Assembly: GCA_963789985.1 (NCBI GenBank)
Contig: CAWBNA010000019.1
Span: 198,051 to 262,050, forward strand
Length of the DNA: 64,000 bases
Direction of reading: 5' to 3'
Origin: an uncultured Bacteroidales bacterium
Lineage (GTDB): Bacteria; Bacteroidota; Bacteroidia; Bacteroidales; VadinHA17
The position numbers and the translations under genes were made by a program. Positions 1 to 64,000 of this stretch are shown in pieces. A model generated the notes under the pieces. It saw only the letters and a program-made list of their open reading frames with translations. It was not told the DNA's origin and made no database searches. Position 1 is the first letter of the stretch. Every line of letters starts with the position of its first letter.

Positions 1-720
1 AAAGAAATAATCTTCGACAACTATCAGGATATGTCAGCAAACACAGCAAGCCGGATAGCTGCCATTATTTCCGGAAAGCCTGATGCCATGATCTGTTTTG
101 CGGCCGGTGAAACCTCAGTCGGTACTTTTGAACAGCTCATTGAACTTAACAGATCAGGTAGGATAAGTTTCAGGAAGTGCAGTATTGTAGGGTTGGATGA
201 ATGGATGAACCTGGGGCCAGCAAGAGTTGAAAACTGCTTTTCATTCCTAAAAAAACATCTTTTTGATCATATCGACTATGCTGAAGAAAACCTCTGTTTC
301 TTTAACGGAGAATCGAATGATCCGGCAACGGAATGTAAAAAGACTGACGATTTTATTAAGAAACACGGGCCGGTCGACATGATACTGCTTGGCATTGGTA
401 TGAACGGACATCTGGGACTGAATGAACCAGGGACACCTTTTGATCTTTATTCTCATGTGGTTGATCTGGATAATGTTACAAAAAAAGTCGGCCAGAAGTA
501 TTTCACTGGCAGGGCAGTGCTCTCTGCCGGAATTACCCTGGGGATTAAACATATAATGGAAGCCCGTACTGCAATCCTCCAGATCAGCGGGGCAAAAAAG
601 GCAGGACTTTTAAAACATCTTATTGACTGTGAGATTTCGCCGGATTTTCCGGCTTCTTCTTTAAAATTACATTCTAATTCTTACCTTCTGGCCGACAGAA
701 AGGCTTCTGAGTATCTATAA
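1..720 (+). CDS. Glucosamine-6-phosphate deaminase/isomerase family protein (NagB/YieK-like), probably 5'-truncated by the window edge
   Basis: Frame is open from base 1 (KEIIFDNYQDMS...). Motifs GLDEW, LGIGMNGHLGLNEPG, ITLGIKHI, PASSL. Confidence 0.85.
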   Translation, partial: KEIIFDNYQDMSANTASRIAAIISGKPDAMICFAAGETSVGTFEQLIELNRSGRISFRKCSIVGLDEWMNLGPARVENCFSFLKKHLFDHIDYAEENLCFFNGESNDPATECKKTDDFIKKHGPVDMILLGIGMNGHLGLNEPGTPFDLYSHVVDLDNVTKKVGQKYFTGRAVLSAGITLGIKHIMEARTAILQISGAKKAGLLKHLIDCEISPDFPASSLKLHSNSYLLADRKASEYL

Positions 721-730
721 TAATAATAAG

Positions 731-1849
731 GTGAAGATAACCGACAGAAAAGCAGAAGCTGTCAGGGAGACAGTCAGAAGACTGCAGGAAACAGGAAATT
801 CCCGGTTTAACGCCGTGCTGGGATTTGATGCATGCATTGATAATATTATCCGTGTGATTAAAGGAAAAGGGGAAAACAATAATATTGAGTTTTTCAGTAA
901 CAGCCGCGAGTTTGGCGAGTATCTTATAAAACACGAAAACATTAGCTGTGGCATCGAGCTTAAAACTATTGTTTCAAAGATTGGCGGGAACATGGTAATT
1001 ATGGGAAATGCCCTTGGCAATCTTGGCGTAAAGTCTGACTGTATCGGGACATTCGGCTTTCCTGAAATATTGCCGTTTTTCAGATCGATGTCACCGAACT
1101 GCACGCTTCATACAGTTGGGGAAACGATTACAGCTTCTGCCCTTGAATTCAGTGATTCAAAAATTATAATGTTCGATCCGGGTCCATACGTTAATATTGA
1201 CTGGGAAGAGATTAAAAACAAGCTTGGGACCGAACAGATTACGCGGTTGTTTTCAGGGAAGCAATTGATAGCACTTCTTAACTGGAGTGAGCTTGAAAAA
1301 TCATCTCTTATCTGGAAGGGCATATATGAAGAAATTTTCCCGGCTTTGAAATCAGGAGCTAAATTGCCTGTTCTTTTTGCAGATCTGGCTGACTGTTCCA
1401 GAAGACCGGCAAGTGAGATCCAATCAGTTGTTTCCCGCCTGGCACAGTTCACAAAGTATTCAAAGGTTATTTTAAGTCTTAACCAGAACGAAGCCTCTGT
1501 TTTAGCAAAAGCGATGAACGTTCCTGATGCCGGACAGGATGAAGGATTTATAAGGAAATTGTTTAATGCCAGCAATGTAAGCGAGCTTGTTATTCACCGT
1601 ACAAAAGATGCTTTGGCTTTTAACGGAGAAAGGTTTGAAGAATGCGGCACCTTCTTATGTGAAGATCCTGTGATACTTACAGGCGGAGGCGACAATTTTA
1701 ACGCCGGGTACTGTTTTGCGGCGCTTATCGGATGCGATCTCTTCCAGTCATTGCTGATTGGCAATGCTGTCTCGGGCTACTATGTAAGAAACGGGAAAAG
1801 CCCTGATACAGGCAGGTTGGTAGATTTCTTAAAATTATTTAACGAATAA
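731..1849 (+). CDS. PfkB/ribokinase-family carbohydrate kinase
   Basis: C-terminal LTGGGDNFNAGY signature and N-terminal GG motif (KIGGN). GTG start 10 nt after the upstream stop. Confidence 0.8.
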   Translation: MKITDRKAEAVRETVRRLQETGNSRFNAVLGFDACIDNIIRVIKGKGENNNIEFFSNSREFGEYLIKHENISCGIELKTIVSKIGGNMVIMGNALGNLGVKSDCIGTFGFPEILPFFRSMSPNCTLHTVGETITASALEFSDSKIIMFDPGPYVNIDWEEIKNKLGTEQITRLFSGKQLIALLNWSELEKSSLIWKGIYEEIFPALKSGAKLPVLFADLADCSRRPASEIQSVVSRLAQFTKYSKVILSLNQNEASVLAKAMNVPDAGQDEGFIRKLFNASNVSELVIHRTKDALAFNGERFEECGTFLCEDPVILTGGGDNFNAGYCFAALIGCDLFQSLLIGNAVSGYYVRNGKSPDTGRLVDFLKLFNE

Positions 1850-2094
1850 ATTACCAGCGATTACTTTATTGCCTTGATTGAGCACCCACGTCATGAAATG
1901 TCGTCAGTAAGGGAAAATCAGATATGAATGTTCTGATCGTTTTTCAGTGTGATCAATTATTTTGAGGAAAATACGGTTGGAAGTCTTAAAAGAGTCATCA
2001 GAAAATCAGTTTTTTTAAGGTTTAAATGACATAAAATCGTTTATAATTATCTGTTTCTTAGATAAATAATTTTTTTTTTGCAATATTTTTAATT

Positions 2095-2127
2095 TTTAAC
2101 ATTTAATTTAAAAAAATGTTAAATTTG
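2095..2127 (+). promoter_or_regulatory. Candidate susC promoter: -7 box TAAATTTG (2120-2127) overlapped by inverted repeat TTTAACATTT-N9-AAATGTTAAA
   Basis: Matches the Bacteroidota TAnnTTTG consensus. Perfect 10-bp inverted repeat at 2095-2104 / 2114-2123. Confidence 0.45.
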
Positions 2128-2256
2128 TTTATTGAGAATTCATGATTTAACTTGATTAAATCTGAGGTTCTGACAACCTTAAAACCTTGAATACAATTTT
2201 AACGAACTTATTTTAATTGTTATTTAACTACCATAACTTAACCAAATCAACTCACT

Positions 2257-5200
2257 ATGCGGACTTTTCGGAATTTATTATTCATGTTGAGAGGATGTTT
2301 GATTTGTCTTCTCTTTTTTGGCTTTGCAATCGGCTCAGCCAATGCTCAGCAAAGAACGGTCAAAGGTAAAGTTACTTCAAAAGAGGAGGGGCCTTTACCC
2401 GGAGTAAATGTAGTACTTCAGGGAACAGTGCAGGGAACCTCCACTGATGTGAATGGTAATTTTACCATTTCTGTTCCGGGTCCTGCTGCAATTCTGGTCT
2501 TTACTTTTATCGGTTACAACTCTCAGACCATTACTGTCGGAGACCGTAATCAGATTGACGTGGAAATGGCTGCCTCAATCAGCGCTCTAAGCGAAATTGT
2601 GGTTACGGGATATGGCACACAGAAGAAAGGGGAAATTACAAGTTCCATTTCCACTGTAAAATCGGATGAGTTCAACAAAGGCAGCATTGAAAGGCCTGAA
2701 CAACTGATCGAAGGAAAGGTTGCAGGACTGTCCATTACAAAGCCCGGAGGCGACCCTAACGGATCATATAACATTCGCTTAAGGGGCCTAAGTACGATTG
2801 GTGCAAATACACAACCTCTGGTTGTTATCGACGGGGTGGTCGGGGCAAGCCTCGATAACGTAGATCCAAATGATATTGAAACAATAAATGTACTGAAAGA
2901 TGGCTCTGCCGCAGCTATATATGGAACACGGGGATCAAGCGGTGTTATTCTTGTAACAACCAAACAGGGCAAAAAAGGCACAGCCACCGTTGAATACGAT
3001 GTTTATGGAACAATGGAGACAGTTGCAAAGAATACTCCTGTTATGAATGCTACTGAATGGAGGGCCTTGCATAATGAGCTTGGTCTTGGAACTGATTTTG
3101 GAAAAAGCACTGACTGGTTTAAGGAAATAGAGCAAACAGGTTATACAATGGTTCATGGCCTTTCGCTTTCAGGCGGAAGTGATAAAACCACCTACAGGGC
3201 TTCAATCAATTACCATGATGCTCAAGGCATTGAGCGGAATACTGGAAACAATATAGTTAATGGAAGGATCAGTCTTTCTCAAAAAGCAATAAAGGATAAA
3301 TTTACCTTTGATGTGAACCTGGGAGGTACAGAAAAAACAGCACAATTGTGTTATCCCAATGCATTCAGATATGCAACAATTTATAATCCGACCGCTCCTG
3401 TAAGAAGCACTGATCCGGCTTATACAATGTATGACGGCTATTTTCAGCAGGTTCTGTTCGATTACTATAACCCGGTACAGATTGTGAATGAAGATGTAAA
3501 TGAACAGAAAAGCAGAATAATGAACCTTACATTAAAGGGTACCTATGAAATCCTTAAAGGACTGAACATTGATGCTTCTTATTCAATGCAGAACAATAGC
3601 ACATTAGCGGGTCAGTACTATAATTCACATGATTACTGGGGAGGAATGAACAGGAATGGCTTAGCTTCAAGACAGGAAGATAATACCGCCAGCCGGCTTT
3701 TTGAATCAACTGCACACTGGATGGGTAGAATAGGTTCTGATGTTGACCTCACGGTATTGGGAGGCTATTCTTATCAGGATTTTGTCAACGAAGGCTTTTA
3801 TGCTCAGGGAGGAAATTTTATCACTGATGATTTTTCTTTCAATAATCTCGGTGCTGCCCTTGATTTTAAGAATGGATTGGGCACAATAACAAGTTATAAA
3901 AACTCAAATAAACTGATCGCATTTATCGGACGTGTCAATTTGAATGTCAGCAATCTTTGGTTTGTAAATGCAAGCGCCAGGTATGAAGGATCATCCAGGT
4001 TTGGTGTAAACCATAAATGGGGCTTATTCCCATCTATTGGCGGTGGATTGGATCTGGCCAAGCTGCTTCAGGTTGATGCCATTGATAATCTGAAAGTAAG
4101 GGCCAGTTATGGTATAACCGGAAACCAGCCAAGCTCCAGTTATTTGTCAGTGCTTCAACTGGGTCCTCAGGGCAATTTCTACTATAATGGCAGCTATGTC
4201 CCTGGTTATTCACCGATTAGCAATGCTAATCCGGATCTTAAATGGGAAAAGAAAGGTGAAATTGATGCAGGGTTTGATTTTTCATTATTTAAATCTACAT
4301 TATCAGGTTCATTCGACTATTATACAAGAACTACAACTGACTTGTTATGGCAGTATGTTGTACCTGTTCCGCCAAACCTTTATCAACAGGCATGGATGAA
4401 CATTGGGAAATTAAGGAGCGCCGGCCTGGAATTGACACTTACATGGAATGCCGTTAAGAGACCTGATTTTACTTATAGTATGACTATAACACCCTCTTAC
4501 AGTATCGAGAACACTCTGGTTTCCCTTTCCGGGACCTTTAATGGTTCTAAACTGACTTATGGAATTCAGGATCTGAGTGATATGGGCTCACCAGGGCAAA
4601 ATCAGGTTCCATTGGTAAGGTTACAGGAAGGTAAACCGATCGGTCAGCTTCTTGCACTCCAATTCAAGGAAATTGATCCACAGGGGAACGAAATCTTTGT
4701 TGATCAGAACAAAGATGGAACAATTGACCAGGCTGACCGTGTAATAGTTGGCAATGGCCTGCCGAAATTCCTGATGGGATTTGCAAATACATTCGGCTAC
4801 AAGAACTTTGACCTGAATATATTCTTCCGTGGTATATTCGGACATGATCTTGTGAATTCATTCCGCGGCTTTTATGAAGTGCCAAGGATGATCGGATCAT
4901 ACAACCTGCCAAAAACTGCTGCAGACCAGAGAAATCCCACTACACACGTTCTTCTTAACAGCTCTTCGGGTCTTTTATCAAGCAAGGATGTTGAAAATGC
5001 TTCTTTTGTTTCTCTTGATAATGTCAGCCTGGGTTATAATTTCATTTTACCTAAGAGTTCAGCATTCAGCAAGCTTAGAGTTTATATTGCCGGAAATAAC
5101 TTATTTTATATTACCAAATATAAAGGTGTAGATCCTAACCCAAGATATGTGGATAGTGCTACCGATATGGGAACATATCTTAGTCCGCTTGTACCAGGTA

Positions 5201-5265
5201 TCGACAGAAGGGATGAATGGTTCAGAACCAGATCATTTACTTTTGGTGCAAACGTCGTTTTTTAA
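2257..5265 (+). CDS. susC: SusC/RagA family TonB-dependent outer-membrane transporter
   Basis: Signal peptide, CarboxypepD-like N-domain, VVTGYG, plug motif VLKDGSAAAIYGTRGSSGVILVTTK, NPDLKWE, C-terminal F. Confidence 0.97.
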   Translation: MRTFRNLLFMLRGCLICLLFFGFAIGSANAQQRTVKGKVTSKEEGPLPGVNVVLQGTVQGTSTDVNGNFTISVPGPAAILVFTFIGYNSQTITVGDRNQIDVEMAASISALSEIVVTGYGTQKKGEITSSISTVKSDEFNKGSIERPEQLIEGKVAGLSITKPGGDPNGSYNIRLRGLSTIGANTQPLVVIDGVVGASLDNVDPNDIETINVLKDGSAAAIYGTRGSSGVILVTTKQGKKGTATVEYDVYGTMETVAKNTPVMNATEWRALHNELGLGTDFGKSTDWFKEIEQTGYTMVHGLSLSGGSDKTTYRASINYHDAQGIERNTGNNIVNGRISLSQKAIKDKFTFDVNLGGTEKTAQLCYPNAFRYATIYNPTAPVRSTDPAYTMYDGYFQQVLFDYYNPVQIVNEDVNEQKSRIMNLTLKGTYEILKGLNIDASYSMQNNSTLAGQYYNSHDYWGGMNRNGLASRQEDNTASRLFESTAHWMGRIGSDVDLTVLGGYSYQDFVNEGFYAQGGNFITDDFSFNNLGAALDFKNGLGTITSYKNSNKLIAFIGRVNLNVSNLWFVNASARYEGSSRFGVNHKWGLFPSIGGGLDLAKLLQVDAIDNLKVRASYGITGNQPSSSYLSVLQLGPQGNFYYNGSYVPGYSPISNANPDLKWEKKGEIDAGFDFSLFKSTLSGSFDYYTRTTTDLLWQYVVPVPPNLYQQAWMNIGKLRSAGLELTLTWNAVKRPDFTYSMTITPSYSIENTLVSLSGTFNGSKLTYGIQDLSDMGSPGQNQVPLVRLQEGKPIGQLLALQFKEIDPQGNEIFVDQNKDGTIDQADRVIVGNGLPKFLMGFANTFGYKNFDLNIFFRGIFGHDLVNSFRGFYEVPRMIGSYNLPKTAADQRNPTTHVLLNSSSGLLSSKDVENASFVSLDNVSLGYNFILPKSSAFSKLRVYIAGNNLFYITKYKGVDPNPRYVDSATDMGTYLSPLVPGIDRRDEWFRTRSFTFGANVVF

Positions 5266-5284
5266 ATCTAAAAATGAATGAGAC

Positions 5285-7015
5285 ATGAAAACAAAAGAAA
5301 GAAATAAAATAGGAACGACATTTTACCTAAGATTAATATTAGGTATCTTTATTGTAGCTGCTGTTGGACAATCCTGTACGAAGCTGGATGAAACACTTTA
5401 CAGTAATGTTACCCCAGCCAATTTCTTCAAATCGGACCAGGAATTTGTATCGGCCCTGGGAGCTGCATATACTCAGCTGGGGAATTATGCTTCACAGGAG
5501 ACTTATGCCCTGCAGGAACTTACCACCGATGAGATGACTTGTCCTACAAGGGGACAGGATTGGGATGACGGCGGTAACTGGAGAAGACTTCATCTGCATT
5601 CATGGAAAACTGAAGATAACGCAGTAACTAATGCCTGGAGCTTTGATTTTGCCGGCATTAATACATGTAACCGTTTGATTTATCAGTTTCAAAGCTTGTC
5701 GGCCAGCGGACAGGTTAATGCAAGCACGGCTGCATCATATATTGCAGAACTTCGGACGCTGCGAGGTTTCTTTTACTGGCAGCTGGTTGATATGTATGGC
5801 AATGTGCCTATGGATACAAGTTTTGTCAACGTTTCTGCAGCACCTCCTACTGCATCAAGAAGTACTATTTACAACATGCTTATCAGTGATCTGGAAGCTG
5901 CTGTTCCCCTGTTGACAAGAACAGTGGGCGGAACAGCTTATGGCCGTATTAATTATTATGCAGGAAAGTGCCTGTTAGCAAAGTTATACCTGAATGCAGG
6001 AGTTTATGTAAATGCCCCTGCATGGGCTAATGTGGTTGCTGCCTGTGATACGATAATCAACTCCGGCAAGTATTCTCTGGAAAGCAATTACTTTACGAAT
6101 TTCAATGTAAATAACTCCGGTTCTAAGGAATTTATCTTTGCTATACCTTATGACAAAGTATTTTTCACAGGTTTCGAATGCGGGGCTCAGTCATTGCACT
6201 ATGGAAACCAGTACACCTATAACCTTCAATATCAACCCTGGAATGGCTTTTGTACTCTTCAGGAATTCTACAATTCCTATAGTGATAACGACCTTAGAAA
6301 GGGTGATGTTGGCACACTGCAAGGTCCTCAAAAAAGACGTGGTAATTTTCTTGCAGGATATCAATACAGGGCTGATGGGGCTACTTTAGTTACTGATGAT
6401 GGATTTGAAGCTCCTAACCCTACACGTCAACCTGCACCTTTGCTTGGAGACCCTGATGGCGCTCCGCTTAATTTTGGAAATATGTTTTCAACGCAACCAC
6501 AGATAAATGAATTGGGTCCACAGGCATATCGCCAGTCAGGTGTAAGAATCGGTAAATGGGAATATGAAATAGGAGGTACATCAGAAATGAGTAATGATTG
6601 GTGCGTATTCCGTTACGCAGATGTACTGTTGATGAAAGCAGAAGCACTCTGGCGCATAAGCAATAATTCGCAGGATCCTCAGGTACTGGCTCTTGTTAAC
6701 CAGATCCGGGAACGTGCCGGTTTAACGGATCTTACTACTATTGATAGTGCTCTGAGTTTTGACCTTGCCGGTGGTACTGTTGCCGGTGGAGAATTATTCA
6801 ATGAAATGGGACGTGAAATGTTCGCTGAGCACAACAGGAGACAGGATCTGATCCGTTGGGGATACTTTACCGATAATGATAAATGGGTGCTTCCATTTTA
6901 TAACCCGGGAGATGTGCTTAACTCAGGCAGTAGTTTTTCTTATCTCACAATTTTCCCGCTTGGCAGGGCTGTACTTTCTGCTAATCCTAATCTGGTACAA
7001 AACCCAGGTTATTAG
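5285..7015 (+). CDS. susD: SusD/RagB family lipoprotein
   Basis: Lipobox GQSC, LRGFFYWQLVDMYGNVP, FRYADVLLMKAEA, RRQDLIRWG, C-terminal QNPGY. Lies directly after susC. Confidence 0.96.
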   Translation: MKTKERNKIGTTFYLRLILGIFIVAAVGQSCTKLDETLYSNVTPANFFKSDQEFVSALGAAYTQLGNYASQETYALQELTTDEMTCPTRGQDWDDGGNWRRLHLHSWKTEDNAVTNAWSFDFAGINTCNRLIYQFQSLSASGQVNASTAASYIAELRTLRGFFYWQLVDMYGNVPMDTSFVNVSAAPPTASRSTIYNMLISDLEAAVPLLTRTVGGTAYGRINYYAGKCLLAKLYLNAGVYVNAPAWANVVAACDTIINSGKYSLESNYFTNFNVNNSGSKEFIFAIPYDKVFFTGFECGAQSLHYGNQYTYNLQYQPWNGFCTLQEFYNSYSDNDLRKGDVGTLQGPQKRRGNFLAGYQYRADGATLVTDDGFEAPNPTRQPAPLLGDPDGAPLNFGNMFSTQPQINELGPQAYRQSGVRIGKWEYEIGGTSEMSNDWCVFRYADVLLMKAEALWRISNNSQDPQVLALVNQIRERAGLTDLTTIDSALSFDLAGGTVAGGELFNEMGREMFAEHNRRQDLIRWGYFTDNDKWVLPFYNPGDVLNSGSSFSYLTIFPLGRAVLSANPNLVQNPGY

Positions 7016-7043
7016 CGTACAATTTTTAAATTAGTTTTTCAGG

Positions 7044-7081
7044 AGAGCAGGCAATTGCTATATTTGCTTGCTCTTTTTTTT
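7044..7081 (+). terminator. Intrinsic terminator after susD
   Basis: 11-bp stem AGAGCAGGCAA/TTGCTTGCTCT (one G-U pair) followed by a T-run. Confidence 0.75.
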
Positions 7082-7110
7082 ACAGAAAGTTTAAGGCATT
7101 TACTAATCAT

Positions 7111-10100
7111 ATGATCAGATATTTTCAGGATACAGTTGTTTCTTTAAAGTACAGATGCTTTGAAGCTGTACTTTTGATCCTGATTATCTTGTCGTTAGGC
7201 TCCTGTAATCCGAAGGAACCAGGGAATAAGGTAAAACAACTTTTTTCACTTCTTAATAAAAGCCATACGCATATAGGTTTTATAAATAAAGTCGACTATA
7301 ACGAAGAATATAATACATACACATACCGGAACTTTTACAACGGGGCCGGCGTCGGAATTGGTGACTTTAATAACGATGGTTTGCCGGATATATATTTTTG
7401 CAGCAACCAGACAGGAAACAAGCTCTATATAAACAAGGGAAATTTTGTTTTTGAAGATGTAACTGAAAAGGCAGGTGTCGGTTGTGAAGGCTCATGGTCA
7501 ACAGGAGTCAGCATAGCCGATGTGAATGGCGATGGCTGGCCGGATATCTATGTTTGCAAATCAGGTAAGCTTGGCGGTCCGCATAGGGCGAACGAATTGT
7601 TCATTAATAACGGAGACCTTACATTTACTGAAAAAGCAGCTGAATATGGACTCGCAAATGTAGGATTGTCAAACCATTCTGCATTTTTTGATTATGATCG
7701 CGACGGAGATCTCGATTGTTATCTTCTCGATAACTCCCTTCAGTCAGTAACCGAATTTGATATGAAGCCCGGGCAACGTCAGATTCCCGATTCTCTCGGA
7801 GGAAACAAACTTTTCAGGAATGATTCCGGACATTTTGTCAATGTGACAAGGGAAGCAGGTATATACGCAAGTAAGATTGGTTTTGGGCTCGGCGTAAGTA
7901 TTGCTGACGTGAACCGGGACGGGTGGTTAGATATCTATGTTTCAAATGATTTTTTTGAACGCGACTACCTCTATATCAATAACAAAAACGGAACTTTTAC
8001 AGAAGCGCTTGAGGATCAGATTCGTGAAATAAGCCTCAGCACAATGGGCGCCGATATAGCTGACATAAACAACGATACTTATCCCGACATATTTACAACC
8101 GATATGACTCCGGAAGGAAATGAACGCCTGAAAACAAAAGCTTTGTTCGACAGCTGGGATACGTACCAGATGAAGTTAAAAAATGGCTATTATCATCAGT
8201 TTGGAAGAAATGTTCTTCAACTGAATAACCGCAATGGTTCTTTTAGCGAAATAGGAAGGTTAAGCGGGGTCAGCAGGACTGACTGGAGCTGGGGAGCACT
8301 GATAATGGATCTTGATAATGACGGATGGAAAGATATTTTTGTAGCTAATGGTATTTACAAAGACCTGCTCGACCGCGATTATCTCGATATATATTCAAAT
8401 CCTTCCATGATGCGTTCAATAATCAGAACCGAGCAGAAGGCAATATTGAAGCTTATCGACATGATCCCCTCGGTTAAGGTCCCAAATTACGCTTTTCATA
8501 ATAACGGCGATCTTACCTTTACAAACTATGCCGGCGTATGGGGGCTTGACCAGCCTTCATTTTCAAACGGAGCAGCTTATGGGGATCTCGATAATGACGG
8601 TGCCCTTGATCTTGTTGTAAACAACGTGAACATGCCTCCCTTTGTTTACAGGAACATGACCAGCGAAAGAAAAGAAGCAAATTTTCTGACATTGAACCTT
8701 AAAGGTACCGGAAAAAATATTGAGGCAATCGGTGCTTCAGTAACAATTTACTATGACGGAAAAACAAGTTATCTGGAACTTGTACCTTCACGGGGATTTC
8801 AATCCTGTGTTGATCCGAGACTTCACTTTGGCCTGGGGAAAGCAACTTCAGTTGATTCACTGATAGTAAACTGGCCTGATGGCAAGTGCACTGTTTTGCA
8901 CAATTTGGCTGTAAACCGTTTTTTAACTCTTGATGAAAAGGATGTAGGCGGAAATTGCTTGAACTATCCGGCAAAATCTCAGCCGGTGATTTTTCAAAGA
9001 ACGGAACAAATAAAGGGTCTTGATTATACACATAAAGAAAGCGATTTTATTGATTTTGAAAGAGACAAACTTTTGTTTGAGGGTTTATCCAATGAAGGGC
9101 CCCATATGGCGGTCGGTGATGTAAATGGCGACGGACTTGATGATATATTCATATGCGGGGCCAAAAACAGTCCTGGTGCCCTTTTTGTACAGGACAGGTC
9201 AGGTCACTTCAGAAGGACAAATGAAGCGCTGTTTGATAAAAACAGAATATCAGAAGATACAGACTGCTGTTTTTTTGATGCTGATGGCGATGGTGATATT
9301 GACCTGTACGTTGCCAGCGGAGGAAATGAATTGCCATCTACCTCATCCGCTCTGGCGGACCGGCTGTACATAAACGATGGCAAGGGGAACTTTGTAAAAA
9401 GCAAACAGGTTCTGCCGGCAGGGAAATATGAGAGTACATCGTGCGTCAGGCCTGCCGATTTTGACAAGGACGGCGATATGGATCTTTTTGTGGGAATCCG
9501 TTTGCAGCCGTTTGCCTATGGCGTACCTGTAAATGGTTATCTCCTTGAAAATGACGGGCATGGTAATTTTAAAAATGTGACAGCCCAAAAAGCTCCGGGA
9601 TTAATAAATATCGGGATGATAACGGATATGCAATGGGCGGATGTTAATAATGACGGGTATCCGGATATGGTTATAGTGGGCGATTGGATGCCGGTAAAGA
9701 TCTTTATAAATAATCACGGATATTTTACTGACGAATCTGAAAAGTACGGATTGAAAAATACGGAAGGATGGTGGCATACCATAGTCGCAAAAGACCTGAA
9801 CGGAGACGGGAAAATAGACTTTGTTCTTGGTAACCAGGGCTTAAATTCATTTTTCAGGGCTTCCATAGAAAAACCCGTAACGATGTACGTGAATGACTTT
9901 GACCTGAACGGAACTATTGATCAGATAATCTGCACCTACAACGGAGATAAATCCTATCCTGTTGTAATGAAGGATGAGCTGGTAAAACAAATTCCCTCCC
10001 TGGCATTAAAATATATGAAATACAGCGATTATAAGAATCAGACTATCGAGGACATTTTCCCGAAGGAAGTGCTGGACCGTTCGATAAAACTCAATGCAAA

Positions 10101-10467
10101 GATGATGGAGAGCTGTGTATTGATCAACACGGGGGAGGGAAGTTTTAAAATTGTTCCGCTTCCGGTCGAAGCTCAGTTCTCACCTGTATATGCAATAATT
10201 GCTGATGATTTTGATCATGATGGCAATTGTGATATTCTTATCGGAGGAAATCAATACAGGGCTAAGCCCCAGACGGGTATTTACGACGCAAGCTATGGAC
10301 TTCTCCTGAAAGGAAGCCCGGATGGAACCTGGCATTCAGTTCCAGCCCTGGAATCAGGGTTTTTCACAAAGGGCGAAATACGTAATTTTAAAATACTGAA
10401 AGTAAACAGTGAAAAAGTACTTACGGTCGCAAGAAATAATGATAATTTACAATTTTATAAATACTGA
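7111..10467 (+). CDS. FG-GAP/VCBS-repeat + ASPIC/UnbV domain lipoprotein (CRTAC1-like), paralog 1
   Basis: Lipobox LGSC, many D-x-N/D-x-DG-x-x-D repeats, ASPIC/UnbV segment RGFQSCVDPRLHFGLG...VNWPDG. Confidence 0.88.
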   Translation: MIRYFQDTVVSLKYRCFEAVLLILIILSLGSCNPKEPGNKVKQLFSLLNKSHTHIGFINKVDYNEEYNTYTYRNFYNGAGVGIGDFNNDGLPDIYFCSNQTGNKLYINKGNFVFEDVTEKAGVGCEGSWSTGVSIADVNGDGWPDIYVCKSGKLGGPHRANELFINNGDLTFTEKAAEYGLANVGLSNHSAFFDYDRDGDLDCYLLDNSLQSVTEFDMKPGQRQIPDSLGGNKLFRNDSGHFVNVTREAGIYASKIGFGLGVSIADVNRDGWLDIYVSNDFFERDYLYINNKNGTFTEALEDQIREISLSTMGADIADINNDTYPDIFTTDMTPEGNERLKTKALFDSWDTYQMKLKNGYYHQFGRNVLQLNNRNGSFSEIGRLSGVSRTDWSWGALIMDLDNDGWKDIFVANGIYKDLLDRDYLDIYSNPSMMRSIIRTEQKAILKLIDMIPSVKVPNYAFHNNGDLTFTNYAGVWGLDQPSFSNGAAYGDLDNDGALDLVVNNVNMPPFVYRNMTSERKEANFLTLNLKGTGKNIEAIGASVTIYYDGKTSYLELVPSRGFQSCVDPRLHFGLGKATSVDSLIVNWPDGKCTVLHNLAVNRFLTLDEKDVGGNCLNYPAKSQPVIFQRTEQIKGLDYTHKESDFIDFERDKLLFEGLSNEGPHMAVGDVNGDGLDDIFICGAKNSPGALFVQDRSGHFRRTNEALFDKNRISEDTDCCFFDADGDGDIDLYVASGGNELPSTSSALADRLYINDGKGNFVKSKQVLPAGKYESTSCVRPADFDKDGDMDLFVGIRLQPFAYGVPVNGYLLENDGHGNFKNVTAQKAPGLINIGMITDMQWADVNNDGYPDMVIVGDWMPVKIFINNHGYFTDESEKYGLKNTEGWWHTIVAKDLNGDGKIDFVLGNQGLNSFFRASIEKPVTMYVNDFDLNGTIDQIICTYNGDKSYPVVMKDELVKQIPSLALKYMKYSDYKNQTIEDIFPKEVLDRSIKLNAKMMESCVLINTGEGSFKIVPLPVEAQFSPVYAIIADDFDHDGNCDILIGGNQYRAKPQTGIYDASYGLLLKGSPDGTWHSVPALESGFFTKGEIRNFKILKVNSEKVLTVARNNDNLQFYKY

Positions 10468-10475
10468 CTTGGATT

Positions 10476-11072
10476 ATGAAGATAAAAACCACATGGCTAA
10501 TAGCACTTTTGATTTCAGGATCTATTATTTCCGGATGTTCACCCAGGGCAAGATATGAACACAGGCTGAAACATGAACTTGCTAGAGGGGTGCGATGTGA
10601 TTCATTGTTTATGGGCCTTTATCTGGGAATGCCGCAGAAAGATTTTTATATGCGGTGCTGGAAACTTAACAAAAAAGGATTGATCAGACAGGGTACAAAT
10701 AACGCATCTGTTGAATATACTTTGAATGGAGAGCTAAAGTATCCGGGAACCATGAATTTTTATCCAAAATTTTCAAATGGCAGAATATCCGCAATGCCGG
10801 TAAGGTTTGTCTATAGCGGGTGGTCACCTTGGAATAAAAAATTGTCAACCGATAATCTGGAAGCAGATGTATTAAGATATTGTAAAAGGACTTATGGAGG
10901 AGTGTTTATACCGGTAAAACATCATGAAAGAGGTATGGCTTACGTTAAAATTGACGGAAACAGGCAGATTTCAATTTTTAAAGATGTTGAGCCATACGTC
11001 CAGGTTGTTTTTACTGACTTGCTGGCAAAAAAAGATTCTATCAGTTCATCTCCTGTTGGAAATAGCAAATAG
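10476..11072 (+). CDS. Hypothetical lipoprotein
   Basis: Lipobox ISGC after a hydrophobic stretch. ORF fits tightly between paralogs 1 and 2. Confidence 0.7.
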   Translation: MKIKTTWLIALLISGSIISGCSPRARYEHRLKHELARGVRCDSLFMGLYLGMPQKDFYMRCWKLNKKGLIRQGTNNASVEYTLNGELKYPGTMNFYPKFSNGRISAMPVRFVYSGWSPWNKKLSTDNLEADVLRYCKRTYGGVFIPVKHHERGMAYVKIDGNRQISIFKDVEPYVQVVFTDLLAKKDSISSSPVGNSK

Positions 11073-11103
11073 AATTCATACCAGGCTCCTGAAAAAAAAC
11101 AGG

Positions 11104-14100
11104 ATGTTCAATAAAACTAAATCGGACAATATCCCCATAAAATCAGCATTATTACTGATACCAGTATTTATTTTAGCCTGCGGGAGACAATCGGGTCAGC
11201 ATGTGGAGAAGCGACTGTTTACACTTATGCCTTCCTCTTACACACATGCTGGTTTTGAAAACAAGCTTGATGTAAATAAGCAGGTCAGCTCCAATTTTAA
11301 CATATATACTTACAGGAATTTTTATAACGGTGGAGGGGTTGCGCTTGGTGATGTAAATAATGATGGTCTTATTGATATTTTTCTGACGGCAAATATGGGA
11401 TATAATGTCCTTTATTTAAACAAGGGGAATTTTAAATTTGAAGACATATCAGAAAAAGCCGGAATCAGAGGTAAGGGAAACTGGTCAACCGGTGTCTGCA
11501 TGGCTGACGTCAACGGAGATGGTTTTCTCGACATATATGTGTGTAAATCAGGAAATGCAGTTACCGATGACAGGCATAATGAGTTGTTTATCAATAATGG
11601 AGATCTGACATTTACGGAATGTGCGAAGAAATATGGTCTTGATGATAATGGATATTCAACCCAGGCTATTTTTTTTGACTATGACAGGGACGGTGACCTG
11701 GACATGTACCTTCTTAACAATTCTTCAAGGGCAATTGGTAGTTTTAATTTGAAAAACAATCAACGTTTTATCCGCGATTCGCTTGGAGGGGACAGGCTTT
11801 TCAGAAATGACGGCAATAAATTTACTGACGTAAGCGAAGAAGCCGGAATTTACGGAAGCGTAATAGGATTTGGGCTTGGCGTTTCGGTTACTGATTTCAA
11901 CGAGGATGGCTGGCCCGATCTCTATATATCAAATGATTTTTTTGAAAGGGATTATCTGTACATCAACAATGGGGACGGAACATTTTCCGAGAAGCTGACA
12001 GACATGATCCCTTCGATTTCCGCTGCTTCAATGGGAGCTGATGTGGCTGACATTAACAATGACAGGTTTCCGGAGATTTTTGCCACCGATATGGTCCCCG
12101 AGCATAATGACAGGCTTAAGACAAAAACTACTTTTGACAGCTGGGATAGTTATAAATCCAATGTAAATAATGGTTATTATTACCAGTTCACCCGCAATAT
12201 GCTTCAGCTTAACAATGGAGACGGTACATTCAGCGACATCGGACGTATGGCCGGAGTCAATGCGACCGACTGGTCATGGGGAGCCCTGATAATGGACCTT
12301 GATAATGACGGATTGAAGGATCTTTTTGTGGCAAATGGCATCTATAAAGATCTGACAGATCAGGATTACCTCCAATATTTTTCAAACCGCGATATGATGA
12401 TGTCTGTTATGTCAGGTAAAAAGGTTGATTATAAGGCACTTATTGACGCCATCCCTTCAGTAAAAATCCCTAATTATGCATTTAAGAACCTGGGTAATTA
12501 TAAATTTCAGAATATGGCCGCTCCCTGGGGACTTGATATGCCAAGCTTTTCAAACGGAGCAGCCTATGGCGACCTTGACAATGACGGTGACCTTGATCTT
12601 GTGATCAATAATGTAAACATGCCCCTGTTTATATACCGTAATGAGACAAATCATAAAATCCCTGATAATCACTACCTGAAGGTGATTCTTAAAGGTGAGC
12701 CTCGGAATACTGAGGCGATAGGGGCAAAGGTCACTGTAAAAAATGCCGGAACATTCTATTATGTCGAACAGTCCCCGACACGAGGATTCCTGTCAACTTC
12801 CGACAATAGGCCCAATATTGGACTTGGCCCTCTTAAAATGGTTGATTCTCTGATTGTTGAATGGCCTGATAACCGGGTTACTCTCCTTACCAATGTAAAG
12901 ACTGACCAGATCCTGACTTTGTACCAGAAAGATGCGGTACAAATGTCCCTGAACCTGGTAGATACTGTCAGCAACAGGAACAGATTTTTTATTGATATAA
13001 GCAATGAACACAGAATTAATTTCAGGCATATTGAGGATGACTTCAACGATTTTGACCAGATGCCTCTGATCTTTAACATGATTTCTACCGAGGGACCTCA
13101 TATGTGTAAGGGAGATGTCAATGGGGACGGACTGGAGGATATTTTTATAGGCGGTGCCAAAGGCCAGCCTGGCGCCCTGATGATACAACGGAAGGATGGG
13201 ACCTTTGAATCGATTGACAAGCCTCTGTTCGAAGCTGATAAATTATCTGAAGACATGGGATGCGCCATGTTCGATGCAAATGGTGACGGCTATCCGGATC
13301 TTTATGTTGCAAGCGGTAGCAATGAATTTCCTGAAACTTCGTCAGCTCTGGCTGATCGCCTGTATATAAACGATGGTAAAGGACATTTTACCAAATCGCC
13401 GCAGATCCTGCCTGCAGGAAAATATGAGAGCACCTCCTGTGTAAGGCCGGAAGACTATGATCATGACGGTAATATTGATTTGTTTGTCGGGGTGCGCCTT
13501 AAGCCTTTTTTATACGGGGTTCCGGTAAACGGGTACATCCTTAAAAATGACGGCAAGGGTATATTTACAAATGTTACACCCATGATCGCACCTGAACTTC
13601 AGAACGTAGGAATGATACATGATATGGTATGGGCTGACGTGAACGGCGACGGAAATAAAGATATTATACTGGCAGGAGACTGGATGCCTTTGAAAGTGTT
13701 TATAAATGAGAACGGAAAATTCAGGGAAAAGAAAGATGCTTTCTCTGAAAAAACAGACGGATGGTGGAATTGCCTGGCCATTGGAGATTTTAATAATGAC
13801 GGTAAAATCGATTTTATTGCCGGCAACCACGGCCTGAACTCCAGGTTCAGGGCTTCGGCTGAAAAACCTGTCGATATGTACGTGAACGATTTCGACCTTA
13901 ATGGGACGGTCGAGCAGGTTATTTGTACCTATGATGGAGATAAATCATATCCTTTGGCCCTGAAGCATGACCTTACAAAACAAATTCCTGCACTTGAAAA
14001 AAAATACCCGAAATATGAGATGTACAAAAATCAGCAGATAACTGATATATTCACACCCGAGCAATTAAGCAAAGCTATTCATCTTCATGCATATCTGCTG

Positions 14101-14469
14101 GAAACTTCATTGTTCCTGAATGACGGGAACGGCCATTTCACCAGAAAACCCCTGCCAATCGAAGTGCAGCTTTCTCCGGTTTATTCAATATATGTAGGTG
14201 ATTTTAACGGCGACGGTAATCTCGACATACTGCTTGGCGGTAACCTGTACAATGCAAAACCTGAAACAGGACGGTACGATGCAAGTTACGGGACATTCCT
14301 TCTGGGCGACGGGAAAGGAAATTTCAGGAATGTACCGGCAAAGGAATCAGGATTCCGCGTGAAAGGTGAAGTCAGGGATATGATGGAAGTAAAAACCGCA
14401 AAAGGCAATATTCTGGTTGTTGCCAAAAGCAATGCTCCGATGCAGGTTTTCAAAGAATCAGGAAGATGA
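11104..14469 (+). CDS. FG-GAP/VCBS-repeat + ASPIC/UnbV domain lipoprotein, paralog 2
   Basis: Start moved from 10924 to in-frame ATG 11104 (MFNKTKS...ILAC lipobox), which removes the overlap with the upstream gene. Same repeats, plus RGFLSTSDNRPNIGLG...EWPD. Confidence 0.88.
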   Translation: MFNKTKSDNIPIKSALLLIPVFILACGRQSGQHVEKRLFTLMPSSYTHAGFENKLDVNKQVSSNFNIYTYRNFYNGGGVALGDVNNDGLIDIFLTANMGYNVLYLNKGNFKFEDISEKAGIRGKGNWSTGVCMADVNGDGFLDIYVCKSGNAVTDDRHNELFINNGDLTFTECAKKYGLDDNGYSTQAIFFDYDRDGDLDMYLLNNSSRAIGSFNLKNNQRFIRDSLGGDRLFRNDGNKFTDVSEEAGIYGSVIGFGLGVSVTDFNEDGWPDLYISNDFFERDYLYINNGDGTFSEKLTDMIPSISAASMGADVADINNDRFPEIFATDMVPEHNDRLKTKTTFDSWDSYKSNVNNGYYYQFTRNMLQLNNGDGTFSDIGRMAGVNATDWSWGALIMDLDNDGLKDLFVANGIYKDLTDQDYLQYFSNRDMMMSVMSGKKVDYKALIDAIPSVKIPNYAFKNLGNYKFQNMAAPWGLDMPSFSNGAAYGDLDNDGDLDLVINNVNMPLFIYRNETNHKIPDNHYLKVILKGEPRNTEAIGAKVTVKNAGTFYYVEQSPTRGFLSTSDNRPNIGLGPLKMVDSLIVEWPDNRVTLLTNVKTDQILTLYQKDAVQMSLNLVDTVSNRNRFFIDISNEHRINFRHIEDDFNDFDQMPLIFNMISTEGPHMCKGDVNGDGLEDIFIGGAKGQPGALMIQRKDGTFESIDKPLFEADKLSEDMGCAMFDANGDGYPDLYVASGSNEFPETSSALADRLYINDGKGHFTKSPQILPAGKYESTSCVRPEDYDHDGNIDLFVGVRLKPFLYGVPVNGYILKNDGKGIFTNVTPMIAPELQNVGMIHDMVWADVNGDGNKDIILAGDWMPLKVFINENGKFREKKDAFSEKTDGWWNCLAIGDFNNDGKIDFIAGNHGLNSRFRASAEKPVDMYVNDFDLNGTVEQVICTYDGDKSYPLALKHDLTKQIPALEKKYPKYEMYKNQQITDIFTPEQLSKAIHLHAYLLETSLFLNDGNGHFTRKPLPIEVQLSPVYSIYVGDFNGDGNLDILLGGNLYNAKPETGRYDASYGTFLLGDGKGNFRNVPAKESGFRVKGEVRDMMEVKTAKGNILVVAKSNAPMQVFKESGR

Positions 14470-14478
14470 ATTTTTATT

Positions 14479-17400
14479 ATGAAAAACCTGACATTGATTC
14501 TGATTGCACTTATTTTTCTTTCTGCCTGTAAACAAAGGACTGATCATGATGAACATCTGTTTACGCTGTTATCTCCTTCTTATACTCATGTGAATTTCAC
14601 AAATAAACTCACTGAAACAGAGCAGGCGAATATTATTGAATATCTCTATTTCAACAATGGGGCAGGTGTGGCGGCCGGTGATATTAACAATGACGGACTT
14701 ATTGATTTATTTTTTACTTCCAATCAGGGGCCGAATAAGCTGTTCCTCAACAAGGGTAATATGAAATTTGAAGATATTACAGATGAAGCCGGAGTAGCAG
14801 GAAAAGGCAGCTGGAAAACCGGCGTGACCATGGCTGATGTAAACGGAGACGGGTTACTTGATATTTATGTCTGCGAAGTAGGAAATTATAAAAGTTTTCA
14901 TGGAAAGAACCAGCTCTTTATAAATCAGGGCAACCTCAGGTTCAAAGATGAAGCTCATGATTATGGACTTGATTTTTCGGGTTTTTCAACTCAGGCGGCT
15001 TTTTTTGACTATGATATGGATGGCGACCTTGATATGTACCTTCTGAATCATTCAGTGCATACATCAAGAAGCTATGGTGGAGCACAACTGCGCTACCAAT
15101 TTGATCCGAGGGCGGGAGACAGGCTTTTCAGGAATGATGTCCTGAACGGGAAGAATGTATTCCATGATATTACACGTGAGGCGGGAATTTACAGCAGCCA
15201 GATTGGCTATGGCCTTGGAATAAGTATCAGTGATGTTAACAATGATGGTTTTCCTGATATCTATATATCAAACGATTTTCATGAAAATGACTATTTGTAC
15301 ATAAATAACGGAAACGGAACTTTCAGTGAGCGGCTGACAGATATGATCAGACATACGAGCAGATCTTCAATGGGTAATGATATTGCTGATTTCAACAATG
15401 ACGGATTGCCTGATATAATGGTCCTTGATATGATGCCTGATAAGGAAAAAATAAGGAAACAATCTGGCGGCGAAGATGATTATGAGCTCTTTAAAATGAA
15501 AAGAGATTACGGGTATAATTACCAGTACGTACGCAATACTCTTCAGCTTAATCTGGGTGGAGATATGTTCAGTGAAATAGGACTGCTGGCAGGAGTTTAC
15601 TCAACTGACTGGAGCTGGTCGCCCTTGTTCTGTGATGTTGATAATGACGGATGGAAGGACCTGTTTATTACGAATGGCATTTACAGAAGATCGAATGATC
15701 TTGATTATGTAAAGTTTCTGACCGGAGGCAACCGCTACTTTCCGACAAAGGATAACAGCTCATTATCTGATCGTGAACTATATGAAAAGATGCCGCTTTA
15801 TCCGAATGTGAATTACATCTACAGGAACAACAGGGACCTGACCTTTACAAATATGGCAAAGGAATGGGGATTTAATGTCAAATCATATTCCAATGGATCA
15901 ACATATGCGGATCTTGATAATGACGGTGACCTTGACCTTATTGTAAACAATATAAATGCAAATGCCTTTATTTACAGGAACAATGCCGAACACAAGCTTA
16001 AAAATCATTATATATCCGTTGTCCTGAAAGGCAAAGGGCTTAATACTAATGGAATAGGAGCTCGCGTGACAGTTTTCTCCAATGGGACCAGGCAGATTGC
16101 CGAACAGTTCCCGACCAGAGGTTTCCTTTCTTCTACAATTGGCCCGCTGCATTTCGGTCTGGGAAATGCAGATGTGATCGATTCTTTGTCTGTGCAATGG
16201 CCCGATTTATCTGAACAGACTCTTAAAGATGTAAAGGCCGACAGGATTGTCACATTTGATATGTCGAATGCCGGGAAGCGCACTGGAATACGGAAAGCGG
16301 AAAGTCCAAAAGAGTTGATCTTTACTCCTTTAACTGTTCCCGGACTTGCTTTCAGGCATGTTGAAGATGCATATTCGGATTTCAGCAGAGAGCATCTTAT
16401 TCCTCACAGTTTGTCTGCCGAAGGTCCCGCAATTGCTACGGCTGATGTAAACGGAGACGGAATGGACGATATATTCATCGGAGGGGCTAAAGGCCAGGCA
16501 TCTGAAATTTTTATTCAGCAAAGCGACGGCAGTTTCAAAAAGCTGGATGTGCCGGCTTTGAAAGAACCCCATTATTCGGATGACACGGATGCTTTGTTTT
16601 TTGATGCTGATGGTGACGGGAAACCAGACCTTTATATTGTCAGAGGAGGTAACGAACTTCCTGCGGGAAATCCATTCCTCAGCGATCTTCTCCTCATAAA
16701 CGATGGCAAGGGAGGGTTCAGGAAATGTGATAATGGAGCATTGCCGTTAATGTCTCATAACGGTTCGTGCGTACGGGCATGTGATTTTGACAATGATGGC
16801 GACCTCGACCTGTTTGTGGGATCCCGATCCATACCGGGAGCCTATGGCCTGTCTCCGGATCAATACCTTCTTGAAAATGACGGCCACGGACATTTCAAAG
16901 ATGTTACTGAAGCCAGAAGTGCCGGACTTAAGAAAATCGGGATGGTAACGGATGCATGCTGGGTCGATTACGATAAGGATGGATATAAGGATCTGGTAGT
17001 TACTGGAGAATGGATGAAAGTGTGCATTTTCAAAAATGAGAAGGGGAATTTTAAAGATGTGACACAACAGGCTGGCCTTGATCAGACTTCAGGATGGTGG
17101 AACTGCGTTAAGGCCGCTGATATCGACGGCGACGGAAACATGGATCTGATAGGAGGGAATCTTGGATTGAATTCGATGCTCAGGGCCTCCGTCAGCGAAC
17201 CTGTGGAAATGTACCTGAATGACTTCGATAACAACGGCTCTGTTGACCAGGTGATATGCTCCTATATGGATGGCATCAGCTATCCTGTTGCCTCACTTGA
17301 TGAACTTATGGAGCAGATATCGGGGCTGGGGAAAAAATTTCCTCATTATTCCGATTTCGGAGGGAAAACTGTTAAAGATATTTTTGGTACAAGTTCAGTT

Positions 17401-17799
17401 GAGAAATCAGACATTAAAAAAGCAGTGCTTTTTGAAAGCTGTGTATTCCATAATAATGGAAATGGAACTTTCAAAATTTACAAACTTCCTGTTGAAGCCC
17501 AGTTTTCTCCGGTACGCGGCATAATAGTAAACGACTTTAATGATGACGGTATAAAGGATATTGTAATTGCAGGGAATGATTATCAGGTCAGACCTTCGCT
17601 GGGGAGATATGACGCAAGCTACGGGTGGTTTCTGGAGGGTAAGCCTGATGGTACATTTAAGGCGATTATGCCTGCAGAAAGCGGACTTGCAATAAATGGA
17701 GATGCCCGTAAGATCGTCAGCATCACAATTCATGGGAAACATTGCCTTGCTGCTGCAGTGAACAATGGCGATCTGCAGATTTTCAGGGCAGGGAAGTAG
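14479..17799 (+). CDS. FG-GAP/VCBS-repeat + ASPIC/UnbV domain lipoprotein, paralog 3
   Basis: Lipobox LSAC, DxNxDG repeats, RGFLSSTIGPLHFGLG...QWPD. Confidence 0.88.
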   Translation: MKNLTLILIALIFLSACKQRTDHDEHLFTLLSPSYTHVNFTNKLTETEQANIIEYLYFNNGAGVAAGDINNDGLIDLFFTSNQGPNKLFLNKGNMKFEDITDEAGVAGKGSWKTGVTMADVNGDGLLDIYVCEVGNYKSFHGKNQLFINQGNLRFKDEAHDYGLDFSGFSTQAAFFDYDMDGDLDMYLLNHSVHTSRSYGGAQLRYQFDPRAGDRLFRNDVLNGKNVFHDITREAGIYSSQIGYGLGISISDVNNDGFPDIYISNDFHENDYLYINNGNGTFSERLTDMIRHTSRSSMGNDIADFNNDGLPDIMVLDMMPDKEKIRKQSGGEDDYELFKMKRDYGYNYQYVRNTLQLNLGGDMFSEIGLLAGVYSTDWSWSPLFCDVDNDGWKDLFITNGIYRRSNDLDYVKFLTGGNRYFPTKDNSSLSDRELYEKMPLYPNVNYIYRNNRDLTFTNMAKEWGFNVKSYSNGSTYADLDNDGDLDLIVNNINANAFIYRNNAEHKLKNHYISVVLKGKGLNTNGIGARVTVFSNGTRQIAEQFPTRGFLSSTIGPLHFGLGNADVIDSLSVQWPDLSEQTLKDVKADRIVTFDMSNAGKRTGIRKAESPKELIFTPLTVPGLAFRHVEDAYSDFSREHLIPHSLSAEGPAIATADVNGDGMDDIFIGGAKGQASEIFIQQSDGSFKKLDVPALKEPHYSDDTDALFFDADGDGKPDLYIVRGGNELPAGNPFLSDLLLINDGKGGFRKCDNGALPLMSHNGSCVRACDFDNDGDLDLFVGSRSIPGAYGLSPDQYLLENDGHGHFKDVTEARSAGLKKIGMVTDACWVDYDKDGYKDLVVTGEWMKVCIFKNEKGNFKDVTQQAGLDQTSGWWNCVKAADIDGDGNMDLIGGNLGLNSMLRASVSEPVEMYLNDFDNNGSVDQVICSYMDGISYPVASLDELMEQISGLGKKFPHYSDFGGKTVKDIFGTSSVEKSDIKKAVLFESCVFHNNGNGTFKIYKLPVEAQFSPVRGIIVNDFNDDGIKDIVIAGNDYQVRPSLGRYDASYGWFLEGKPDGTFKAIMPAESGLAINGDARKIVSITIHGKHCLAAAVNNGDLQIFRAGK

Positions 17800-17848
17800 A
17801 CAGCCAGCGTTTATGTATTTCTTAAACACTGACTTTATTAAAGGACAG

Positions 17849-18325
17849 TTATATCTTTTCCTTTTTGTATGACAACGATATACTGTTTTTGTCTGCAAAC
17901 GCTTCAGTTCCTTTTTTTAATGATTCATTAAGATCAGTATATGTTGTGCCCAGGCGAATGGTGATTTTCCTTCCCGATTTAAGAAAAAACAAGATTGAAA
18001 GCGGGTACACTTCAATTTTATCAATTTCTGAGATCTCAAAATTCTGAGGCGGAAGCATTGATACCCTCTTTAAAATCAATGTGGTTTGTCCGAATTCAAT
18101 ATATCTTTTCGCCTTACCCATGCCGGACAGGATCTCAAAATAACTGAAACCAATCAGAAAAGCTATTGTCAGCCATACTGAACCTGTTGATTTATATGTT
18201 GTTATATTGAGGATGATCCATGTAATTGCTACTATAAGGCAGACAAAGCCGAATGCGAGCTGAATCACTTTCACTGCCTTATTATCGTTTGTTGCCTCGA
18301 GGGGGAAATGATTTTTTTCCATCAC
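17849..18325 (-). CDS. Hypothetical membrane protein (two N-terminal TM helices)
   Basis: 158-aa ORF with two hydrophobic segments followed by a soluble domain. Confidence 0.65.
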   Translation of the reverse strand: MMEKNHFPLEATNDNKAVKVIQLAFGFVCLIVAITWIILNITTYKSTGSVWLTIAFLIGFSYFEILSGMGKAKRYIEFGQTTLILKRVSMLPPQNFEISEIDKIEVYPLSILFFLKSGRKITIRLGTTYTDLNESLKKGTEAFADKNSISLSYKKEKI

Positions 18326-18476
18326 TGTTTTAAATATGGCTTATTTCTTCTTACAAAAAATGTATGGAATTCCATTCCAAATATTTAACATTTTTTCACA
18401 ACAGCCAAATTGCTTTTAATTTGACTTTAAACATAAAAGTTATAATTTTATAACTTGTAAAACAAAATAACAATAT

Positions 18477-19241
18477 ATGAAATACTCTTTGATTTCCAGC
18501 GTGCTGTTGTGCATGAGCAGCTTTGCTTTTGCCCAGCAGCCAAAACAGGAACCAGCTCCGATGACGCCTCAAATGACCGAGATTATGGACCCTGAAGTAA
18601 AAGTAATAGAGCCGCCGGCACAGGCCGGGATGCCACCTTCGGATGCCATTATATTGTTCGATGGCACTGATATCAATAAAGAATGGACAGACTTAAAGGG
18701 TAATCCTACCAAATGGATTGTTCAGGATGGTGCTATGATTAGTACAAAAGGTTCAGGAGATATACAGACCAGGAGAAAATTCAACGATTTCCAGCTTCAT
18801 GTTGAATGGCGTTCTCCTTCGGAAGTGACAGGAGAAGGGCAGGGCAGAGGGAATAGCGGAGTATATCTTCAGGGACTTTATGAAGTTCAGGTTCTTGACA
18901 GCTACAACAACAGAACCTACAGACAGGGGCAGGCAGGCAGTCTTTACAAGCAGTATGCCCCTCTTGTGAATGTATGCAGAAAACCAGGCGAATGGCAGAG
19001 TTATGATATTATTTATACGGCACCACGTTTTGCTGCCGACAGTTTGGTTTATTTTACACCGCCAAGGGTCATTGTTCTTCAAAACGGGGTTTTAATACAG
19101 AATAATGTCAGCCTCAGGGGTCCGACACTTTATATCGGAATACCGGAATACTCAGTCAAAAAGCACGGTGCCGGCCCGATATTATTGCAGTATCATGGTA
19201 ATCCGGTGGCATTCAGGAATATCTGGATCAGAGAACTTTAG
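18477..19241 (+). CDS. DUF1080 (3-keto-disaccharide hydrolase family) secreted protein
   Basis: Signal peptide, LFDG, GNSGVYL, YEVQVLD, GEWQSY, LQYHGNPVAFRNIWIREL. Confidence 0.92.
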   Translation: MKYSLISSVLLCMSSFAFAQQPKQEPAPMTPQMTEIMDPEVKVIEPPAQAGMPPSDAIILFDGTDINKEWTDLKGNPTKWIVQDGAMISTKGSGDIQTRRKFNDFQLHVEWRSPSEVTGEGQGRGNSGVYLQGLYEVQVLDSYNNRTYRQGQAGSLYKQYAPLVNVCRKPGEWQSYDIIYTAPRFAADSLVYFTPPRVIVLQNGVLIQNNVSLRGPTLYIGIPEYSVKKHGAGPILLQYHGNPVAFRNIWIREL

Positions 19242-19346
19242 TTTCGTGAGTCTGGAATCAGTGGCAATGGAATATTATGAAAATCATTTTGCATTTTATA
19301 ATTTTACATATCAATCAAATCGAAATCAAATTTAAAATACCTGACA

Positions 19347-20837
19347 ATGAAAGAAAATTCTAACAACATTACCCGCCGGGACTTTATTGGAAAAACCGGC
19401 GCTGTTGCAGCTGGCCTTACAATTCTTCCCGGGACAGTTATCAGCGGTTTTGGCCACAGGGCTCCAAGCGACAAGCTTAATATAGCAGTCGTAGGAATCG
19501 GCGGAATGGGAAATTCAAACCTTAAAGCAGTAGCTCCTACTGAAAACATAATTGCTTTATGCGATGTGGACTGGGCTTATGCAAAAAAGGTATTTGATGC
19601 AAACCCAAATGCAAAACGTTACTGGGACTGGCGCAAGATGTTTGATGAAATGGGCAAATCAATTGATGCCGTCATTGTTGCCACTGCTGACCACAGCCAC
19701 TGTATTGTTGCTTCAAATGCAATTACAATGGGAAAGCATGTCTATGTTCAGAAACCTCTGACTCACTCAGTTTATGAATCGAGGCTGCTGACCAAACTTG
19801 CTGCAAAATACAAGGTAGCAACCCAGATGGGTAACCAGGGATCATCAGGCGAAGGAGTTAATCTTACTGTTGAATGGCTGCAGAACGGAGAAATCGGCGA
19901 TGTAAAGAAAGTTGAAGCATTTACTGATCGTCCAATCTGGCCGCAGGGATTGAATGTTCCCAAAGGTGAATGGGTTCCCGATACTCTTAACTGGGATCTC
20001 TTTATTGGCCCGGCAAAGATGCGTCCTTACAACAGCCTTTATACTCCATGGAACTGGAGAGGCTGGTGGGACTTTGGCACAGGCGCACTTGGTGACATGG
20101 CCTGCCATATTCTGCATCCTGTATTTAAGGGACTGAAGCTTAAATATCCGGTCAGAGCACAGGGAAGTTCAACCCTTTTGCTTACCGACTGTGCCCCGAA
20201 TGCCCAGATGGTAAGGCTGGTTTATCCTGAAAGAGTTACTGCTAAAAATGCAAAAATGAAATTACCGGAAGTTGAAGTGATCTGGTACGATGGTGGATTA
20301 CAGCCTCCTAAACCAACGGGATGGCCGGCTGGGAAAAACATGAATGATGCCGGAGGAGGAGTTGTTTTCCACGGAACAAAAGATAAACTGATTTGCGGTT
20401 GTTATGGGAAAAGCCCATGGCTGCTTTCAGGCCGTGTACCTGTTGTTCCCAAGACGGAACGAAGAGTTCCGGATCAGGTCAGCCACGAGATGGATTGGGT
20501 GCGTGCCTGCAAGGAAAGCCCTGAAAGCAGAGTGATGTCAAAATCGGATTTCTCCGAAGCAGGACCGTTTAACGAAATGGTTGTTATGGGTGTTCTTGCA
20601 GTCAGACTCCAGGGCCTGAACAAAGAACTTGAATGGAACGGAGAAAAAATGGAATTCACAAATATCAACGCCGACGATAAAGTGAGACTTACAATCTCAG
20701 ATAATTTCACAATCATCGATGGCGATCCTAAATTCAACAGACCGGATATCTCATTGAATGCAAGGGACTTCGCTTCTGAAATGATTAAGCACACTTACAG
20801 ACAGGGCGGTTGGACATTACCTGAAATGCCTGCTTAA
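19347..20837 (+). CDS. Tat-exported Gfo/Idh/MocA NAD-dependent oxidoreductase (putative glycoside 3-dehydrogenase)
   Basis: Twin-arginine TRRDFI, GIGGMG, HVYVQKPLTH, WRGWWDFGTGALGDMACH. Confidence 0.92.
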   Translation: MKENSNNITRRDFIGKTGAVAAGLTILPGTVISGFGHRAPSDKLNIAVVGIGGMGNSNLKAVAPTENIIALCDVDWAYAKKVFDANPNAKRYWDWRKMFDEMGKSIDAVIVATADHSHCIVASNAITMGKHVYVQKPLTHSVYESRLLTKLAAKYKVATQMGNQGSSGEGVNLTVEWLQNGEIGDVKKVEAFTDRPIWPQGLNVPKGEWVPDTLNWDLFIGPAKMRPYNSLYTPWNWRGWWDFGTGALGDMACHILHPVFKGLKLKYPVRAQGSSTLLLTDCAPNAQMVRLVYPERVTAKNAKMKLPEVEVIWYDGGLQPPKPTGWPAGKNMNDAGGGVVFHGTKDKLICGCYGKSPWLLSGRVPVVPKTERRVPDQVSHEMDWVRACKESPESRVMSKSDFSEAGPFNEMVVMGVLAVRLQGLNKELEWNGEKMEFTNINADDKVRLTISDNFTIIDGDPKFNRPDISLNARDFASEMIKHTYRQGGWTLPEMPA

Positions 20838-20866
20838 TTGTGTAATTAAATAATTTTGTTATCATC

Positions 20867-20894
20867 GCAGAGACGGAAAATATTCCGTCTCTGC
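20867..20894. repeat. Perfect 12-bp-stem hairpin GCAGAGACGGAA-aata-TTCCGTCTCTGC
   Basis: Read directly from the intergenic sequence between the oxidoreductase and the second DUF1080 gene. Confidence 0.8.
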
Positions 20895-20925
20895 ATTATA
20901 AAAAAAACAATAACAACGTATCACT

Positions 20926-21684
20926 ATGAAATTTATAAACATTCTTCTGTCATGTGTTCTTGTCATCGGACTTGCAACATCATGCGGCTCAAAAGGGAAA
21001 AATGTAAACAAAGAGGCACCGAAGACCGGACAGGCTGCGGCACCGGCTGAAAACTGGAAAGTCCTCTTTGACGGAACATCAACTGCCGGCTGGCGTGCTT
21101 ATGAAAAACCAGCTTTCCCAGAAAAAGGATGGGAGGTTGTAGACGGAACTCTCCATTGCATAGCATCCGGCAATGGAGAAGCCGGAGGACCCGGCGGCGA
21201 TCTCATCTACGACAAGAAGTTCAGTAATTTTGAACTGTCGTGGGAATGGAAAATCGGTCAGGGAGGAAACAGCGGTGTATTCATTCTTGCCCAGGAAATA
21301 CCAAATGAACCAATCTGGAAATCCGGCCTTGAGTATCAGTTACTGGATAATGACCGGCATCCTGATGCTCAGCTTGGAGTAAACGGGAACCGTAAAGCCG
21401 CTTCTTTGTATGATCTTATTCCTGCCAATCCGCAAAACACGAAGCCCGCAGGTGAATGGAACCAGTCAGGGATTTTGTGCTACCAGGGAACGGTCGTCTT
21501 CAAACAGAATGGCGCAAATGTTGTCGAATTCCACCTGTGGACAGATGACTGGAAGAAAATGGTTGCGAATTCCAAGTTTAAAGACTGGGATTGGTTTATT
21601 AACCCTGCTAAAGAAGGTTATATAGGCCTCCAGGATCATGGAAGCGATGTATGGTTCAGAAATCTCAAAATCAGGGAATTGTAA
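20926..21684 (+). CDS. DUF1080 family lipoprotein
   Basis: Lipobox ATSC, LFDG, GGNSGVF, EYQLLD, GEWN, IGLQDHGSDVWFRNLKIREL. Confidence 0.92.
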   Translation: MKFINILLSCVLVIGLATSCGSKGKNVNKEAPKTGQAAAPAENWKVLFDGTSTAGWRAYEKPAFPEKGWEVVDGTLHCIASGNGEAGGPGGDLIYDKKFSNFELSWEWKIGQGGNSGVFILAQEIPNEPIWKSGLEYQLLDNDRHPDAQLGVNGNRKAASLYDLIPANPQNTKPAGEWNQSGILCYQGTVVFKQNGANVVEFHLWTDDWKKMVANSKFKDWDWFINPAKEGYIGLQDHGSDVWFRNLKIREL

Positions 21685-21705
21685 AAATATCCTTAAATTG
21701 TTGTT

Positions 21706-21733
21706 GTAGAGACGTTGCATGCAACGTCTCTAC
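21706..21733. repeat. Perfect 28-bp palindrome GTAGAGACGTTGCATGCAACGTCTCTAC (GTAG-type REP-like element)
   Basis: Exact palindrome starting with GTAG, between convergent genes. Confidence 0.8.
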
Positions 21734-21738
21734 TCATT

Positions 21739-22308
21739 TTACCCCAACCCAATCTCAACCGCTACCTCCCTCATCCCCATAATACAATCCGTGATCAGCT
21801 CATCAAGCGGGATTCCAAGCATTGCTGCGCCTTTTTCAATTACCGCCCTGTCAACCCCTGCTGCAAATCTTTTATCGTTCCACTTTTTCTTAACCGACCG
21901 GACCTCCATATCAAGAACGCTCTTTGAAGGCCTGACCAGGGCACTCGTTGTAACAAGTCCTGTAAGCTCATCAATCGCAAAAAGGGTCTTTTCAAGCTGC
22001 GATACAGGTTCCACGTCTGAAACAATTCCCCATCCGTGACTTACTACTGCCCTTATGTATTCATCAGGCCAGTTGTTGTCCCTTAGAATTCTTTCTGTCA
22101 TTTTACAATGCTGATCAGGATACATCTCATAATCAAGATCATGGACAAGCCCGATAATACCCCATTTTTCAATATCCCCGCCTGCCTTTTTTGCCATGTA
22201 ACGCATAACACCCTCCACTGCGTATGCATGCTTTAAAAGGCTTTCTGTTTTGTTATATTCCTTGAACAGCGCAAGAGCTTGTTCGCGAGTAGGAATTTTT
22301 ACCGTCAT
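21739..22308 (-). CDS. HD/HDIG-superfamily metal-dependent hydrolase
   Basis: LLKHAYAVE, GLVHDLDYE, SHG, AIDELTG. Confidence 0.85.
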   Translation of the reverse strand: MTVKIPTREQALALFKEYNKTESLLKHAYAVEGVMRYMAKKAGGDIEKWGIIGLVHDLDYEMYPDQHCKMTERILRDNNWPDEYIRAVVSHGWGIVSDVEPVSQLEKTLFAIDELTGLVTTSALVRPSKSVLDMEVRSVKKKWNDKRFAAGVDRAVIEKGAAMLGIPLDELITDCIMGMREVAVEIGLG

Positions 22309-22349
22309 AAATTACCGTATGTTTTAATATTTGCAATGGACGATTTTAA

Positions 22350-25300
22350 TTATTGCCTGATTTTTATCAGCGGTACAGCTTTTGTGAAAGTCTTTCCGTT
22401 TACCGTTAGTATATACAGAGAAGGCGACAGATTCCTTGTATCAATTATCATCGGGTTGTCGCCAATAATAATATCCTTATTTAAGATCATGACTCTCTGG
22501 CCTGAAGTATTTAATATTTCAATCCTTACTGTGTTCTGTATTTTTGAGATTATGTCAATATTAACCTCTTCGGTAAAAGGATTGGGATAAGCTTTGATCA
22601 ATTCTGTAGTTTCAGAATTTACCAGACTGATTCTGAGAGTGTCATTCTGATGATAATCATCGTTGTTATTTAATCCATAAACTAACAGATTATAATTCCC
22701 ATTCAGACCAAGATCAGCTTTTTTATCAAATGTCACAGTGAGAGAATCATGGAAGGGCAAAAGAGTGTCCGTGAAGAATTGTGTAACCTGGTCATGGTTG
22801 TTGACTGAGTATCTCAGGTTAAAGCCATTTAATGTGTCACTGCCGAGGTTCATCACTTTAACTTCTACAGGTTCCATGCCATAGTCATCTTTCTGAACCG
22901 GCGAAACAATACTTGCCAGATCCAGGTCGCGGCTTATAAAATTCATCGGCGTAGAGCTGGAAAAATCGATAAGATCAATCCAAGCTGCATCAGCGCCTTG
23001 TGATATCGAATTGTCCTTATTATATACCCATTCCATTTTGTTCAGGCCTTCAGGTACGGCTACCGTTACCTTTTCCCACGATGTTTCTCCGGATTTCCTT
23101 GCAACTTCATTATCGTTAAGATTGAAAGCCAGATAGTCGTAGGTTGGTTCAGACGATACTTTACAGAAGAATTTCAGTGAATCAGGTCCAGGATAAAATG
23201 CCCTTATTATGAGAGAAGAACTTTCGTTATTGCCTATTGCACCGGATTGGGCTGACAGGATACCGTCAATTGAGTTACTGCTGCTTATTATCCACGGTTT
23301 TGAACTGATATTGATCCATGGGAAAACTTTAAAGTTAGATGATTCAAAGCTTTCTCTTACCTTTCCGACCCTGAAAGTGAAGTTATTGTTCACAATAAAC
23401 GGGTCGCAGTCGAGCACGGATGATATTGATATATATTCACCAAATGAAGCCCCGTCTGAAAGCTTTACCGTCACAGGAATACTGGTAGTTTCACCAAACT
23501 GCAGTGTCCCTGATTTGATGCTCTGGTCAAGAACCGCCAGGTCGCTTTCCCCGCTTTCGATTGAAAACTGCCCGGAAGTATTGCTGCTGCCAAGGTTTTT
23601 GACCTGGAAGACAAGGTTAAAAGTTTCCCCGGGCTCGGCAACATTGTCATCATTGCCATATTCGGAATCATCTACACGGCAATTTATTATTTCCAGGGTG
23701 GGAGCGTGGATTGTAATATCCAGCTTATATTTTTTTTCGACCTTACTGTCTTTAAGAGTAAGATCGATCGGAATTATTCCTAGGTCAGGCACATTATCTC
23801 CTATCTTCATTTCGAGAACATTGTTGAGGACAGTTTCTGACTTTGCCGGCAGGTTCCCTATAGTAGTTGAGTCCCTGGTTATTGTAACCCATGATGAGCT
23901 TGAGGCTATTGAAGCTGTAAGATTTGAAGCGTTTGAGAGTCCGAGATTACTGATCCTGAGGTTCAAATCTATCGTCTCACCGTAGTCGACTTTGCCGTTG
24001 TTGTTACCTGAAGCATCACTTAAGCCCTGATCTGCAAGGTTTATGTATTCCCCTGCGACATTTGAAATGTAAACAGTTTTAATCAGTGGCTTCTTGTTTT
24101 GCCCGGTGATGACAACAAGACATGAATCATTTGATAGTCCTGGCATATTTAATGTAACCGAACCTGATGGTCCTGCAAATGAAGCATCCCAAAGAGTGTC
24201 GAAATGGGAAACAGCTACATAGGCATAAGGATCAACCGTAAAAGTTAACGAATTAATTCCATTTGGAAGTGTATCAGGAATTGACACATTAAAAACAGTG
24301 GGATTTCCCATGATTGGAATAACGCTCGGATCGCCAAGCAGCGAGTATGTCTCCCAGTAATATTTCTTTCTTGCTGAAGTTGAAGAGCTTACTGCAAGAT
24401 TACCTGCATAATTGACTTGTCCCATTGTTATGTACCATTCGTCTGGCGATTCCCCGTGAGTATGGAAAAGTCTGTCGTAGGCTCCGAGTCCCGTATCGCT
24501 GTACTTCGGATCATTTCCAGGAATCCCCGCACCTACTGCCCAGTAAAAATCCTCATCCCAGTACGAATCGTTTGTGCATCCGATAAACCCTATAGCCCCT
24601 TTATCACTTGCTGTCACCATCTTGACTCCAAGCGATGTGGTGTCATTGAATTGTGCTGTCCGGCATGCATTGCTTATCACAAAAGGATACATGTTCTTGT
24701 TGTTAAAGGAATTCACATCAGTCGATTTGATGTCGAGATGAAGCCATGCAGATGCAGACCCGTGACCGGTATAATTTATGAATGACAATCCATTGGAAAT
24801 GAGCTCTAATACCGAATCCTTCTGTGTATATCCATCAGGATAGTAAAAATAATAACCATTAATATTATTTGATGCGTTCAGATAGTTTGTAACCGCATAT
24901 TTGATTTGCCCGTTCATGTAATCAGCATAAGTTGCATCCTTTCCTGCGATTGCGAGTGCTCTCCTGTAAAAACTGTCAGAGTCGGCAAACTGGAATTTTT
25001 CATACTGAATCAGCTTTCTGACCATAGATTTTACAGCGCTGGTATCTGAAACTGGTATCCTGCCTATAAACATATCAGGAATATAGTCATCACCCCCGTC
25101 AAATTCCCCGTAATACATGTCGGTCACATTATCATTCCCATAATAAGGAATTTTATTAGCATCACCAATTATTAAAAGATATTCGGGCGGATGCCCTGTT
25201 GCAAGTGAAGCATTGTAAATTTTTGAAATCGATTCCTTTATTTCTGTATAGGTCTTGCCGGCAAGCCCTTGTCCGGCATAAAGAATATCGAGCTTGAAGC

Positions 25301-26123
25301 CTTTTTGCTTTTTCCAGGTGAAAAAAGGCTTGAGAAATTTTGTATATGAAGTGTCAGTCACTATTATCATTTCAACAGGCTGATCAGAAAACCCTGTAAT
25401 CAGGTCGGACGGATAATAATTGATAACCTCTTTATCCAAAGTTTCATTGAAAAGGGCTGATTCAGATCTTGCAGATTTTGACGAAGGTAATGAGTTTCCG
25501 GCGAAGGTTATCGTAATTTTCATCGAGGTTATCACTTCCAGAATGTTCGAATCGGGATTATATCTTACGGGTGAAATTGACAGGTTTGCAATCTGCTTAC
25601 CCCTGACTTTACCTAATTTTTCGACAGTGACGGTATCAGACTTAATAAATCCATGGGTCCTGTAAAGCTTCCTGTCTATTTTAAAATCAGCTTTGGTACT
25701 TTCCTGTTGCTTTGTTTCACTTTCCTGGGCTGGATAAAGTATCCCTTTAAAGTTCTCTTGCGAGGGATTTAATGTAGACGATTTGACTTCTGAAATACTG
25801 GTTTTCAATGAACAGCCTTCGGGGATCATTATTAGCCGGCTGTAAACAGGAAGTTCAGGCTTCCCCGGGTCAGAGGAACGAGAGTGTCCGGGAATGGAAA
25901 TCCTGTAAAATGAACCGTTGAGGCTTGCAAAATTGTCAATATTGATCTCAGAAAATAAATAATTTATGACTACGGACTGTTTATCAGATTGTACACTGAT
26001 TTTCTGCAAATCACCATCAAATCGGTATTTGTGACTTTTTCCTGTCTGACTGAAGGCAGAAATTGAAATAATCAGGAAAAAAATAATTATGTACGCCCTG
26101 CTCCCTTTCCCTAAATACATCAA
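22350..26123 (-). CDS. Peptidase C25 (gingipain-like) with propeptide and T9SS C-terminal domain
   Basis: GKPELP propeptide, YLLIIGD, IGRIP, catalytic GHG and NAC, LLGDPS. C-terminal YPNPF...LYILTV...K sorting domain. Confidence 0.9.
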   Translation of the reverse strand: MMYLGKGSRAYIIIFFLIISISAFSQTGKSHKYRFDGDLQKISVQSDKQSVVINYLFSEINIDNFASLNGSFYRISIPGHSRSSDPGKPELPVYSRLIMIPEGCSLKTSISEVKSSTLNPSQENFKGILYPAQESETKQQESTKADFKIDRKLYRTHGFIKSDTVTVEKLGKVRGKQIANLSISPVRYNPDSNILEVITSMKITITFAGNSLPSSKSARSESALFNETLDKEVINYYPSDLITGFSDQPVEMIIVTDTSYTKFLKPFFTWKKQKGFKLDILYAGQGLAGKTYTEIKESISKIYNASLATGHPPEYLLIIGDANKIPYYGNDNVTDMYYGEFDGGDDYIPDMFIGRIPVSDTSAVKSMVRKLIQYEKFQFADSDSFYRRALAIAGKDATYADYMNGQIKYAVTNYLNASNNINGYYFYYPDGYTQKDSVLELISNGLSFINYTGHGSASAWLHLDIKSTDVNSFNNKNMYPFVISNACRTAQFNDTTSLGVKMVTASDKGAIGFIGCTNDSYWDEDFYWAVGAGIPGNDPKYSDTGLGAYDRLFHTHGESPDEWYITMGQVNYAGNLAVSSSTSARKKYYWETYSLLGDPSVIPIMGNPTVFNVSIPDTLPNGINSLTFTVDPYAYVAVSHFDTLWDASFAGPSGSVTLNMPGLSNDSCLVVITGQNKKPLIKTVYISNVAGEYINLADQGLSDASGNNNGKVDYGETIDLNLRISNLGLSNASNLTASIASSSSWVTITRDSTTIGNLPAKSETVLNNVLEMKIGDNVPDLGIIPIDLTLKDSKVEKKYKLDITIHAPTLEIINCRVDDSEYGNDDNVAEPGETFNLVFQVKNLGSSNTSGQFSIESGESDLAVLDQSIKSGTLQFGETTSIPVTVKLSDGASFGEYISISSVLDCDPFIVNNNFTFRVGKVRESFESSNFKVFPWINISSKPWIISSSNSIDGILSAQSGAIGNNESSSLIIRAFYPGPDSLKFFCKVSSEPTYDYLAFNLNDNEVARKSGETSWEKVTVAVPEGLNKMEWVYNKDNSISQGADAAWIDLIDFSSSTPMNFISRDLDLASIVSPVQKDDYGMEPVEVKVMNLGSDTLNGFNLRYSVNNHDQVTQFFTDTLLPFHDSLTVTFDKKADLGLNGNYNLLVYGLNNNDDYHQNDTLRISLVNSETTELIKAYPNPFTEEVNIDIISKIQNTVRIEILNTSGQRVMILNKDIIIGDNPMIIDTRNLSPSLYILTVNGKTFTKAVPLIKIRQ

Positions 26124-26329
26124 TATTAATTAATTGACACTGGACCCTAAATTCTGCGTGAAAGATATTCAAAATCTTCCAAATCTTAACAGAGGCCATG
26201 ACTAAAATTTAAACAAACCTCTTTCAATATTGACAAACTTCAGATCAGATGCAGCGGAATTTAAGTAAAAGCATAATTTTGTATTATTGAATTGTTTCAA
26301 CTTACTTGTCAGGTTTTAATATTAATAAG

Positions 26330-27058
26330 ATGAAAAAGATTTATTTAACCTTAATAATTATTACAATGACTGCTCCTGTTTTTTCCCAGACTCTGCCGGA
26401 ATATGATAAAATCATTACTTCAGCAGGTGAAGTCGAAATGTACTTTATAGGTCATGCGTCCCTTATGTTTAAAGTGAACGATTTCGTCATTCATATTGAT
26501 CCTGTTAAAAGCTATGGTAATTATGAAAACCTTCCAAAAGCTGACCTGATACTCGTGACTCATGAGCATTACGACCACCTCGATCCTGCTCTTATTGCTA
26601 ATCTCAGGAAGCCTTCCACCATTATGTTCTGCAATTCTGCCTCAGCTTCCAAAGTATCTTGGGCCCAGGTTATGAAACAGGGTGATACCAAAACCGTGAA
26701 CGGAATTAAAATTGAAGCAGTCCCTGCCTACAACATTATAAATGAACGGTCAAAAGGTCAGCCATTCCACCCTAAAGGAGTGGGCAATGGATATGTCCTC
26801 ACAATAGGTGATAAAAAGTTTTACATAGCCGGAGATACTGAAAATACGCCGGAAATGAAAGCGCTCAAGGGTATTGATGTTGCATTTCTGCCGATGAATC
26901 TTCCCTATACAATGACTCCGGCTATGGTTGCTGACGGAGCAAAGGCATTTAGGCCAAAAATATTATACCCGTATCATTATGGCGATACAAACCCTGATGA
27001 GCTTGTAAACCTTCTTAAAGGATCAGGGATAGACGTCAGGATCAGAAAATTAAGGTAA
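26330..27058 (+). CDS. MBL-fold metallo-hydrolase with signal peptide
   Basis: GHAS, THEHYDH, AGDT, LPMNLPYTM, YPYHY. ATG 26330 preferred over TTG 26306. TAATTTTG box at 26274-26281. Confidence 0.88.
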   Translation: MKKIYLTLIIITMTAPVFSQTLPEYDKIITSAGEVEMYFIGHASLMFKVNDFVIHIDPVKSYGNYENLPKADLILVTHEHYDHLDPALIANLRKPSTIMFCNSASASKVSWAQVMKQGDTKTVNGIKIEAVPAYNIINERSKGQPFHPKGVGNGYVLTIGDKKFYIAGDTENTPEMKALKGIDVAFLPMNLPYTMTPAMVADGAKAFRPKILYPYHYGDTNPDELVNLLKGSGIDVRIRKLR

Positions 27059-27165
27059 ATGGTCCTTTGAAAGATAAAAAAGAGAATTCCTTTGTACTGG
27101 CATTTGACCGGTTTTTATTCAGGAAATTTTTTGGTCAGGATTTCATTTTTACAAAATACCCGGCA

Positions 27166-28011
27166 ATGAAAAACAAAACACTCTTCTTTCTGATTTTTTG
27201 CTTCGCGTCATTGATCTCAAATTCCCAGGATATAAAATTCCCGGCTTTGCACGGGTTTAAGATCAAATCAAATTATCCGGTATATGTGAGGGATAATCTT
27301 TGGGACTTTATTGACGGGGCTGCAGATACTTATCTTTCTTACGGATTTATAGATGTTCATGTCGCGGAATACAAAAAAGGCAAACAGGTTATAAAAGCTG
27401 AGATATACCGTCATACTGACAACACAATGGCTTTTGGCATTTATTCTTCGGAAAGGTCGCCTTCATTTCATTTTGTGAACATAGGCACACAGGGATATAT
27501 TGAAGATGGTGTTGTTAACTTCTTTAAGGGGAATTACTATGTCAAGATCAGAACATACTCCGATAAGGCATCAGTTCTGCATGCAACCGAAACACTGGCC
27601 GGTGAAATAGCATCTACACTTGTCGGAAATACTGAAATGCCATCCATGCTTGCCTTATTTCCACAGGAAGGTAAAAAAGCAAATGAAGAGACTTACATAA
27701 GTGAAAGCGTTCTTGGTCACAGTTTCCTGTCAAATGCCTTTAAGGCCAACTATCAGGCAGGTAATGATAATTTTTCTGTGTATATCCTCGAGGACACTGC
27801 TCCTGAAGCAAGCCGGAAAACAGTAGAGGATTATTGCGCAGCCACAGGGATTGATGTTGTTGATGCAGGTGATGGAAAATATGTATTGTCCGACGGATAT
27901 AACGGGAAAATATTCCTTGCGTGGAAAAACAATATCATTGTTATCATCTCAGGGCTGGCGAAGGATCAGGCTGACATAGCAAATAAATACTCCTCGGAAA
28001 TTCTGAAATAA
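27166..28011 (+). CDS. Secreted hypothetical protein (DUF6599-like)
   Basis: Signal peptide from in-frame ATG 27166. LWDFIDGAADTYLSYGF, AFGIYSSER, KGNYYVKI. Confidence 0.6.
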   Translation: MKNKTLFFLIFCFASLISNSQDIKFPALHGFKIKSNYPVYVRDNLWDFIDGAADTYLSYGFIDVHVAEYKKGKQVIKAEIYRHTDNTMAFGIYSSERSPSFHFVNIGTQGYIEDGVVNFFKGNYYVKIRTYSDKASVLHATETLAGEIASTLVGNTEMPSMLALFPQEGKKANEETYISESVLGHSFLSNAFKANYQAGNDNFSVYILEDTAPEASRKTVEDYCAATGIDVVDAGDGKYVLSDGYNGKIFLAWKNNIIVIISGLAKDQADIANKYSSEILK

Positions 28012-28067
28012 GATTGATTTACCTGCTGATCTGAAAAAAGTAATCAATATTTTCCCCCGATACCACG

Positions 28068-28682
28068 TCATACGGCATCAAGGTTCATGATTTCCATAAT
28101 CAGATGCTCAAGCTGAGAATAGGAATTAACAACCCTTATGTCTTTGTTATCCTCAATAACGTTCTGAGGTGGTTTATAAAGAATGCCGAACTCAGCCTGA
28201 CGAAGCATTGAAATGTCATTATATGAATCACCCACGGCAATAACTTTATAATTCAGACTTTGCATTGCTTCCACCACTTTTCTCTTGGCGTCAGGCTGAC
28301 GTAAATTAAAGTCAGTTATGTTGCCATTCCTGTCAATTGTAAGATGGTGGCAAAACAGGACAGGCCAGTTCATTTTCTCAAGCAGCGGATCGGCAAATTC
28401 CCTGAAGGTGTCTGAAACCACAATTAACTGTGCTATACCATGAAGCCATCTGATAAATTCCATTGCGCCCGGCATTAATTCAATAAGCGAAATTACTTTC
28501 TGGATATCGTTTATCGTAATTCCGTGCTGCTGCAGAATTTCAAGCCTTCTTTTCATCAGGGTATTGTAGTCACTTATATCGCGCGTAGTCAGTTTCAGTT
28601 CATCAATACCCGTCCATCTTGCGACGTTTATCCAAACTTCAGGAACAAGCACTCCTTCCAGGTCGCTGCAAACTATGTACAT
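28068..28682 (-). CDS. thrH: Bifunctional phosphoserine phosphatase/homoserine phosphotransferase
   Basis: DLEGVLVPEVW, TTRDISDY, SDTF, GDSYNDISML (HAD family, ThrH signature). Confidence 0.92.
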   Translation of the reverse strand: MYIVCSDLEGVLVPEVWINVARWTGIDELKLTTRDISDYNTLMKRRLEILQQHGITINDIQKVISLIELMPGAMEFIRWLHGIAQLIVVSDTFREFADPLLEKMNWPVLFCHHLTIDRNGNITDFNLRQPDAKRKVVEAMQSLNYKVIAVGDSYNDISMLRQAEFGILYKPPQNVIEDNKDIRVVNSYSQLEHLIMEIMNLDAV

Positions 28683-28707
28683 TTTCAGACTCTGTTAAGT
28701 TTAATTA

Positions 28708-30075
28708 TTAATAATTCTGTTTAATGAAGTTTTTAAATGCTTCAAAATCGTTTTCTAAAGATATGTATTCTTCTCCGGCTGACTCAACCACAGCAAGAGA
28801 ATCAGGAAGAGAAGGAGATATGTTTAATATTCCTTTTATTTCCTCCCTGAATTTTCCGGGATGAGCAGTCTCCAGTGAAATACAGGAAACGGATTCGTTT
28901 CCCTTCTTTTGTTCCTGTCTGAGGTATTGGTCTAATCCCTTCCATGCCACTGCTCCGTGCGGCTCCACTACTATCCCGAAATCCCTGTAGCATTTTGCAA
29001 TTGTCTCTTCTGTTTCCTGATCTGTAATGCTTACGGCAAAAAGTTCTTTGCGCATTCTTTCAATGTCAGGTTTCCTGGAAATATTACCTTTCTCATCCAT
29101 TAAACCGCCATATAATGCAATGATCCTTGACAAATTGCTCGGATGCCCGACATTCATGGCGTTTGAAATACAGTTTTTGGACGGATAAACAGGCCGGTAA
29201 ACTCCGGATTTCAGGTATTCCGGCACTTCATTATTCTCATTTGTGGAAATTACAAAACATTTAACCGGAAGCCCCATTTCCCTTGCTATTATACCCCCGG
29301 TAATGTTCCCGAAATTTCCGCTGGGAACACTGAATACCACCTTCTGGTCATTATTAGCAGTTACCCTGGCCCAGGCCCAGAAATAGTAAACTGACTGTGG
29401 AAGAAGCCTGCCGATGTTTATGGAATTTGCTGAAGAAAGATTAAGCCCTCTAAGAGACTCGTCCATAAAAGCTTTTTTTGCAAGGTTCTGACAGTCATCG
29501 AATTTCCCGTCTATTGCAATAGCTTTTATATTACCGCGCAGAGTTGTCATCTGCTTCCTCTGAAGCGGAGAAATCTCACCTTCGGGATAAAGTATTATTA
29601 CATTTATGTTTTTTAGTCCATAAAATGCATTGGCGACAGCCCCACCTGTATCTCCGGATGTAGCTGTCAATATTGTCAGAAATCTGTTTTCTGTATTGAG
29701 GAAGTGCTGCATCATTCTTCCCATGAGCAAAGCTGCAAAATCCTTGAATGAGGCTGTCGGACCACGGTCAAGCCGCATTATGTATTTATTTTCATGAACA
29801 TTTTCAATTACGATCGGGAAATCATAAGAATCCTTGCAAATGGCCAGAAGGTCATTTTTACTTATCTCACCGCCAATAAATAAATTCATAACCTCTGCCG
29901 CCATCTCCGGATATGTTTCAGAGCGCATGGATTCAAGAGTTTCCGGTCGGGCTTCAGGTATAAAACAAGGCATGTATAATCCTCCGTCAGGAGCAAGACC
30001 GTTGAGAAGCGCCTCTCTGAAGGTAACATGATGAGCCCTGAGATTTGTGGAATAATATTTTAATTCTGCCTCCAA
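28708..30075 (-). CDS. thrC: Threonine synthase
   Basis: GLAPDGGLY, GPTASFKD, ATSGDTG, SANSINIGRL, VPSGNFGN, ETAHPGKF. Confidence 0.96.
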   Translation of the reverse strand: MEAELKYYSTNLRAHHVTFREALLNGLAPDGGLYMPCFIPEARPETLESMRSETYPEMAAEVMNLFIGGEISKNDLLAICKDSYDFPIVIENVHENKYIMRLDRGPTASFKDFAALLMGRMMQHFLNTENRFLTILTATSGDTGGAVANAFYGLKNINVIILYPEGEISPLQRKQMTTLRGNIKAIAIDGKFDDCQNLAKKAFMDESLRGLNLSSANSINIGRLLPQSVYYFWAWARVTANNDQKVVFSVPSGNFGNITGGIIAREMGLPVKCFVISTNENNEVPEYLKSGVYRPVYPSKNCISNAMNVGHPSNLSRIIALYGGLMDEKGNISRKPDIERMRKELFAVSITDQETEETIAKCYRDFGIVVEPHGAVAWKGLDQYLRQEQKKGNESVSCISLETAHPGKFREEIKGILNISPSLPDSLAVVESAGEEYISLENDFEAFKNFIKQNY

Positions 30076-30083
30076 TTTTCCTT

Positions 30084-32513
30084 TTAAACATTAACTACCC
30101 TCATAATATCTGCAAATACACCTGCTGCAGTAACATCGGCGCCTGCTCCGTAACCTTTGATTACCATTGGAAGCTCACGGTACCTTTCAGTTGTAAGAAG
30201 AATTATGTTATTGCTTCCTTCCAGATCGAATGTCGGATCGGATGGATCGACAGTGACAAGTCCGACACTTGCTTTGCCCATGTCGAGGGAAGCAATAAAC
30301 CGCCATTTCTTGTTCTCTCTCACAAGACCCTTCCTTTTTTCCTCAAACGCAGCATCATGTTCCCTAACTTTTTCATAAAAATGGGAGAGATCACCTTCAA
30401 AACAGTCATCCGGAAGGAATTTATTAATGCAGACATCTTTAGCTTCAATTTTATAACCTGCTTCCCGCGAAAGGATAAGGATTTTCCTCACAACATCAGT
30501 GCCACTGAGGTCAATCCGCGGATCGGGCTCCGAAATGCCTTTTTCCTTTGCAATTCTGATTGCAGTGCTTAACGGTACATCCGGACCAATGGTGTTAAAA
30601 ATGAAATTAAGCGTTCCTGAAAGAACCGCTACAATCTTCAGTATTTTGTCGCCGCTTACAATAAGATCATTTATTGTCTTGATAACCGGAAGCCCGGCAC
30701 CTACAGTGGTTTCATAAATGAACCTTACTCCGTTTTCATTTGCTATCGATTTAAGGCGGTGATAGTAAGAGTATTCAGAGGAGCAGGCCAGCTTGCTTGC
30801 GGTTACCACAGATATGTATTTCTCCATTATCTGGCCGTACGATTCGCCCACCCTTGCATTAGCAGTGCAATCGATAAAAACTGAGTTCCTGAGATTCAGT
30901 TTTGTCATCTGTTTGATAAACAAGTCGATATCGCTTTTAGTTTGGGTTTCGGAAAGGATACCCCTGCATTCTCCAAGATCAACAGGCTTGTTTTCAATAA
31001 GCATCTTCCTTGAATTGATTATCCCGAATAGATTTATTTTAAGATTATGTTCCTTCAGGAGAAGATCGTGCTGCTTTTGAAGTTGTCTGATAAGGCTTGA
31101 ACCAACAAAACCTGTACCGGCGATAAAAAGGTTAAGTTCCTTGATCTTCGACAGGAAGAATCCGTCGTGGATCACGTTAAGTGCTTTTTTAAGGCTTTCA
31201 TTTTTGATGACGACCGAAATATTTAGCTCTGATGACCCCTGGGCGGTAGCAATAACATTAATCCCGTTTCGTGCCAGCGACCTGAAGAGTGTCGCAGAAA
31301 TGCCGGGAGTGTTCTTCATTCTTTCCCCGACAATTGCAATAATCGACAGATCCCTTTCAATCAGTATTTTTAGCTCTTTACTGAGAATTATCTCACTTGT
31401 GAATTCATGGCTTATGGCTTCATTTGACTGCCTGGTGTCCGTCGGGTTAATTGCAAAGGTTATGGAATATTCAGACGAAGCCTGGGTTATAAGGACTACG
31501 CTGATATTACGTTTGGCAAGAGCCCCGAAAAGTCTCATGGATGTACCTGATACTCCAATCATTGCCGTCCCCTGAAGCGTAATCAGGTCAATATGGTCAA
31601 TCGATGAGATCCCCTTGATGGGGCTTTTGGATTCATTACCTGATCTGTCACTTATAATAGTTCCGCGTGCTGAAGGATTAAATGAATTTTTGACAAAAAC
31701 AGGTATATGTTTTTTGTAAACCGGCCTTAAAGTGGGAGTATATATCACTTTTGCCCCAAAATGTGAAAGCTCTATTGCTTCAGAATATGTGAGGGATTCT
31801 ATGGCATAGGCCTTTTCCACTTTTTTAGGATCCGCTGTCATAAAACCATCGGTATCGGTCCATATCTCAAGCGCTTCCGCATTAATAGCTGCAGCGATTA
31901 TTGCGGCAGTGAAATCGGAACCACCCCTTCCAAGTGTTGTTGTTTCATTTTTTTCACTGCTGGCAATAAATCCCGGTACGATTATCAGTTTCTTTTTTCC
32001 TGCCAGCTTTTTCTTTACCAGAGGAATCGTCGTATTATAGTTTACTCCTGCATTTCCGTAATTATCGTCAGTTTTAATTATTTCCCGCGCGTCAATAAGC
32101 TTGCAATCACCAAAATAAATCGATATGATTCTTGAAGACAATCTTTCACCCATCGCCTGGACCTTATCCAGCGAAAACCTGCTCAGCTCCCTTATGAGAA
32201 AAATGCCGTTAAGAGTTTCATTGATTTCATCTATCAGACTGTCAATTGCAGAAAGAGCAAATGTAAGGCTGTCTCCATCCAAAAGGTCCGTGCTTATTGT
32301 CTTGTGCTTTAGAACAAGATCATCAAGAAGCGTTTTGTACTGAAGATTATGAGATGCGGCAAGCTCGCTTATTTTTTTCAACGTATCGGTTATCCCCTGA
32401 AATGCAGATACGACTACCACACATTGTCCTGATTCAGCTGCAATTATTCTTTTGACACCTCTGATCCTTTCAGATGTTCCTACCGATGATCCTCCGAACT
32501 TAAGGACTTTCAT
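30084..32513 (-). CDS. thrA: Bifunctional aspartokinase/homoserine dehydrogenase I
   Basis: KFGGSS, LGRGGSD, ACT domains, ETTVGAGLP, EPDPRIDLSG, GAGADVTAAG. Confidence 0.96.
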   Translation of the reverse strand: MKVLKFGGSSVGTSERIRGVKRIIAAESGQCVVVVSAFQGITDTLKKISELAASHNLQYKTLLDDLVLKHKTISTDLLDGDSLTFALSAIDSLIDEINETLNGIFLIRELSRFSLDKVQAMGERLSSRIISIYFGDCKLIDAREIIKTDDNYGNAGVNYNTTIPLVKKKLAGKKKLIIVPGFIASSEKNETTTLGRGGSDFTAAIIAAAINAEALEIWTDTDGFMTADPKKVEKAYAIESLTYSEAIELSHFGAKVIYTPTLRPVYKKHIPVFVKNSFNPSARGTIISDRSGNESKSPIKGISSIDHIDLITLQGTAMIGVSGTSMRLFGALAKRNISVVLITQASSEYSITFAINPTDTRQSNEAISHEFTSEIILSKELKILIERDLSIIAIVGERMKNTPGISATLFRSLARNGINVIATAQGSSELNISVVIKNESLKKALNVIHDGFFLSKIKELNLFIAGTGFVGSSLIRQLQKQHDLLLKEHNLKINLFGIINSRKMLIENKPVDLGECRGILSETQTKSDIDLFIKQMTKLNLRNSVFIDCTANARVGESYGQIMEKYISVVTASKLACSSEYSYYHRLKSIANENGVRFIYETTVGAGLPVIKTINDLIVSGDKILKIVAVLSGTLNFIFNTIGPDVPLSTAIRIAKEKGISEPDPRIDLSGTDVVRKILILSREAGYKIEAKDVCINKFLPDDCFEGDLSHFYEKVREHDAAFEEKRKGLVRENKKWRFIASLDMGKASVGLVTVDPSDPTFDLEGSNNIILLTTERYRELPMVIKGYGAGADVTAAGVFADIMRVVNV

Positions 32514-32532
32514 ATCCTGCCATAAATTAAAA

Positions 32533-32557
32533 AATATGCATCCTCAGGATGCATATT
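32533..32557 (-). terminator. Perfect hairpin AATATGCATCCT-c-AGGATGCATATT followed by a U-run on the minus strand (thrA leader or terminator of the upstream POT gene)
   Basis: 12-bp perfect arms. The A-run at 32529-32534 gives a U-tract on the minus strand. Confidence 0.55.
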
Positions 32558-32566
32558 AAGAAACGG

Positions 32567-32595
32567 CAAAAATAATAAAAAACGTATAAAACAAA
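32567..32595 (-). promoter_or_regulatory. Candidate Bacteroidota sigma70 promoter for thrA (TTTG-N17-TATTTTTG)
   Basis: Plus-strand CAAAAATA at 32567-32574 and CAAA at 32592-32595. Confidence 0.5.
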
Positions 32596-32710
32596 TCTTT
32601 GTCTTGTAAATATTAATAAAATAAAAGAATTATTTTAAAAAAAGTAACAATAAATGGAGAAACCTTTACAAAATGATATAAATGCTGTGAGGTGTTTTTA
32701 TTATTGGTGA

Positions 32711-34543
32711 TCAGCCAGCTGATGCTTTTTCAAGGCGTTTCAGCATTGAAAAGATAAAAATGGCCGACAATGAGCAGCATATTATGAACACAAGCCACAG
32801 TGTACTGAGAGCAACTTTATCCCAAAGCAAGGTTCCGACGAAGAGCAGTTTGTTGCCTACTGCTGTGGCAAGGAGCCAGCCTCCCTGCATCAGTCCCTGG
32901 AACCGTGACGGTGCTACTCTCGAGACAAAAGACAAACCCATAGGACTCAGGGAAAGCTCTGCAACCGTAAGGACAAGATAACTGCTTATTAACCAGTAGG
33001 GAGATACACGGTCGGCTTCAGCAACCGGTGTTCCCTGCAATGAAGCAGGTGAGGCTTTTCCTATTGATGCTATAAGGACAATTATGAATCCGACTGCTGC
33101 AATTACCATTCCTATGCCAATCTTCTTCGGAGTGGATGGCTCAATTCCCTTTCTGTTCATCCAGGCGAAAAGAGCCATTACAGGAAATGCCAGAGAAACT
33201 ATGAACAATGGATTAAACGACTGGAACACCTCCGGCGCAATTGAGTTATAAATGCCGAAAGGGTTTAGGAACCTTATAAGCAAGCCGGCGGGATCAAATC
33301 CGCAAATGAAAAAAGCCGAAAACAGAGCAGCTATGATGAATAATATTCCTCCTGCGACTTTTGTCTTAATCTTTATCTTCTTATATAAAAGTATAACAAC
33401 GCCCGCCACGGCTCCTATGAATGCAAGCATGGATGGCAATGTGAAGAATATGTTGGTGAACGGGCCTACCTGCTTCATAGTATAGTCTTTTGCAAACAGG
33501 GTAAGAGTCAGCCCGTTCTGATGAAATGACATCCAGAAGAATACAACGACAAAGAAGACAAGTACAAGCGCTGTTATTCTTGCTCTTTCTTCCTTGCGTG
33601 AGCTCATGATAATCCATGTCATGAAACCTGCAAATAATCCGAAGGCGAATCCTGATGCCCATCCGACCTGCTTGATGAAATGAAGTGCAAACGCTGTCAA
33701 CGTGATTGCAACAGCTGCTGCAATGATCGGAGCCGGTTTGAAATCAATTCTTTCAGCGGGAGTGGAAGAAGTTTTCACTTCCTTGTCAGGAAGAAGCTTA
33801 TTGAAAATCACATAAACCAGAAGCGATATTACCATAGCAAAGGCAGCGATACCAAAAGCGTAATTGTATCCCTTTGAAAACACATCAAGATAGGTATGAG
33901 CAAAAGAGGAAAGGTCGGCAACGTGCCCGCTCATGTTTACCTTATCAGCCAGTTGCCGGAACACAGAAATGTCTTTGATGGTACCATTCAGATACTGGTG
34001 GCAAAGCGACGGAAGGTTTGCATCGTGAGCAAATCCATTTGTTTTCAGCCACCATGTTCTTATGCCGTTGGCAGCGAATGGTGCAAAAAAAGCTCCGACA
34101 TTTATGCCCATGTAAAAAATCATGAAGGCCGTATCCCTGAGCTTCAGATACTTTGGGTCATCGTACATCTGACCAACGACAGCCTGAAGGTTACCTTTAA
34201 ACAGACCATTGCCCAGAGCGATTATCATAAGGCCAATAATTGTTACTGTAAGGGTCATCCCGGGAATGGCCATTATTACATATCCGGCGAACATTATCAG
34301 GATGCCCGTAAATATTACGAGTTTGTATTTCTTTGTTGAATCAGCTATTATACCTCCAAAGAGTGCAAGTGCGTAAATGCTGAAATAAAACCAGCTGTAG
34401 ATGTCTCCTGCCTTTTCGGCTGAAAGGTCATACCTGGCCTGAAGGAAAAGAACCAGAATAGCCATCATTGTATAAAAACCGAACCTTTCGCCCATATTGG
34501 AGAAAAATGCAACAAGAAGCCCTTTGGGATGATTTTTAAGCAT
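32711..34543 (-). CDS. POT/PTR family proton-dependent oligopeptide transporter
   Basis: GERFGFYTM, GNGLFKGN, FYMGINVGA, FQSFNPLF, AELSLSPMGLS. TATATTTG box at 34650-34657 on the minus strand. Confidence 0.93.
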   Translation of the reverse strand: MLKNHPKGLLVAFFSNMGERFGFYTMMAILVLFLQARYDLSAEKAGDIYSWFYFSIYALALFGGIIADSTKKYKLVIFTGILIMFAGYVIMAIPGMTLTVTIIGLMIIALGNGLFKGNLQAVVGQMYDDPKYLKLRDTAFMIFYMGINVGAFFAPFAANGIRTWWLKTNGFAHDANLPSLCHQYLNGTIKDISVFRQLADKVNMSGHVADLSSFAHTYLDVFSKGYNYAFGIAAFAMVISLLVYVIFNKLLPDKEVKTSSTPAERIDFKPAPIIAAAVAITLTAFALHFIKQVGWASGFAFGLFAGFMTWIIMSSRKEERARITALVLVFFVVVFFWMSFHQNGLTLTLFAKDYTMKQVGPFTNIFFTLPSMLAFIGAVAGVVILLYKKIKIKTKVAGGILFIIAALFSAFFICGFDPAGLLIRFLNPFGIYNSIAPEVFQSFNPLFIVSLAFPVMALFAWMNRKGIEPSTPKKIGIGMVIAAVGFIIVLIASIGKASPASLQGTPVAEADRVSPYWLISSYLVLTVAELSLSPMGLSFVSRVAPSRFQGLMQGGWLLATAVGNKLLFVGTLLWDKVALSTLWLVFIICCSLSAIFIFSMLKRLEKASAG

Positions 34544-34827
34544 AGTGTTTCAGTTTTGTTTTAATACCTGCAATATTATCAGATACCTGACAAACTTTGC
34601 AAAGCTTTTCCAATATCCTATAGATAGTCTGAGTCCGACCAGTCAATAACAAATATATTATTCTTTTCTTTCAATTTAGCGAAAAACGTTTTATATGCTG
34701 CTTTTAATGATATCTAAAAAGTTTGCAATCACACTATTAGCCATAATGACGAAGAAAATCATGAAAATTATGGTTGATTTCGTAACTTTAAACGCTACAT
34801 CCGGATTATATTACTCACTGAACGGCA

Positions 34828-36363
34828 ATGAAAATTTTCAGGCGTGATCAGATAAGGGAAATTGACAGGTTAACCATTAAAAATGAGCCAATTTCATCAG
34901 CAGATCTTATGGAAAGAGCTGCGGGACAGGCAGTAAGATGGTATATGAGGACTTTCGATCGTTCGCATCGGGTCATTGTTTTCACTGGCCCGGGTAATAA
35001 TGGTGGTGATGGACTGTCGTTCGCAAGGCAATTGTCTGCAAACAGGTTCAACGCTGAAGTCTACCACATAAGGACAACAGGAGACACCTCAGATGACTGG
35101 AATATTAACCGGGAAAGGCTTGAAAAAGAAACCAAAGTGCCTTTCAGGGAAATTGAAACGATTGAACAGTTCCCTTTTATCAGGACCGACGATGTGGTTG
35201 TTGATGCAATTTTCGGTTCCGGACTGACCCGACCGGTCGAAGGATTTGCAGCAACTGTCATAAAGCAACTGAACCGGACCGACTGCAATGTTGTTTCGGT
35301 TGACATTCCTTCAGGCTTGTTCTGTGAGGATAACAGCAGGAATTATCCTGATTCGGTTATAATGGCTGATTACACTCTGAGTTTTCAGTTCCCCAAGCTC
35401 TGTTTTATGTTTGCTGAGAATGAAGCATATGTGGGTGACTGGATTGTTTTACCTATAGGTCTTGACACAGGAGCTATCAGGAAAACTGAAACGCCTTTCA
35501 GTCTTCTTGAAAATGATTATGTTCGTTCATTGCTCAGAAACAGGAAAAGATTTGATCATAAAGGAAATTTCGGTCATGGACTTCTTGTCGCAGGATCATA
35601 TTGCAAAATGGGGGCTGCCCTGCTTGGCGCAAAGGCTGCCCTCAGGTCGGGGATAGGTCTTATTACCTGCCATGTCCCTTCGTGCGGGATAAATATCCTT
35701 CAGGCACATATCCCGGAAGCAATGGCAAGTTCAGATCAGGCTGAAAAAATGATCTCTGACCCGTCAGTGAAGGGATCATTCGATGCAGCTGCAATTGGAC
35801 CGGGTATCGGAACAGATCCTGAAACACAGAAGGCATTTCATTCAATCCTTCTTAACCGTGACAGACCACTTGTCGTTGATGCAGACGGGATTAATATTCT
35901 GGGACTTAATAAAAAATGGCTTTCAGCTCTGCCCGGCGAGACAGTTATAACACCTCATGTCAAAGAGTTTGAGAGATTAACCGGGAGAATTGACAATGAT
36001 TATTCAAGGCTTGAAAAGCAGATAGAATTTGCATCTGAATTTAATTGTATAGTTGTCCTGAAGGGTGCAAATACATCAATTGCCACCCCAGGCGGGAAAG
36101 TTTATTTTAACAGTACAGGCAATCCGGGTATGGCAACAGCAGGAAGTGGCGATACACTGACCGGCATAATCTTAGCGTTTCTTTCCCAGGGATATTCTCC
36201 TGAACATGCATCGATCCTTGGTGTTTATCTTCACGGCCTTGCCGGTGACATCGCTGCGGGGAAAAACGGATATGAATCCCTCATTGCTTCTGATATAATT
36301 GACTGTCTGGGAGAAGCATTTTTAAAGTGCAGATCTGAAGGATTAAACGAATCCGGGATTTAA
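34828..36363 (+). CDS. nnr: Bifunctional NAD(P)H-hydrate epimerase/dehydratase (YjeF)
   Basis: LMERAA, GPGNNGGDG, DAIFGSG, DIPSG, HKGNFG, TPHVKEF, GNPGMATAGSGD. Confidence 0.95.
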   Translation: MKIFRRDQIREIDRLTIKNEPISSADLMERAAGQAVRWYMRTFDRSHRVIVFTGPGNNGGDGLSFARQLSANRFNAEVYHIRTTGDTSDDWNINRERLEKETKVPFREIETIEQFPFIRTDDVVVDAIFGSGLTRPVEGFAATVIKQLNRTDCNVVSVDIPSGLFCEDNSRNYPDSVIMADYTLSFQFPKLCFMFAENEAYVGDWIVLPIGLDTGAIRKTETPFSLLENDYVRSLLRNRKRFDHKGNFGHGLLVAGSYCKMGAALLGAKAALRSGIGLITCHVPSCGINILQAHIPEAMASSDQAEKMISDPSVKGSFDAAAIGPGIGTDPETQKAFHSILLNRDRPLVVDADGINILGLNKKWLSALPGETVITPHVKEFERLTGRIDNDYSRLEKQIEFASEFNCIVVLKGANTSIATPGGKVYFNSTGNPGMATAGSGDTLTGIILAFLSQGYSPEHASILGVYLHGLAGDIAAGKNGYESLIASDIIDCLGEAFLKCRSEGLNESGI

Positions 36364-36400
36364 AGCGTTATTATTTATTGAAGGATAAATTAAAAAACCC

Positions 36401-37522
36401 ATGAAACTATCTGAAAAAGTTGCAATAGTTGTTTTGACAGCCTCCTTTTTGGGATCCTGCGCTGCAGACAGAAAATATCCCTCATCGTCCGGAAATATAT
36501 ACCCTGTATCGGGCGGAAAAGAATTTGATGAAGGTAGCCTGGTATATGCTCTTCCTATGACGGTAGTCGATATTCGTATTGAAACGGAAAGAACTGTCGA
36601 AAAACCAGGTCCTTATGCACGCTTTGCTGACGACATGCTTGGACTGAAAGATGTTATAAGATCCGATGCAGAACACTGGCAGATAAAAGGTATAACCATT
36701 TCAACGCACGAGGAGCTTGACCCTTCAGGTTTTTACGTTATTGAAGCAAGCTCGCTATTCACGACAAATGTTCTTGCCATGAAAAAGGAGGGACTGATAC
36801 TTGATCTTAATCCTGAATTATATAATTCAAAAAAGACAATTGACCAGATTGATAGCATGGAGATTAACAAAAGTTCTTCCTTTGATCTCGGCGCAGATGA
36901 ATATTTCCGGACTAAAAATGACACGGTCTATAAGTTGCTTAATGTTGATACAGCCTTTATCAAGATCCCTTATCTTGTTGAAAAAAAGCAGAAACTTTCA
37001 GCGGATCAGCTGGCTGAAAAAGCTGCCTCCAGAATTATGGACCTTCGCGACGGCAAACAGTCTATTCTGACAGGAGAAGCAAATGTGTTTCCACAGAATG
37101 AGGCCGCAATCAACGAAATAAACCGCATGGAGAAAGAGTATACCGAGTTGTTTACAGGCAAGACATGGAAGGAGAGAAGGTATTTCAATTATCAGGTTAT
37201 ACCGCAGAAAGAAATGATCGGCAAAAAGGTTGTTCTTTGCGGATTCTCATCATCCGTTGGTCCTGTCATTTCAGCGGGGAAAGGCGAAGCACAGATTATC
37301 GTCGAATTTTTGCCGGAGTTTAAAACAAAAGAAATCTCATTGATCAGCCGAAAACAGCAAGCATCATCAAAGACAAAATATGACAAACTTTTTTATAGGG
37401 TCCCTGAAATTGCAAATGTAAAGATTACTTATGGCAATGAAGTGATAAATACCTCAAGGCAGTTAATTTACCAGCTTGGAGAAATCATTCAACTTCCAGC
37501 AAACTATATAATAGGAAAATAA
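36401..37522 (+). CDS. DUF4831-like lipoprotein
   Basis: Lipobox LGSC, YALPMT, GPYARFA, EYTELFTG, FYRVP. Confidence 0.7.
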   Translation: MKLSEKVAIVVLTASFLGSCAADRKYPSSSGNIYPVSGGKEFDEGSLVYALPMTVVDIRIETERTVEKPGPYARFADDMLGLKDVIRSDAEHWQIKGITISTHEELDPSGFYVIEASSLFTTNVLAMKKEGLILDLNPELYNSKKTIDQIDSMEINKSSSFDLGADEYFRTKNDTVYKLLNVDTAFIKIPYLVEKKQKLSADQLAEKAASRIMDLRDGKQSILTGEANVFPQNEAAINEINRMEKEYTELFTGKTWKERRYFNYQVIPQKEMIGKKVVLCGFSSSVGPVISAGKGEAQIIVEFLPEFKTKEISLISRKQQASSKTKYDKLFYRVPEIANVKITYGNEVINTSRQLIYQLGEIIQLPANYIIGK

Positions 37523-37554
37523 GTCAGAGAAACCTTCAGGATGTTTTCCGGGTT

Positions 37555-38082
37555 TTATTGGATTTTACCTTTAAAACTTTTCTGATAATCTTCCCATGGC
37601 TGTGTTTTAAAAGCATTTTCAGAAAAGTAATTCAGAAGCATTTCCATTTCCTTTGGTTCCCTGAACCCGGGTACTGGTGAAACCTGAAGTTGATCGCCAT
37701 TCCTTGTAAGGAATACAACAGTCGGATATGAGAGCTGGCCCTTGAGCAGCGCTACCGCAAGCTGGTGTGCTCTTCCGCTTTTGCCGTCATTTACGAAAGT
37801 CTGACCAAAAAATGTCACACTTTCTTTTCCTTCAGCATCGAACTTGACAGGATAAAATTTTGTATTCAGAATATCTGCAATCACCGAATTAGTAAAGGTT
37901 TCCCGGTCCATTTTCTTGCACCAGCCGCACCATTCAGTATAAGTGTCTATAAAAATGGGTCTGAAGGACTTTTTGCTTAGCTTTTCGGCTTCCTCGATGG
38001 TATACCATTTAACCGGTTTACTCTGGGAATGAAGCCCTGTTGAAAGAGTAAAAAATAATGTGAATATCAATAGTTTTTTCAT
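37555..38082 (-). CDS. Exported thioredoxin-fold protein (DUF255-like)
   Basis: Signal peptide, YTEWCGWCKKMD, cis-Pro motif SYPT. Confidence 0.88.
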   Translation of the reverse strand: MKKLLIFTLFFTLSTGLHSQSKPVKWYTIEEAEKLSKKSFRPIFIDTYTEWCGWCKKMDRETFTNSVIADILNTKFYPVKFDAEGKESVTFFGQTFVNDGKSGRAHQLAVALLKGQLSYPTVVFLTRNGDQLQVSPVPGFREPKEMEMLLNYFSENAFKTQPWEDYQKSFKGKIQ

Positions 38083-38377
38083 GTATAAATAATTTTGATT
38101 TTAATGGTCACATGGAACCCACATGTCTGAAGAGGTATTTAAATTCTTGTTTGTGTTTGGATAACATGTGGTTTTCATATACCAGCTTTCGTATTGAATA
38201 ATGCAAATTTTATGCAAATTAAAGGAATTTTCCTGCAGGCCCGGTTGACAGGCGGGAAATATTTGATGAATAACGCTTAATCATGGCAATAAGTTCAATA
38301 TAACTTTGGTGATTTAAAGTTTTCAACAAAATATTTTTTTACATTTACCGCACTTTAAATTTCACAAAAACAATTTT

Positions 38378-39760
38378 ATGGAAACTACTCTGAAAACGCT
38401 GCGTGACTCCAAAGCAGCCCGCTGGACCGCACTTGCTGTCGTTGCATTTACCATGTTATGCGGATATTGGCTTACTGATGTGATGGCGCCGCTCAAACCA
38501 ATGCTGGAACGTGAACTGCTTTGGAACAGTTCTGAATACGGATTCTTTACAAGTGCATACGGATGGTTCAATGTCTTCCTGCTTATGCTTATTTTCGGCG
38601 GCATTATCCTTGATAAAATGGGTGTAAGGTTTACCGGGCTCATGGCAACGTCAATAATGGTGGTCGGTACCGCAATCAAATACTGGGCTATTTCAACTCA
38701 TTCACTTGATGGACATATGCTCCTCGGGATGAAGTCTCAGGTGGTTATAGCCGGGCTTGGATATGCAACTTTTGGAGTAGGTGTTGAAACTGCGGGAATC
38801 ACCGTTTCAAAAATTATCGTCAAATGGTTCAAGGGGAAGGAGATGGCTCTCGCCATGGGGCTTGAAATGGCAACTGCGCGTGTGGGAACGACAATTGCAA
38901 TGGTGACTTCCATTCCGATTGCGACGGCACTTCATGGTGTTTCTAAACCGATACTTGTGTGCCTGATCATGCTTTGCATAGGAATGATCTCATTCATCGT
39001 TTATACATTCATGGATAAAAAGCTCGATAAATCTCTTGCTGTTGCTGCAGCTGCAGACACCTCGGGCGAAGAGGAAGAATCATTCAATTTAAGGGATATT
39101 CTGTTCATAGTTAAGAACAGGGGATGGTGGTATATCGCAATCCTTTGCGTATTGTTCTATTCAGCAGTTTTCCCATTCCTGAAATATGCAACCGACCTGA
39201 TGGTCAATAAATTTCAGGTCGATCCGAAGATTGCCGGGATAATACCCGGGATGCTTCCCTTCGGGACAATAATACTAACCCCTCTTTTTGGCAACCTGTA
39301 TGACAGGAAAGGAAAGGGAGCTTCAATAATGATACTTGGCGCAGTACTTTTGATTTTTGTCCATACTATGTTCTCCATTCCATTCCTGAAGGCTACTCCA
39401 ATTGCAATAGTACTTATTATTATTCTTGGGATTGGATTTTCACTTGTGCCGTCAGCTATGTGGCCTTCTGTACCGAAAATTATTCCTGAGAAACAACTTG
39501 GTACAGCTTATGCACTGATCTTTTGGGTTCAGAATATCGGCCTTATGGGTGTTCCTGCTTTAATTGGCTGGGTACTTGATAAATATTGCATTACCGGAAC
39601 ACATCTTATTGAAGGGGCTTCAGTTCCGAGCTATAATTACACCTTGCCGATGATAATATTCACATGCTTCGGATTGATTGCGCTGGTATTCGCATTGCTC
39701 CTGAAAGCCGAAGATAAAAAGAAGGGATATGGACTGGAATTACCGAATATCAAGAAGTAA
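38378..39760 (+). CDS. MFS transporter
   Basis: About 12 TM segments, GGIILDKMGVR (motif A), KWFKGKEMALA. TAACTTTG box at 38301-38308. Confidence 0.9.
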   Translation: METTLKTLRDSKAARWTALAVVAFTMLCGYWLTDVMAPLKPMLERELLWNSSEYGFFTSAYGWFNVFLLMLIFGGIILDKMGVRFTGLMATSIMVVGTAIKYWAISTHSLDGHMLLGMKSQVVIAGLGYATFGVGVETAGITVSKIIVKWFKGKEMALAMGLEMATARVGTTIAMVTSIPIATALHGVSKPILVCLIMLCIGMISFIVYTFMDKKLDKSLAVAAAADTSGEEEESFNLRDILFIVKNRGWWYIAILCVLFYSAVFPFLKYATDLMVNKFQVDPKIAGIIPGMLPFGTIILTPLFGNLYDRKGKGASIMILGAVLLIFVHTMFSIPFLKATPIAIVLIIILGIGFSLVPSAMWPSVPKIIPEKQLGTAYALIFWVQNIGLMGVPALIGWVLDKYCITGTHLIEGASVPSYNYTLPMIIFTCFGLIALVFALLLKAEDKKKGYGLELPNIKK

Positions 39761-39842
39761 AGAAAGCGGAATATTATCTCTCTGTTTTAAAGGCTAAATC
39801 CTTTAACCCTGAGCCACATCAGTTATTCGCCTGTGCTCTTTT

Positions 39843-40496
39843 TCATGCCATTTTTATCAGGATTGACCTGATGATATCGGTTACATCCTCTTCTTCATCG
39901 ACAGTTCTTTCAAGCAGCTCAATGATCTTGTTGTTTTTAAGCAGCTCGGTTGTATCCTTTTCCTTTTCTTCAAAAATCTCGGCTACAGCGAAATAATATA
40001 ACTCATCTGATTTGTGCTCAATTTCCTTTACCTTATTGCAGGCCTGGGCAATTTCTTTCTTATTGGAAGCAGCATCAACAAGCATATGGATACAGGTATT
40101 GATTTCATTTGCAGCGGCAAAGATCAATTCTGACATTTCCTTGTATACCGGCATCAGGTTTTTTGGCTTGTAAAGGCAGATCCTCCTGCTAATACCATCA
40201 ATAGAGTCTACAACATCATCAATATTTGATGTAAGTTTCTGGATATCTTCCCTGTCGAAAGGGGTAATAAACGATTTGTTCAAAAGCTGAAAGGTTTTAT
40301 CGGTTATCACATCCCCGGCATGCTCCACTTCCTTGATCTCCTTATGTATTCTTTCATGTACTTCCGGATCAGTGCCTGACATTTGCGTCCTTAGCAAATC
40401 GGCAGCTTTGACAAGGTTCCTGGAGTCCTCTTCAAAAAGAGGGTGAAAAGAATGATCCTTTGGCACGAAGAACTTGAGAATCTTATCGATATTCAT
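39843..40496 (-). CDS. DUF47 / PhoU-like phosphate transport regulator
   Basis: EHAGD, FITPFDREDI. Directly downstream of the pit gene. Confidence 0.9.
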   Translation of the reverse strand: MNIDKILKFFVPKDHSFHPLFEEDSRNLVKAADLLRTQMSGTDPEVHERIHKEIKEVEHAGDVITDKTFQLLNKSFITPFDREDIQKLTSNIDDVVDSIDGISRRICLYKPKNLMPVYKEMSELIFAAANEINTCIHMLVDAASNKKEIAQACNKVKEIEHKSDELYYFAVAEIFEEKEKDTTELLKNNKIIELLERTVDEEEDVTDIIRSILIKMA

Positions 40497-40527
40497 ATTT
40501 ATATGATTTTCAATTTAGAATGTCAAA

Positions 40528-41514
40528 TTAGTTAAACCATTTAAAAATAAAATATACGCATGCACCAATTATGCCTGAAACCGGAATGGTGACTAACCAG
40601 GCCCAGAAAATCTTTGTTGTCACTCCCCACTTTACTGCAGAAGCACCTTTTCGTGCTCCGACACCAATTATTGCACCTGTTATTGTATGTGTTGTGCTGA
40701 CAGGTATACCCCAGTGCGTGGCTGCAAATAGTGTAAGTGATCCGGCAGTTTCAGCACAAAATCCTTCAAAAGGTTTGAGCTTTGTGATTTTTTGTCCCAT
40801 GGTTTTGACAATTCTCCATCCGCCGAACAATGTTCCGAATGCAATAGCCGACTGGCAGGATAAAATAACCCACAAAGGTATGTCGGAATCTTTGGTAGTA
40901 ATCCCCATCACAATTAATGCACCCCAGATAATTCCCATTGATTTCTGGGCATCATTTCCTCCATGGCCGAGACTGAAAGCAGATGCGGAAACCAATTGTA
41001 ATCGTCTGAACCATTTATCAATAGTATATGGGTTGATCTTTCGGAAAACCCACATTATTATGGCAGAGAGTATATATGAAAACAACATTCCAAGGATCGG
41101 CGCAATAAATATAAATGCAACAATTTTAAGGACTCCTGAAGTGTTTATAACGCCGAAACCTGAATTTGCAACCGCGGAACCAATAAGTCCTCCCACAAGG
41201 GTATGTGATGAGCTGGAAGGTAAACCCCACCACCAGGTTAATAAGTTCCATATTATTGCAGCAACAAGAGCAGCACCAATAACGTTAAGGTTTATTGCAT
41301 CAGGCTCCACTACACCCTTCCCGATTGTATGTGCAACCTTCATTGGAAAAACCGTGAACGCAATGAAATTGAAAAATGCAGCCATGGCAACTGCTGCAAG
41401 CGGTGAAAGAACCTTGGTGGAAACAACAGTGGCAATTGCATTGGCTGAATCGTGGAATCCATTGATGAAATCAAATATAATAGCCAGTCCAACTATGACA
41501 TAAAGAAAAGTCAT
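40528..41514 (-). CDS. pit: PiT family inorganic phosphate transporter
   Basis: NGFHDSANAIAT, PSSSSH, HGGNDAQK, PVSTTH. Confidence 0.95.
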   Translation of the reverse strand: MTFLYVIVGLAIIFDFINGFHDSANAIATVVSTKVLSPLAAVAMAAFFNFIAFTVFPMKVAHTIGKGVVEPDAINLNVIGAALVAAIIWNLLTWWWGLPSSSSHTLVGGLIGSAVANSGFGVINTSGVLKIVAFIFIAPILGMLFSYILSAIIMWVFRKINPYTIDKWFRRLQLVSASAFSLGHGGNDAQKSMGIIWGALIVMGITTKDSDIPLWVILSCQSAIAFGTLFGGWRIVKTMGQKITKLKPFEGFCAETAGSLTLFAATHWGIPVSTTHTITGAIIGVGARKGASAVKWGVTTKIFWAWLVTIPVSGIIGACVYFIFKWFN

Positions 41515-41816
41515 TTTGTCAATGGATTAATAATCAGCTTCTGGTTTTGCTTTAAGGGAATGGCTGACATTATAGCAATTATTATCTGGTATATTGAAAT
41601 GCTGAATTCTGAAAATTCTGATTAAGGTTGCGCTAAATTATAAAGATTGGCATAATTTACAAAGGGATTGCCTAGTTAGTTTCATTAAAAAATGTTATTC
41701 ATACATTTTCAAGTAATTATGAAATTTTCAATCCTGTTTGGAATTATATCATTTTTTTAATTGGTGTAATTTAGTAATTTTAAAAAATATTCATTTTAAA
41801 ATTAAATACTGTCAAT

Positions 41817-43280
41817 ATGAGCGAAATAATAAATCTTGAGCCAAAACCGGTTTGGAACTTGTTCCATGAAATAACGCGGATACCTCATCCTTCTAAAAAG
41901 GAAAAAAAACTTGCTGAATTCGTGGTTGGATTTGCAAAAAAAAATCACCTGGAAACCGTTGTTGATAAAGTTGGAAACGTAGTGATAAGGAAACCTGCAA
42001 CAAAAGGGATGGAAAACCGGAGCCCGGTAATTCTTCAGGCTCACCTCGATATGGTTCCACAGAAGAACAGCGATAAAAAACATGATTTTGATAAGGATCC
42101 GATTGAAACAGTAGTTGATGGTGAATGGGTAAGGGCAAATGGAACAACCCTTGGATCGGACGACGGAATAGGTGTGGCATCCGCTCTGGCAGTTCTGGCC
42201 TCGAAAGATATCCCGCACGGACCTCTCGAAGTTCTGCTTACAGTTGATGAAGAAACGGGTATGACAGGCGCATTCGGTGTCAAAAAGGGACTTCTTAAAG
42301 GTGAGATACTAATGAATCTCGACTCGGAAGATGAAGGTGAACTTTATGTCGGCTGTGCCGGAGGAATTGATGTCAGCGCCACAAGAAAATATGCCGAGAA
42401 AAAAACGCCGCGGGGAGTGGTTGCCTATCGTATCGACGCTAAAGGGCTGAGAGGCGGGCACTCAGGTGTTGACATTGCTTTGGCAAGGGCAAATTCAAAT
42501 AAAATCATGTTCAGGTTCCTTATGCAGGCTGAATCTGATTTTAATGTCAGAATTTCCGAAGCAGCCGGCGGTGATCTCCGGAATGCAATTCCACGTGAAT
42601 CATATTGCATCCTTGTTGTTAAAGGCGCAAAGGCTAAAGACTTTGAGAAATTTGTCAAGGGATACGACAAAATCTATAAGGCTGAATTTTCCGAAACAGA
42701 GCCTACCATTTCATTTACCTGCAAAAAGACAGATCTTCCTGAAAAAGTAATGAACAAAACGGACCAGTATAAAATTATACGTGCCGTATTTGCATCTCCT
42801 AACGGTGTCCAGAGAATGAGCCAGGCGATGAAAGGACTTGTTGAGACCTCAAACAATCTGGCAATTGTTCGCATCCTTAATGGGAAATTCGAAGCTCATA
42901 ATCTTACCCGGAGTTCAGTCGATACTGCAAAAGAGTCGACTGCCTGGAGAATTGCAGCGGTATTTCAGCTTATTGACGCTAAAGTGACACTGACAGGAAG
43001 CTATCCGGGATGGAAACCGAATATGGAATCCCCGATTTTAAAAACCATGAGCGGCGTTTATAAAAAGATGTTCGGGAAAGTTCCTGAAATAAAAGCCATT
43101 CATGCAGGACTTGAATGCGGACTTCTTAGCGGAGTCTATCCGAAACTTGATATGATTTCCTTCGGACCGACAATAAAATTTCCGCACAGCCCCGACGAAA
43201 AAGTCAATATAGTCTCGGTAAAGAAGTTCTTCGATTTTCTATGTGCGACGCTTAAAGAAATACCAGTAAACCAGAGTTGA
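41817..43280 (+). CDS. pepD: Aminoacyl-histidine dipeptidase (M20C)
   Basis: LQAHLDMV, TTLGSDDGIG, DEETGM, NLDSED, GGHSG, HAGLECG, HSPDE. Confidence 0.95.
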   Translation: MSEIINLEPKPVWNLFHEITRIPHPSKKEKKLAEFVVGFAKKNHLETVVDKVGNVVIRKPATKGMENRSPVILQAHLDMVPQKNSDKKHDFDKDPIETVVDGEWVRANGTTLGSDDGIGVASALAVLASKDIPHGPLEVLLTVDEETGMTGAFGVKKGLLKGEILMNLDSEDEGELYVGCAGGIDVSATRKYAEKKTPRGVVAYRIDAKGLRGGHSGVDIALARANSNKIMFRFLMQAESDFNVRISEAAGGDLRNAIPRESYCILVVKGAKAKDFEKFVKGYDKIYKAEFSETEPTISFTCKKTDLPEKVMNKTDQYKIIRAVFASPNGVQRMSQAMKGLVETSNNLAIVRILNGKFEAHNLTRSSVDTAKESTAWRIAAVFQLIDAKVTLTGSYPGWKPNMESPILKTMSGVYKKMFGKVPEIKAIHAGLECGLLSGVYPKLDMISFGPTIKFPHSPDEKVNIVSVKKFFDFLCATLKEIPVNQS

Positions 43281-43377
43281 GTATTCAGATAACGGCACAC
43301 GGCCTTCGACAAAAGACAAACGGAAGAGGGATCATAAAAAACATAACATTGGCCATGAGTCTTGTGTCGCGAGCCGT

Positions 43378-43908
43378 TTAGTCTGATTTTATTTCCATAA
43401 GAACGTCATCTTTCATGACGTTTGAATCAGCTTTGGCAAAGACTTTTGTAACCTGACCATTGACCGGGGACTGAATTTCATTCTGCATCTTCATCGCTTC
43501 CAGAATGGCTACCGGTTCACCTCGCAGGACAAGAGACCCCTCCCTTACAAGAACATCGATAATCTTACCCGGCATCGGCGCCTTTATTGTTTCATTCTCA
43601 GCCTTGTCCTTTACGGTGTTCAGCACCTTCATCCTCTTCATGGAGAAAGGTGTCTCTACAGTGAAAGTGTAACTTATATCATTAAAGAGAATTTCGTATT
43701 TATTCTGCCTTGACCTTATTATTTCAACCGGATATTTCCGGTTTTTCCAAAGGATATAGGTTCCGAGCTTTTCATCGGCTTTCAGCTTCACCTCATATTC
43801 CTGCTTGCCTATTCTAATTCGGTGTTTTAGCGGAAGGGGAAAGCAAAAAGTTTTATTTCCGGAAGAAAGAGCATATAGTCTGTCAATTTTTAATTTGTTT
43901 TTTGCCAT
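43378..43908 (-). CDS. Biotin carboxyl carrier protein with N-terminal extension
   Basis: KAPMPG and LEAMKMQNEI biotinylation site. In-frame ATG at 43908. Confidence 0.9.
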   Translation of the reverse strand: MAKNKLKIDRLYALSSGNKTFCFPLPLKHRIRIGKQEYEVKLKADEKLGTYILWKNRKYPVEIIRSRQNKYEILFNDISYTFTVETPFSMKRMKVLNTVKDKAENETIKAPMPGKIIDVLVREGSLVLRGEPVAILEAMKMQNEIQSPVNGQVTKVFAKADSNVMKDDVLMEIKSD

Positions 43909-43924
43909 TTTTCGCAAAAAAGTT

Positions 43925-45430
43925 TCAAAACTGGTTCATTCTTTTATTAAGCAGCCATGGGCTCATTTCCTTCCCGTTTTCAAAATCAATATTTATGCTG
44001 TCATCATTCAGGTTCTCCTCAATAAATAGCTTTGTCGTAAGCCAGGCCGCAAGCATTTCTTCATACTCACTGTTAAGATAGAACCTGTCGATATCCTTTT
44101 CAATGAAAGCTGTCGTGAAATCACCGTCCAGAAATTTCTGGTTCCTCACAAGCATCCTGAAGAAAGGGAGGGTTGTCTTGGTCCCTTTGATCCAAACCTT
44201 GTCAAGTGCCATTTTGCATTTTCTGACAGCATCCTTCCTGTCATCACCGCTGATGATAAGTTTTGCTATCAGTGAATCGAAGTTCGCAATGATCAGCGAT
44301 CCTGCCTGAACGCCACTGTCGATCCTGATATATGGCTCAGTTGGAAGGGAAAACTTCTCAATTTTACCAGGATCAGGGGCGAAACCATTTTGAACATCCT
44401 CTGCATTAATTCTGCACTCTATTGCCCACCCTTTAAGCCGAATATCTTTCTGCCGGTAACCCAGTGTTTCCCCTTCAGCAACTCGGATTTGTTGCTCAAC
44501 GAGATCAGTTCCGGTAATAGCCTCGGTAACCGGATGCTCAACCTGGATTCTTGTATTCATCTCCATAAAATAGAAATTTTTATCAGAGTCGAGCAGAAAT
44601 TCGACAGTCCCGGCTGAATAGTAGTTTACAGCCCTGGCTAACTTCACGGCCATTTTTCCCATTTTTGATCTGAGCCTGCTGTCAAGGGCAACTGAAGGCG
44701 CTTCTTCAAGCAGCTTCTGGTGCTTTCTCTGAATTGAACATTCCCTTTCTCCCAAATGGATAATATTACCTTTTTTGTCACCCAGTATTTGGAATTCAAT
44801 ATGTTTCGGATTTTCAATATATTTTTCGATGAATAATGAAGGATCATTAAATGCTTTTTCAGCTTCTTTTCTGGCAACGGGAAACATCTTCTCCATCTCC
44901 TCAGACTTTCTGACGATCCTCATGCCTCGTCCGCCACCTCCGGAAGCTGCCTTTATTATGACCGGATAACATATTTTTTCAGCAAATGCTGTTGCCTCTT
45001 CCACGTCGCTGATATTGCCTTCGCTTCCAATAGCCATTGGTATATTCAGAGTCTGGGCAATCCTGCGGGCGATGGTTTTATTTCCCATCTTATATATGGA
45101 ATCCGGAGAAGGCCCGATGAAGTTGATATTATTGCCAATACATTTCTGTGCAAAATATGCGTTTTCGGAAAGGAATCCGTAACCGGGATGGATCGCATCT
45201 GAGTCTGTTTTTTGAGCAATTTCTATAAGCCGGTCAATGTTCAAAAATACCGGTATCTCAGTTGGGTCTTCAGTGTCATCATAAATGATATCGGCAAGGG
45301 CAAGAAACATTGCATTCGGGTCCAATGCTGTTTTAATGGCAACCGTTTCGATCTTCATTTTCCTTGCCGTCTTTATTATCCTTACTGCAATCTCGCCACG
45401 GTTTGCAATCAATATTCTTTTTATTTTCAT
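43925..45430 (-). CDS. accC: Biotin carboxylase subunit
   Basis: ANRGEIA, HPGYGFLSEN, GGGGRGMR, ERECSIQR, EMNTRIQVEH, RINAED. Confidence 0.93.
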   Translation of the reverse strand: MKIKRILIANRGEIAVRIIKTARKMKIETVAIKTALDPNAMFLALADIIYDDTEDPTEIPVFLNIDRLIEIAQKTDSDAIHPGYGFLSENAYFAQKCIGNNINFIGPSPDSIYKMGNKTIARRIAQTLNIPMAIGSEGNISDVEEATAFAEKICYPVIIKAASGGGGRGMRIVRKSEEMEKMFPVARKEAEKAFNDPSLFIEKYIENPKHIEFQILGDKKGNIIHLGERECSIQRKHQKLLEEAPSVALDSRLRSKMGKMAVKLARAVNYYSAGTVEFLLDSDKNFYFMEMNTRIQVEHPVTEAITGTDLVEQQIRVAEGETLGYRQKDIRLKGWAIECRINAEDVQNGFAPDPGKIEKFSLPTEPYIRIDSGVQAGSLIIANFDSLIAKLIISGDDRKDAVRKCKMALDKVWIKGTKTTLPFFRMLVRNQKFLDGDFTTAFIEKDIDRFYLNSEYEEMLAAWLTTKLFIEENLNDDSINIDFENGKEMSPWLLNKRMNQF

Positions 45431-45451
45431 CTTATCTCTTCTCCTTTCTCC

Positions 45452-47008
45452 TTACAACGGCATATTCCCGTGTTTCCTTGCCGGCACTTTGACCCATTTG
45501 TTATTAAGGGCAGTAAACGCAGAAATAATTTTCTTCCTTGTCACTGCGGGATCAATTACCTCATCAATGTAACCGCTCTCGTCGGCAATAAATGGATTAG
45601 CAACCTTGTCACGGTACTTCCTGACGAGTTCTTTTTTAAGCCCGGCAGGATCTTTTGATTCAGCAAGTTCTTTTCTGTACAGGATTGCAACTGCACCGTC
45701 AGGTCCCATTACAGCTATTTCAGCAGTCGGCCAGGCAAAGCTGAAATCGCCTCCGAGGTTTTTGCTGTTCATGACAATGAAGGCTCCGCCGTACGCTTTT
45801 CTGAGAATAACAGTTATCTTGGGCACAGTGGCCTCGCTGTAGGCAAACAACAGCTTTGCACCATGACGTATTATTCCCGCATGTTCCTGGTCAACCCCCG
45901 GCATAAAGCCCGGGACATCTTCAAGTGTAAGAAGCGGGATATTGAAGGCATCACAGAATCTGATGAACCTGGCACCCTTGGTTGATGAGTTGATATCGAG
46001 CACACCTGCAAGTACTTTTGGCTGGTTGGCTACCATTCCGATTGTCTTTCCCTTCAGTCTGGCAAACCCTGTAATCAGATTAGGAGCAAACAGCTCGGCA
46101 ATTTCAAAAAAACTGTTCCTGTCGACTATTTGGTTTATTATATCCTTCACATCATATGCTTTATTCGGATCATCCGGAATAATATCGCGGAGTTTCACAT
46201 TGATATCAGGAATGGACCCTTCATCGGCAACCGCAGGCGGATTCTCAACATTGTTCGACGGGAGGTAGGATAGGAATTTTTTTAAAGCCAGTATCGTGTT
46301 TTCCTCATCGTCATATATCATATGGGCGACTCCGCTTTTACTGGCATGTATCTCTGCTCCTCCAAGCTGTTCAAATGTGACCTCTTCGTTCAGAACTTCC
46401 CTGACGACATTCGGACCGGTAACAAACATATAACTTGTATGGTTTGTCATAAAAACGAAATCGGTCAGGGCAGGGGAATATACGGCTCCTCCTGCGGCGG
46501 GCCCCATAATAACCGAAATCTGCGGAATTATTCCGGAAGAATGGATGATATTCTGGAAAATTGATGCATAACCGCTCAGACTTGCTATGCCTTCCTGAAT
46601 CCTTGCGCCTCCTGAATCAATCAGCCCTATTATCGGAGAACCCATCTTGAGAGCCATCTCCTGGATTTTTGCTATCTTTTTTGCATGCACAATCCCCAGG
46701 GATCCTCCCATGATAGTGAAATCCTGGGCATAAGCAAAGACAAGTCTCCCGTTCACCTTACCATGGCCGACAATTACTCCGTCGCCGTATGATTTTTCCA
46801 CTTTTCCGAATTCAACAGGCTGTCCTGCAGGTGTAACAAATGCATCTATTTCCTCAAAGGTTCCTGCATCGAAAAGAAGACCAATTCTTTCCATTGCAGT
46901 AAGCTTCCCTTTTGAGTGTTGTTTTTCAGCCTGTTGCGGACTGTATTGCTTTTTAATTGCATCCTGACGCTCGAGGTACGTTTTATAATACTTTCCTGAC
47001 ACATCCAT
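45452..47008 (-). CDS. pccB: Acyl-CoA carboxylase carboxyltransferase subunit (PccB/MmdA-like)
   Basis: QDFTIMGGSLG, DSGGARIQEG, AGGAVYSPA, DVPGFMPG, RKAYGGA, RKHGNMPL. TAAATTTG box at 47076-47083 on the minus strand. Confidence 0.92.
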   Translation of the reverse strand: MDVSGKYYKTYLERQDAIKKQYSPQQAEKQHSKGKLTAMERIGLLFDAGTFEEIDAFVTPAGQPVEFGKVEKSYGDGVIVGHGKVNGRLVFAYAQDFTIMGGSLGIVHAKKIAKIQEMALKMGSPIIGLIDSGGARIQEGIASLSGYASIFQNIIHSSGIIPQISVIMGPAAGGAVYSPALTDFVFMTNHTSYMFVTGPNVVREVLNEEVTFEQLGGAEIHASKSGVAHMIYDDEENTILALKKFLSYLPSNNVENPPAVADEGSIPDINVKLRDIIPDDPNKAYDVKDIINQIVDRNSFFEIAELFAPNLITGFARLKGKTIGMVANQPKVLAGVLDINSSTKGARFIRFCDAFNIPLLTLEDVPGFMPGVDQEHAGIIRHGAKLLFAYSEATVPKITVILRKAYGGAFIVMNSKNLGGDFSFAWPTAEIAVMGPDGAVAILYRKELAESKDPAGLKKELVRKYRDKVANPFIADESGYIDEVIDPAVTRKKIISAFTALNNKWVKVPARKHGNMPL

Positions 47009-47203
47009 ATCTGATATATAAGATTAATTGCCGGAAAAATACATTATTTCAATAAAAGAGTCCAGGTAATTCGGGCAAATTTACTTCTCAAACATAACAA
47101 TTTATAAATGCAAATCCAATTAAATTGCTCGACCAGCAAATGAGATATTCTTTTATTTTATTAAATATCAATCACATGTATTGGATTATTTTTCGAATGT
47201 ATT

Positions 47204-47845
47204 TTACAGTTTCGAAGGTTTGAACAATCCTTTATCGTCAGATCCTAGTAGTCCGGCTTTGAGCATTGAGTCGCTGGCAATCTTCAGCTTACCGATCATT
47301 TTATCATTTACGACTGGAAAATGATGCAATGATTCAATCTTGTCGCCTATATATTCAAGATCTTCATCAGTTGTCTGCCAGTTCAGGTTGCTGAAATGTG
47401 TGAGGTCAAACGGCAGGGAATAAGACCTTAACGATTTTTCCCCGTTTATATTGAAATAGAAGTCAAAATAAGACATGATGAGCTCTCTGAGTGACCTGTA
47501 AACAGGCTCCCTGTAGCGCAATGAAGTGAAATTTGATTTTGCGACTGCTCCCCAGTAATCGTTTTCCCTGAAAATGGCAATAACATGATCATCATCATTA
47601 AAGGATTGCATGTCAACAATGGCAGGCCTGTAACCTAAATATTCGAGAACAGCAGCGGCAAACAGTGCGCCTTCAAAACAGTGGGCCGAGCGTTTCCTGA
47701 TCACCCATCTTGGCGATCTGCATTCGTAAGCCGGATTATATGCTATGGAATCGAGGAATACCTGGACTGACCAGGGATCTTTGAATGAATTCAGGAAGAG
47801 CTTTTCTTCTTTTGTCCAGTTCGCTTCTGATTTCGACTTCGGCAT
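47204..47845 (-). CDS. Conserved hypothetical protein, possibly transglutaminase/papain-like fold
   Basis: AHCFEGALFAAA and DDDHVIAIF (Cys...His), WGAVAKSN. Confidence 0.6.
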   Translation of the reverse strand: MPKSKSEANWTKEEKLFLNSFKDPWSVQVFLDSIAYNPAYECRSPRWVIRKRSAHCFEGALFAAAVLEYLGYRPAIVDMQSFNDDDHVIAIFRENDYWGAVAKSNFTSLRYREPVYRSLRELIMSYFDFYFNINGEKSLRSYSLPFDLTHFSNLNWQTTDEDLEYIGDKIESLHHFPVVNDKMIGKLKIASDSMLKAGLLGSDDKGLFKPSKL

Positions 47846-47941
47846 TTTCCTTTTTTTTAAGACTTGTCAGTTTCGCAATTATACCATCACTTTGGTGAAA
47901 TTTTCGCGGGGTTAATCACTTTACATGTATGTTTGCGGGAA

Positions 47942-47989
47942 AATCGCATAATCGCACAACCGCATAACCGCACAACCGCACAACCGCCA
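47942..47989. repeat. Six tandem copies of an 8-bp unit AAYCGCAY
   Basis: aatcgcat aatcgcac aaccgcat aaccgcac aaccgcac aaccgcca. Confidence 0.9.
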
Positions 47990-47998
47990 GTCCGGGCA

Positions 47999-49093
47999 TT
48001 ATATAAGTTTATTTATTATTCTTTTCATTTCAACATACTGCTCTTCCATGCTTCTGACAAGCTGCAGCTGAGCCCTTGCCCTCTGGAGATTATGATGCTC
48101 ATTATGAATCTTGAAATAGTTATCGCCATCAATATAGTCGGTCAGGAATCTTAAGGCAATAATGTATGTTATCAGCTTTGGAGCGAAAGCCAGGTATTCT
48201 TTTTCCACATCGTTCAGGGTCTCTCTTGTTTCAGAAAGATAGCCTTCTGAATAAGCGTCAAACAATCCCAGATCCATCCTTACCCTTGACAGGTCAGTTT
48301 CATCCTCCGGGGCTTTACTGGCGCCGGTCCTGATAGCATCACCGAAATCATAATGCACATACCCGGGCATAACAGTATCGAGGTCTATTACACAAAGAGC
48401 CTTGTCATTTTCATCGAGGAGTATGTTATTGAATTTTGTATCGTTATGTGTGATTCTTGAAGGTATCTTACCTTCACGACCGAGTCGGAGTATTGTTTTC
48501 ATTTCCTCAGCCCTTTTTAGCACGGATCTGATTTCGTCCTGTACTTCTCCTGCTCTTTTTACCGGATCTTCCTTTACGGTATTGTTAAAGGCCTCCAGCC
48601 TTTTTTCAATATCATGAAAATATGGGATGGTCTCGAAAAGAGGCTTTCCTGGAAGATCAGAAAGCATAGCCTGAAAACGGCCGATGGCTTTACCTCCTTC
48701 ATAAGCTTTATCAGCAGAATCGACGACGTCGTATGATCTGTGGTTTGATATGAAGATATACATTCTCCAATAGTTCCCGTCACTGTCCGTTATCCAGCTT
48801 TTCCCGTCGCTGGCCGGAATAAGGGTAAGACATTCTCTTTTAATGTCGGAGCCGGGAATGGAAAGAAGTTTTTTATGAAGATGATTTGTTACCCTTTCGA
48901 TATTATGCTGAAGCTCCGGGATGTTCTTAAAAACCCTTGTGTTAAGCCGTTGAAGGATATAGTCATCTTTATCCTTTTCAACCGTTTCAACACGAAAAGT
49001 GTCATGAATATGTCCGCTTCCGTAAGGTCCGGCGTTCAAGAATGTGCCATCTGCAAGAAATGAACCATATATCTTCTGTAGGTCAATCCCCAT
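47999..49093 (-). CDS. APH-family sugar kinase (N-acetylhexosamine 1-kinase-like)
   Basis: GSGHIHDT, YILQRLN, THNDTKFNN, VIDLDTVMPG, DFGDAIR, RFLTDY. Confidence 0.85.
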   Translation of the reverse strand: MGIDLQKIYGSFLADGTFLNAGPYGSGHIHDTFRVETVEKDKDDYILQRLNTRVFKNIPELQHNIERVTNHLHKKLLSIPGSDIKRECLTLIPASDGKSWITDSDGNYWRMYIFISNHRSYDVVDSADKAYEGGKAIGRFQAMLSDLPGKPLFETIPYFHDIEKRLEAFNNTVKEDPVKRAGEVQDEIRSVLKRAEEMKTILRLGREGKIPSRITHNDTKFNNILLDENDKALCVIDLDTVMPGYVHYDFGDAIRTGASKAPEDETDLSRVRMDLGLFDAYSEGYLSETRETLNDVEKEYLAFAPKLITYIIALRFLTDYIDGDNYFKIHNEHHNLQRARAQLQLVRSMEEQYVEMKRIINKLI

Positions 49094-50439
49094 TTTTAAT
49101 CCCTATTTTATGTCCGATAAATGCATAAAACATAATTATGAGATAGCATGGGACACAAAGCCAGTAGGCTGACTGAGTTGAGAAGGTCACTGCAAGCTTT
49201 CCATAGAGCAAAGGAATCAGTGCACCTCCTGCAATAGCCATGATTAGCATTGCAGAAGCGGTTTTTGTGAATTTGCCCAGGCCATTAAGTGCCAGAGGCC
49301 ACATAGCCGGCCATACCAATGAATTGGCAAAGCCCATCAGGGCAACAAACAAAACAGTCACAGGCAGGACAAGATGAAGCGGTTTGAAGGTTACAAGGTC
49401 AACGAATGGCAAAGTGAAAACCCTTGTTGCCGGAATAAGAATGGCGCAAAGGGCAAAAATAACTCCCAGAACAGTGCACATTTTCAAAGCAGTTCCCTTG
49501 TTTTAAATATTTTGGAATTAAAGCAATCCCAAGCAGATAACCTAATATCATTGAGAGCATTGTAAGTGAAGTAAAGTACTTTGCTGATTCCATTGGGATT
49601 TTAAGAGATTGCCCGTACCTTATTATCGAATCGCCTGCTATTACTTCCACTCCAACGTAAAAAAACAGGGCAATAACTCCAAGGATCAGGTGAGGAAACT
49701 GCCAGACACTCGTTTTTTTAAAATTAGCTTCTCCCACGGATTCGTCCTCTGCTTCAGTATCAACTTCAGGAAGGTGCACAAATTTTATTAACAGGCCCAG
49801 CAGAACAAGGACAGCAGCCATAACGATATATGGCATTATTACATCTCGTGCCATTTCATCAAGGAGGACAGCTCGCGAGGCAGCATCCAGAGCCTTCGTA
49901 AGTTTATCCTGAATGACACTTGAATCTTTGAGTATTATACTTGCAAGAATGATAGGAGCAATGACTCCCGCAAATTTATTTGCAATACCCATTATGCTGA
50001 TACGTTTTGCAGCACTTTCACGGGGACCAATAATTGTCACATAAGGATTAACTGCCGTTTGAAGAAGGGCAAGGCCGGTTCCTTCAATAAATAATCCGGC
50101 AAGAAAAAGCCCGAAGGTTCTTGTCAGAGCTGCAGGAATAAATACTAGTGCACCTATTGCCATTATCCATAATCCCAGTGACATTCCAACCTTGAAGCCG
50201 GTTTTTTTCAGTATTAAAGAGGATGGAAGTGCCATCACAAAGTATGAAATATAAAAAGCTGCCGTTACAAAATATGCCTGAAAATCGTTAAGCTCGCAGG
50301 ATGTCCTGAGAAACGGAATAAGAACGCCATTAAGCCAGGTAACAAAACCGAAAATAAAGAAGAAAAGACCAATAATGGTAATTGCAAAAACATAATCTTT
50401 TCTGCTGATGCTGTCAGATGAAGAGTGATTGGTTGTCAT
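49083..50439 (-). pseudogene. FucP/GluP-like sugar MFS transporter split by a 1-nt frameshift near 49495-49497 (pseudogene or sequencing error)
   Basis: N-part has FFIFGFVTWLN, LLQTAVNPY, YVGVEV. C-part (ANSLVWPAMWPLAL, MAIAGGA) is in another frame. Deleting one G from CAAGGGAACT fuses them as IPKYLKQGTALKMC. Confidence 0.8.
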
Positions 50440-50514
50440 AGGTTGAATCTGTTGTTATTATTAACGATTAAGTTTTCAAAACTAATCTTTTTTAAAATTG
50501 GGGCAAAGAAAAAC

Positions 50515-51135
50515 TCATTGATATTCCGGTTTTTTTACCGACTGTTCCCTTGATTTGGCTCCGAGGTATCCTCCATGGTGCCTTTTTGAATAATCCTCAG
50601 CGGTAAATCCTATTTTTTCCATCATCATAACAACCAGGGCATCACCAATGACCGTGAACACGGTTGTAGAGGTGGTAGGAGTAAGTCCGAGCGGACAAAC
50701 TTCTGCAGGAGAGCCTGTAAAAATAACATATTCAGCCTTATTGGCGAGCGGACTGTTTTCATTTCCCGTGATCACTATTACCGGCATTGAAGGATAAAGG
50801 TTGTTCTTAAGGTCAATCAATTCGGTTATTTCTCTTGTTTTTCCTGAATTTGAAATAGCCAGAAGAACATCATTTTTCTGAAGTACTCCGAGATCGCCGT
50901 GCTGGGCTTCGCTTGGATGGAGGAAAACTGCGGGAGTGCCGGTTGAACTAAAGGTTGTCGCAATATTAAGGGCTATCTGCCCGGCTTTGCCCATGCCGCT
51001 GGTTATCAGCTTGCCATTCATTAAGTGAACATGCCTGTAAATTAATTCAATAACTTTTGCATATGTATTGCTCACCGGAATTTTACATATAGCTTCTGCT
51101 TCAGCTTCAAAAATTCTCCTGACTTGATTCTCCAT
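50515..51135 (-). CDS. Stand-alone SIS-domain sugar-phosphate isomerase (KpsF/GutQ-like, no CBS domains)
   Basis: SGMGKAG, STGTPA, EAQHGDLG, SNSGKT, PTTSTT, HHGGYLG. Confidence 0.9.
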   Translation of the reverse strand: MENQVRRIFEAEAEAICKIPVSNTYAKVIELIYRHVHLMNGKLITSGMGKAGQIALNIATTFSSTGTPAVFLHPSEAQHGDLGVLQKNDVLLAISNSGKTREITELIDLKNNLYPSMPVIVITGNENSPLANKAEYVIFTGSPAEVCPLGLTPTTSTTVFTVIGDALVVMMMEKIGFTAEDYSKRHHGGYLGAKSREQSVKKPEYQ

Positions 51136-51158
51136 ACCTGGATATAAAAATTAGTCCT

Positions 51159-51166
51159 CAAAGTTA
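51159..51166 (-). promoter_or_regulatory. -7 promoter box TAACTTTG for the SIS operon
   Basis: Plus-strand CAAAGTTA, about 24 nt upstream of the start codon. Confidence 0.5.
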
Positions 51167-51332
51167 TTTAAAAATTGAGACGAAAAGGATTCATTTTTTA
51201 AATGAAGCCAGATTACAGAAACCGAAAAGGATATAACCGGAAGAAAAATTTGTACATTAAAGTATTGCGTTTGTGAAATATCTTTAAAAAAACCGTTTTT
51301 TTAAGGTTTTTGAGCAATGGCATTTTTTTAGT

Positions 51333-51404
51333 GACTAAAATCAAAAATGAAAAGACTAATCAATTTTGACATTTGACCAACCAGCTAAATTTTTTGACAA
51401 ACCA
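51333..51404. promoter_or_regulatory. Four phased direct repeats (GACNAA core) at an exact 21-bp period; candidate regulator-binding array
   Basis: GACTAAAAT (51333), GACTAATCA (51354), GACCAACCA (51375), GACAAACCA (51396). Confidence 0.6.
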
Positions 51405-51731
51405 CCAAAAACAGGTCAATTTCTTCTAATCCAGACTTGTCCGGTTTTGATTATTATGGATCTAATTAATAAATTTAGAATGTTATTTAACCTAAAAGTT
51501 AGCCAAGACAGCTCCCATAAACAGGAAAATTACACTTACTTAACCTGGGAAATTTTAAAGGATTTTTTCTTTTCCTGTTTTTTGCTGAATTATTGTGACT
51601 GACGGGGCGAAAGCATATCCCATTGTAACGATATTCGATTTTGCTGCTTCCGGTTTTTATCATAAACCGACTTTTCTATAGTTATTTGTCTTAAAGAATT
51701 CATTATCCAGATCCCATTATACCCAAAAGCC

Positions 51732-52532
51732 ATGAAAAATAAACTAAGCATACTTGTCATTTCAGTTATTGTCTTATCTGTTGTTGGCTCTTGTGTAACA
51801 AACAGAAAAATTATTTACTTGCAAGAAAAAAGAATTGCAGCTGATAGTATAATTAAAAGAAGTGATACGATAGTTTCGGTCACACCAGCTAAATATAAAG
51901 TACTGCCAAATGATAATATCTATGTAAGAGTTGTGACACCAGACCCTCAATGGTCAAACATGTTTAACACCTTACCAACGGGGGCAGGAATAAATATCTC
52001 TCCTGAAAGTTCTCAGCTACTTAGTTATCCGGTTGAGGTCGATGGCACAATTGAACTTCCTTATATTGGTAAATTTGAGGTTGCCGGGAAAACGCTTTCA
52101 GAAATAAAGATCGATCTGGAGGCAGCATTAAAGAATTTTGTTTCTGATGCAGCAGTCACGGTAAGGCTGGTAAATAATTTTGTAAGTATTATAGGTGAAG
52201 TGCGCCAGCCCGGGAGATATCCGATTTACAAAGACAGGATGAATGTTTTTGAGGTACTGGCATTAGCCGGAGATATGGATGAGTACAGCGATAAAAGAAA
52301 TGTTCAGATTATAAGGCGCTCCTCCAACGGCAACATCATTAAGAAATTCTGCCTCCTTGACAGGAGCATTATGTCATCCGATTTCTTTTATGTTTTACCC
52401 AATGATGTGATCTATGCTCAACCCAGAAAAGGCAGATTCTTTGATATGAGCGTTTTCCCGTATTCGATTGTTCTGAGTGCTATAACCTCTTTTGTTCTTG
52501 TATATAATTTTGTAAACACTCTGCACAAATAA
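51732..52532 (+). CDS. wza: Polysaccharide export outer-membrane lipoprotein (Wza-like)
   Basis: Lipobox VGSC, DGTIELPYIG, IIGEVRQPG, LALAGD, LPNDVIYAQP. Confidence 0.9.
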   Translation: MKNKLSILVISVIVLSVVGSCVTNRKIIYLQEKRIAADSIIKRSDTIVSVTPAKYKVLPNDNIYVRVVTPDPQWSNMFNTLPTGAGINISPESSQLLSYPVEVDGTIELPYIGKFEVAGKTLSEIKIDLEAALKNFVSDAAVTVRLVNNFVSIIGEVRQPGRYPIYKDRMNVFEVLALAGDMDEYSDKRNVQIIRRSSNGNIIKKFCLLDRSIMSSDFFYVLPNDVIYAQPRKGRFFDMSVFPYSIVLSAITSFVLVYNFVNTLHK

Positions 52533-52622
52533 TATACTGGAAAAGCAAAACTAGCCGCTATGAACATGAAAGTGGCCTGATTTAGGTTTTCAGTTAAAAT
52601 AAAGAAATAAAATCATAAAGGA

Positions 52623-55058
52623 ATGAGTACATATTTTCAAAAAACTGGTCCGGATAAACCGCATGTCAGTGATGGTGATTTTAATATCACCAGAGTCTTC
52701 ATGATTATGCTTAATAAATGGTATCTTTTTGCAATCTCTCTTGTTGCCGTATTTTTTTTAGCACATATGTATTTATCCCATACGCTTCCTGTATACGGTG
52801 TTTCAGCAACAATTCTTATAAACAAGGACCAGGGAAATTACTCGCTTAATGATCAGTTCATGAAGGGAATGGGGCTTTCACAGGGGAACCAGAATATACA
52901 GAATCAAATAATGCTTCTTTCTTCAAGAACAGTCACTGAAAGGGCTCTTAAGGAATTACCTTTTGAGACTGATTTTTATTTCAAAACGCTCAGAAACCAG
53001 CTTCCTGTTTATCCTGAAGTCCCCTTTGAAATTACCTCAATTAATAATGCCGGTCTGCCAAGGAATACAGAGTTTGAAGTAAAATATCTGGGCAATAACA
53101 GGTTCAGCCTGAATACTAATTCAAAATCTACTTTAAAAATACATTGCCAGATATCTTCAGAAGACACTGTAAAATTCCAGAATGGAGGTTTTGTTATCAG
53201 TTCTGTGGACAGTATCTGGATAGCCAAAAATATCGGGAAAAAATTCTATTTTATTGTGCATAATAAAGCAAATCTCACAAAAAATTATAACAGGAGGTTG
53301 AAGGTTATTTCAACCACAAAAGACGGGACTACGATAAAACTAAGTCTTGAAGGGACCAACCGTGCCAAGGATGTTGACTTTATAAACAAGCTTACTGATA
53401 TATTTGTTACTCTTTCGCTTGACAAGAAAAATCTTGAAGCATCAAGGAGAATACAATTTATTGATGATCAGCTTGTTGGCATATCAGATTCTCTTAGCCT
53501 GACAGAAAACAGGCTTCAGCAGTTCCGTTCCAGAAACAAGGTCATGGACGTTTCAACACAGGGACAAGCAATAATCAATCAGTCGATGGAACTTGAAAAC
53601 CAGAGAGCGCGCATTGCAGTTGAAACGAACTATTACAACTATTTAAATGAGTGCCTCGAAAAAAATGTTACAAGTGAAGTCCCTGTTGCACCTGCAACAA
53701 TGGGTATAACTGATCCTGGTCTTACCAGGCTGGTTGGTGAACTTGTCGAGCTTCAGGGCCAGCTGTCAAGTAAAAGCCTTGGAGATAAAAACCCGCTTCA
53801 AAATCAGCTTCTGCAAAGAATCAAGAATACCAAAGGAGCGCTTCTTGAGACTTTGAAAGGACTGAGGCAGGCAAATGCACTTGCAGTTCAAGAGAATAAC
53901 TCCCAGATAAAACAAATAAACAATCAGGCTGCAACACTGCCAAGTACGGAAAGACAGCTTCTTGGTATGGAAAGGAAATTCAAGCTAAATGATGAACTTT
54001 ATACATTTTTAATGGAGAGAAGATCTGAACAGCAAATGCAAAAAGCTTCAAACGTTGCAGACAATGAGGTAATTGACTATGCCACCGAATCTGATGCTAT
54101 TATTGTTTCTCCAAAAAGTTCAAAAATCTATTTATTAGCCTGGTTTGCCGGCATGGCTATACCATTCCTTTTGATATTACTGGCAGATGCTTTAAGCAGA
54201 TCAGTCACAGCTGAAGAAATCTCTTCTCTTACTGATTTGCCTGTTGCAGGAAAAATACCTCACAATCCCTTTAAGAACAGTCTTGTTGTTACAGAAAACC
54301 CTGAATCTCCTGTATCCGAATCTTTCAGATTACTCAGGTCCAGAATGCAATTTTTCACTAAAGAAAACAAATCTCCATTAATTTTGGTGACATCTTCAAA
54401 TGCTGCTGAAGGAAAAACCTTTACAGCAATGAATCTGGCTTTGGCTTATTCCCTTATGGGAAAGAAGACTGTTCTGATTGGCTTCGATTTACGCAGGCCG
54501 AAAATTTTCAATGATTTTCACATTACAAATGAAAAAGGGGTTACTACATTTCTGATAGGGAAAGATAACCTGAACGAAGTCATTATCAATACCGGGTTTA
54601 AAAACCTTGCAATCATTCCATCCGGACCAGTTCCTCCTAATCCTTCAGAACTGACAGCCCTTGAAAAGACATCGCTTTTATTCAGTTCGCTCAAAAATCA
54701 GTTTGATTATATAATAGTCGATTCATCTCCAATAGGACTGGTATCCGACACATATCATCTTGCCTCAATGGCTGACTCCATCCTTTTGGTAGTCAGAAAC
54801 AAGAAAACTTTGAAGAGTATGTTTGAGCAGGTTTTAAAGGACCTGAAGATCAATGATATAAAGAGCATAAGCCTTGTCATTAATGATGTTGATCATAAAA
54901 ACAAAGGTTACGGCTATACTTATTATACTCCTTCCAGGGAATTGAAGACTGAGAATGGAAAATCAAAAGGGATAAAACCTGGTTTTATGAACAAGAAGTC
55001 AAAACAAAATAAACAGGATGTACCTCAGGGATCTCCCTGGAAAAGCAATTTGGAATAA
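52623..55058 (+). CDS. wzc: Polysaccharide co-polymerase / BY-kinase (Wzc-like)
   Basis: Two TM segments around a coiled coil, ESFRLLR, AEGKTF (Walker A), DLRRP, IVDSSP, Tyr cluster GYGYTYY. Confidence 0.93.
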   Translation: MSTYFQKTGPDKPHVSDGDFNITRVFMIMLNKWYLFAISLVAVFFLAHMYLSHTLPVYGVSATILINKDQGNYSLNDQFMKGMGLSQGNQNIQNQIMLLSSRTVTERALKELPFETDFYFKTLRNQLPVYPEVPFEITSINNAGLPRNTEFEVKYLGNNRFSLNTNSKSTLKIHCQISSEDTVKFQNGGFVISSVDSIWIAKNIGKKFYFIVHNKANLTKNYNRRLKVISTTKDGTTIKLSLEGTNRAKDVDFINKLTDIFVTLSLDKKNLEASRRIQFIDDQLVGISDSLSLTENRLQQFRSRNKVMDVSTQGQAIINQSMELENQRARIAVETNYYNYLNECLEKNVTSEVPVAPATMGITDPGLTRLVGELVELQGQLSSKSLGDKNPLQNQLLQRIKNTKGALLETLKGLRQANALAVQENNSQIKQINNQAATLPSTERQLLGMERKFKLNDELYTFLMERRSEQQMQKASNVADNEVIDYATESDAIIVSPKSSKIYLLAWFAGMAIPFLLILLADALSRSVTAEEISSLTDLPVAGKIPHNPFKNSLVVTENPESPVSESFRLLRSRMQFFTKENKSPLILVTSSNAAEGKTFTAMNLALAYSLMGKKTVLIGFDLRRPKIFNDFHITNEKGVTTFLIGKDNLNEVIINTGFKNLAIIPSGPVPPNPSELTALEKTSLLFSSLKNQFDYIIVDSSPIGLVSDTYHLASMADSILLVVRNKKTLKSMFEQVLKDLKINDIKSISLVINDVDHKNKGYGYTYYTPSRELKTENGKSKGIKPGFMNKKSKQNKQDVPQGSPWKSNLE

Positions 55059-55088
55059 ACCGGATCAACAAAGGACCGCTTAAGACCA

Positions 55089-56555
55089 ATGAGTCTCAAA
55101 AACCAGGCTATAAATGGAGTCATCTGGAATTCCTTGGGGAACTTATCTTCTCTGGGCGCCGAATTTGTCGTCGGGATTATTCTTGCAAGGCTCCTCACAC
55201 CAAAGGAGTTTGGACTGGTCGCCACAATAATGATTGTCATTGCCATTTCCCAGATATTCATTAACAGTGGCTTTAGTCAGGCAATAGTCCGAAAGCCTGT
55301 ATGCACACAAAAGGACTATTCAACTGTATTTTTTTTTAATCTTGCCATAGGGATATTGCTTTATTCTATCCTGCTAATTTCTGCCGGCACGATAAGTGTT
55401 TTTTTTAATAATCCGGAACTTAAGCAATTGATTCAGGTTCTTGGACTTGTTCTGATCGTTGGTGCCCTGACATTAATACAACAGGCAAAGCTTACAAAAC
55501 AGATTAATTTCAAGTTACTGGCTAAAATATCTTTTATAGCATCTCTAGTCTCCGGAGCCATTGCTATCATTTTGGCTTACAAAGGATTTGGTGTTTGGTC
55601 ACTTATTGCCAAAGCATTGACAAATCAGGGATGTACGGCAGTAATGCTCTGGTTGTTAAATCCATGGAAGCCTGATTTTATTTTCAGTATTGAATCCTTT
55701 AAAGAGCTTTTCGGATTTGGGTCAAAATTGCTGGTAAGCGGATTTATTGGTACTTTACTAAGCAATATTTATTATTTCGTAATTGCAAAATACTTCTCAG
55801 CTACAGACTTAGGATACTATTCCCGGGCCGAGTTATTTAAGAACCTGCCAAGCCAAAATTTTACTTCGGTTATAACAAATGTCAGTTATCCTGTTTTGGC
55901 AAAGGTCCAGAATGACCAAAATAAATTCAAAGAGGGATCAAGAAGAATTATTACGACTACATTTTTTATCATGTCAATGGTTATGTTCGGTATGGCATCC
56001 GTGTCAAATTCATTGGTTATTACATTGGTAGGTGAGCAATGGAGGCAATCGATAGTTTATCTGCAGATGCTTTGTTTCGTTGGCCTTATGCATCCGTTAA
56101 CTTCAATAAATATCAACCTGTTAAATGTTCTTGGACGTTCTGATCTGTACATGAAACTTCAATTGATTATGCAGTCCTTTTCAATACCGGTAATGATTAT
56201 TGGTGTCATTTACGGCATTAAAATAATGATTCTCGGGATGTGTCTGAATTATTTGGTCTCTTACCTTATTTTCTGCAAAATATCCTCAAAATTCAGCGGT
56301 TATAAATTTAGCCAGCAGATAAAGGATATTTCTGTGCTTTTCCTTGCAGGAGCTTTTATGGGAGGCATAGTTTACCTTATCGATTACTTAACATACTTCA
56401 GACCATTAGTTACCCTGATCATACAGATAACATCGGGTATTTTGATAGTCCTATTAATGGGAGAATTGTTTAAGATCAGGGAATACATCTTTCTCAAGGA
56501 GGTCTTAAACGACCAGATCAAATCATACTTAAAAAAAGTACCGGCTAATACCTGA
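55089..56555 (+). CDS. wzx: Wzx flippase (WzxC-like)
   Basis: ILARLLTPKEFG, GFGVWSL, FGSKLL, LGYYSRA. Multi-TM. Confidence 0.92.
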   Translation: MSLKNQAINGVIWNSLGNLSSLGAEFVVGIILARLLTPKEFGLVATIMIVIAISQIFINSGFSQAIVRKPVCTQKDYSTVFFFNLAIGILLYSILLISAGTISVFFNNPELKQLIQVLGLVLIVGALTLIQQAKLTKQINFKLLAKISFIASLVSGAIAIILAYKGFGVWSLIAKALTNQGCTAVMLWLLNPWKPDFIFSIESFKELFGFGSKLLVSGFIGTLLSNIYYFVIAKYFSATDLGYYSRAELFKNLPSQNFTSVITNVSYPVLAKVQNDQNKFKEGSRRIITTTFFIMSMVMFGMASVSNSLVITLVGEQWRQSIVYLQMLCFVGLMHPLTSININLLNVLGRSDLYMKLQLIMQSFSIPVMIIGVIYGIKIMILGMCLNYLVSYLIFCKISSKFSGYKFSQQIKDISVLFLAGAFMGGIVYLIDYLTYFRPLVTLIIQITSGILIVLLMGELFKIREYIFLKEVLNDQIKSYLKKVPANT

Positions 56556-56567
56556 TAAGAAATCTAT

Positions 56568-57497
56568 ATGTTTAGATTTATATATTACATGTACTTTATG
56601 GCCTTCAGGAGCCAAACCGCAGATCAATTATATTCAAGAATTATTATTCGAATTGCAAACATTTTACTTCCCCTTTATTTTCATTTAACATTCGGATTCC
56701 ATCGGAACAAAATTCCTGAGTCAGATCCCGGAAGAGAAATAAGGTATATTGTGTCGATGACCACATTCCCTTTAAGGATTGACAAAGTCTGGCTTGTCCT
56801 TGAAACTATGTTGCATCAGAAAAAAAAGCCTGATTCAATAATTCTGTGGCTTTACAAAGATGAATTTGACGGAAAGCGCAGTCTACCGAGGTCCCTGCTT
56901 AAATTGGAAAAGCGGGGATTACAAATAAGGTTTGGTTCAGAGAACCTTATGCCGCATTTAAAGTACTTTTATACAATGCTGGAATATCCTGATGCAAATA
57001 TAATTACAATTGATGATGATATCCTTTACCCCCCTGATTTGATTGAAAAACTAATTCAATGTCATAAAACATATCCCAGTTCAATCATATGTCCGGTTAC
57101 CCGTAAGATAAAAAAAATCGGAACTGTACTTCAGCCCTACAGCTCATGGGACTATTTAAGAGTCAGTTCGGAGCCTTCATTTCAAAACCTGACTATGGGA
57201 GTCGGGAGTGCTTTTTATCCCATAAAATCTCTTCATCCGGATGTTTTCAATTTGGAATTTTTGAAAAAACTGGCGTTACGTACAGATGATCTGTGGATCA
57301 AGATAATGAGCATTAAAAACGGAACCGGTGTGGTCAGCATGGCCGGTGAATATTCTCGTTTTTTTATTCCTGTCATTCATAATTCTCATATTCAACTAAT
57401 GGATTTTAATATAGGGCAGGGCCTGAATGACAATATTTTTTCAGGTTTGATTAATTTCTGGAATATTCCTGTTTCAGCTTTTAATGATCATGGGTAA
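56568..57497 (+). CDS. GT-A fold glycosyltransferase
   Basis: IVSMTTFPLRI, ITIDDDILYP, DDLW. Locus context. Confidence 0.75.
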   Translation: MFRFIYYMYFMAFRSQTADQLYSRIIIRIANILLPLYFHLTFGFHRNKIPESDPGREIRYIVSMTTFPLRIDKVWLVLETMLHQKKKPDSIILWLYKDEFDGKRSLPRSLLKLEKRGLQIRFGSENLMPHLKYFYTMLEYPDANIITIDDDILYPPDLIEKLIQCHKTYPSSIICPVTRKIKKIGTVLQPYSSWDYLRVSSEPSFQNLTMGVGSAFYPIKSLHPDVFNLEFLKKLALRTDDLWIKIMSIKNGTGVVSMAGEYSRFFIPVIHNSHIQLMDFNIGQGLNDNIFSGLINFWNIPVSAFNDHG

Positions 57498-57640
57498 CAA
57501 GGCTTTAAATAACCATAAAATCTGATTGATTAATTCTCAGTAATTTAAGTAGATAATCTTAATCAATGAATGAATTTGGCAGATCTCAAATTATAATCAT
57601 TATAACATTACTGTTTTATTAAGATCAAAACCGGTTTTCT

Positions 57641-58744
57641 ATGTCTGTGGAAAAGGTATTAATAATTACAAAGGCATTTTATCCTGATATTACACCGCGT
57701 TCTTTCAGAGCTACTGAACTGGCGCGGGAACTTGCCCGCCAGGGTCATGAGGTTGTTGTAAGCCTTCCCGTAGATGGATTTGATTATACCTTGATTGAAA
57801 AGAAATATAACATAAGAATTCATGACCTTGGAAAGCTCAAATGGAAAAATGTAGAGCTTAAGGGAGGAAGAATTAGACTGCTTTTCAGGCGTATATTGAA
57901 AAGAATTTTGCAGGTTCTGTTTGAATATCCTGATCTGGAACTGATGTTCAGGGTGTCAAAGCTGCTCAGATTTGAAAAGGGTTATGACGTTCTTATCTCT
58001 ATTGCTGTCCCGTATCCAATCCATTGGGGTGTTGCAATGGCCTGGGATAAAAAGAAGAATATTGCCGGAACCTGGATTGCTGATTGCGGAGATCCATATA
58101 TGGGCGACAGGATGGACAGTTTCAGGAAGTTGTTTTACTTCAGGTACATTGAAAAATGGTTCTGCAGGAAAACGGATTTTATAACAATACCAGTTGAAGA
58201 AGCCAGGCAAGCCTATTATCCCGAATTTCACAGCAAGATCAGGGTAATACCACAAGGATTGCGCTATCAGGACCTTGATCTGCCGGCCTACCATAGGAAT
58301 GGATCTCCTCCTGTTTTTGCCTATGCAGGTAACTTTATTCCGGGGAAAAGGGATCCCAGACAGACCCTGGAATATATGTCATCATTGAATAATGAATTCA
58401 AATTTGTAATTTTTACCAGTCACCGGGATTTAATAGAACCTTATATAAAAATGCTGGGTGATAAATTAAGTATATGTAATCTGGTGCCACGTGAGAAATT
58501 GCTGAAAATATTATCGGCGATGGATTTTCTTATAAATTTTGATAACAATACTGAAACTCAGGTTCCAAGTAAACTGATTGATTACTCAATCACAGGGAGG
58601 CCTGTATTGAATATAAAAGGTCCGGGTGATTTTAATATATTAAATGAGTTCCTTGCCGGAGATTACACCCACAAAATGAAATTGAATAGCCCTGATTATT
58701 ATAATATTGAATCTGTTGCTAAAATGTTTTTGTCCCTGAAATGA
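57641..58744 (+). CDS. GT-B (GT4-like) glycosyltransferase
   Basis: ELARQGHEVVV, DCGDPY, YAGNF, VPSKLIDY. Confidence 0.8.
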   Translation: MSVEKVLIITKAFYPDITPRSFRATELARELARQGHEVVVSLPVDGFDYTLIEKKYNIRIHDLGKLKWKNVELKGGRIRLLFRRILKRILQVLFEYPDLELMFRVSKLLRFEKGYDVLISIAVPYPIHWGVAMAWDKKKNIAGTWIADCGDPYMGDRMDSFRKLFYFRYIEKWFCRKTDFITIPVEEARQAYYPEFHSKIRVIPQGLRYQDLDLPAYHRNGSPPVFAYAGNFIPGKRDPRQTLEYMSSLNNEFKFVIFTSHRDLIEPYIKMLGDKLSICNLVPREKLLKILSAMDFLINFDNNTETQVPSKLIDYSITGRPVLNIKGPGDFNILNEFLAGDYTHKMKLNSPDYYNIESVAKMFLSLK

Positions 58745-60021
58745 CTTCCCTGATAAATAATGCTCTGATAAGTTCTGACAGGCGTAAGAAATTATATGCA
58801 TGTATTGCTGCCATATTCACCATTTGGCCCTGCGGGTCCTTATTCCTTGTATTTAAGTATTGGAGAACTTCATGGGCTAAGAATATCTTCTGGCTTTTTT
58901 GTATTTATTTTGGCTTGACCTTTGTCATTGACAGCACCGGGGAAAGTGATTCGTCGCGATACGGTCAGGAATTATTGCAATTTTCTCAATCGGGTTTGAC
59001 GCTGAATGATTTGAAAAGCTCCATTTATGGAGCCGATACGAATTATGTTGACATAGTTCAGCCATTGATAACTTTCATCGTTTCAAAATTTACGGATAAT
59101 CCAAAAGTGCTTTTCACAGTCTTTGCATTGATTTTTGGTTTCTTCTATTCACGCAATATCTGGTATATCCTTGACAGATTAAACAACAAAATAACATTTA
59201 TAATATTAATATTTATAATTGTCTATGCACTGCTAAATCCCATATTCAATATTAATGGCTTCAGGATGTATGCAGCTGCCCATATATTTCTTTATGGCAC
59301 GCTTCCTTTTCTTCTGGAAGGCAATAAAAAGAAATTGTTCTGGGCCTTTTTTTCAGTATTTGTCCATTTCTCATTTTTTCTGCCTGTATTTATCCTTATT
59401 TGTTACATTTTATTTGGGAACAGGTTAGGTATATATTTTTGGTTTTTTATAGTTGCATGTTTTTTTTCTGAAATAAATATTCAAACTGCCCGGGAATCGC
59501 TTGCTTATCTGCCTGGTGTCTTCAGTTCGCGATTGGAATTATACTTTGATGCAGACTATATAAGCTCCCTTTCACAATCCCAGGCTGATTTAAGTTGGTA
59601 TATGTTGTACTATATTAAATTAAAGAGCTGGATATTGATTGCCCTATCTGTCCTGGTTTTTGTCTGGGGTAAAAACGAACTTAAAAGCCGTCCGGATTTG
59701 TTAAATCTTTTTTGTTTTGCACTTTTAATATGCGGGTGGGCCAAGTTGTTGGGGAATCTGCCGTCAGCAGGAAGGTTCGGTATTATTGCGAACCTGTTTA
59801 TGTTTGCCTTTTTTATCCTGTTTTTTTCAGAACACAAAGATCTGAAATTCTATAAAGAACTCGAGTTTATTTCTATTCCCATTTTGCTCCTTTTTATTAT
59901 AGTGACTATTCGGATGGGCCTCGACTTTATGGGATTATCCACTATCCTTGGGAATCCCGTATATTCGTACTTTGTCAATGACAATATACCTTTGGTCACC
60001 GTTATCAAGCAGCTTTTTTAG
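58741..60021 (+). CDS. EpsG-like polysaccharide polymerase (Wzy)
   Basis: About 10 TM segments, DSSRY, NINGFR, VHFSF, GRF. Locus context. Confidence 0.75.
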   Translation: MTSLINNALISSDRRKKLYACIAAIFTIWPCGSLFLVFKYWRTSWAKNIFWLFCIYFGLTFVIDSTGESDSSRYGQELLQFSQSGLTLNDLKSSIYGADTNYVDIVQPLITFIVSKFTDNPKVLFTVFALIFGFFYSRNIWYILDRLNNKITFIILIFIIVYALLNPIFNINGFRMYAAAHIFLYGTLPFLLEGNKKKLFWAFFSVFVHFSFFLPVFILICYILFGNRLGIYFWFFIVACFFSEINIQTARESLAYLPGVFSSRLELYFDADYISSLSQSQADLSWYMLYYIKLKSWILIALSVLVFVWGKNELKSRPDLLNLFCFALLICGWAKLLGNLPSAGRFGIIANLFMFAFFILFFSEHKDLKFYKELEFISIPILLLFIIVTIRMGLDFMGLSTILGNPVYSYFVNDNIPLVTVIKQLF

Positions 60022-60057
60022 CACTTATTCAGTTTGTTAAAAAACGAAACTAAATTA

Positions 60058-61173
60058 ATGAATCACCTGCTGGGAAACCTGAGAAACCTTCCGGGTTGGC
60101 GAAGTGATAAAAAATTTGTGGTCTTTGAATCAGACGATTGGGGCAGCATCAGAATGCCTTCTTTATCGTCTTTTGAAAAGCTGAAAAACTCAGGACTTGA
60201 TCTCAGCGGGTCTGATGCTGAACGGTATAATCTTAATGATACATTGGCGACAAGCGCTGATCTTGAATATTTATTTGATCTCATGAGCAATTTTAAAGAC
60301 TGTAACGGAAACCATCCTGTTTTTACTGCTGTCAGTGTTGTAGCCAATCCTGATTTTGAAAAGATAAAGGAGACTGATTTTTCAAGGTATTTTTGGGAAC
60401 CTTTTACTGAGACTCTTAAAAAGTATCATGGATGTGAGAATTCATTTGAACTATGGAAAAAAGGCATCGAGGAAAGATTTTTTGTTCCGCAGTTCCATGG
60501 ACGTGAGCACCTCAATGTCCTTGCATGGATGAGGGCTTTGCAAAATGGTGACAGACAAACACATCTTGCTTTTAATGAAGGTTTATGGGGATTTGTTCCT
60601 GACAGCAAGCTGAATCCGGGAATTGATTATCAATCTGCATTTTTATTATCTGATCCGGCTGATATAGATTATCAGAAAGAAGTTATAATTGAAGGCCTTG
60701 AACTTTTCGAAAAGCTCTTTGGCTACAAAGCTGAGTATTTTGTTCCTCCAAATGGATTTATTAATAACCAGCTTAACAATATACTTGCTGAAAGTGGCAT
60801 TAAATTAAGATCAACAGCCAAATTGCAACGGGAATCGTTGGGCGGAGGAAAGATAAAGAAATCATTTCACTGGCTGGGGCAAAAGGACAAAAGTGGATTA
60901 TTGTATGTCTCCCGGAACTGCTTTTTTGAGCCAAGTCAATCCGGTAAAGACTGGGTGAACGAATGCCTGTATGAAATTTCTACAGCTTTCCGCTGGCATA
61001 AACCTGCAATAATCAGCACACATAGAGTTAATTACATTGGATCCTTAAATCCGTTAAATCGCAGTGAGAGCCTTAAACAACTACGATTGCTTCTGAAATC
61101 TATTAAGTCTTGCTGGCCGGAAGCTTTATATATTACAACTGATCAACTTAGTGATAAGATAAATAATAACTGA
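60058..61173 (+). CDS. Polysaccharide deacetylase-like (NodB-fold) protein
   Basis: FESDDWG, QFHGREH, FVPP, STHRVNY. ATG at 60058 (TTG at 60034 is possible). Confidence 0.75.
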   Translation: MNHLLGNLRNLPGWRSDKKFVVFESDDWGSIRMPSLSSFEKLKNSGLDLSGSDAERYNLNDTLATSADLEYLFDLMSNFKDCNGNHPVFTAVSVVANPDFEKIKETDFSRYFWEPFTETLKKYHGCENSFELWKKGIEERFFVPQFHGREHLNVLAWMRALQNGDRQTHLAFNEGLWGFVPDSKLNPGIDYQSAFLLSDPADIDYQKEVIIEGLELFEKLFGYKAEYFVPPNGFINNQLNNILAESGIKLRSTAKLQRESLGGGKIKKSFHWLGQKDKSGLLYVSRNCFFEPSQSGKDWVNECLYEISTAFRWHKPAIISTHRVNYIGSLNPLNRSESLKQLRLLLKSIKSCWPEALYITTDQLSDKINNN

Positions 61174-61236
61174 TTTATCAATTCCGGATTTTTTTAATCC
61201 TATTATGGTTATTCATTCTTATCGTTTCAAGTTTCT

Positions 61237-62568
61237 ATGAAACCTTTTATCAATTTAATAATCATTCCTGAGTCAAATAGTGAAAATCGCTGTGGAAAAT
61301 TTAAAAATATTTATTTCGATTCACATTACTTGTCCACGACCGTTAAGAGTTTATTATCCTCTGGTCTTGATAATGAAAAAGTCAAGGGGAAAAAGGTTTT
61401 GATTAAGCCTAACTGGGTAATACATAGTGTTTACAAGGATGATGATTTTTGCCTTCGGACACACGACAATTTCCTTAAAGCTGCCTTGAGAAATATTCTG
61501 GAAATGGGTCCTTCAGAGGTATTGATCGGGGATGCTCCAATCCAGGGCGCAGACTGGACAAAAATAATTTCAAAAACATTTTTGGAGGAAGTCAGCAAGC
61601 TATCGGAAGAATTCAGGATACCCGTTCAAATAATGGATTTCAGGCGAAGAATATACAACACAAAGGATCATAAACCGTCTGCAACAAACAGAACAATCTC
61701 AGATAATCTGATTTTTGATCTTGGAAAAGAGAGCTTTCTTGAGCCAATTACAATACCGGGTAAAACGACTTTCAGGGTAACTGACTATAATCCGGATCAA
61801 ATTTCAGCTGTTCATTCGCAAGGTGTCCATAAATATTGCATTGTTAAGGAATTTTTCGAGTCGGATATAATATTATCATTGCCTAAGATAAAAACACATC
61901 AAAAAACCTGTATTACAGGGGCTTTAAAAAACATTGTAGGAATAAACGGTGAAAAAGGTTACCTGCCTCATCATAGGATCGGGGGCACCGGAAAGGGTGG
62001 AGATTGCTACCCTGGCGGTTCGTTACTTAGATATTGGTCAGAATTGACGCTGGACGAAGCTAATCGCAGACAGGGAGAAAAAATATTCTGGTTTTGGCAG
62101 AAACTCTCCTCCTTATTATGGATTATTTCATTCCCCGGGCCAGAGCACCAGATTTCAGCTGGTTGGTACGGTAATGATACGACCTGGAGAATGGTTATGG
62201 ATTTAAACAGGATAGCCTTATTTGGCAATGAAGACGGTAAAATTTCTGACAAACCGCAACGTCAGATTTTCAGCTTATGTGATGGTATAATTGCCGGGCA
62301 GGGTGATGGTCCTTTAAATCCAATTCCACTGCCACTCGGCGTAATATCATTTGCAAATAATTCCTATTTAAATGATTATGCTTTGGCATTGCTCATGAAT
62401 CTTGCAGTTGATAAGATCCCATTACTGAATAACCCGGTAATAAACAGTATATCAGATTATGATATGACACTTAACGGGATAAAGATTCTACCGGAAGAGT
62501 TGAAGAACTATTCAGTAAATACGATACTGCCTAAAGGCTGGAGATGCTACCAGGACAGGACAATATAA
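61237..62568 (+). CDS. DUF362 domain protein
   Basis: VLIKPNWV, IGDAP, LPKIKTHQK, TGALKNIVG, DGIIAGQGDGP. Confidence 0.85.
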   Translation: MKPFINLIIIPESNSENRCGKFKNIYFDSHYLSTTVKSLLSSGLDNEKVKGKKVLIKPNWVIHSVYKDDDFCLRTHDNFLKAALRNILEMGPSEVLIGDAPIQGADWTKIISKTFLEEVSKLSEEFRIPVQIMDFRRRIYNTKDHKPSATNRTISDNLIFDLGKESFLEPITIPGKTTFRVTDYNPDQISAVHSQGVHKYCIVKEFFESDIILSLPKIKTHQKTCITGALKNIVGINGEKGYLPHHRIGGTGKGGDCYPGGSLLRYWSELTLDEANRRQGEKIFWFWQKLSSLLWIISFPGPEHQISAGWYGNDTTWRMVMDLNRIALFGNEDGKISDKPQRQIFSLCDGIIAGQGDGPLNPIPLPLGVISFANNSYLNDYALALLMNLAVDKIPLLNNPVINSISDYDMTLNGIKILPEELKNYSVNTILPKGWRCYQDRTI

Positions 62569-63587
62569 AAATAGGAATCCATCCTGTAAAGGGTTCATTC
62601 AGTGAACGCTGGATTGATTACTGTAAAGCGAATGACATTAAGTGGAAATACGTCAATTGTCTGGAAGATGATATTATCAGGCAACTTTCAGATTGCAGTG
62701 CATTAATGTGGCATTTTTCACAGAACAACCCAAGAGCCAGCCTGATAGCAAAACAATTGATTTGTTCTGTTGAAGCTTCAGGTAAAAAAGTGTTTCCTGA
62801 TGTAAACACCTGCTGGCATTTTGATGACAAGGTCGGACAAAAATATTTATTTGAGGCCATTAATGCTCCAATGCCGGATACACATATTTTTTATAATAAA
62901 AAAGAAGCTCTGAACTGGATAAAATTGACTGATTTTCCCAAAGTCTTTAAACTCAGGTGTGGGGCCAGTTCTCAGAATGTCAGACTGGTGAGATCAAAAC
63001 GAACTGCAAAAAAAATGGTCCGGAAGGCATTTGGGCGAGGATTCCATGTTTATGATCCTTTGGATAATCTTAAAGATCGCTGGAGGCTATACCGGATGCG
63101 AAAAACGAATCTTCTGGATCCTGTTAAGGGGCTGATCAGATTTGTATTACCACCACAATACGCCAGAATTAAAGGACCAGAGAAAGGATATATTTATTTT
63201 CAGGAGTTTGTTCCGGACAACGATCATGATGTCAGAGTGATCGTCATCGGGAATAAAGCTTTTGCCATAAAAAGAATGGTCAGGGCCAATGATTTCAGAG
63301 CTTCGGGAAGCGGACAGATCCTTTATGATCGATGCCTTTTTGACGAAGGAATAATAAGGTTATCATTTGATCTTGCAAGAAAGCTAAAAAGTCAATGCTC
63401 AGCTTTTGATTACGTATGCTATTGCGGCAGACCGCTGGTCGTAGAAGTAAGTTACGGTTTTTTACCTGAAAAGTATGAGCAATGTCCCGGATTCTGGGAC
63501 AGAGAAATGAACTGGCATGAAGGAAAATTTAATCCATACGGTTGGATGATAGAAGACTTAATCAGTAATATCAGTACGGCTCAATGA
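62544..63587 (+). CDS. RimK-like ATP-grasp ligase
   Basis: FDDKVGQ, PKVFKLRCGASSQNV, YFQEFVP, DVRVIVIG, DFRASGSG, VEVS. Confidence 0.85.
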   Translation: MLPGQDNIKIGIHPVKGSFSERWIDYCKANDIKWKYVNCLEDDIIRQLSDCSALMWHFSQNNPRASLIAKQLICSVEASGKKVFPDVNTCWHFDDKVGQKYLFEAINAPMPDTHIFYNKKEALNWIKLTDFPKVFKLRCGASSQNVRLVRSKRTAKKMVRKAFGRGFHVYDPLDNLKDRWRLYRMRKTNLLDPVKGLIRFVLPPQYARIKGPEKGYIYFQEFVPDNDHDVRVIVIGNKAFAIKRMVRANDFRASGSGQILYDRCLFDEGIIRLSFDLARKLKSQCSAFDYVCYCGRPLVVEVSYGFLPEKYEQCPGFWDREMNWHEGKFNPYGWMIEDLISNISTAQ

Positions 63588-63643
63588 CCGGTCATTGCTT
63601 TTGGTGGATGGTTTTCTGATTTTACAGACCAAATTTTATTAGG

Positions 63644-64000
63644 GTGTCGACAAAGAAGTTATGTTTGGCTATTGAATCACTTCAGGCTGGAGGTGCTGAG
63701 AGGGTAATGTCTGAACTTGCAGTTTTCTTTTGCAGGAGGAATGAACTTGAAGTGCATTTGATCATATATGGGAAAAGGCCGGATATTTTTTATAAGCTGC
63801 CGGATAATATTATTATCCACAAACCAGAATCTGCATTTGTAAACGGCTTGCGGTATATCTATGCTATCGGAAGAGGCATTTTTTTAAGACAAACAATAAA
63901 AAAAATCAAACCTGATTCCATTCTCAGCTTCGGTGAATACTGGAATAGTTTTGTACTTCTAGCGCTAATTGGACTCAGTTTCCCTGTTTATATTTCAGAC
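63644..64000 (+). CDS. GT4-family glycosyltransferase, 3'-truncated by the window end (not in the ORF track)
   Basis: GTG 63644 reads (M)STKKLCLAIESLQAGGAERVMSELA..., with KPDSILSFG near the edge. The frame stays open to 64000. Confidence 0.8.
   Translation, partial: MSTKKLCLAIESLQAGGAERVMSELAVFFCRRNELEVHLIIYGKRPDIFYKLPDNIIIHKPESAFVNGLRYIYAIGRGIFLRQTIKKIKPDSILSFGEYWNSFVLLALIGLSFPVYISD

Follow-up and report, generated by a model that had tools for sequence, protein, structure and literature searches.

SusE/SusF-type glycan-binding surface lipoproteins are encoded directly 3′ of susD, in co-transcribed genes of variable number. ASPIC genes lie 3′ of SusD in 19 listed North Sea polysaccharide utilization loci (PULs), whose substrates are given by the authors as trehalose, alpha-glucan, xylan, glucuronoxylan, galactose-containing, sulfated xylose-containing, or unknown, and ASPIC proteins are also found 3′ of SusD in PULs predicted for beta-glucosides and galactans. 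The cassette described below already appears in print (Kappelmann et al. 2019, ISME J, PMC6298971, Supplementary Fig. S2J), in a PUL whose predicted substrate is "trehalose"; there the label is a prediction from GH37 and the ASPIC proteins were not studied. Literature searches found no published biochemistry on bacterial ASPIC/UnbV proteins, as the preliminary description of our locus had stated. The second system of interest is BT2156-BT2160 of Bacteroides thetaiotaomicron. According to the portions of Liu et al. 2021 (PMC8121099) and Nasseri et al. (10.1101/2024.03.25.586180) drawn on here, BT2157-BT2160 is the primary, proven trehalose route of this species, the alpha-specific lyase/hydratases are DUF1080 enzymes and the beta-specific ones are of the BT2156 type, and BT2158 plus DUF1080 is enough for alpha-glucosides.

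We present here a locus from an uncultured Bacteroidales bacterium that shares parts with both systems. It lies in a window of 64,000 nucleotides (GCA_963789985.1, contig CAWBNA010000019.1, positions 198,051 to 262,050), and coordinates below are those of the window. As in the predicted trehalose PULs (PMC6298971, Fig. S2J and Table S3), an MFS gene is nearby; the LacI, PAP2, GH13, and GH37 genes of those PULs, however, have no counterpart in the window, and our locus instead carries DUF1080-BT2158-DUF1080, a second Tat-signal Gfo/Idh/MocA gene, a kinase gene, and a NagB-like gene. With BT2156-BT2160 it shares a Tat-signal BT2158 equivalog flanked by DUF1080 proteins that carry export signals, two in number, but it lacks a BT2156-like beta-lyase, a BT2159-family gene (best match, 32.1 bits), and a SusR-like BT2160, and its UnbV_ASPIC genes have no match in the B. 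thetaiotaomicron control genome. The window's genome contains no full-length GH37 (a 67.8-bit partial match only), and on this ground and that of the BT2157-BT2160 trehalose route we read the locus as a variant of a widespread trehalose/alpha-glucoside SusCD type, with an oxidative module in place of hydrolases. In this reading, which is tentative and somewhat short of probable, the propeller proteins are non-catalytic accessories.

Genes were called as open reading frames (ORFs) and assigned with Pfam and NCBIfam. Every gene that the preliminary description listed between 2257 and 21684 was found, all on the plus strand. A SusC/RagA TonB-dependent transporter (2257..5265; TIGR04056, 684.1 bits against a cut-off of 368.25) with CarboxypepD_reg, plug, and barrel domains is followed by a SusD-family lipoprotein (5285..7015; PF07980, 109.5 bits) with an acidic export-signal-like N-terminus (C-TKLDE). 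Three lipoproteins of ~1,110 amino acids come next, their FG-GAP_3 and UnbV_ASPIC domains and lipobox cysteines bearing out the earlier account: P1 (7111..10467), P2 (11104..14469; 58% identical to P1), and P3 (14479..17799; 47% identical to P2). The longest ORF of P2 opens at 10924, and the signal peptide and lipobox start only at 11104. Between P1 and P2 lies a plus-strand gene for a small lipoprotein of 198 amino acids (10476..11072), conserved, with the motifs GWAPWNK and VDGNRRI and no known family. Intergenic gaps within the cassette are 8 to 95 nt. Downstream are a DUF1080 protein with a Sec signal peptide (18477..19241; PF06439, 149.1 bits), a predicted periplasmic 3-keto-alpha-glucoside 1,2-lyase/hydratase; a Gfo/Idh/MocA glycoside 3-dehydrogenase with a twin-arginine signal (TRRDF), which is a BT_2158 equivalog (19347..20837; NF058561, 849.5 bits; cut-off, 750); and a second DUF1080 protein, a lipoprotein whose cysteine is not followed by an acidic residue (C-GSKGK; 20926..21684; PF06439, 170.8 bits). 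These assignments uphold the earlier identification of an adjoining oxidative glycoside-cleaving system of the BT2158/DUF1080 kind. The upstream pair was likewise recovered, on the plus strand: a NagB-like sugar-phosphate isomerase/deaminase, cytoplasmic and without a signal peptide (31..720; PF01182, 54.9 bits), which scores 170.7 bits against TIGR00502 (nagB) and 169 bits against AgaI, both under the models' own cut-offs, and a PfkB-superfamily kinase of the "prokaryotic ketohexokinase" family (731..1849; PF25270 Khk, 170.7 bits). Upstream of the window, the locus goes on with an MFS transporter and the second Tat-signal Gfo/Idh/MocA protein (BT_2158_fam, 428.7 bits, under the cut-off); the earlier gene list had left out these two genes and the small lipoprotein. 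No GH, PL, or CE families were detected by the Pfam scan of 2257-21684, in agreement with the claim that the locus has no classical CAZyme, and the gene calls turned up no regulator either.

Loci of Bacteroidales, Cytophagales, Saprospiraceae, and Chitinophagales share the gene order SusC-SusD-P1-small lipoprotein-P2-P3, an ancient cassette spread across Bacteroidota. A FastTree phylogeny of 127 propellers separates the positional orthologs: the P3 clade holds 52 tips (support, 100); the P1 clade holds 25 tips, 17 of them directly 5′ of the small lipoprotein; and the P2 clade holds 18 tips (support, 94), 17 directly 3′ of it. The small lipoprotein, of which 32 homologs were aligned, has no sequence match in Pfam or the PDB, and its model (pLDDT, 92.5) has no clear fold match (top structural match, Z 7.3).

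In P1, P2, and P3, FG-GAP_3 matches (261 to 298 bits) flank a single UnbV_ASPIC domain (64 to 82 bits) on both sides, and each protein has 13 or 14 Dx[DN]x[DN]G motifs. The AlphaFold2 model of P1 (pLDDT, 94.3; pTM, 0.92) comprises a CRTAC1-like unit of propeller plus UnbV_ASPIC sandwich (residues ~42 to 616) and a second propeller of seven-bladed type (623 to 1118). Residues 42 to 616 align with the murine CRTAC1 crystal structure 9ETN (Z 41.6; rmsd, 2.4; 461 residues; 22% identity), and both have an FG-GAP-type calcium-loop propeller and a UnbV/ASPIC domain; unlike CRTAC1, each of the three bacterial paralogs is a lipoprotein encoded behind SusC/SusD and has a second propeller. The C-terminal half of P1 matches the LGI1 EPTP domain (Z 31.6), and a sequence-profile search of the PDB matched the propellers to integrin alpha-V (E 3e-7) and to no lyase or hydrolase. 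As judged from the model and profiles, the closest solved structures, CRTAC1, integrin alpha-V, and LGI1 EPTP, are binding modules. This resemblance, and the occurrence of the propellers in PULs for many glycans, makes them probably accessory subunits of the importer, and the chemical unrelatedness of those glycans suggests that the accessory role is a general one.

The preliminary description had instead proposed that the propellers are either the missing cleaving enzymes or multivalent lectins, and had named aldos-2-ulose dehydratase as an enzyme with a catalytic propeller. In its broadest form, the enzyme proposal makes them a new lyase/hydrolase family, or else metal-dependent eliminases, dehydratases, or isomerases whose substrates are glycosides or keto-sugars, acting in the periplasm beside BT2158/DUF1080. 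It draws on the lack of a CAZyme in the locus; on polar and aromatic positions that are invariant or nearly so outside the calcium loops in 127 sequences (W392-S393-W394, H641, E643, E283, K341, and Q363); and on an alignment of the P1 C-terminal propeller with the dehydratase propeller of Phanerochaete chrysosporium (4A7K; Z 28.5; rmsd, 3.4; 350 residues; 9% identity). That score, however, is at the generic level of unrelated seven-bladed propellers (WD40 proteins, Z 25 to 26) and falls below those of LGI1 EPTP and ITFG2/KICSTOR (Z 29.4), neither an enzyme match. Nor is a cleaving enzyme missing: BT2158 plus DUF1080 suffice for alpha-glucosides, the oxidative route of B. thetaiotaomicron runs without UnbV_ASPIC genes, and in every well-resolved context the cleaving enzymes are GH37, GH65, or BT2158 plus DUF1080. 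The same propeller type recurs in PULs for chemically unrelated glycans. An adjacent D/E pair at +2 to +6, the acidic surface-export signal as defined in a published abstract, is present in 13 of 126 propellers compared with 25 of 42 SusD proteins from the same loci; by that definition most propellers may face the periplasm, the site of the chemistry, and a signal this sparse is hard to square with classical glycan binding at the cell surface. The propellers differ in this from SusE/SusF-type proteins, and also in their unrelated fold and many predicted substrates, and the scarcity of the signal counts against the trehalose reading as well. We consider catalytic propellers improbable.

The substrate class was approached through 76 related loci and through 61 genomes sampled evenly across Bacteroidota, the latter with a neighborhood of 16 kb. 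GH37, GH65, GH31, GH13, or GH97 adjoins the cassette in 10 of the 76 loci and LacI in 8. Full-length GH37 is present in 15 of the 61 genomes, 11 of which also have UnbV_ASPIC; in 5 of these 11, spanning four family codes, the two lie within 16 kb of each other. Trehalase-linked DNA shows the one-strand order [LacI] SusC SusD P P GH65 PAP2 ... GH37. A gene of ~445 codons for a PAP2 protein (acid phosphatase/vanadium haloperoxidase superfamily) sits directly beside the cassette in 16 of the 76 loci and is present in 3 of the 5 sampled trehalase-linked loci, a frequent partner that trehalose does not explain. An alternative is that the cassette imports a small organic compound bearing a phosphate, halogen, or other modification rather than a simple neutral sugar, and that the nearby sugar genes handle just one moiety of it. 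GyrI-like small-molecule-binding proteins downstream of two loci (L069 and L071) are consistent with this, as is the kinase and NagB-like pair, homologs of which adjoin the cassette in L075 and L078; the pair is superfluous for plain trehalose, a hint that the product is a ketose or an amino sugar. The window's locus, however, has no PAP2, and the recurrent theme is one of LacI regulators, MFS sugar porters, and alpha-glucoside enzymes. We judge a modified substrate to be distinctly unlikely. A further point against trehalose is that a disaccharide importer has no obvious need of three 1,100-amino-acid propellers.

The preliminary description had also listed a lack of DUF1080/Gfo enrichment near such cassettes among the findings that together would refute it, and such a lack is largely what was seen. 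They adjoin 6 of the 76 loci, three of these being close relatives of the window, and in the genome sample DUF1080 lies within 16 kb of UnbV_ASPIC only in the window's genome and one other genus, among 16 genomes with both. DUF1080/Gfo is thus no general partner of the cassette, which tells against the trehalose reading too. The cassette and the 3-keto module may be independent, DUF1080-BT2158-DUF1080 being the remnant cargo of a lost SusC′/SusD′ pair and the cassette's substrate unrelated. In L007 and L009, where P3 is inverted, the DUF1080-BT2158 module lies 3′ of its own second SusC′/SusD′ pair, and a second SusC also follows P3 in L008, L011, and L030. In the window, P3 and the first DUF1080 gene are 677 bp apart, with a possible minus-strand ORF for a two-helix membrane protein of 158 amino acids between them (17849..18325; EbsA-like, 25.4 bits against a cut-off of 25.9); its reality is uncertain, and it has no homolog in related loci or the rest of the genome. 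This gap and ORF probably make the 3-keto module a separate transcription unit. A second propeller cassette of the same genome, on contig C39, has no DUF1080/Gfo neighbors, and the genome's second BT2158 equivalog lies in a plain DUF1080-Gfo-sugar transporter operon. Against independence, the BT2158 route acts on the same substrate class as the usual enzyme partners of the cassette (GH37, GH65, GH31, and GH13), and 3-dehydrogenase/DUF1080 genes from two unrelated dehydrogenase families occur in or at other cassettes: DUF1080-GMC oxidoreductase-DUF1080 between P2 and P3 in L016, DUF1080-Gfo 3′ of P3 in L023, and the "glucoside 3-dehydrogenase" that opens Gramella forsetii PUL156 (Kappelmann et al. 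2019, PMC6298971). The second Tat-Gfo and MFS genes, moreover, flank the cassette's other side in the window's locus, L007, L009, and L075. Independence is on the whole unlikely, if less so than the two alternatives above. The proposed link between the propeller cassette and 3-keto chemistry stands as plausible through a shared substrate class, given the trehalose/alpha-glucoside enzymes beside the cassette elsewhere and the trehalose route of B. thetaiotaomicron, but not as a general association.

Under the trehalose/alpha-glucoside reading, SusC/SusD would take up a small trehalose-class alpha-glucoside. P1, P2, and P3, as CRTAC1-like, calcium-binding, double-propeller proteins of ancient divergence, would with the small lipoprotein form co-transcribed, non-catalytic subunits of the importer, serving in substrate capture, hand-over, or scaffolding and facing either outward or the periplasm. 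In other Bacteroidota, GH37 trehalase or an enzyme of GH65, GH31, or GH13 would cleave the imported sugar; this anaerobic-sediment Bacteroidales lineage, without a full-length GH37, would instead use a periplasmic oxidative route. In favor of such a route, two relatives with the BT2158 module near the cassette, L007 and L009, gave no GH37 match (the completeness of both is not stated), and the window has two genes of the alpha-specific DUF1080 kind and none like BT2156. The Tat-exported BT2158 equivalog would oxidize C3, the two DUF1080 proteins would eliminate the alpha-aglycone and hydrate the glucal, and the products would reach central metabolism by way of the operon upstream, with its MFS, second Tat-Gfo, kinase, and NagB-like isomerase genes. 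The cassette may represent a widespread nutrient-import gene set that is accompanied by trehalose-splitting enzymes elsewhere and, here, by oxidative sugar-cleaving enzymes.

The locus at 2257-21684 fits best as a variant of a predicted PUL type that is already known, with an oxidative module in the hydrolases' usual place. As to function, we tentatively take it, at slightly less than an even chance, for a trehalose/alpha-glucoside importer variant served by that module, with its propeller lipoproteins as non-catalytic accessory subunits. On the forward strand, a NagB-like gene (31-720) and a gene for a PfkB-type kinase of the "prokaryotic ketohexokinase" family (731-1849) are followed by a 407-bp AT-rich spacer and by genes for a SusC/RagA-type TonB-dependent transporter (2257-5265; TIGR04056, 684.1 bits against a cut-off of 368.25) and, 19 nt further on by the ORF calls, a SusD-family lipoprotein (5285-7015; PF07980, 109.5 bits). 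The cassette continues with propeller P1 (7111-10467), a 198-aa small lipoprotein (10476-11072), and propellers P2 (11104-14469) and P3 (14479-17799), all on the same strand, with PF13517 and PF07593 above cut-off in each propeller. The longest ORF of P2 starts at 10924, and a signal peptide appears only from 11104, just past the small lipoprotein gene. After a 677-bp gap come, again on the forward strand, a DUF1080 gene with a Sec signal peptide (18477-19241; PF06439, 149.1 bits), a Gfo/Idh/MocA oxidoreductase assigned to the BT_2158 equivalog "glycoside 3-dehydrogenase" (19347-20837; NF058561, 849.5 bits, cut-off 750) with the twin-arginine motif TRRDF, and a second DUF1080 gene with a lipobox (20926-21684; PF06439, 170.8 bits). 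The end of the locus is bounded by a reverse-strand gene (22350-26123) for a 1,257-aa C25-family cysteine peptidase with a propeptide and with Ig-like, CARDB, and C-terminal T9SS sorting domains.

ORF calls, Pfam, and NCBIfam thus bear out the preliminary description, which had listed susC-susD, three FG-GAP/ASPIC-UnbV lipoproteins, DUF1080-Gfo-DUF1080, and the NagB-like and PfkB genes. Its statement that the locus lacks glycoside hydrolases also stands: the Pfam scan found no GH, PL, or CE family in the ORFs of 2257-21684, nor in the upstream MFS, Gfo, NagB-like, and kinase genes. To its gene list we add the small lipoprotein gene and, directly upstream of the window, which is G000:C19:198051-262050, and on the same strand (positions 15142-18000 of the flanking piece L001, equal to G000:C19:195192-198050), an MFS transporter and a second Tat-signal Gfo/Idh/MocA protein, the latter scoring 428.7 bits to BT_2158_fam, below cut-off. 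In the close relative L075, the MFS and Tat-Gfo pair is found past the downstream end of the cassette, in inverted orientation and together with genes for DUF1080, kinase, and NagB-like proteins. No dedicated regulator (HTCS, SusR, ECF/anti-sigma, or LacI) was found among the ORFs from L001 13959 to window 26123. In the gap before the module, a possible reverse-strand ORF (17849-18325) would encode a protein of 158 aa, including two hydrophobic helices; its EbsA-like match is marginal (25.4 bits, cut-off 25.9), neither the related loci nor the rest of the genome contain a homologue, and the gene may be spurious. Promoter-like sites in 1-20000 numbered 66, against 48.6 +/- 7.0 in shuffles, in a scan that does not cover Bacteroidota promoters, and terminator-like sites numbered 12, against 16.6 +/- 4.2, which is no help in delimiting transcription units. 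DNA nearly identical to 12000-21700 occurs in three metagenome runs, one from freshwater sediment (0.81 of sampled words) and two from peat (0.26-0.32 of sampled words); no RNA runs were among the sequencing runs listed for this stretch.

Each propeller carries a lipobox cysteine, FG-GAP_3 repeats on both sides of a single UnbV_ASPIC domain, and 13-14 calcium-loop motifs of the form Dx[DN]x[DN]G. Like CRTAC1, they have an FG-GAP/VCBS calcium-loop propeller followed by UnbV_ASPIC, and the AlphaFold2 model of P1 (pLDDT 94.3, pTM 0.92) has a CRTAC1-like fold: residues 42-616 match murine CRTAC1 (9ETN) with a Foldseek E value of 3e-27 and a VIA Z of 41.6 (rmsd 2.4 over 461 residues, 22% identity). 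A PDB search with a profile of 127 propeller sequences recovered CRTAC1 (3e-29) and integrin alpha chains (about 3e-7) and nothing else. Residues 623-1118 are modeled as a second propeller, with top matches to LGI1 EPTP (Z 31.6), KICSTOR/ITFG2 (29.4), and aldos-2-ulose dehydratase 4A7K (28.5, 9% identity), and lower ones to BBSome propellers (Z 27) and WD40 proteins (25-26). The preliminary description had proposed the propellers as the missing glycan-cleaving enzymes, or as multivalent lectins feeding the 3-keto pathway, and had pointed to the propeller of aldos-2-ulose dehydratase; that likeness holds as a fold match, but it is no better than the likeness to many non-enzymes. An enzymatic role would agree with that match and with invariant or near-invariant non-calcium positions in the 127 sequences (W392-S393-W394, H641, E643, E283, K341, and Q363). 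No lyase was found in the Foldseek, VIA, and PDB-profile match lists, an absence that does not exclude one, and we think an enzymatic role quite unlikely. A catalytic pocket drawn from the invariant residues alone was rejected, there being no coordinates onto which to map them. The literature searched, with bioRxiv preprint supplements outside its scope, yielded no printed biochemistry of bacterial ASPIC/UnbV propellers and no paper describing the 9ETN structure, and neither "ASPIC" nor "FG-GAP" occurs in the supplements of Liu et al. (PMC8121099).

The motifs GWAPWNK and VDGNRRI are conserved among 32 aligned homologues of the small lipoprotein, whose gene lies immediately upstream of a P2-clade propeller in 17 of 18 cases. 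In the published drawing of the trehalose PUL (Kappelmann et al., Supplementary Fig. S2J, PMC6298971), it appears as "hyp". Its model is confident (pLDDT 92.5); searches returned no Pfam family at E <= 1 except a 12-bit chance match, no PDB sequence match at E <= 1, and no Foldseek match at E <= 0.001, and the best VIA Z (7.3, an Rhs immunity protein) is within the range common for VIA. In the Atlas it matched only unnamed Bacteroidota lipoprotein clusters. Complex prediction of P2 36-618 with residues 22-190 of the small lipoprotein gave scores of 0.00, 0.32, and 0.00, which speak neither for nor against binding, and the P2 clade-specific positions, only nine and scattered over both halves, indicate no interface.

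Scanning a single genome from each species confirmed 476 relatives; the top 80 were retained and correspond to 76 loci in records of Bacteroidales, Cytophagales, Chitinophagales, Saprospiraceae, Flavobacteriales, Rhodothermales, and Calditrichota. When the window proteins were mapped onto all ORFs of these loci, the order SusC-SusD-P1-small lipoprotein-P2-P3 recurred repeatedly, and shorter SusC-SusD-propeller-propeller forms were also present. Cultured strains among the sources of these loci include Chryseolinea serpens DSM 24574 (L045), Marinoscillum furvescens DSM 4134 (L023), and Algoriphagus aquimarinus DSM 23399 (L025). In a midpoint-rooted FastTree built from 127 full-length propellers, the largest clade exclusive to each window paralogue comprised 52 tips for P3 (support 100; last propeller in the locus), 25 for P1 (support 98; 17 directly before the small lipoprotein), and 18 for P2 (support 94; 17 directly after it). 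P2 is 58% identical to P1 and 47% to P3. Clades and locus positions together indicate that the triplication is ancient and its positions orthologous, which argues for non-redundant roles of P1, P2, and P3. The same genome holds a second cassette (L002, G000:C39:165000-184999) with the order SusC-SusD-propeller-Fib_succ_major protein-propeller-orphan SusD-thiamin pyrophosphokinase. The 220-aa Fib_succ_major protein was considered as a counterpart of the small lipoprotein on account of its position and was rejected as unrelated. The adjoining stretch (L003, G000:C39:185000-204999) encodes UnbV_ASPIC proteins of 576 and 566 aa with a single propeller and one of 1,217 aa fused to TPR, together with a protein with a hydrazine-synthase-alpha-like middle domain, two periplasmic binding proteins, a DAHP-synthase-family gene, and a propeller of YncE/lactonase type that includes a cytochrome c/MauG-like part.

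As defined by Lauber et al. (2016), the signal for lipoprotein export in Bacteroidota is K-(D/E)2 or Q-A-(D/E)2 directly after the lipidated cysteine. An adjacent D/E pair at +2 to +6 was present in 25 of 42 SusD proteins of these loci, compared with 13 of 126 propellers and 5 of 27 small lipoproteins; mean net charges over +1 to +6 were -2.17, +0.17, and +0.30, respectively. In the window, the residues after the cysteine are NPKEP (P1), GRQSG (P2), KQRTDHDE (P3), and SPRAR (small lipoprotein), so that P2 and the small lipoprotein have no acidic residue just after it. The rule is not absolute, and these counts lean against the propellers being surface glycan-binding proteins; they keep open that the propellers may face the periplasm beside the Tat- and Sec-exported enzymes.

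The locus has the adjacent SusC and SusD of a Sus-like PUL, but no CAZymes by Pfam and no dedicated regulator. Its gene order matches that of the predicted "trehalose" PULs 103 and 116 (Kappelmann et al., PMC6298971, Fig. S2J), which, unlike the window locus, carry a GH37 trehalase and a GH13 alpha-glucosidase. The cassette order is thus already in print, with the propellers undiscussed there. A related SusC/SusD is reported to be expressed in North Sea blooms (PMC6298971). "ASPIC" appears 29 times in Table S3 of that paper, and the 27 entries listed fall in 19 PULs with predicted substrates unknown (10), trehalose (2), glucuronoxylan (2), xylan (2), alpha-glucan (1), galactose-containing polysaccharide (1), and sulfated xylose-containing polysaccharide (1). 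The four listed PULs with three ASPIC genes are assigned to trehalose, trehalose, alpha-glucan, and unknown, the last with a PAP2 gene (PMC6298971).

Neighbors of the 76 cassettes were identified by a Pfam scan of 211 ORFs lying up to three genes away on the cassette strand or two on the opposite strand, with 12 selected ORFs omitted by hand; counts are lower bounds because only 53 of the 76 loci reach 15 kb. Alpha-glucoside-active families adjoin the cassette in at least 10 of 76 loci: GH37 (L012, L031, L046), GH65 (L024, L027, L031, L033), GH31 (L033, L043, L059, L077), GH13 (L046), and GH97 (L065). A trehalose-6-phosphate synthase/phosphatase fusion occurs in at least one (L025), LacI regulators in at least 8, and a ~445-aa PAP2 protein in at least 16. 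With a profile built from the matches, DUF1080 was found in at least 6 loci (L007, L009, L016, L021, L023, L075), and a BT2158-like Gfo in at least 4 (L007, L009, L023, L075). A DUF1080 match in a 23-kb stretch is expected by chance at about 1-2.4%, and three of the six loci are close relatives of the window, so the enrichment is modest at most. A separate cassette sub-type (L044, L052, L056) has an extra ~495-aa FG-GAP propeller; its neighbors are xylose-isomerase-like TIM barrel proteins, FGGY kinases, and GH3 rather than alpha-glucoside enzymes.

Because the 76 loci had been picked by likeness to the window, an evenly drawn sample of 61 Bacteroidota genomes was searched for three families. 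Full-length GH37 (>=390 bits) was present in 15 of 61, as a single copy in 13, and 11 of the 15 also contained UnbV_ASPIC. In 5 of these 11 (G007, G012, G017, G036, and G039, spanning family codes f3, f4, f5, and f20), GH37 shared a contig with an UnbV_ASPIC match 2.7-15 kb away; by our estimate, such proximity would arise by chance in a few per cent of genomes (two to four ~32-kb loci in 3-4.5 Mb). The fetched DNA shows the arrangement [LacI]-SusC-SusD-P-P-GH65-PAP2-...-GH37, with SusC and GH37 co-stranded in all five. DUF1080 was present in 24 of 61 genomes, 16 of which also held UnbV_ASPIC; the two lay within 16 kb of each other in just three genomes, the window's own and those of G003 and G008, the latter two of one genus and with DUF1080 adjoining a 575-599-aa single-propeller form. 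In G013, DUF1080 was 28 kb from an UnbV_ASPIC match. The preliminary description had named a lack of DUF1080/Gfo enrichment near ASPIC/UnbV-SusCD loci as evidence against its reading; general enrichment is largely absent (6 of 76 loci, 3 of 16 genomes), and therefore the survey largely tells against that reading.

As to the module itself, the window shares with the BT2156-BT2160 pathway a Tat-exported BT2158-type glycoside 3-dehydrogenase and an exported DUF1080 pair (one signal peptide, one lipobox), but it lacks a BT2156-type xylose-isomerase-like TIM barrel lyase (no AP_endonuc_2 protein in the locus), a BT2159-family reductase (the best BT_2159_fam score, 32.1 bits, falls on the BT2158 equivalog itself), and a SusR-type regulator. 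According to Liu et al. (2021, PMC8121099), BT2158 has a Tat signal and BT2157, a DUF1080 protein, cleaves 3-keto-trehalose; RB-TnSeq data on trehalose and other glycosides exist for Echinicola vietnamensis KMM 6221 and Pedobacter sp. GW460-11-11-14-LB5. According to the preprint of Nasseri et al. (10.1101/2024.03.25.586180), the beta-anomer requires a BT2156-type enzyme. By family membership, the window DUF1080 pair are predicted 3-keto-alpha-glucoside lyase/hydratases, and the module looks alpha-specific because it has two DUF1080 genes and no BT2156-like gene. The window's genome contains no full-length GH37, only a 67.8-bit partial PF01204 match on another contig. Among five close relatives, the genomes of the two with the BT2158 module beside the cassette (L007 and L009) gave no GH37 match, while in that of L075 a GH37 lies at a distance from the cassette; these genomes come with no completeness figure. 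Oxidative modules join cassettes in other lineages too: in L016, DUF1080-GMC oxidoreductase-DUF1080 is inserted between P2 and P3, in L023 an aldo-keto reductase, DUF1080, and Gfo follow P3, and PUL156 of G. forsetii opens [quoted passage not shown] (Kappelmann et al., PMC6298971). Given the cassette's usual neighbors, the BT2158 route, and these attachments in other lineages, the simplest interpretation is a single type of importer whose downstream modules for trehalose-class alpha-glucosides are interchangeable. In the 61-genome sample, a contig end of G023 (G023:C39:15-3899) carries a full-length GH37 trehalase and, ~2 kb away, a DUF1080 gene, which hints that hydrolytic and oxidative trehalose enzymes can sit together.

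Several observations count against an alpha-glucoside importer coupled to the oxidative module, and it is on their account that we hold this reading only tentatively. In L007 and L009, the DUF1080-BT2158 module trails its own second SusC'/SusD' pair and P3 is inverted; in the window, the 677-bp gap with its possible opposite-strand ORF splits cassette from module. The second cassette, on C39, lacks DUF1080/Gfo, and the genome's best BT2158 equivalog (863.3 bits) lies in a compact DUF1080-Gfo-Sugar_tr operon without SusCD (L004 10260-12540, on G000:C15). Such facts would suit a chance adjacency of cassette and 3-keto module, which we consider rather unlikely beside the recurrence of DUF1080 at other cassettes. 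The PAP2 partner and the kinase/NagB-like pair are also unaccounted for; they would leave room for a non-sugar or modified substrate, which the alpha-glucoside-active neighbors make improbable in our view.

The propellers belong to a large uncharacterised family and remain the interesting part of the locus. Conceivably, though this is unlikely, the three double propellers and the family-less small lipoprotein form an unrecognised Ca-dependent module on the periplasmic face of the outer membrane, neither surface glycan-binding protein nor classical CAZyme, which would take small glycosides from SusC and then channel them to periplasmic enzymes or transform them, for example as keto-sugar intermediates.

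The importer reading yields a concrete substrate hypothesis, trehalose-class alpha-glucosides, and suggests that, behind one and the same importer, oxidative (non-Koshland) modules can take the place of GH37/GH65 hydrolases or phosphorylases and vice versa. If so, the BT2158 pathway reaches from gut Bacteroides to environmental Bacteroidales and is linked there to TonB-dependent uptake. CRTAC1-like propeller lipoproteins are among the commonest uncharacterised Bacteroidota PUL genes, in soil, sediment, marine, and engineered habitats, and are relatives of a vertebrate protein whose biochemistry is poorly understood. Their orientation, inside or outside, a question raised by the weak export signal, would sharply narrow their role; a periplasm-facing module, if real, would be a new functional class of SusCD partner at thousands of Bacteroidota loci.
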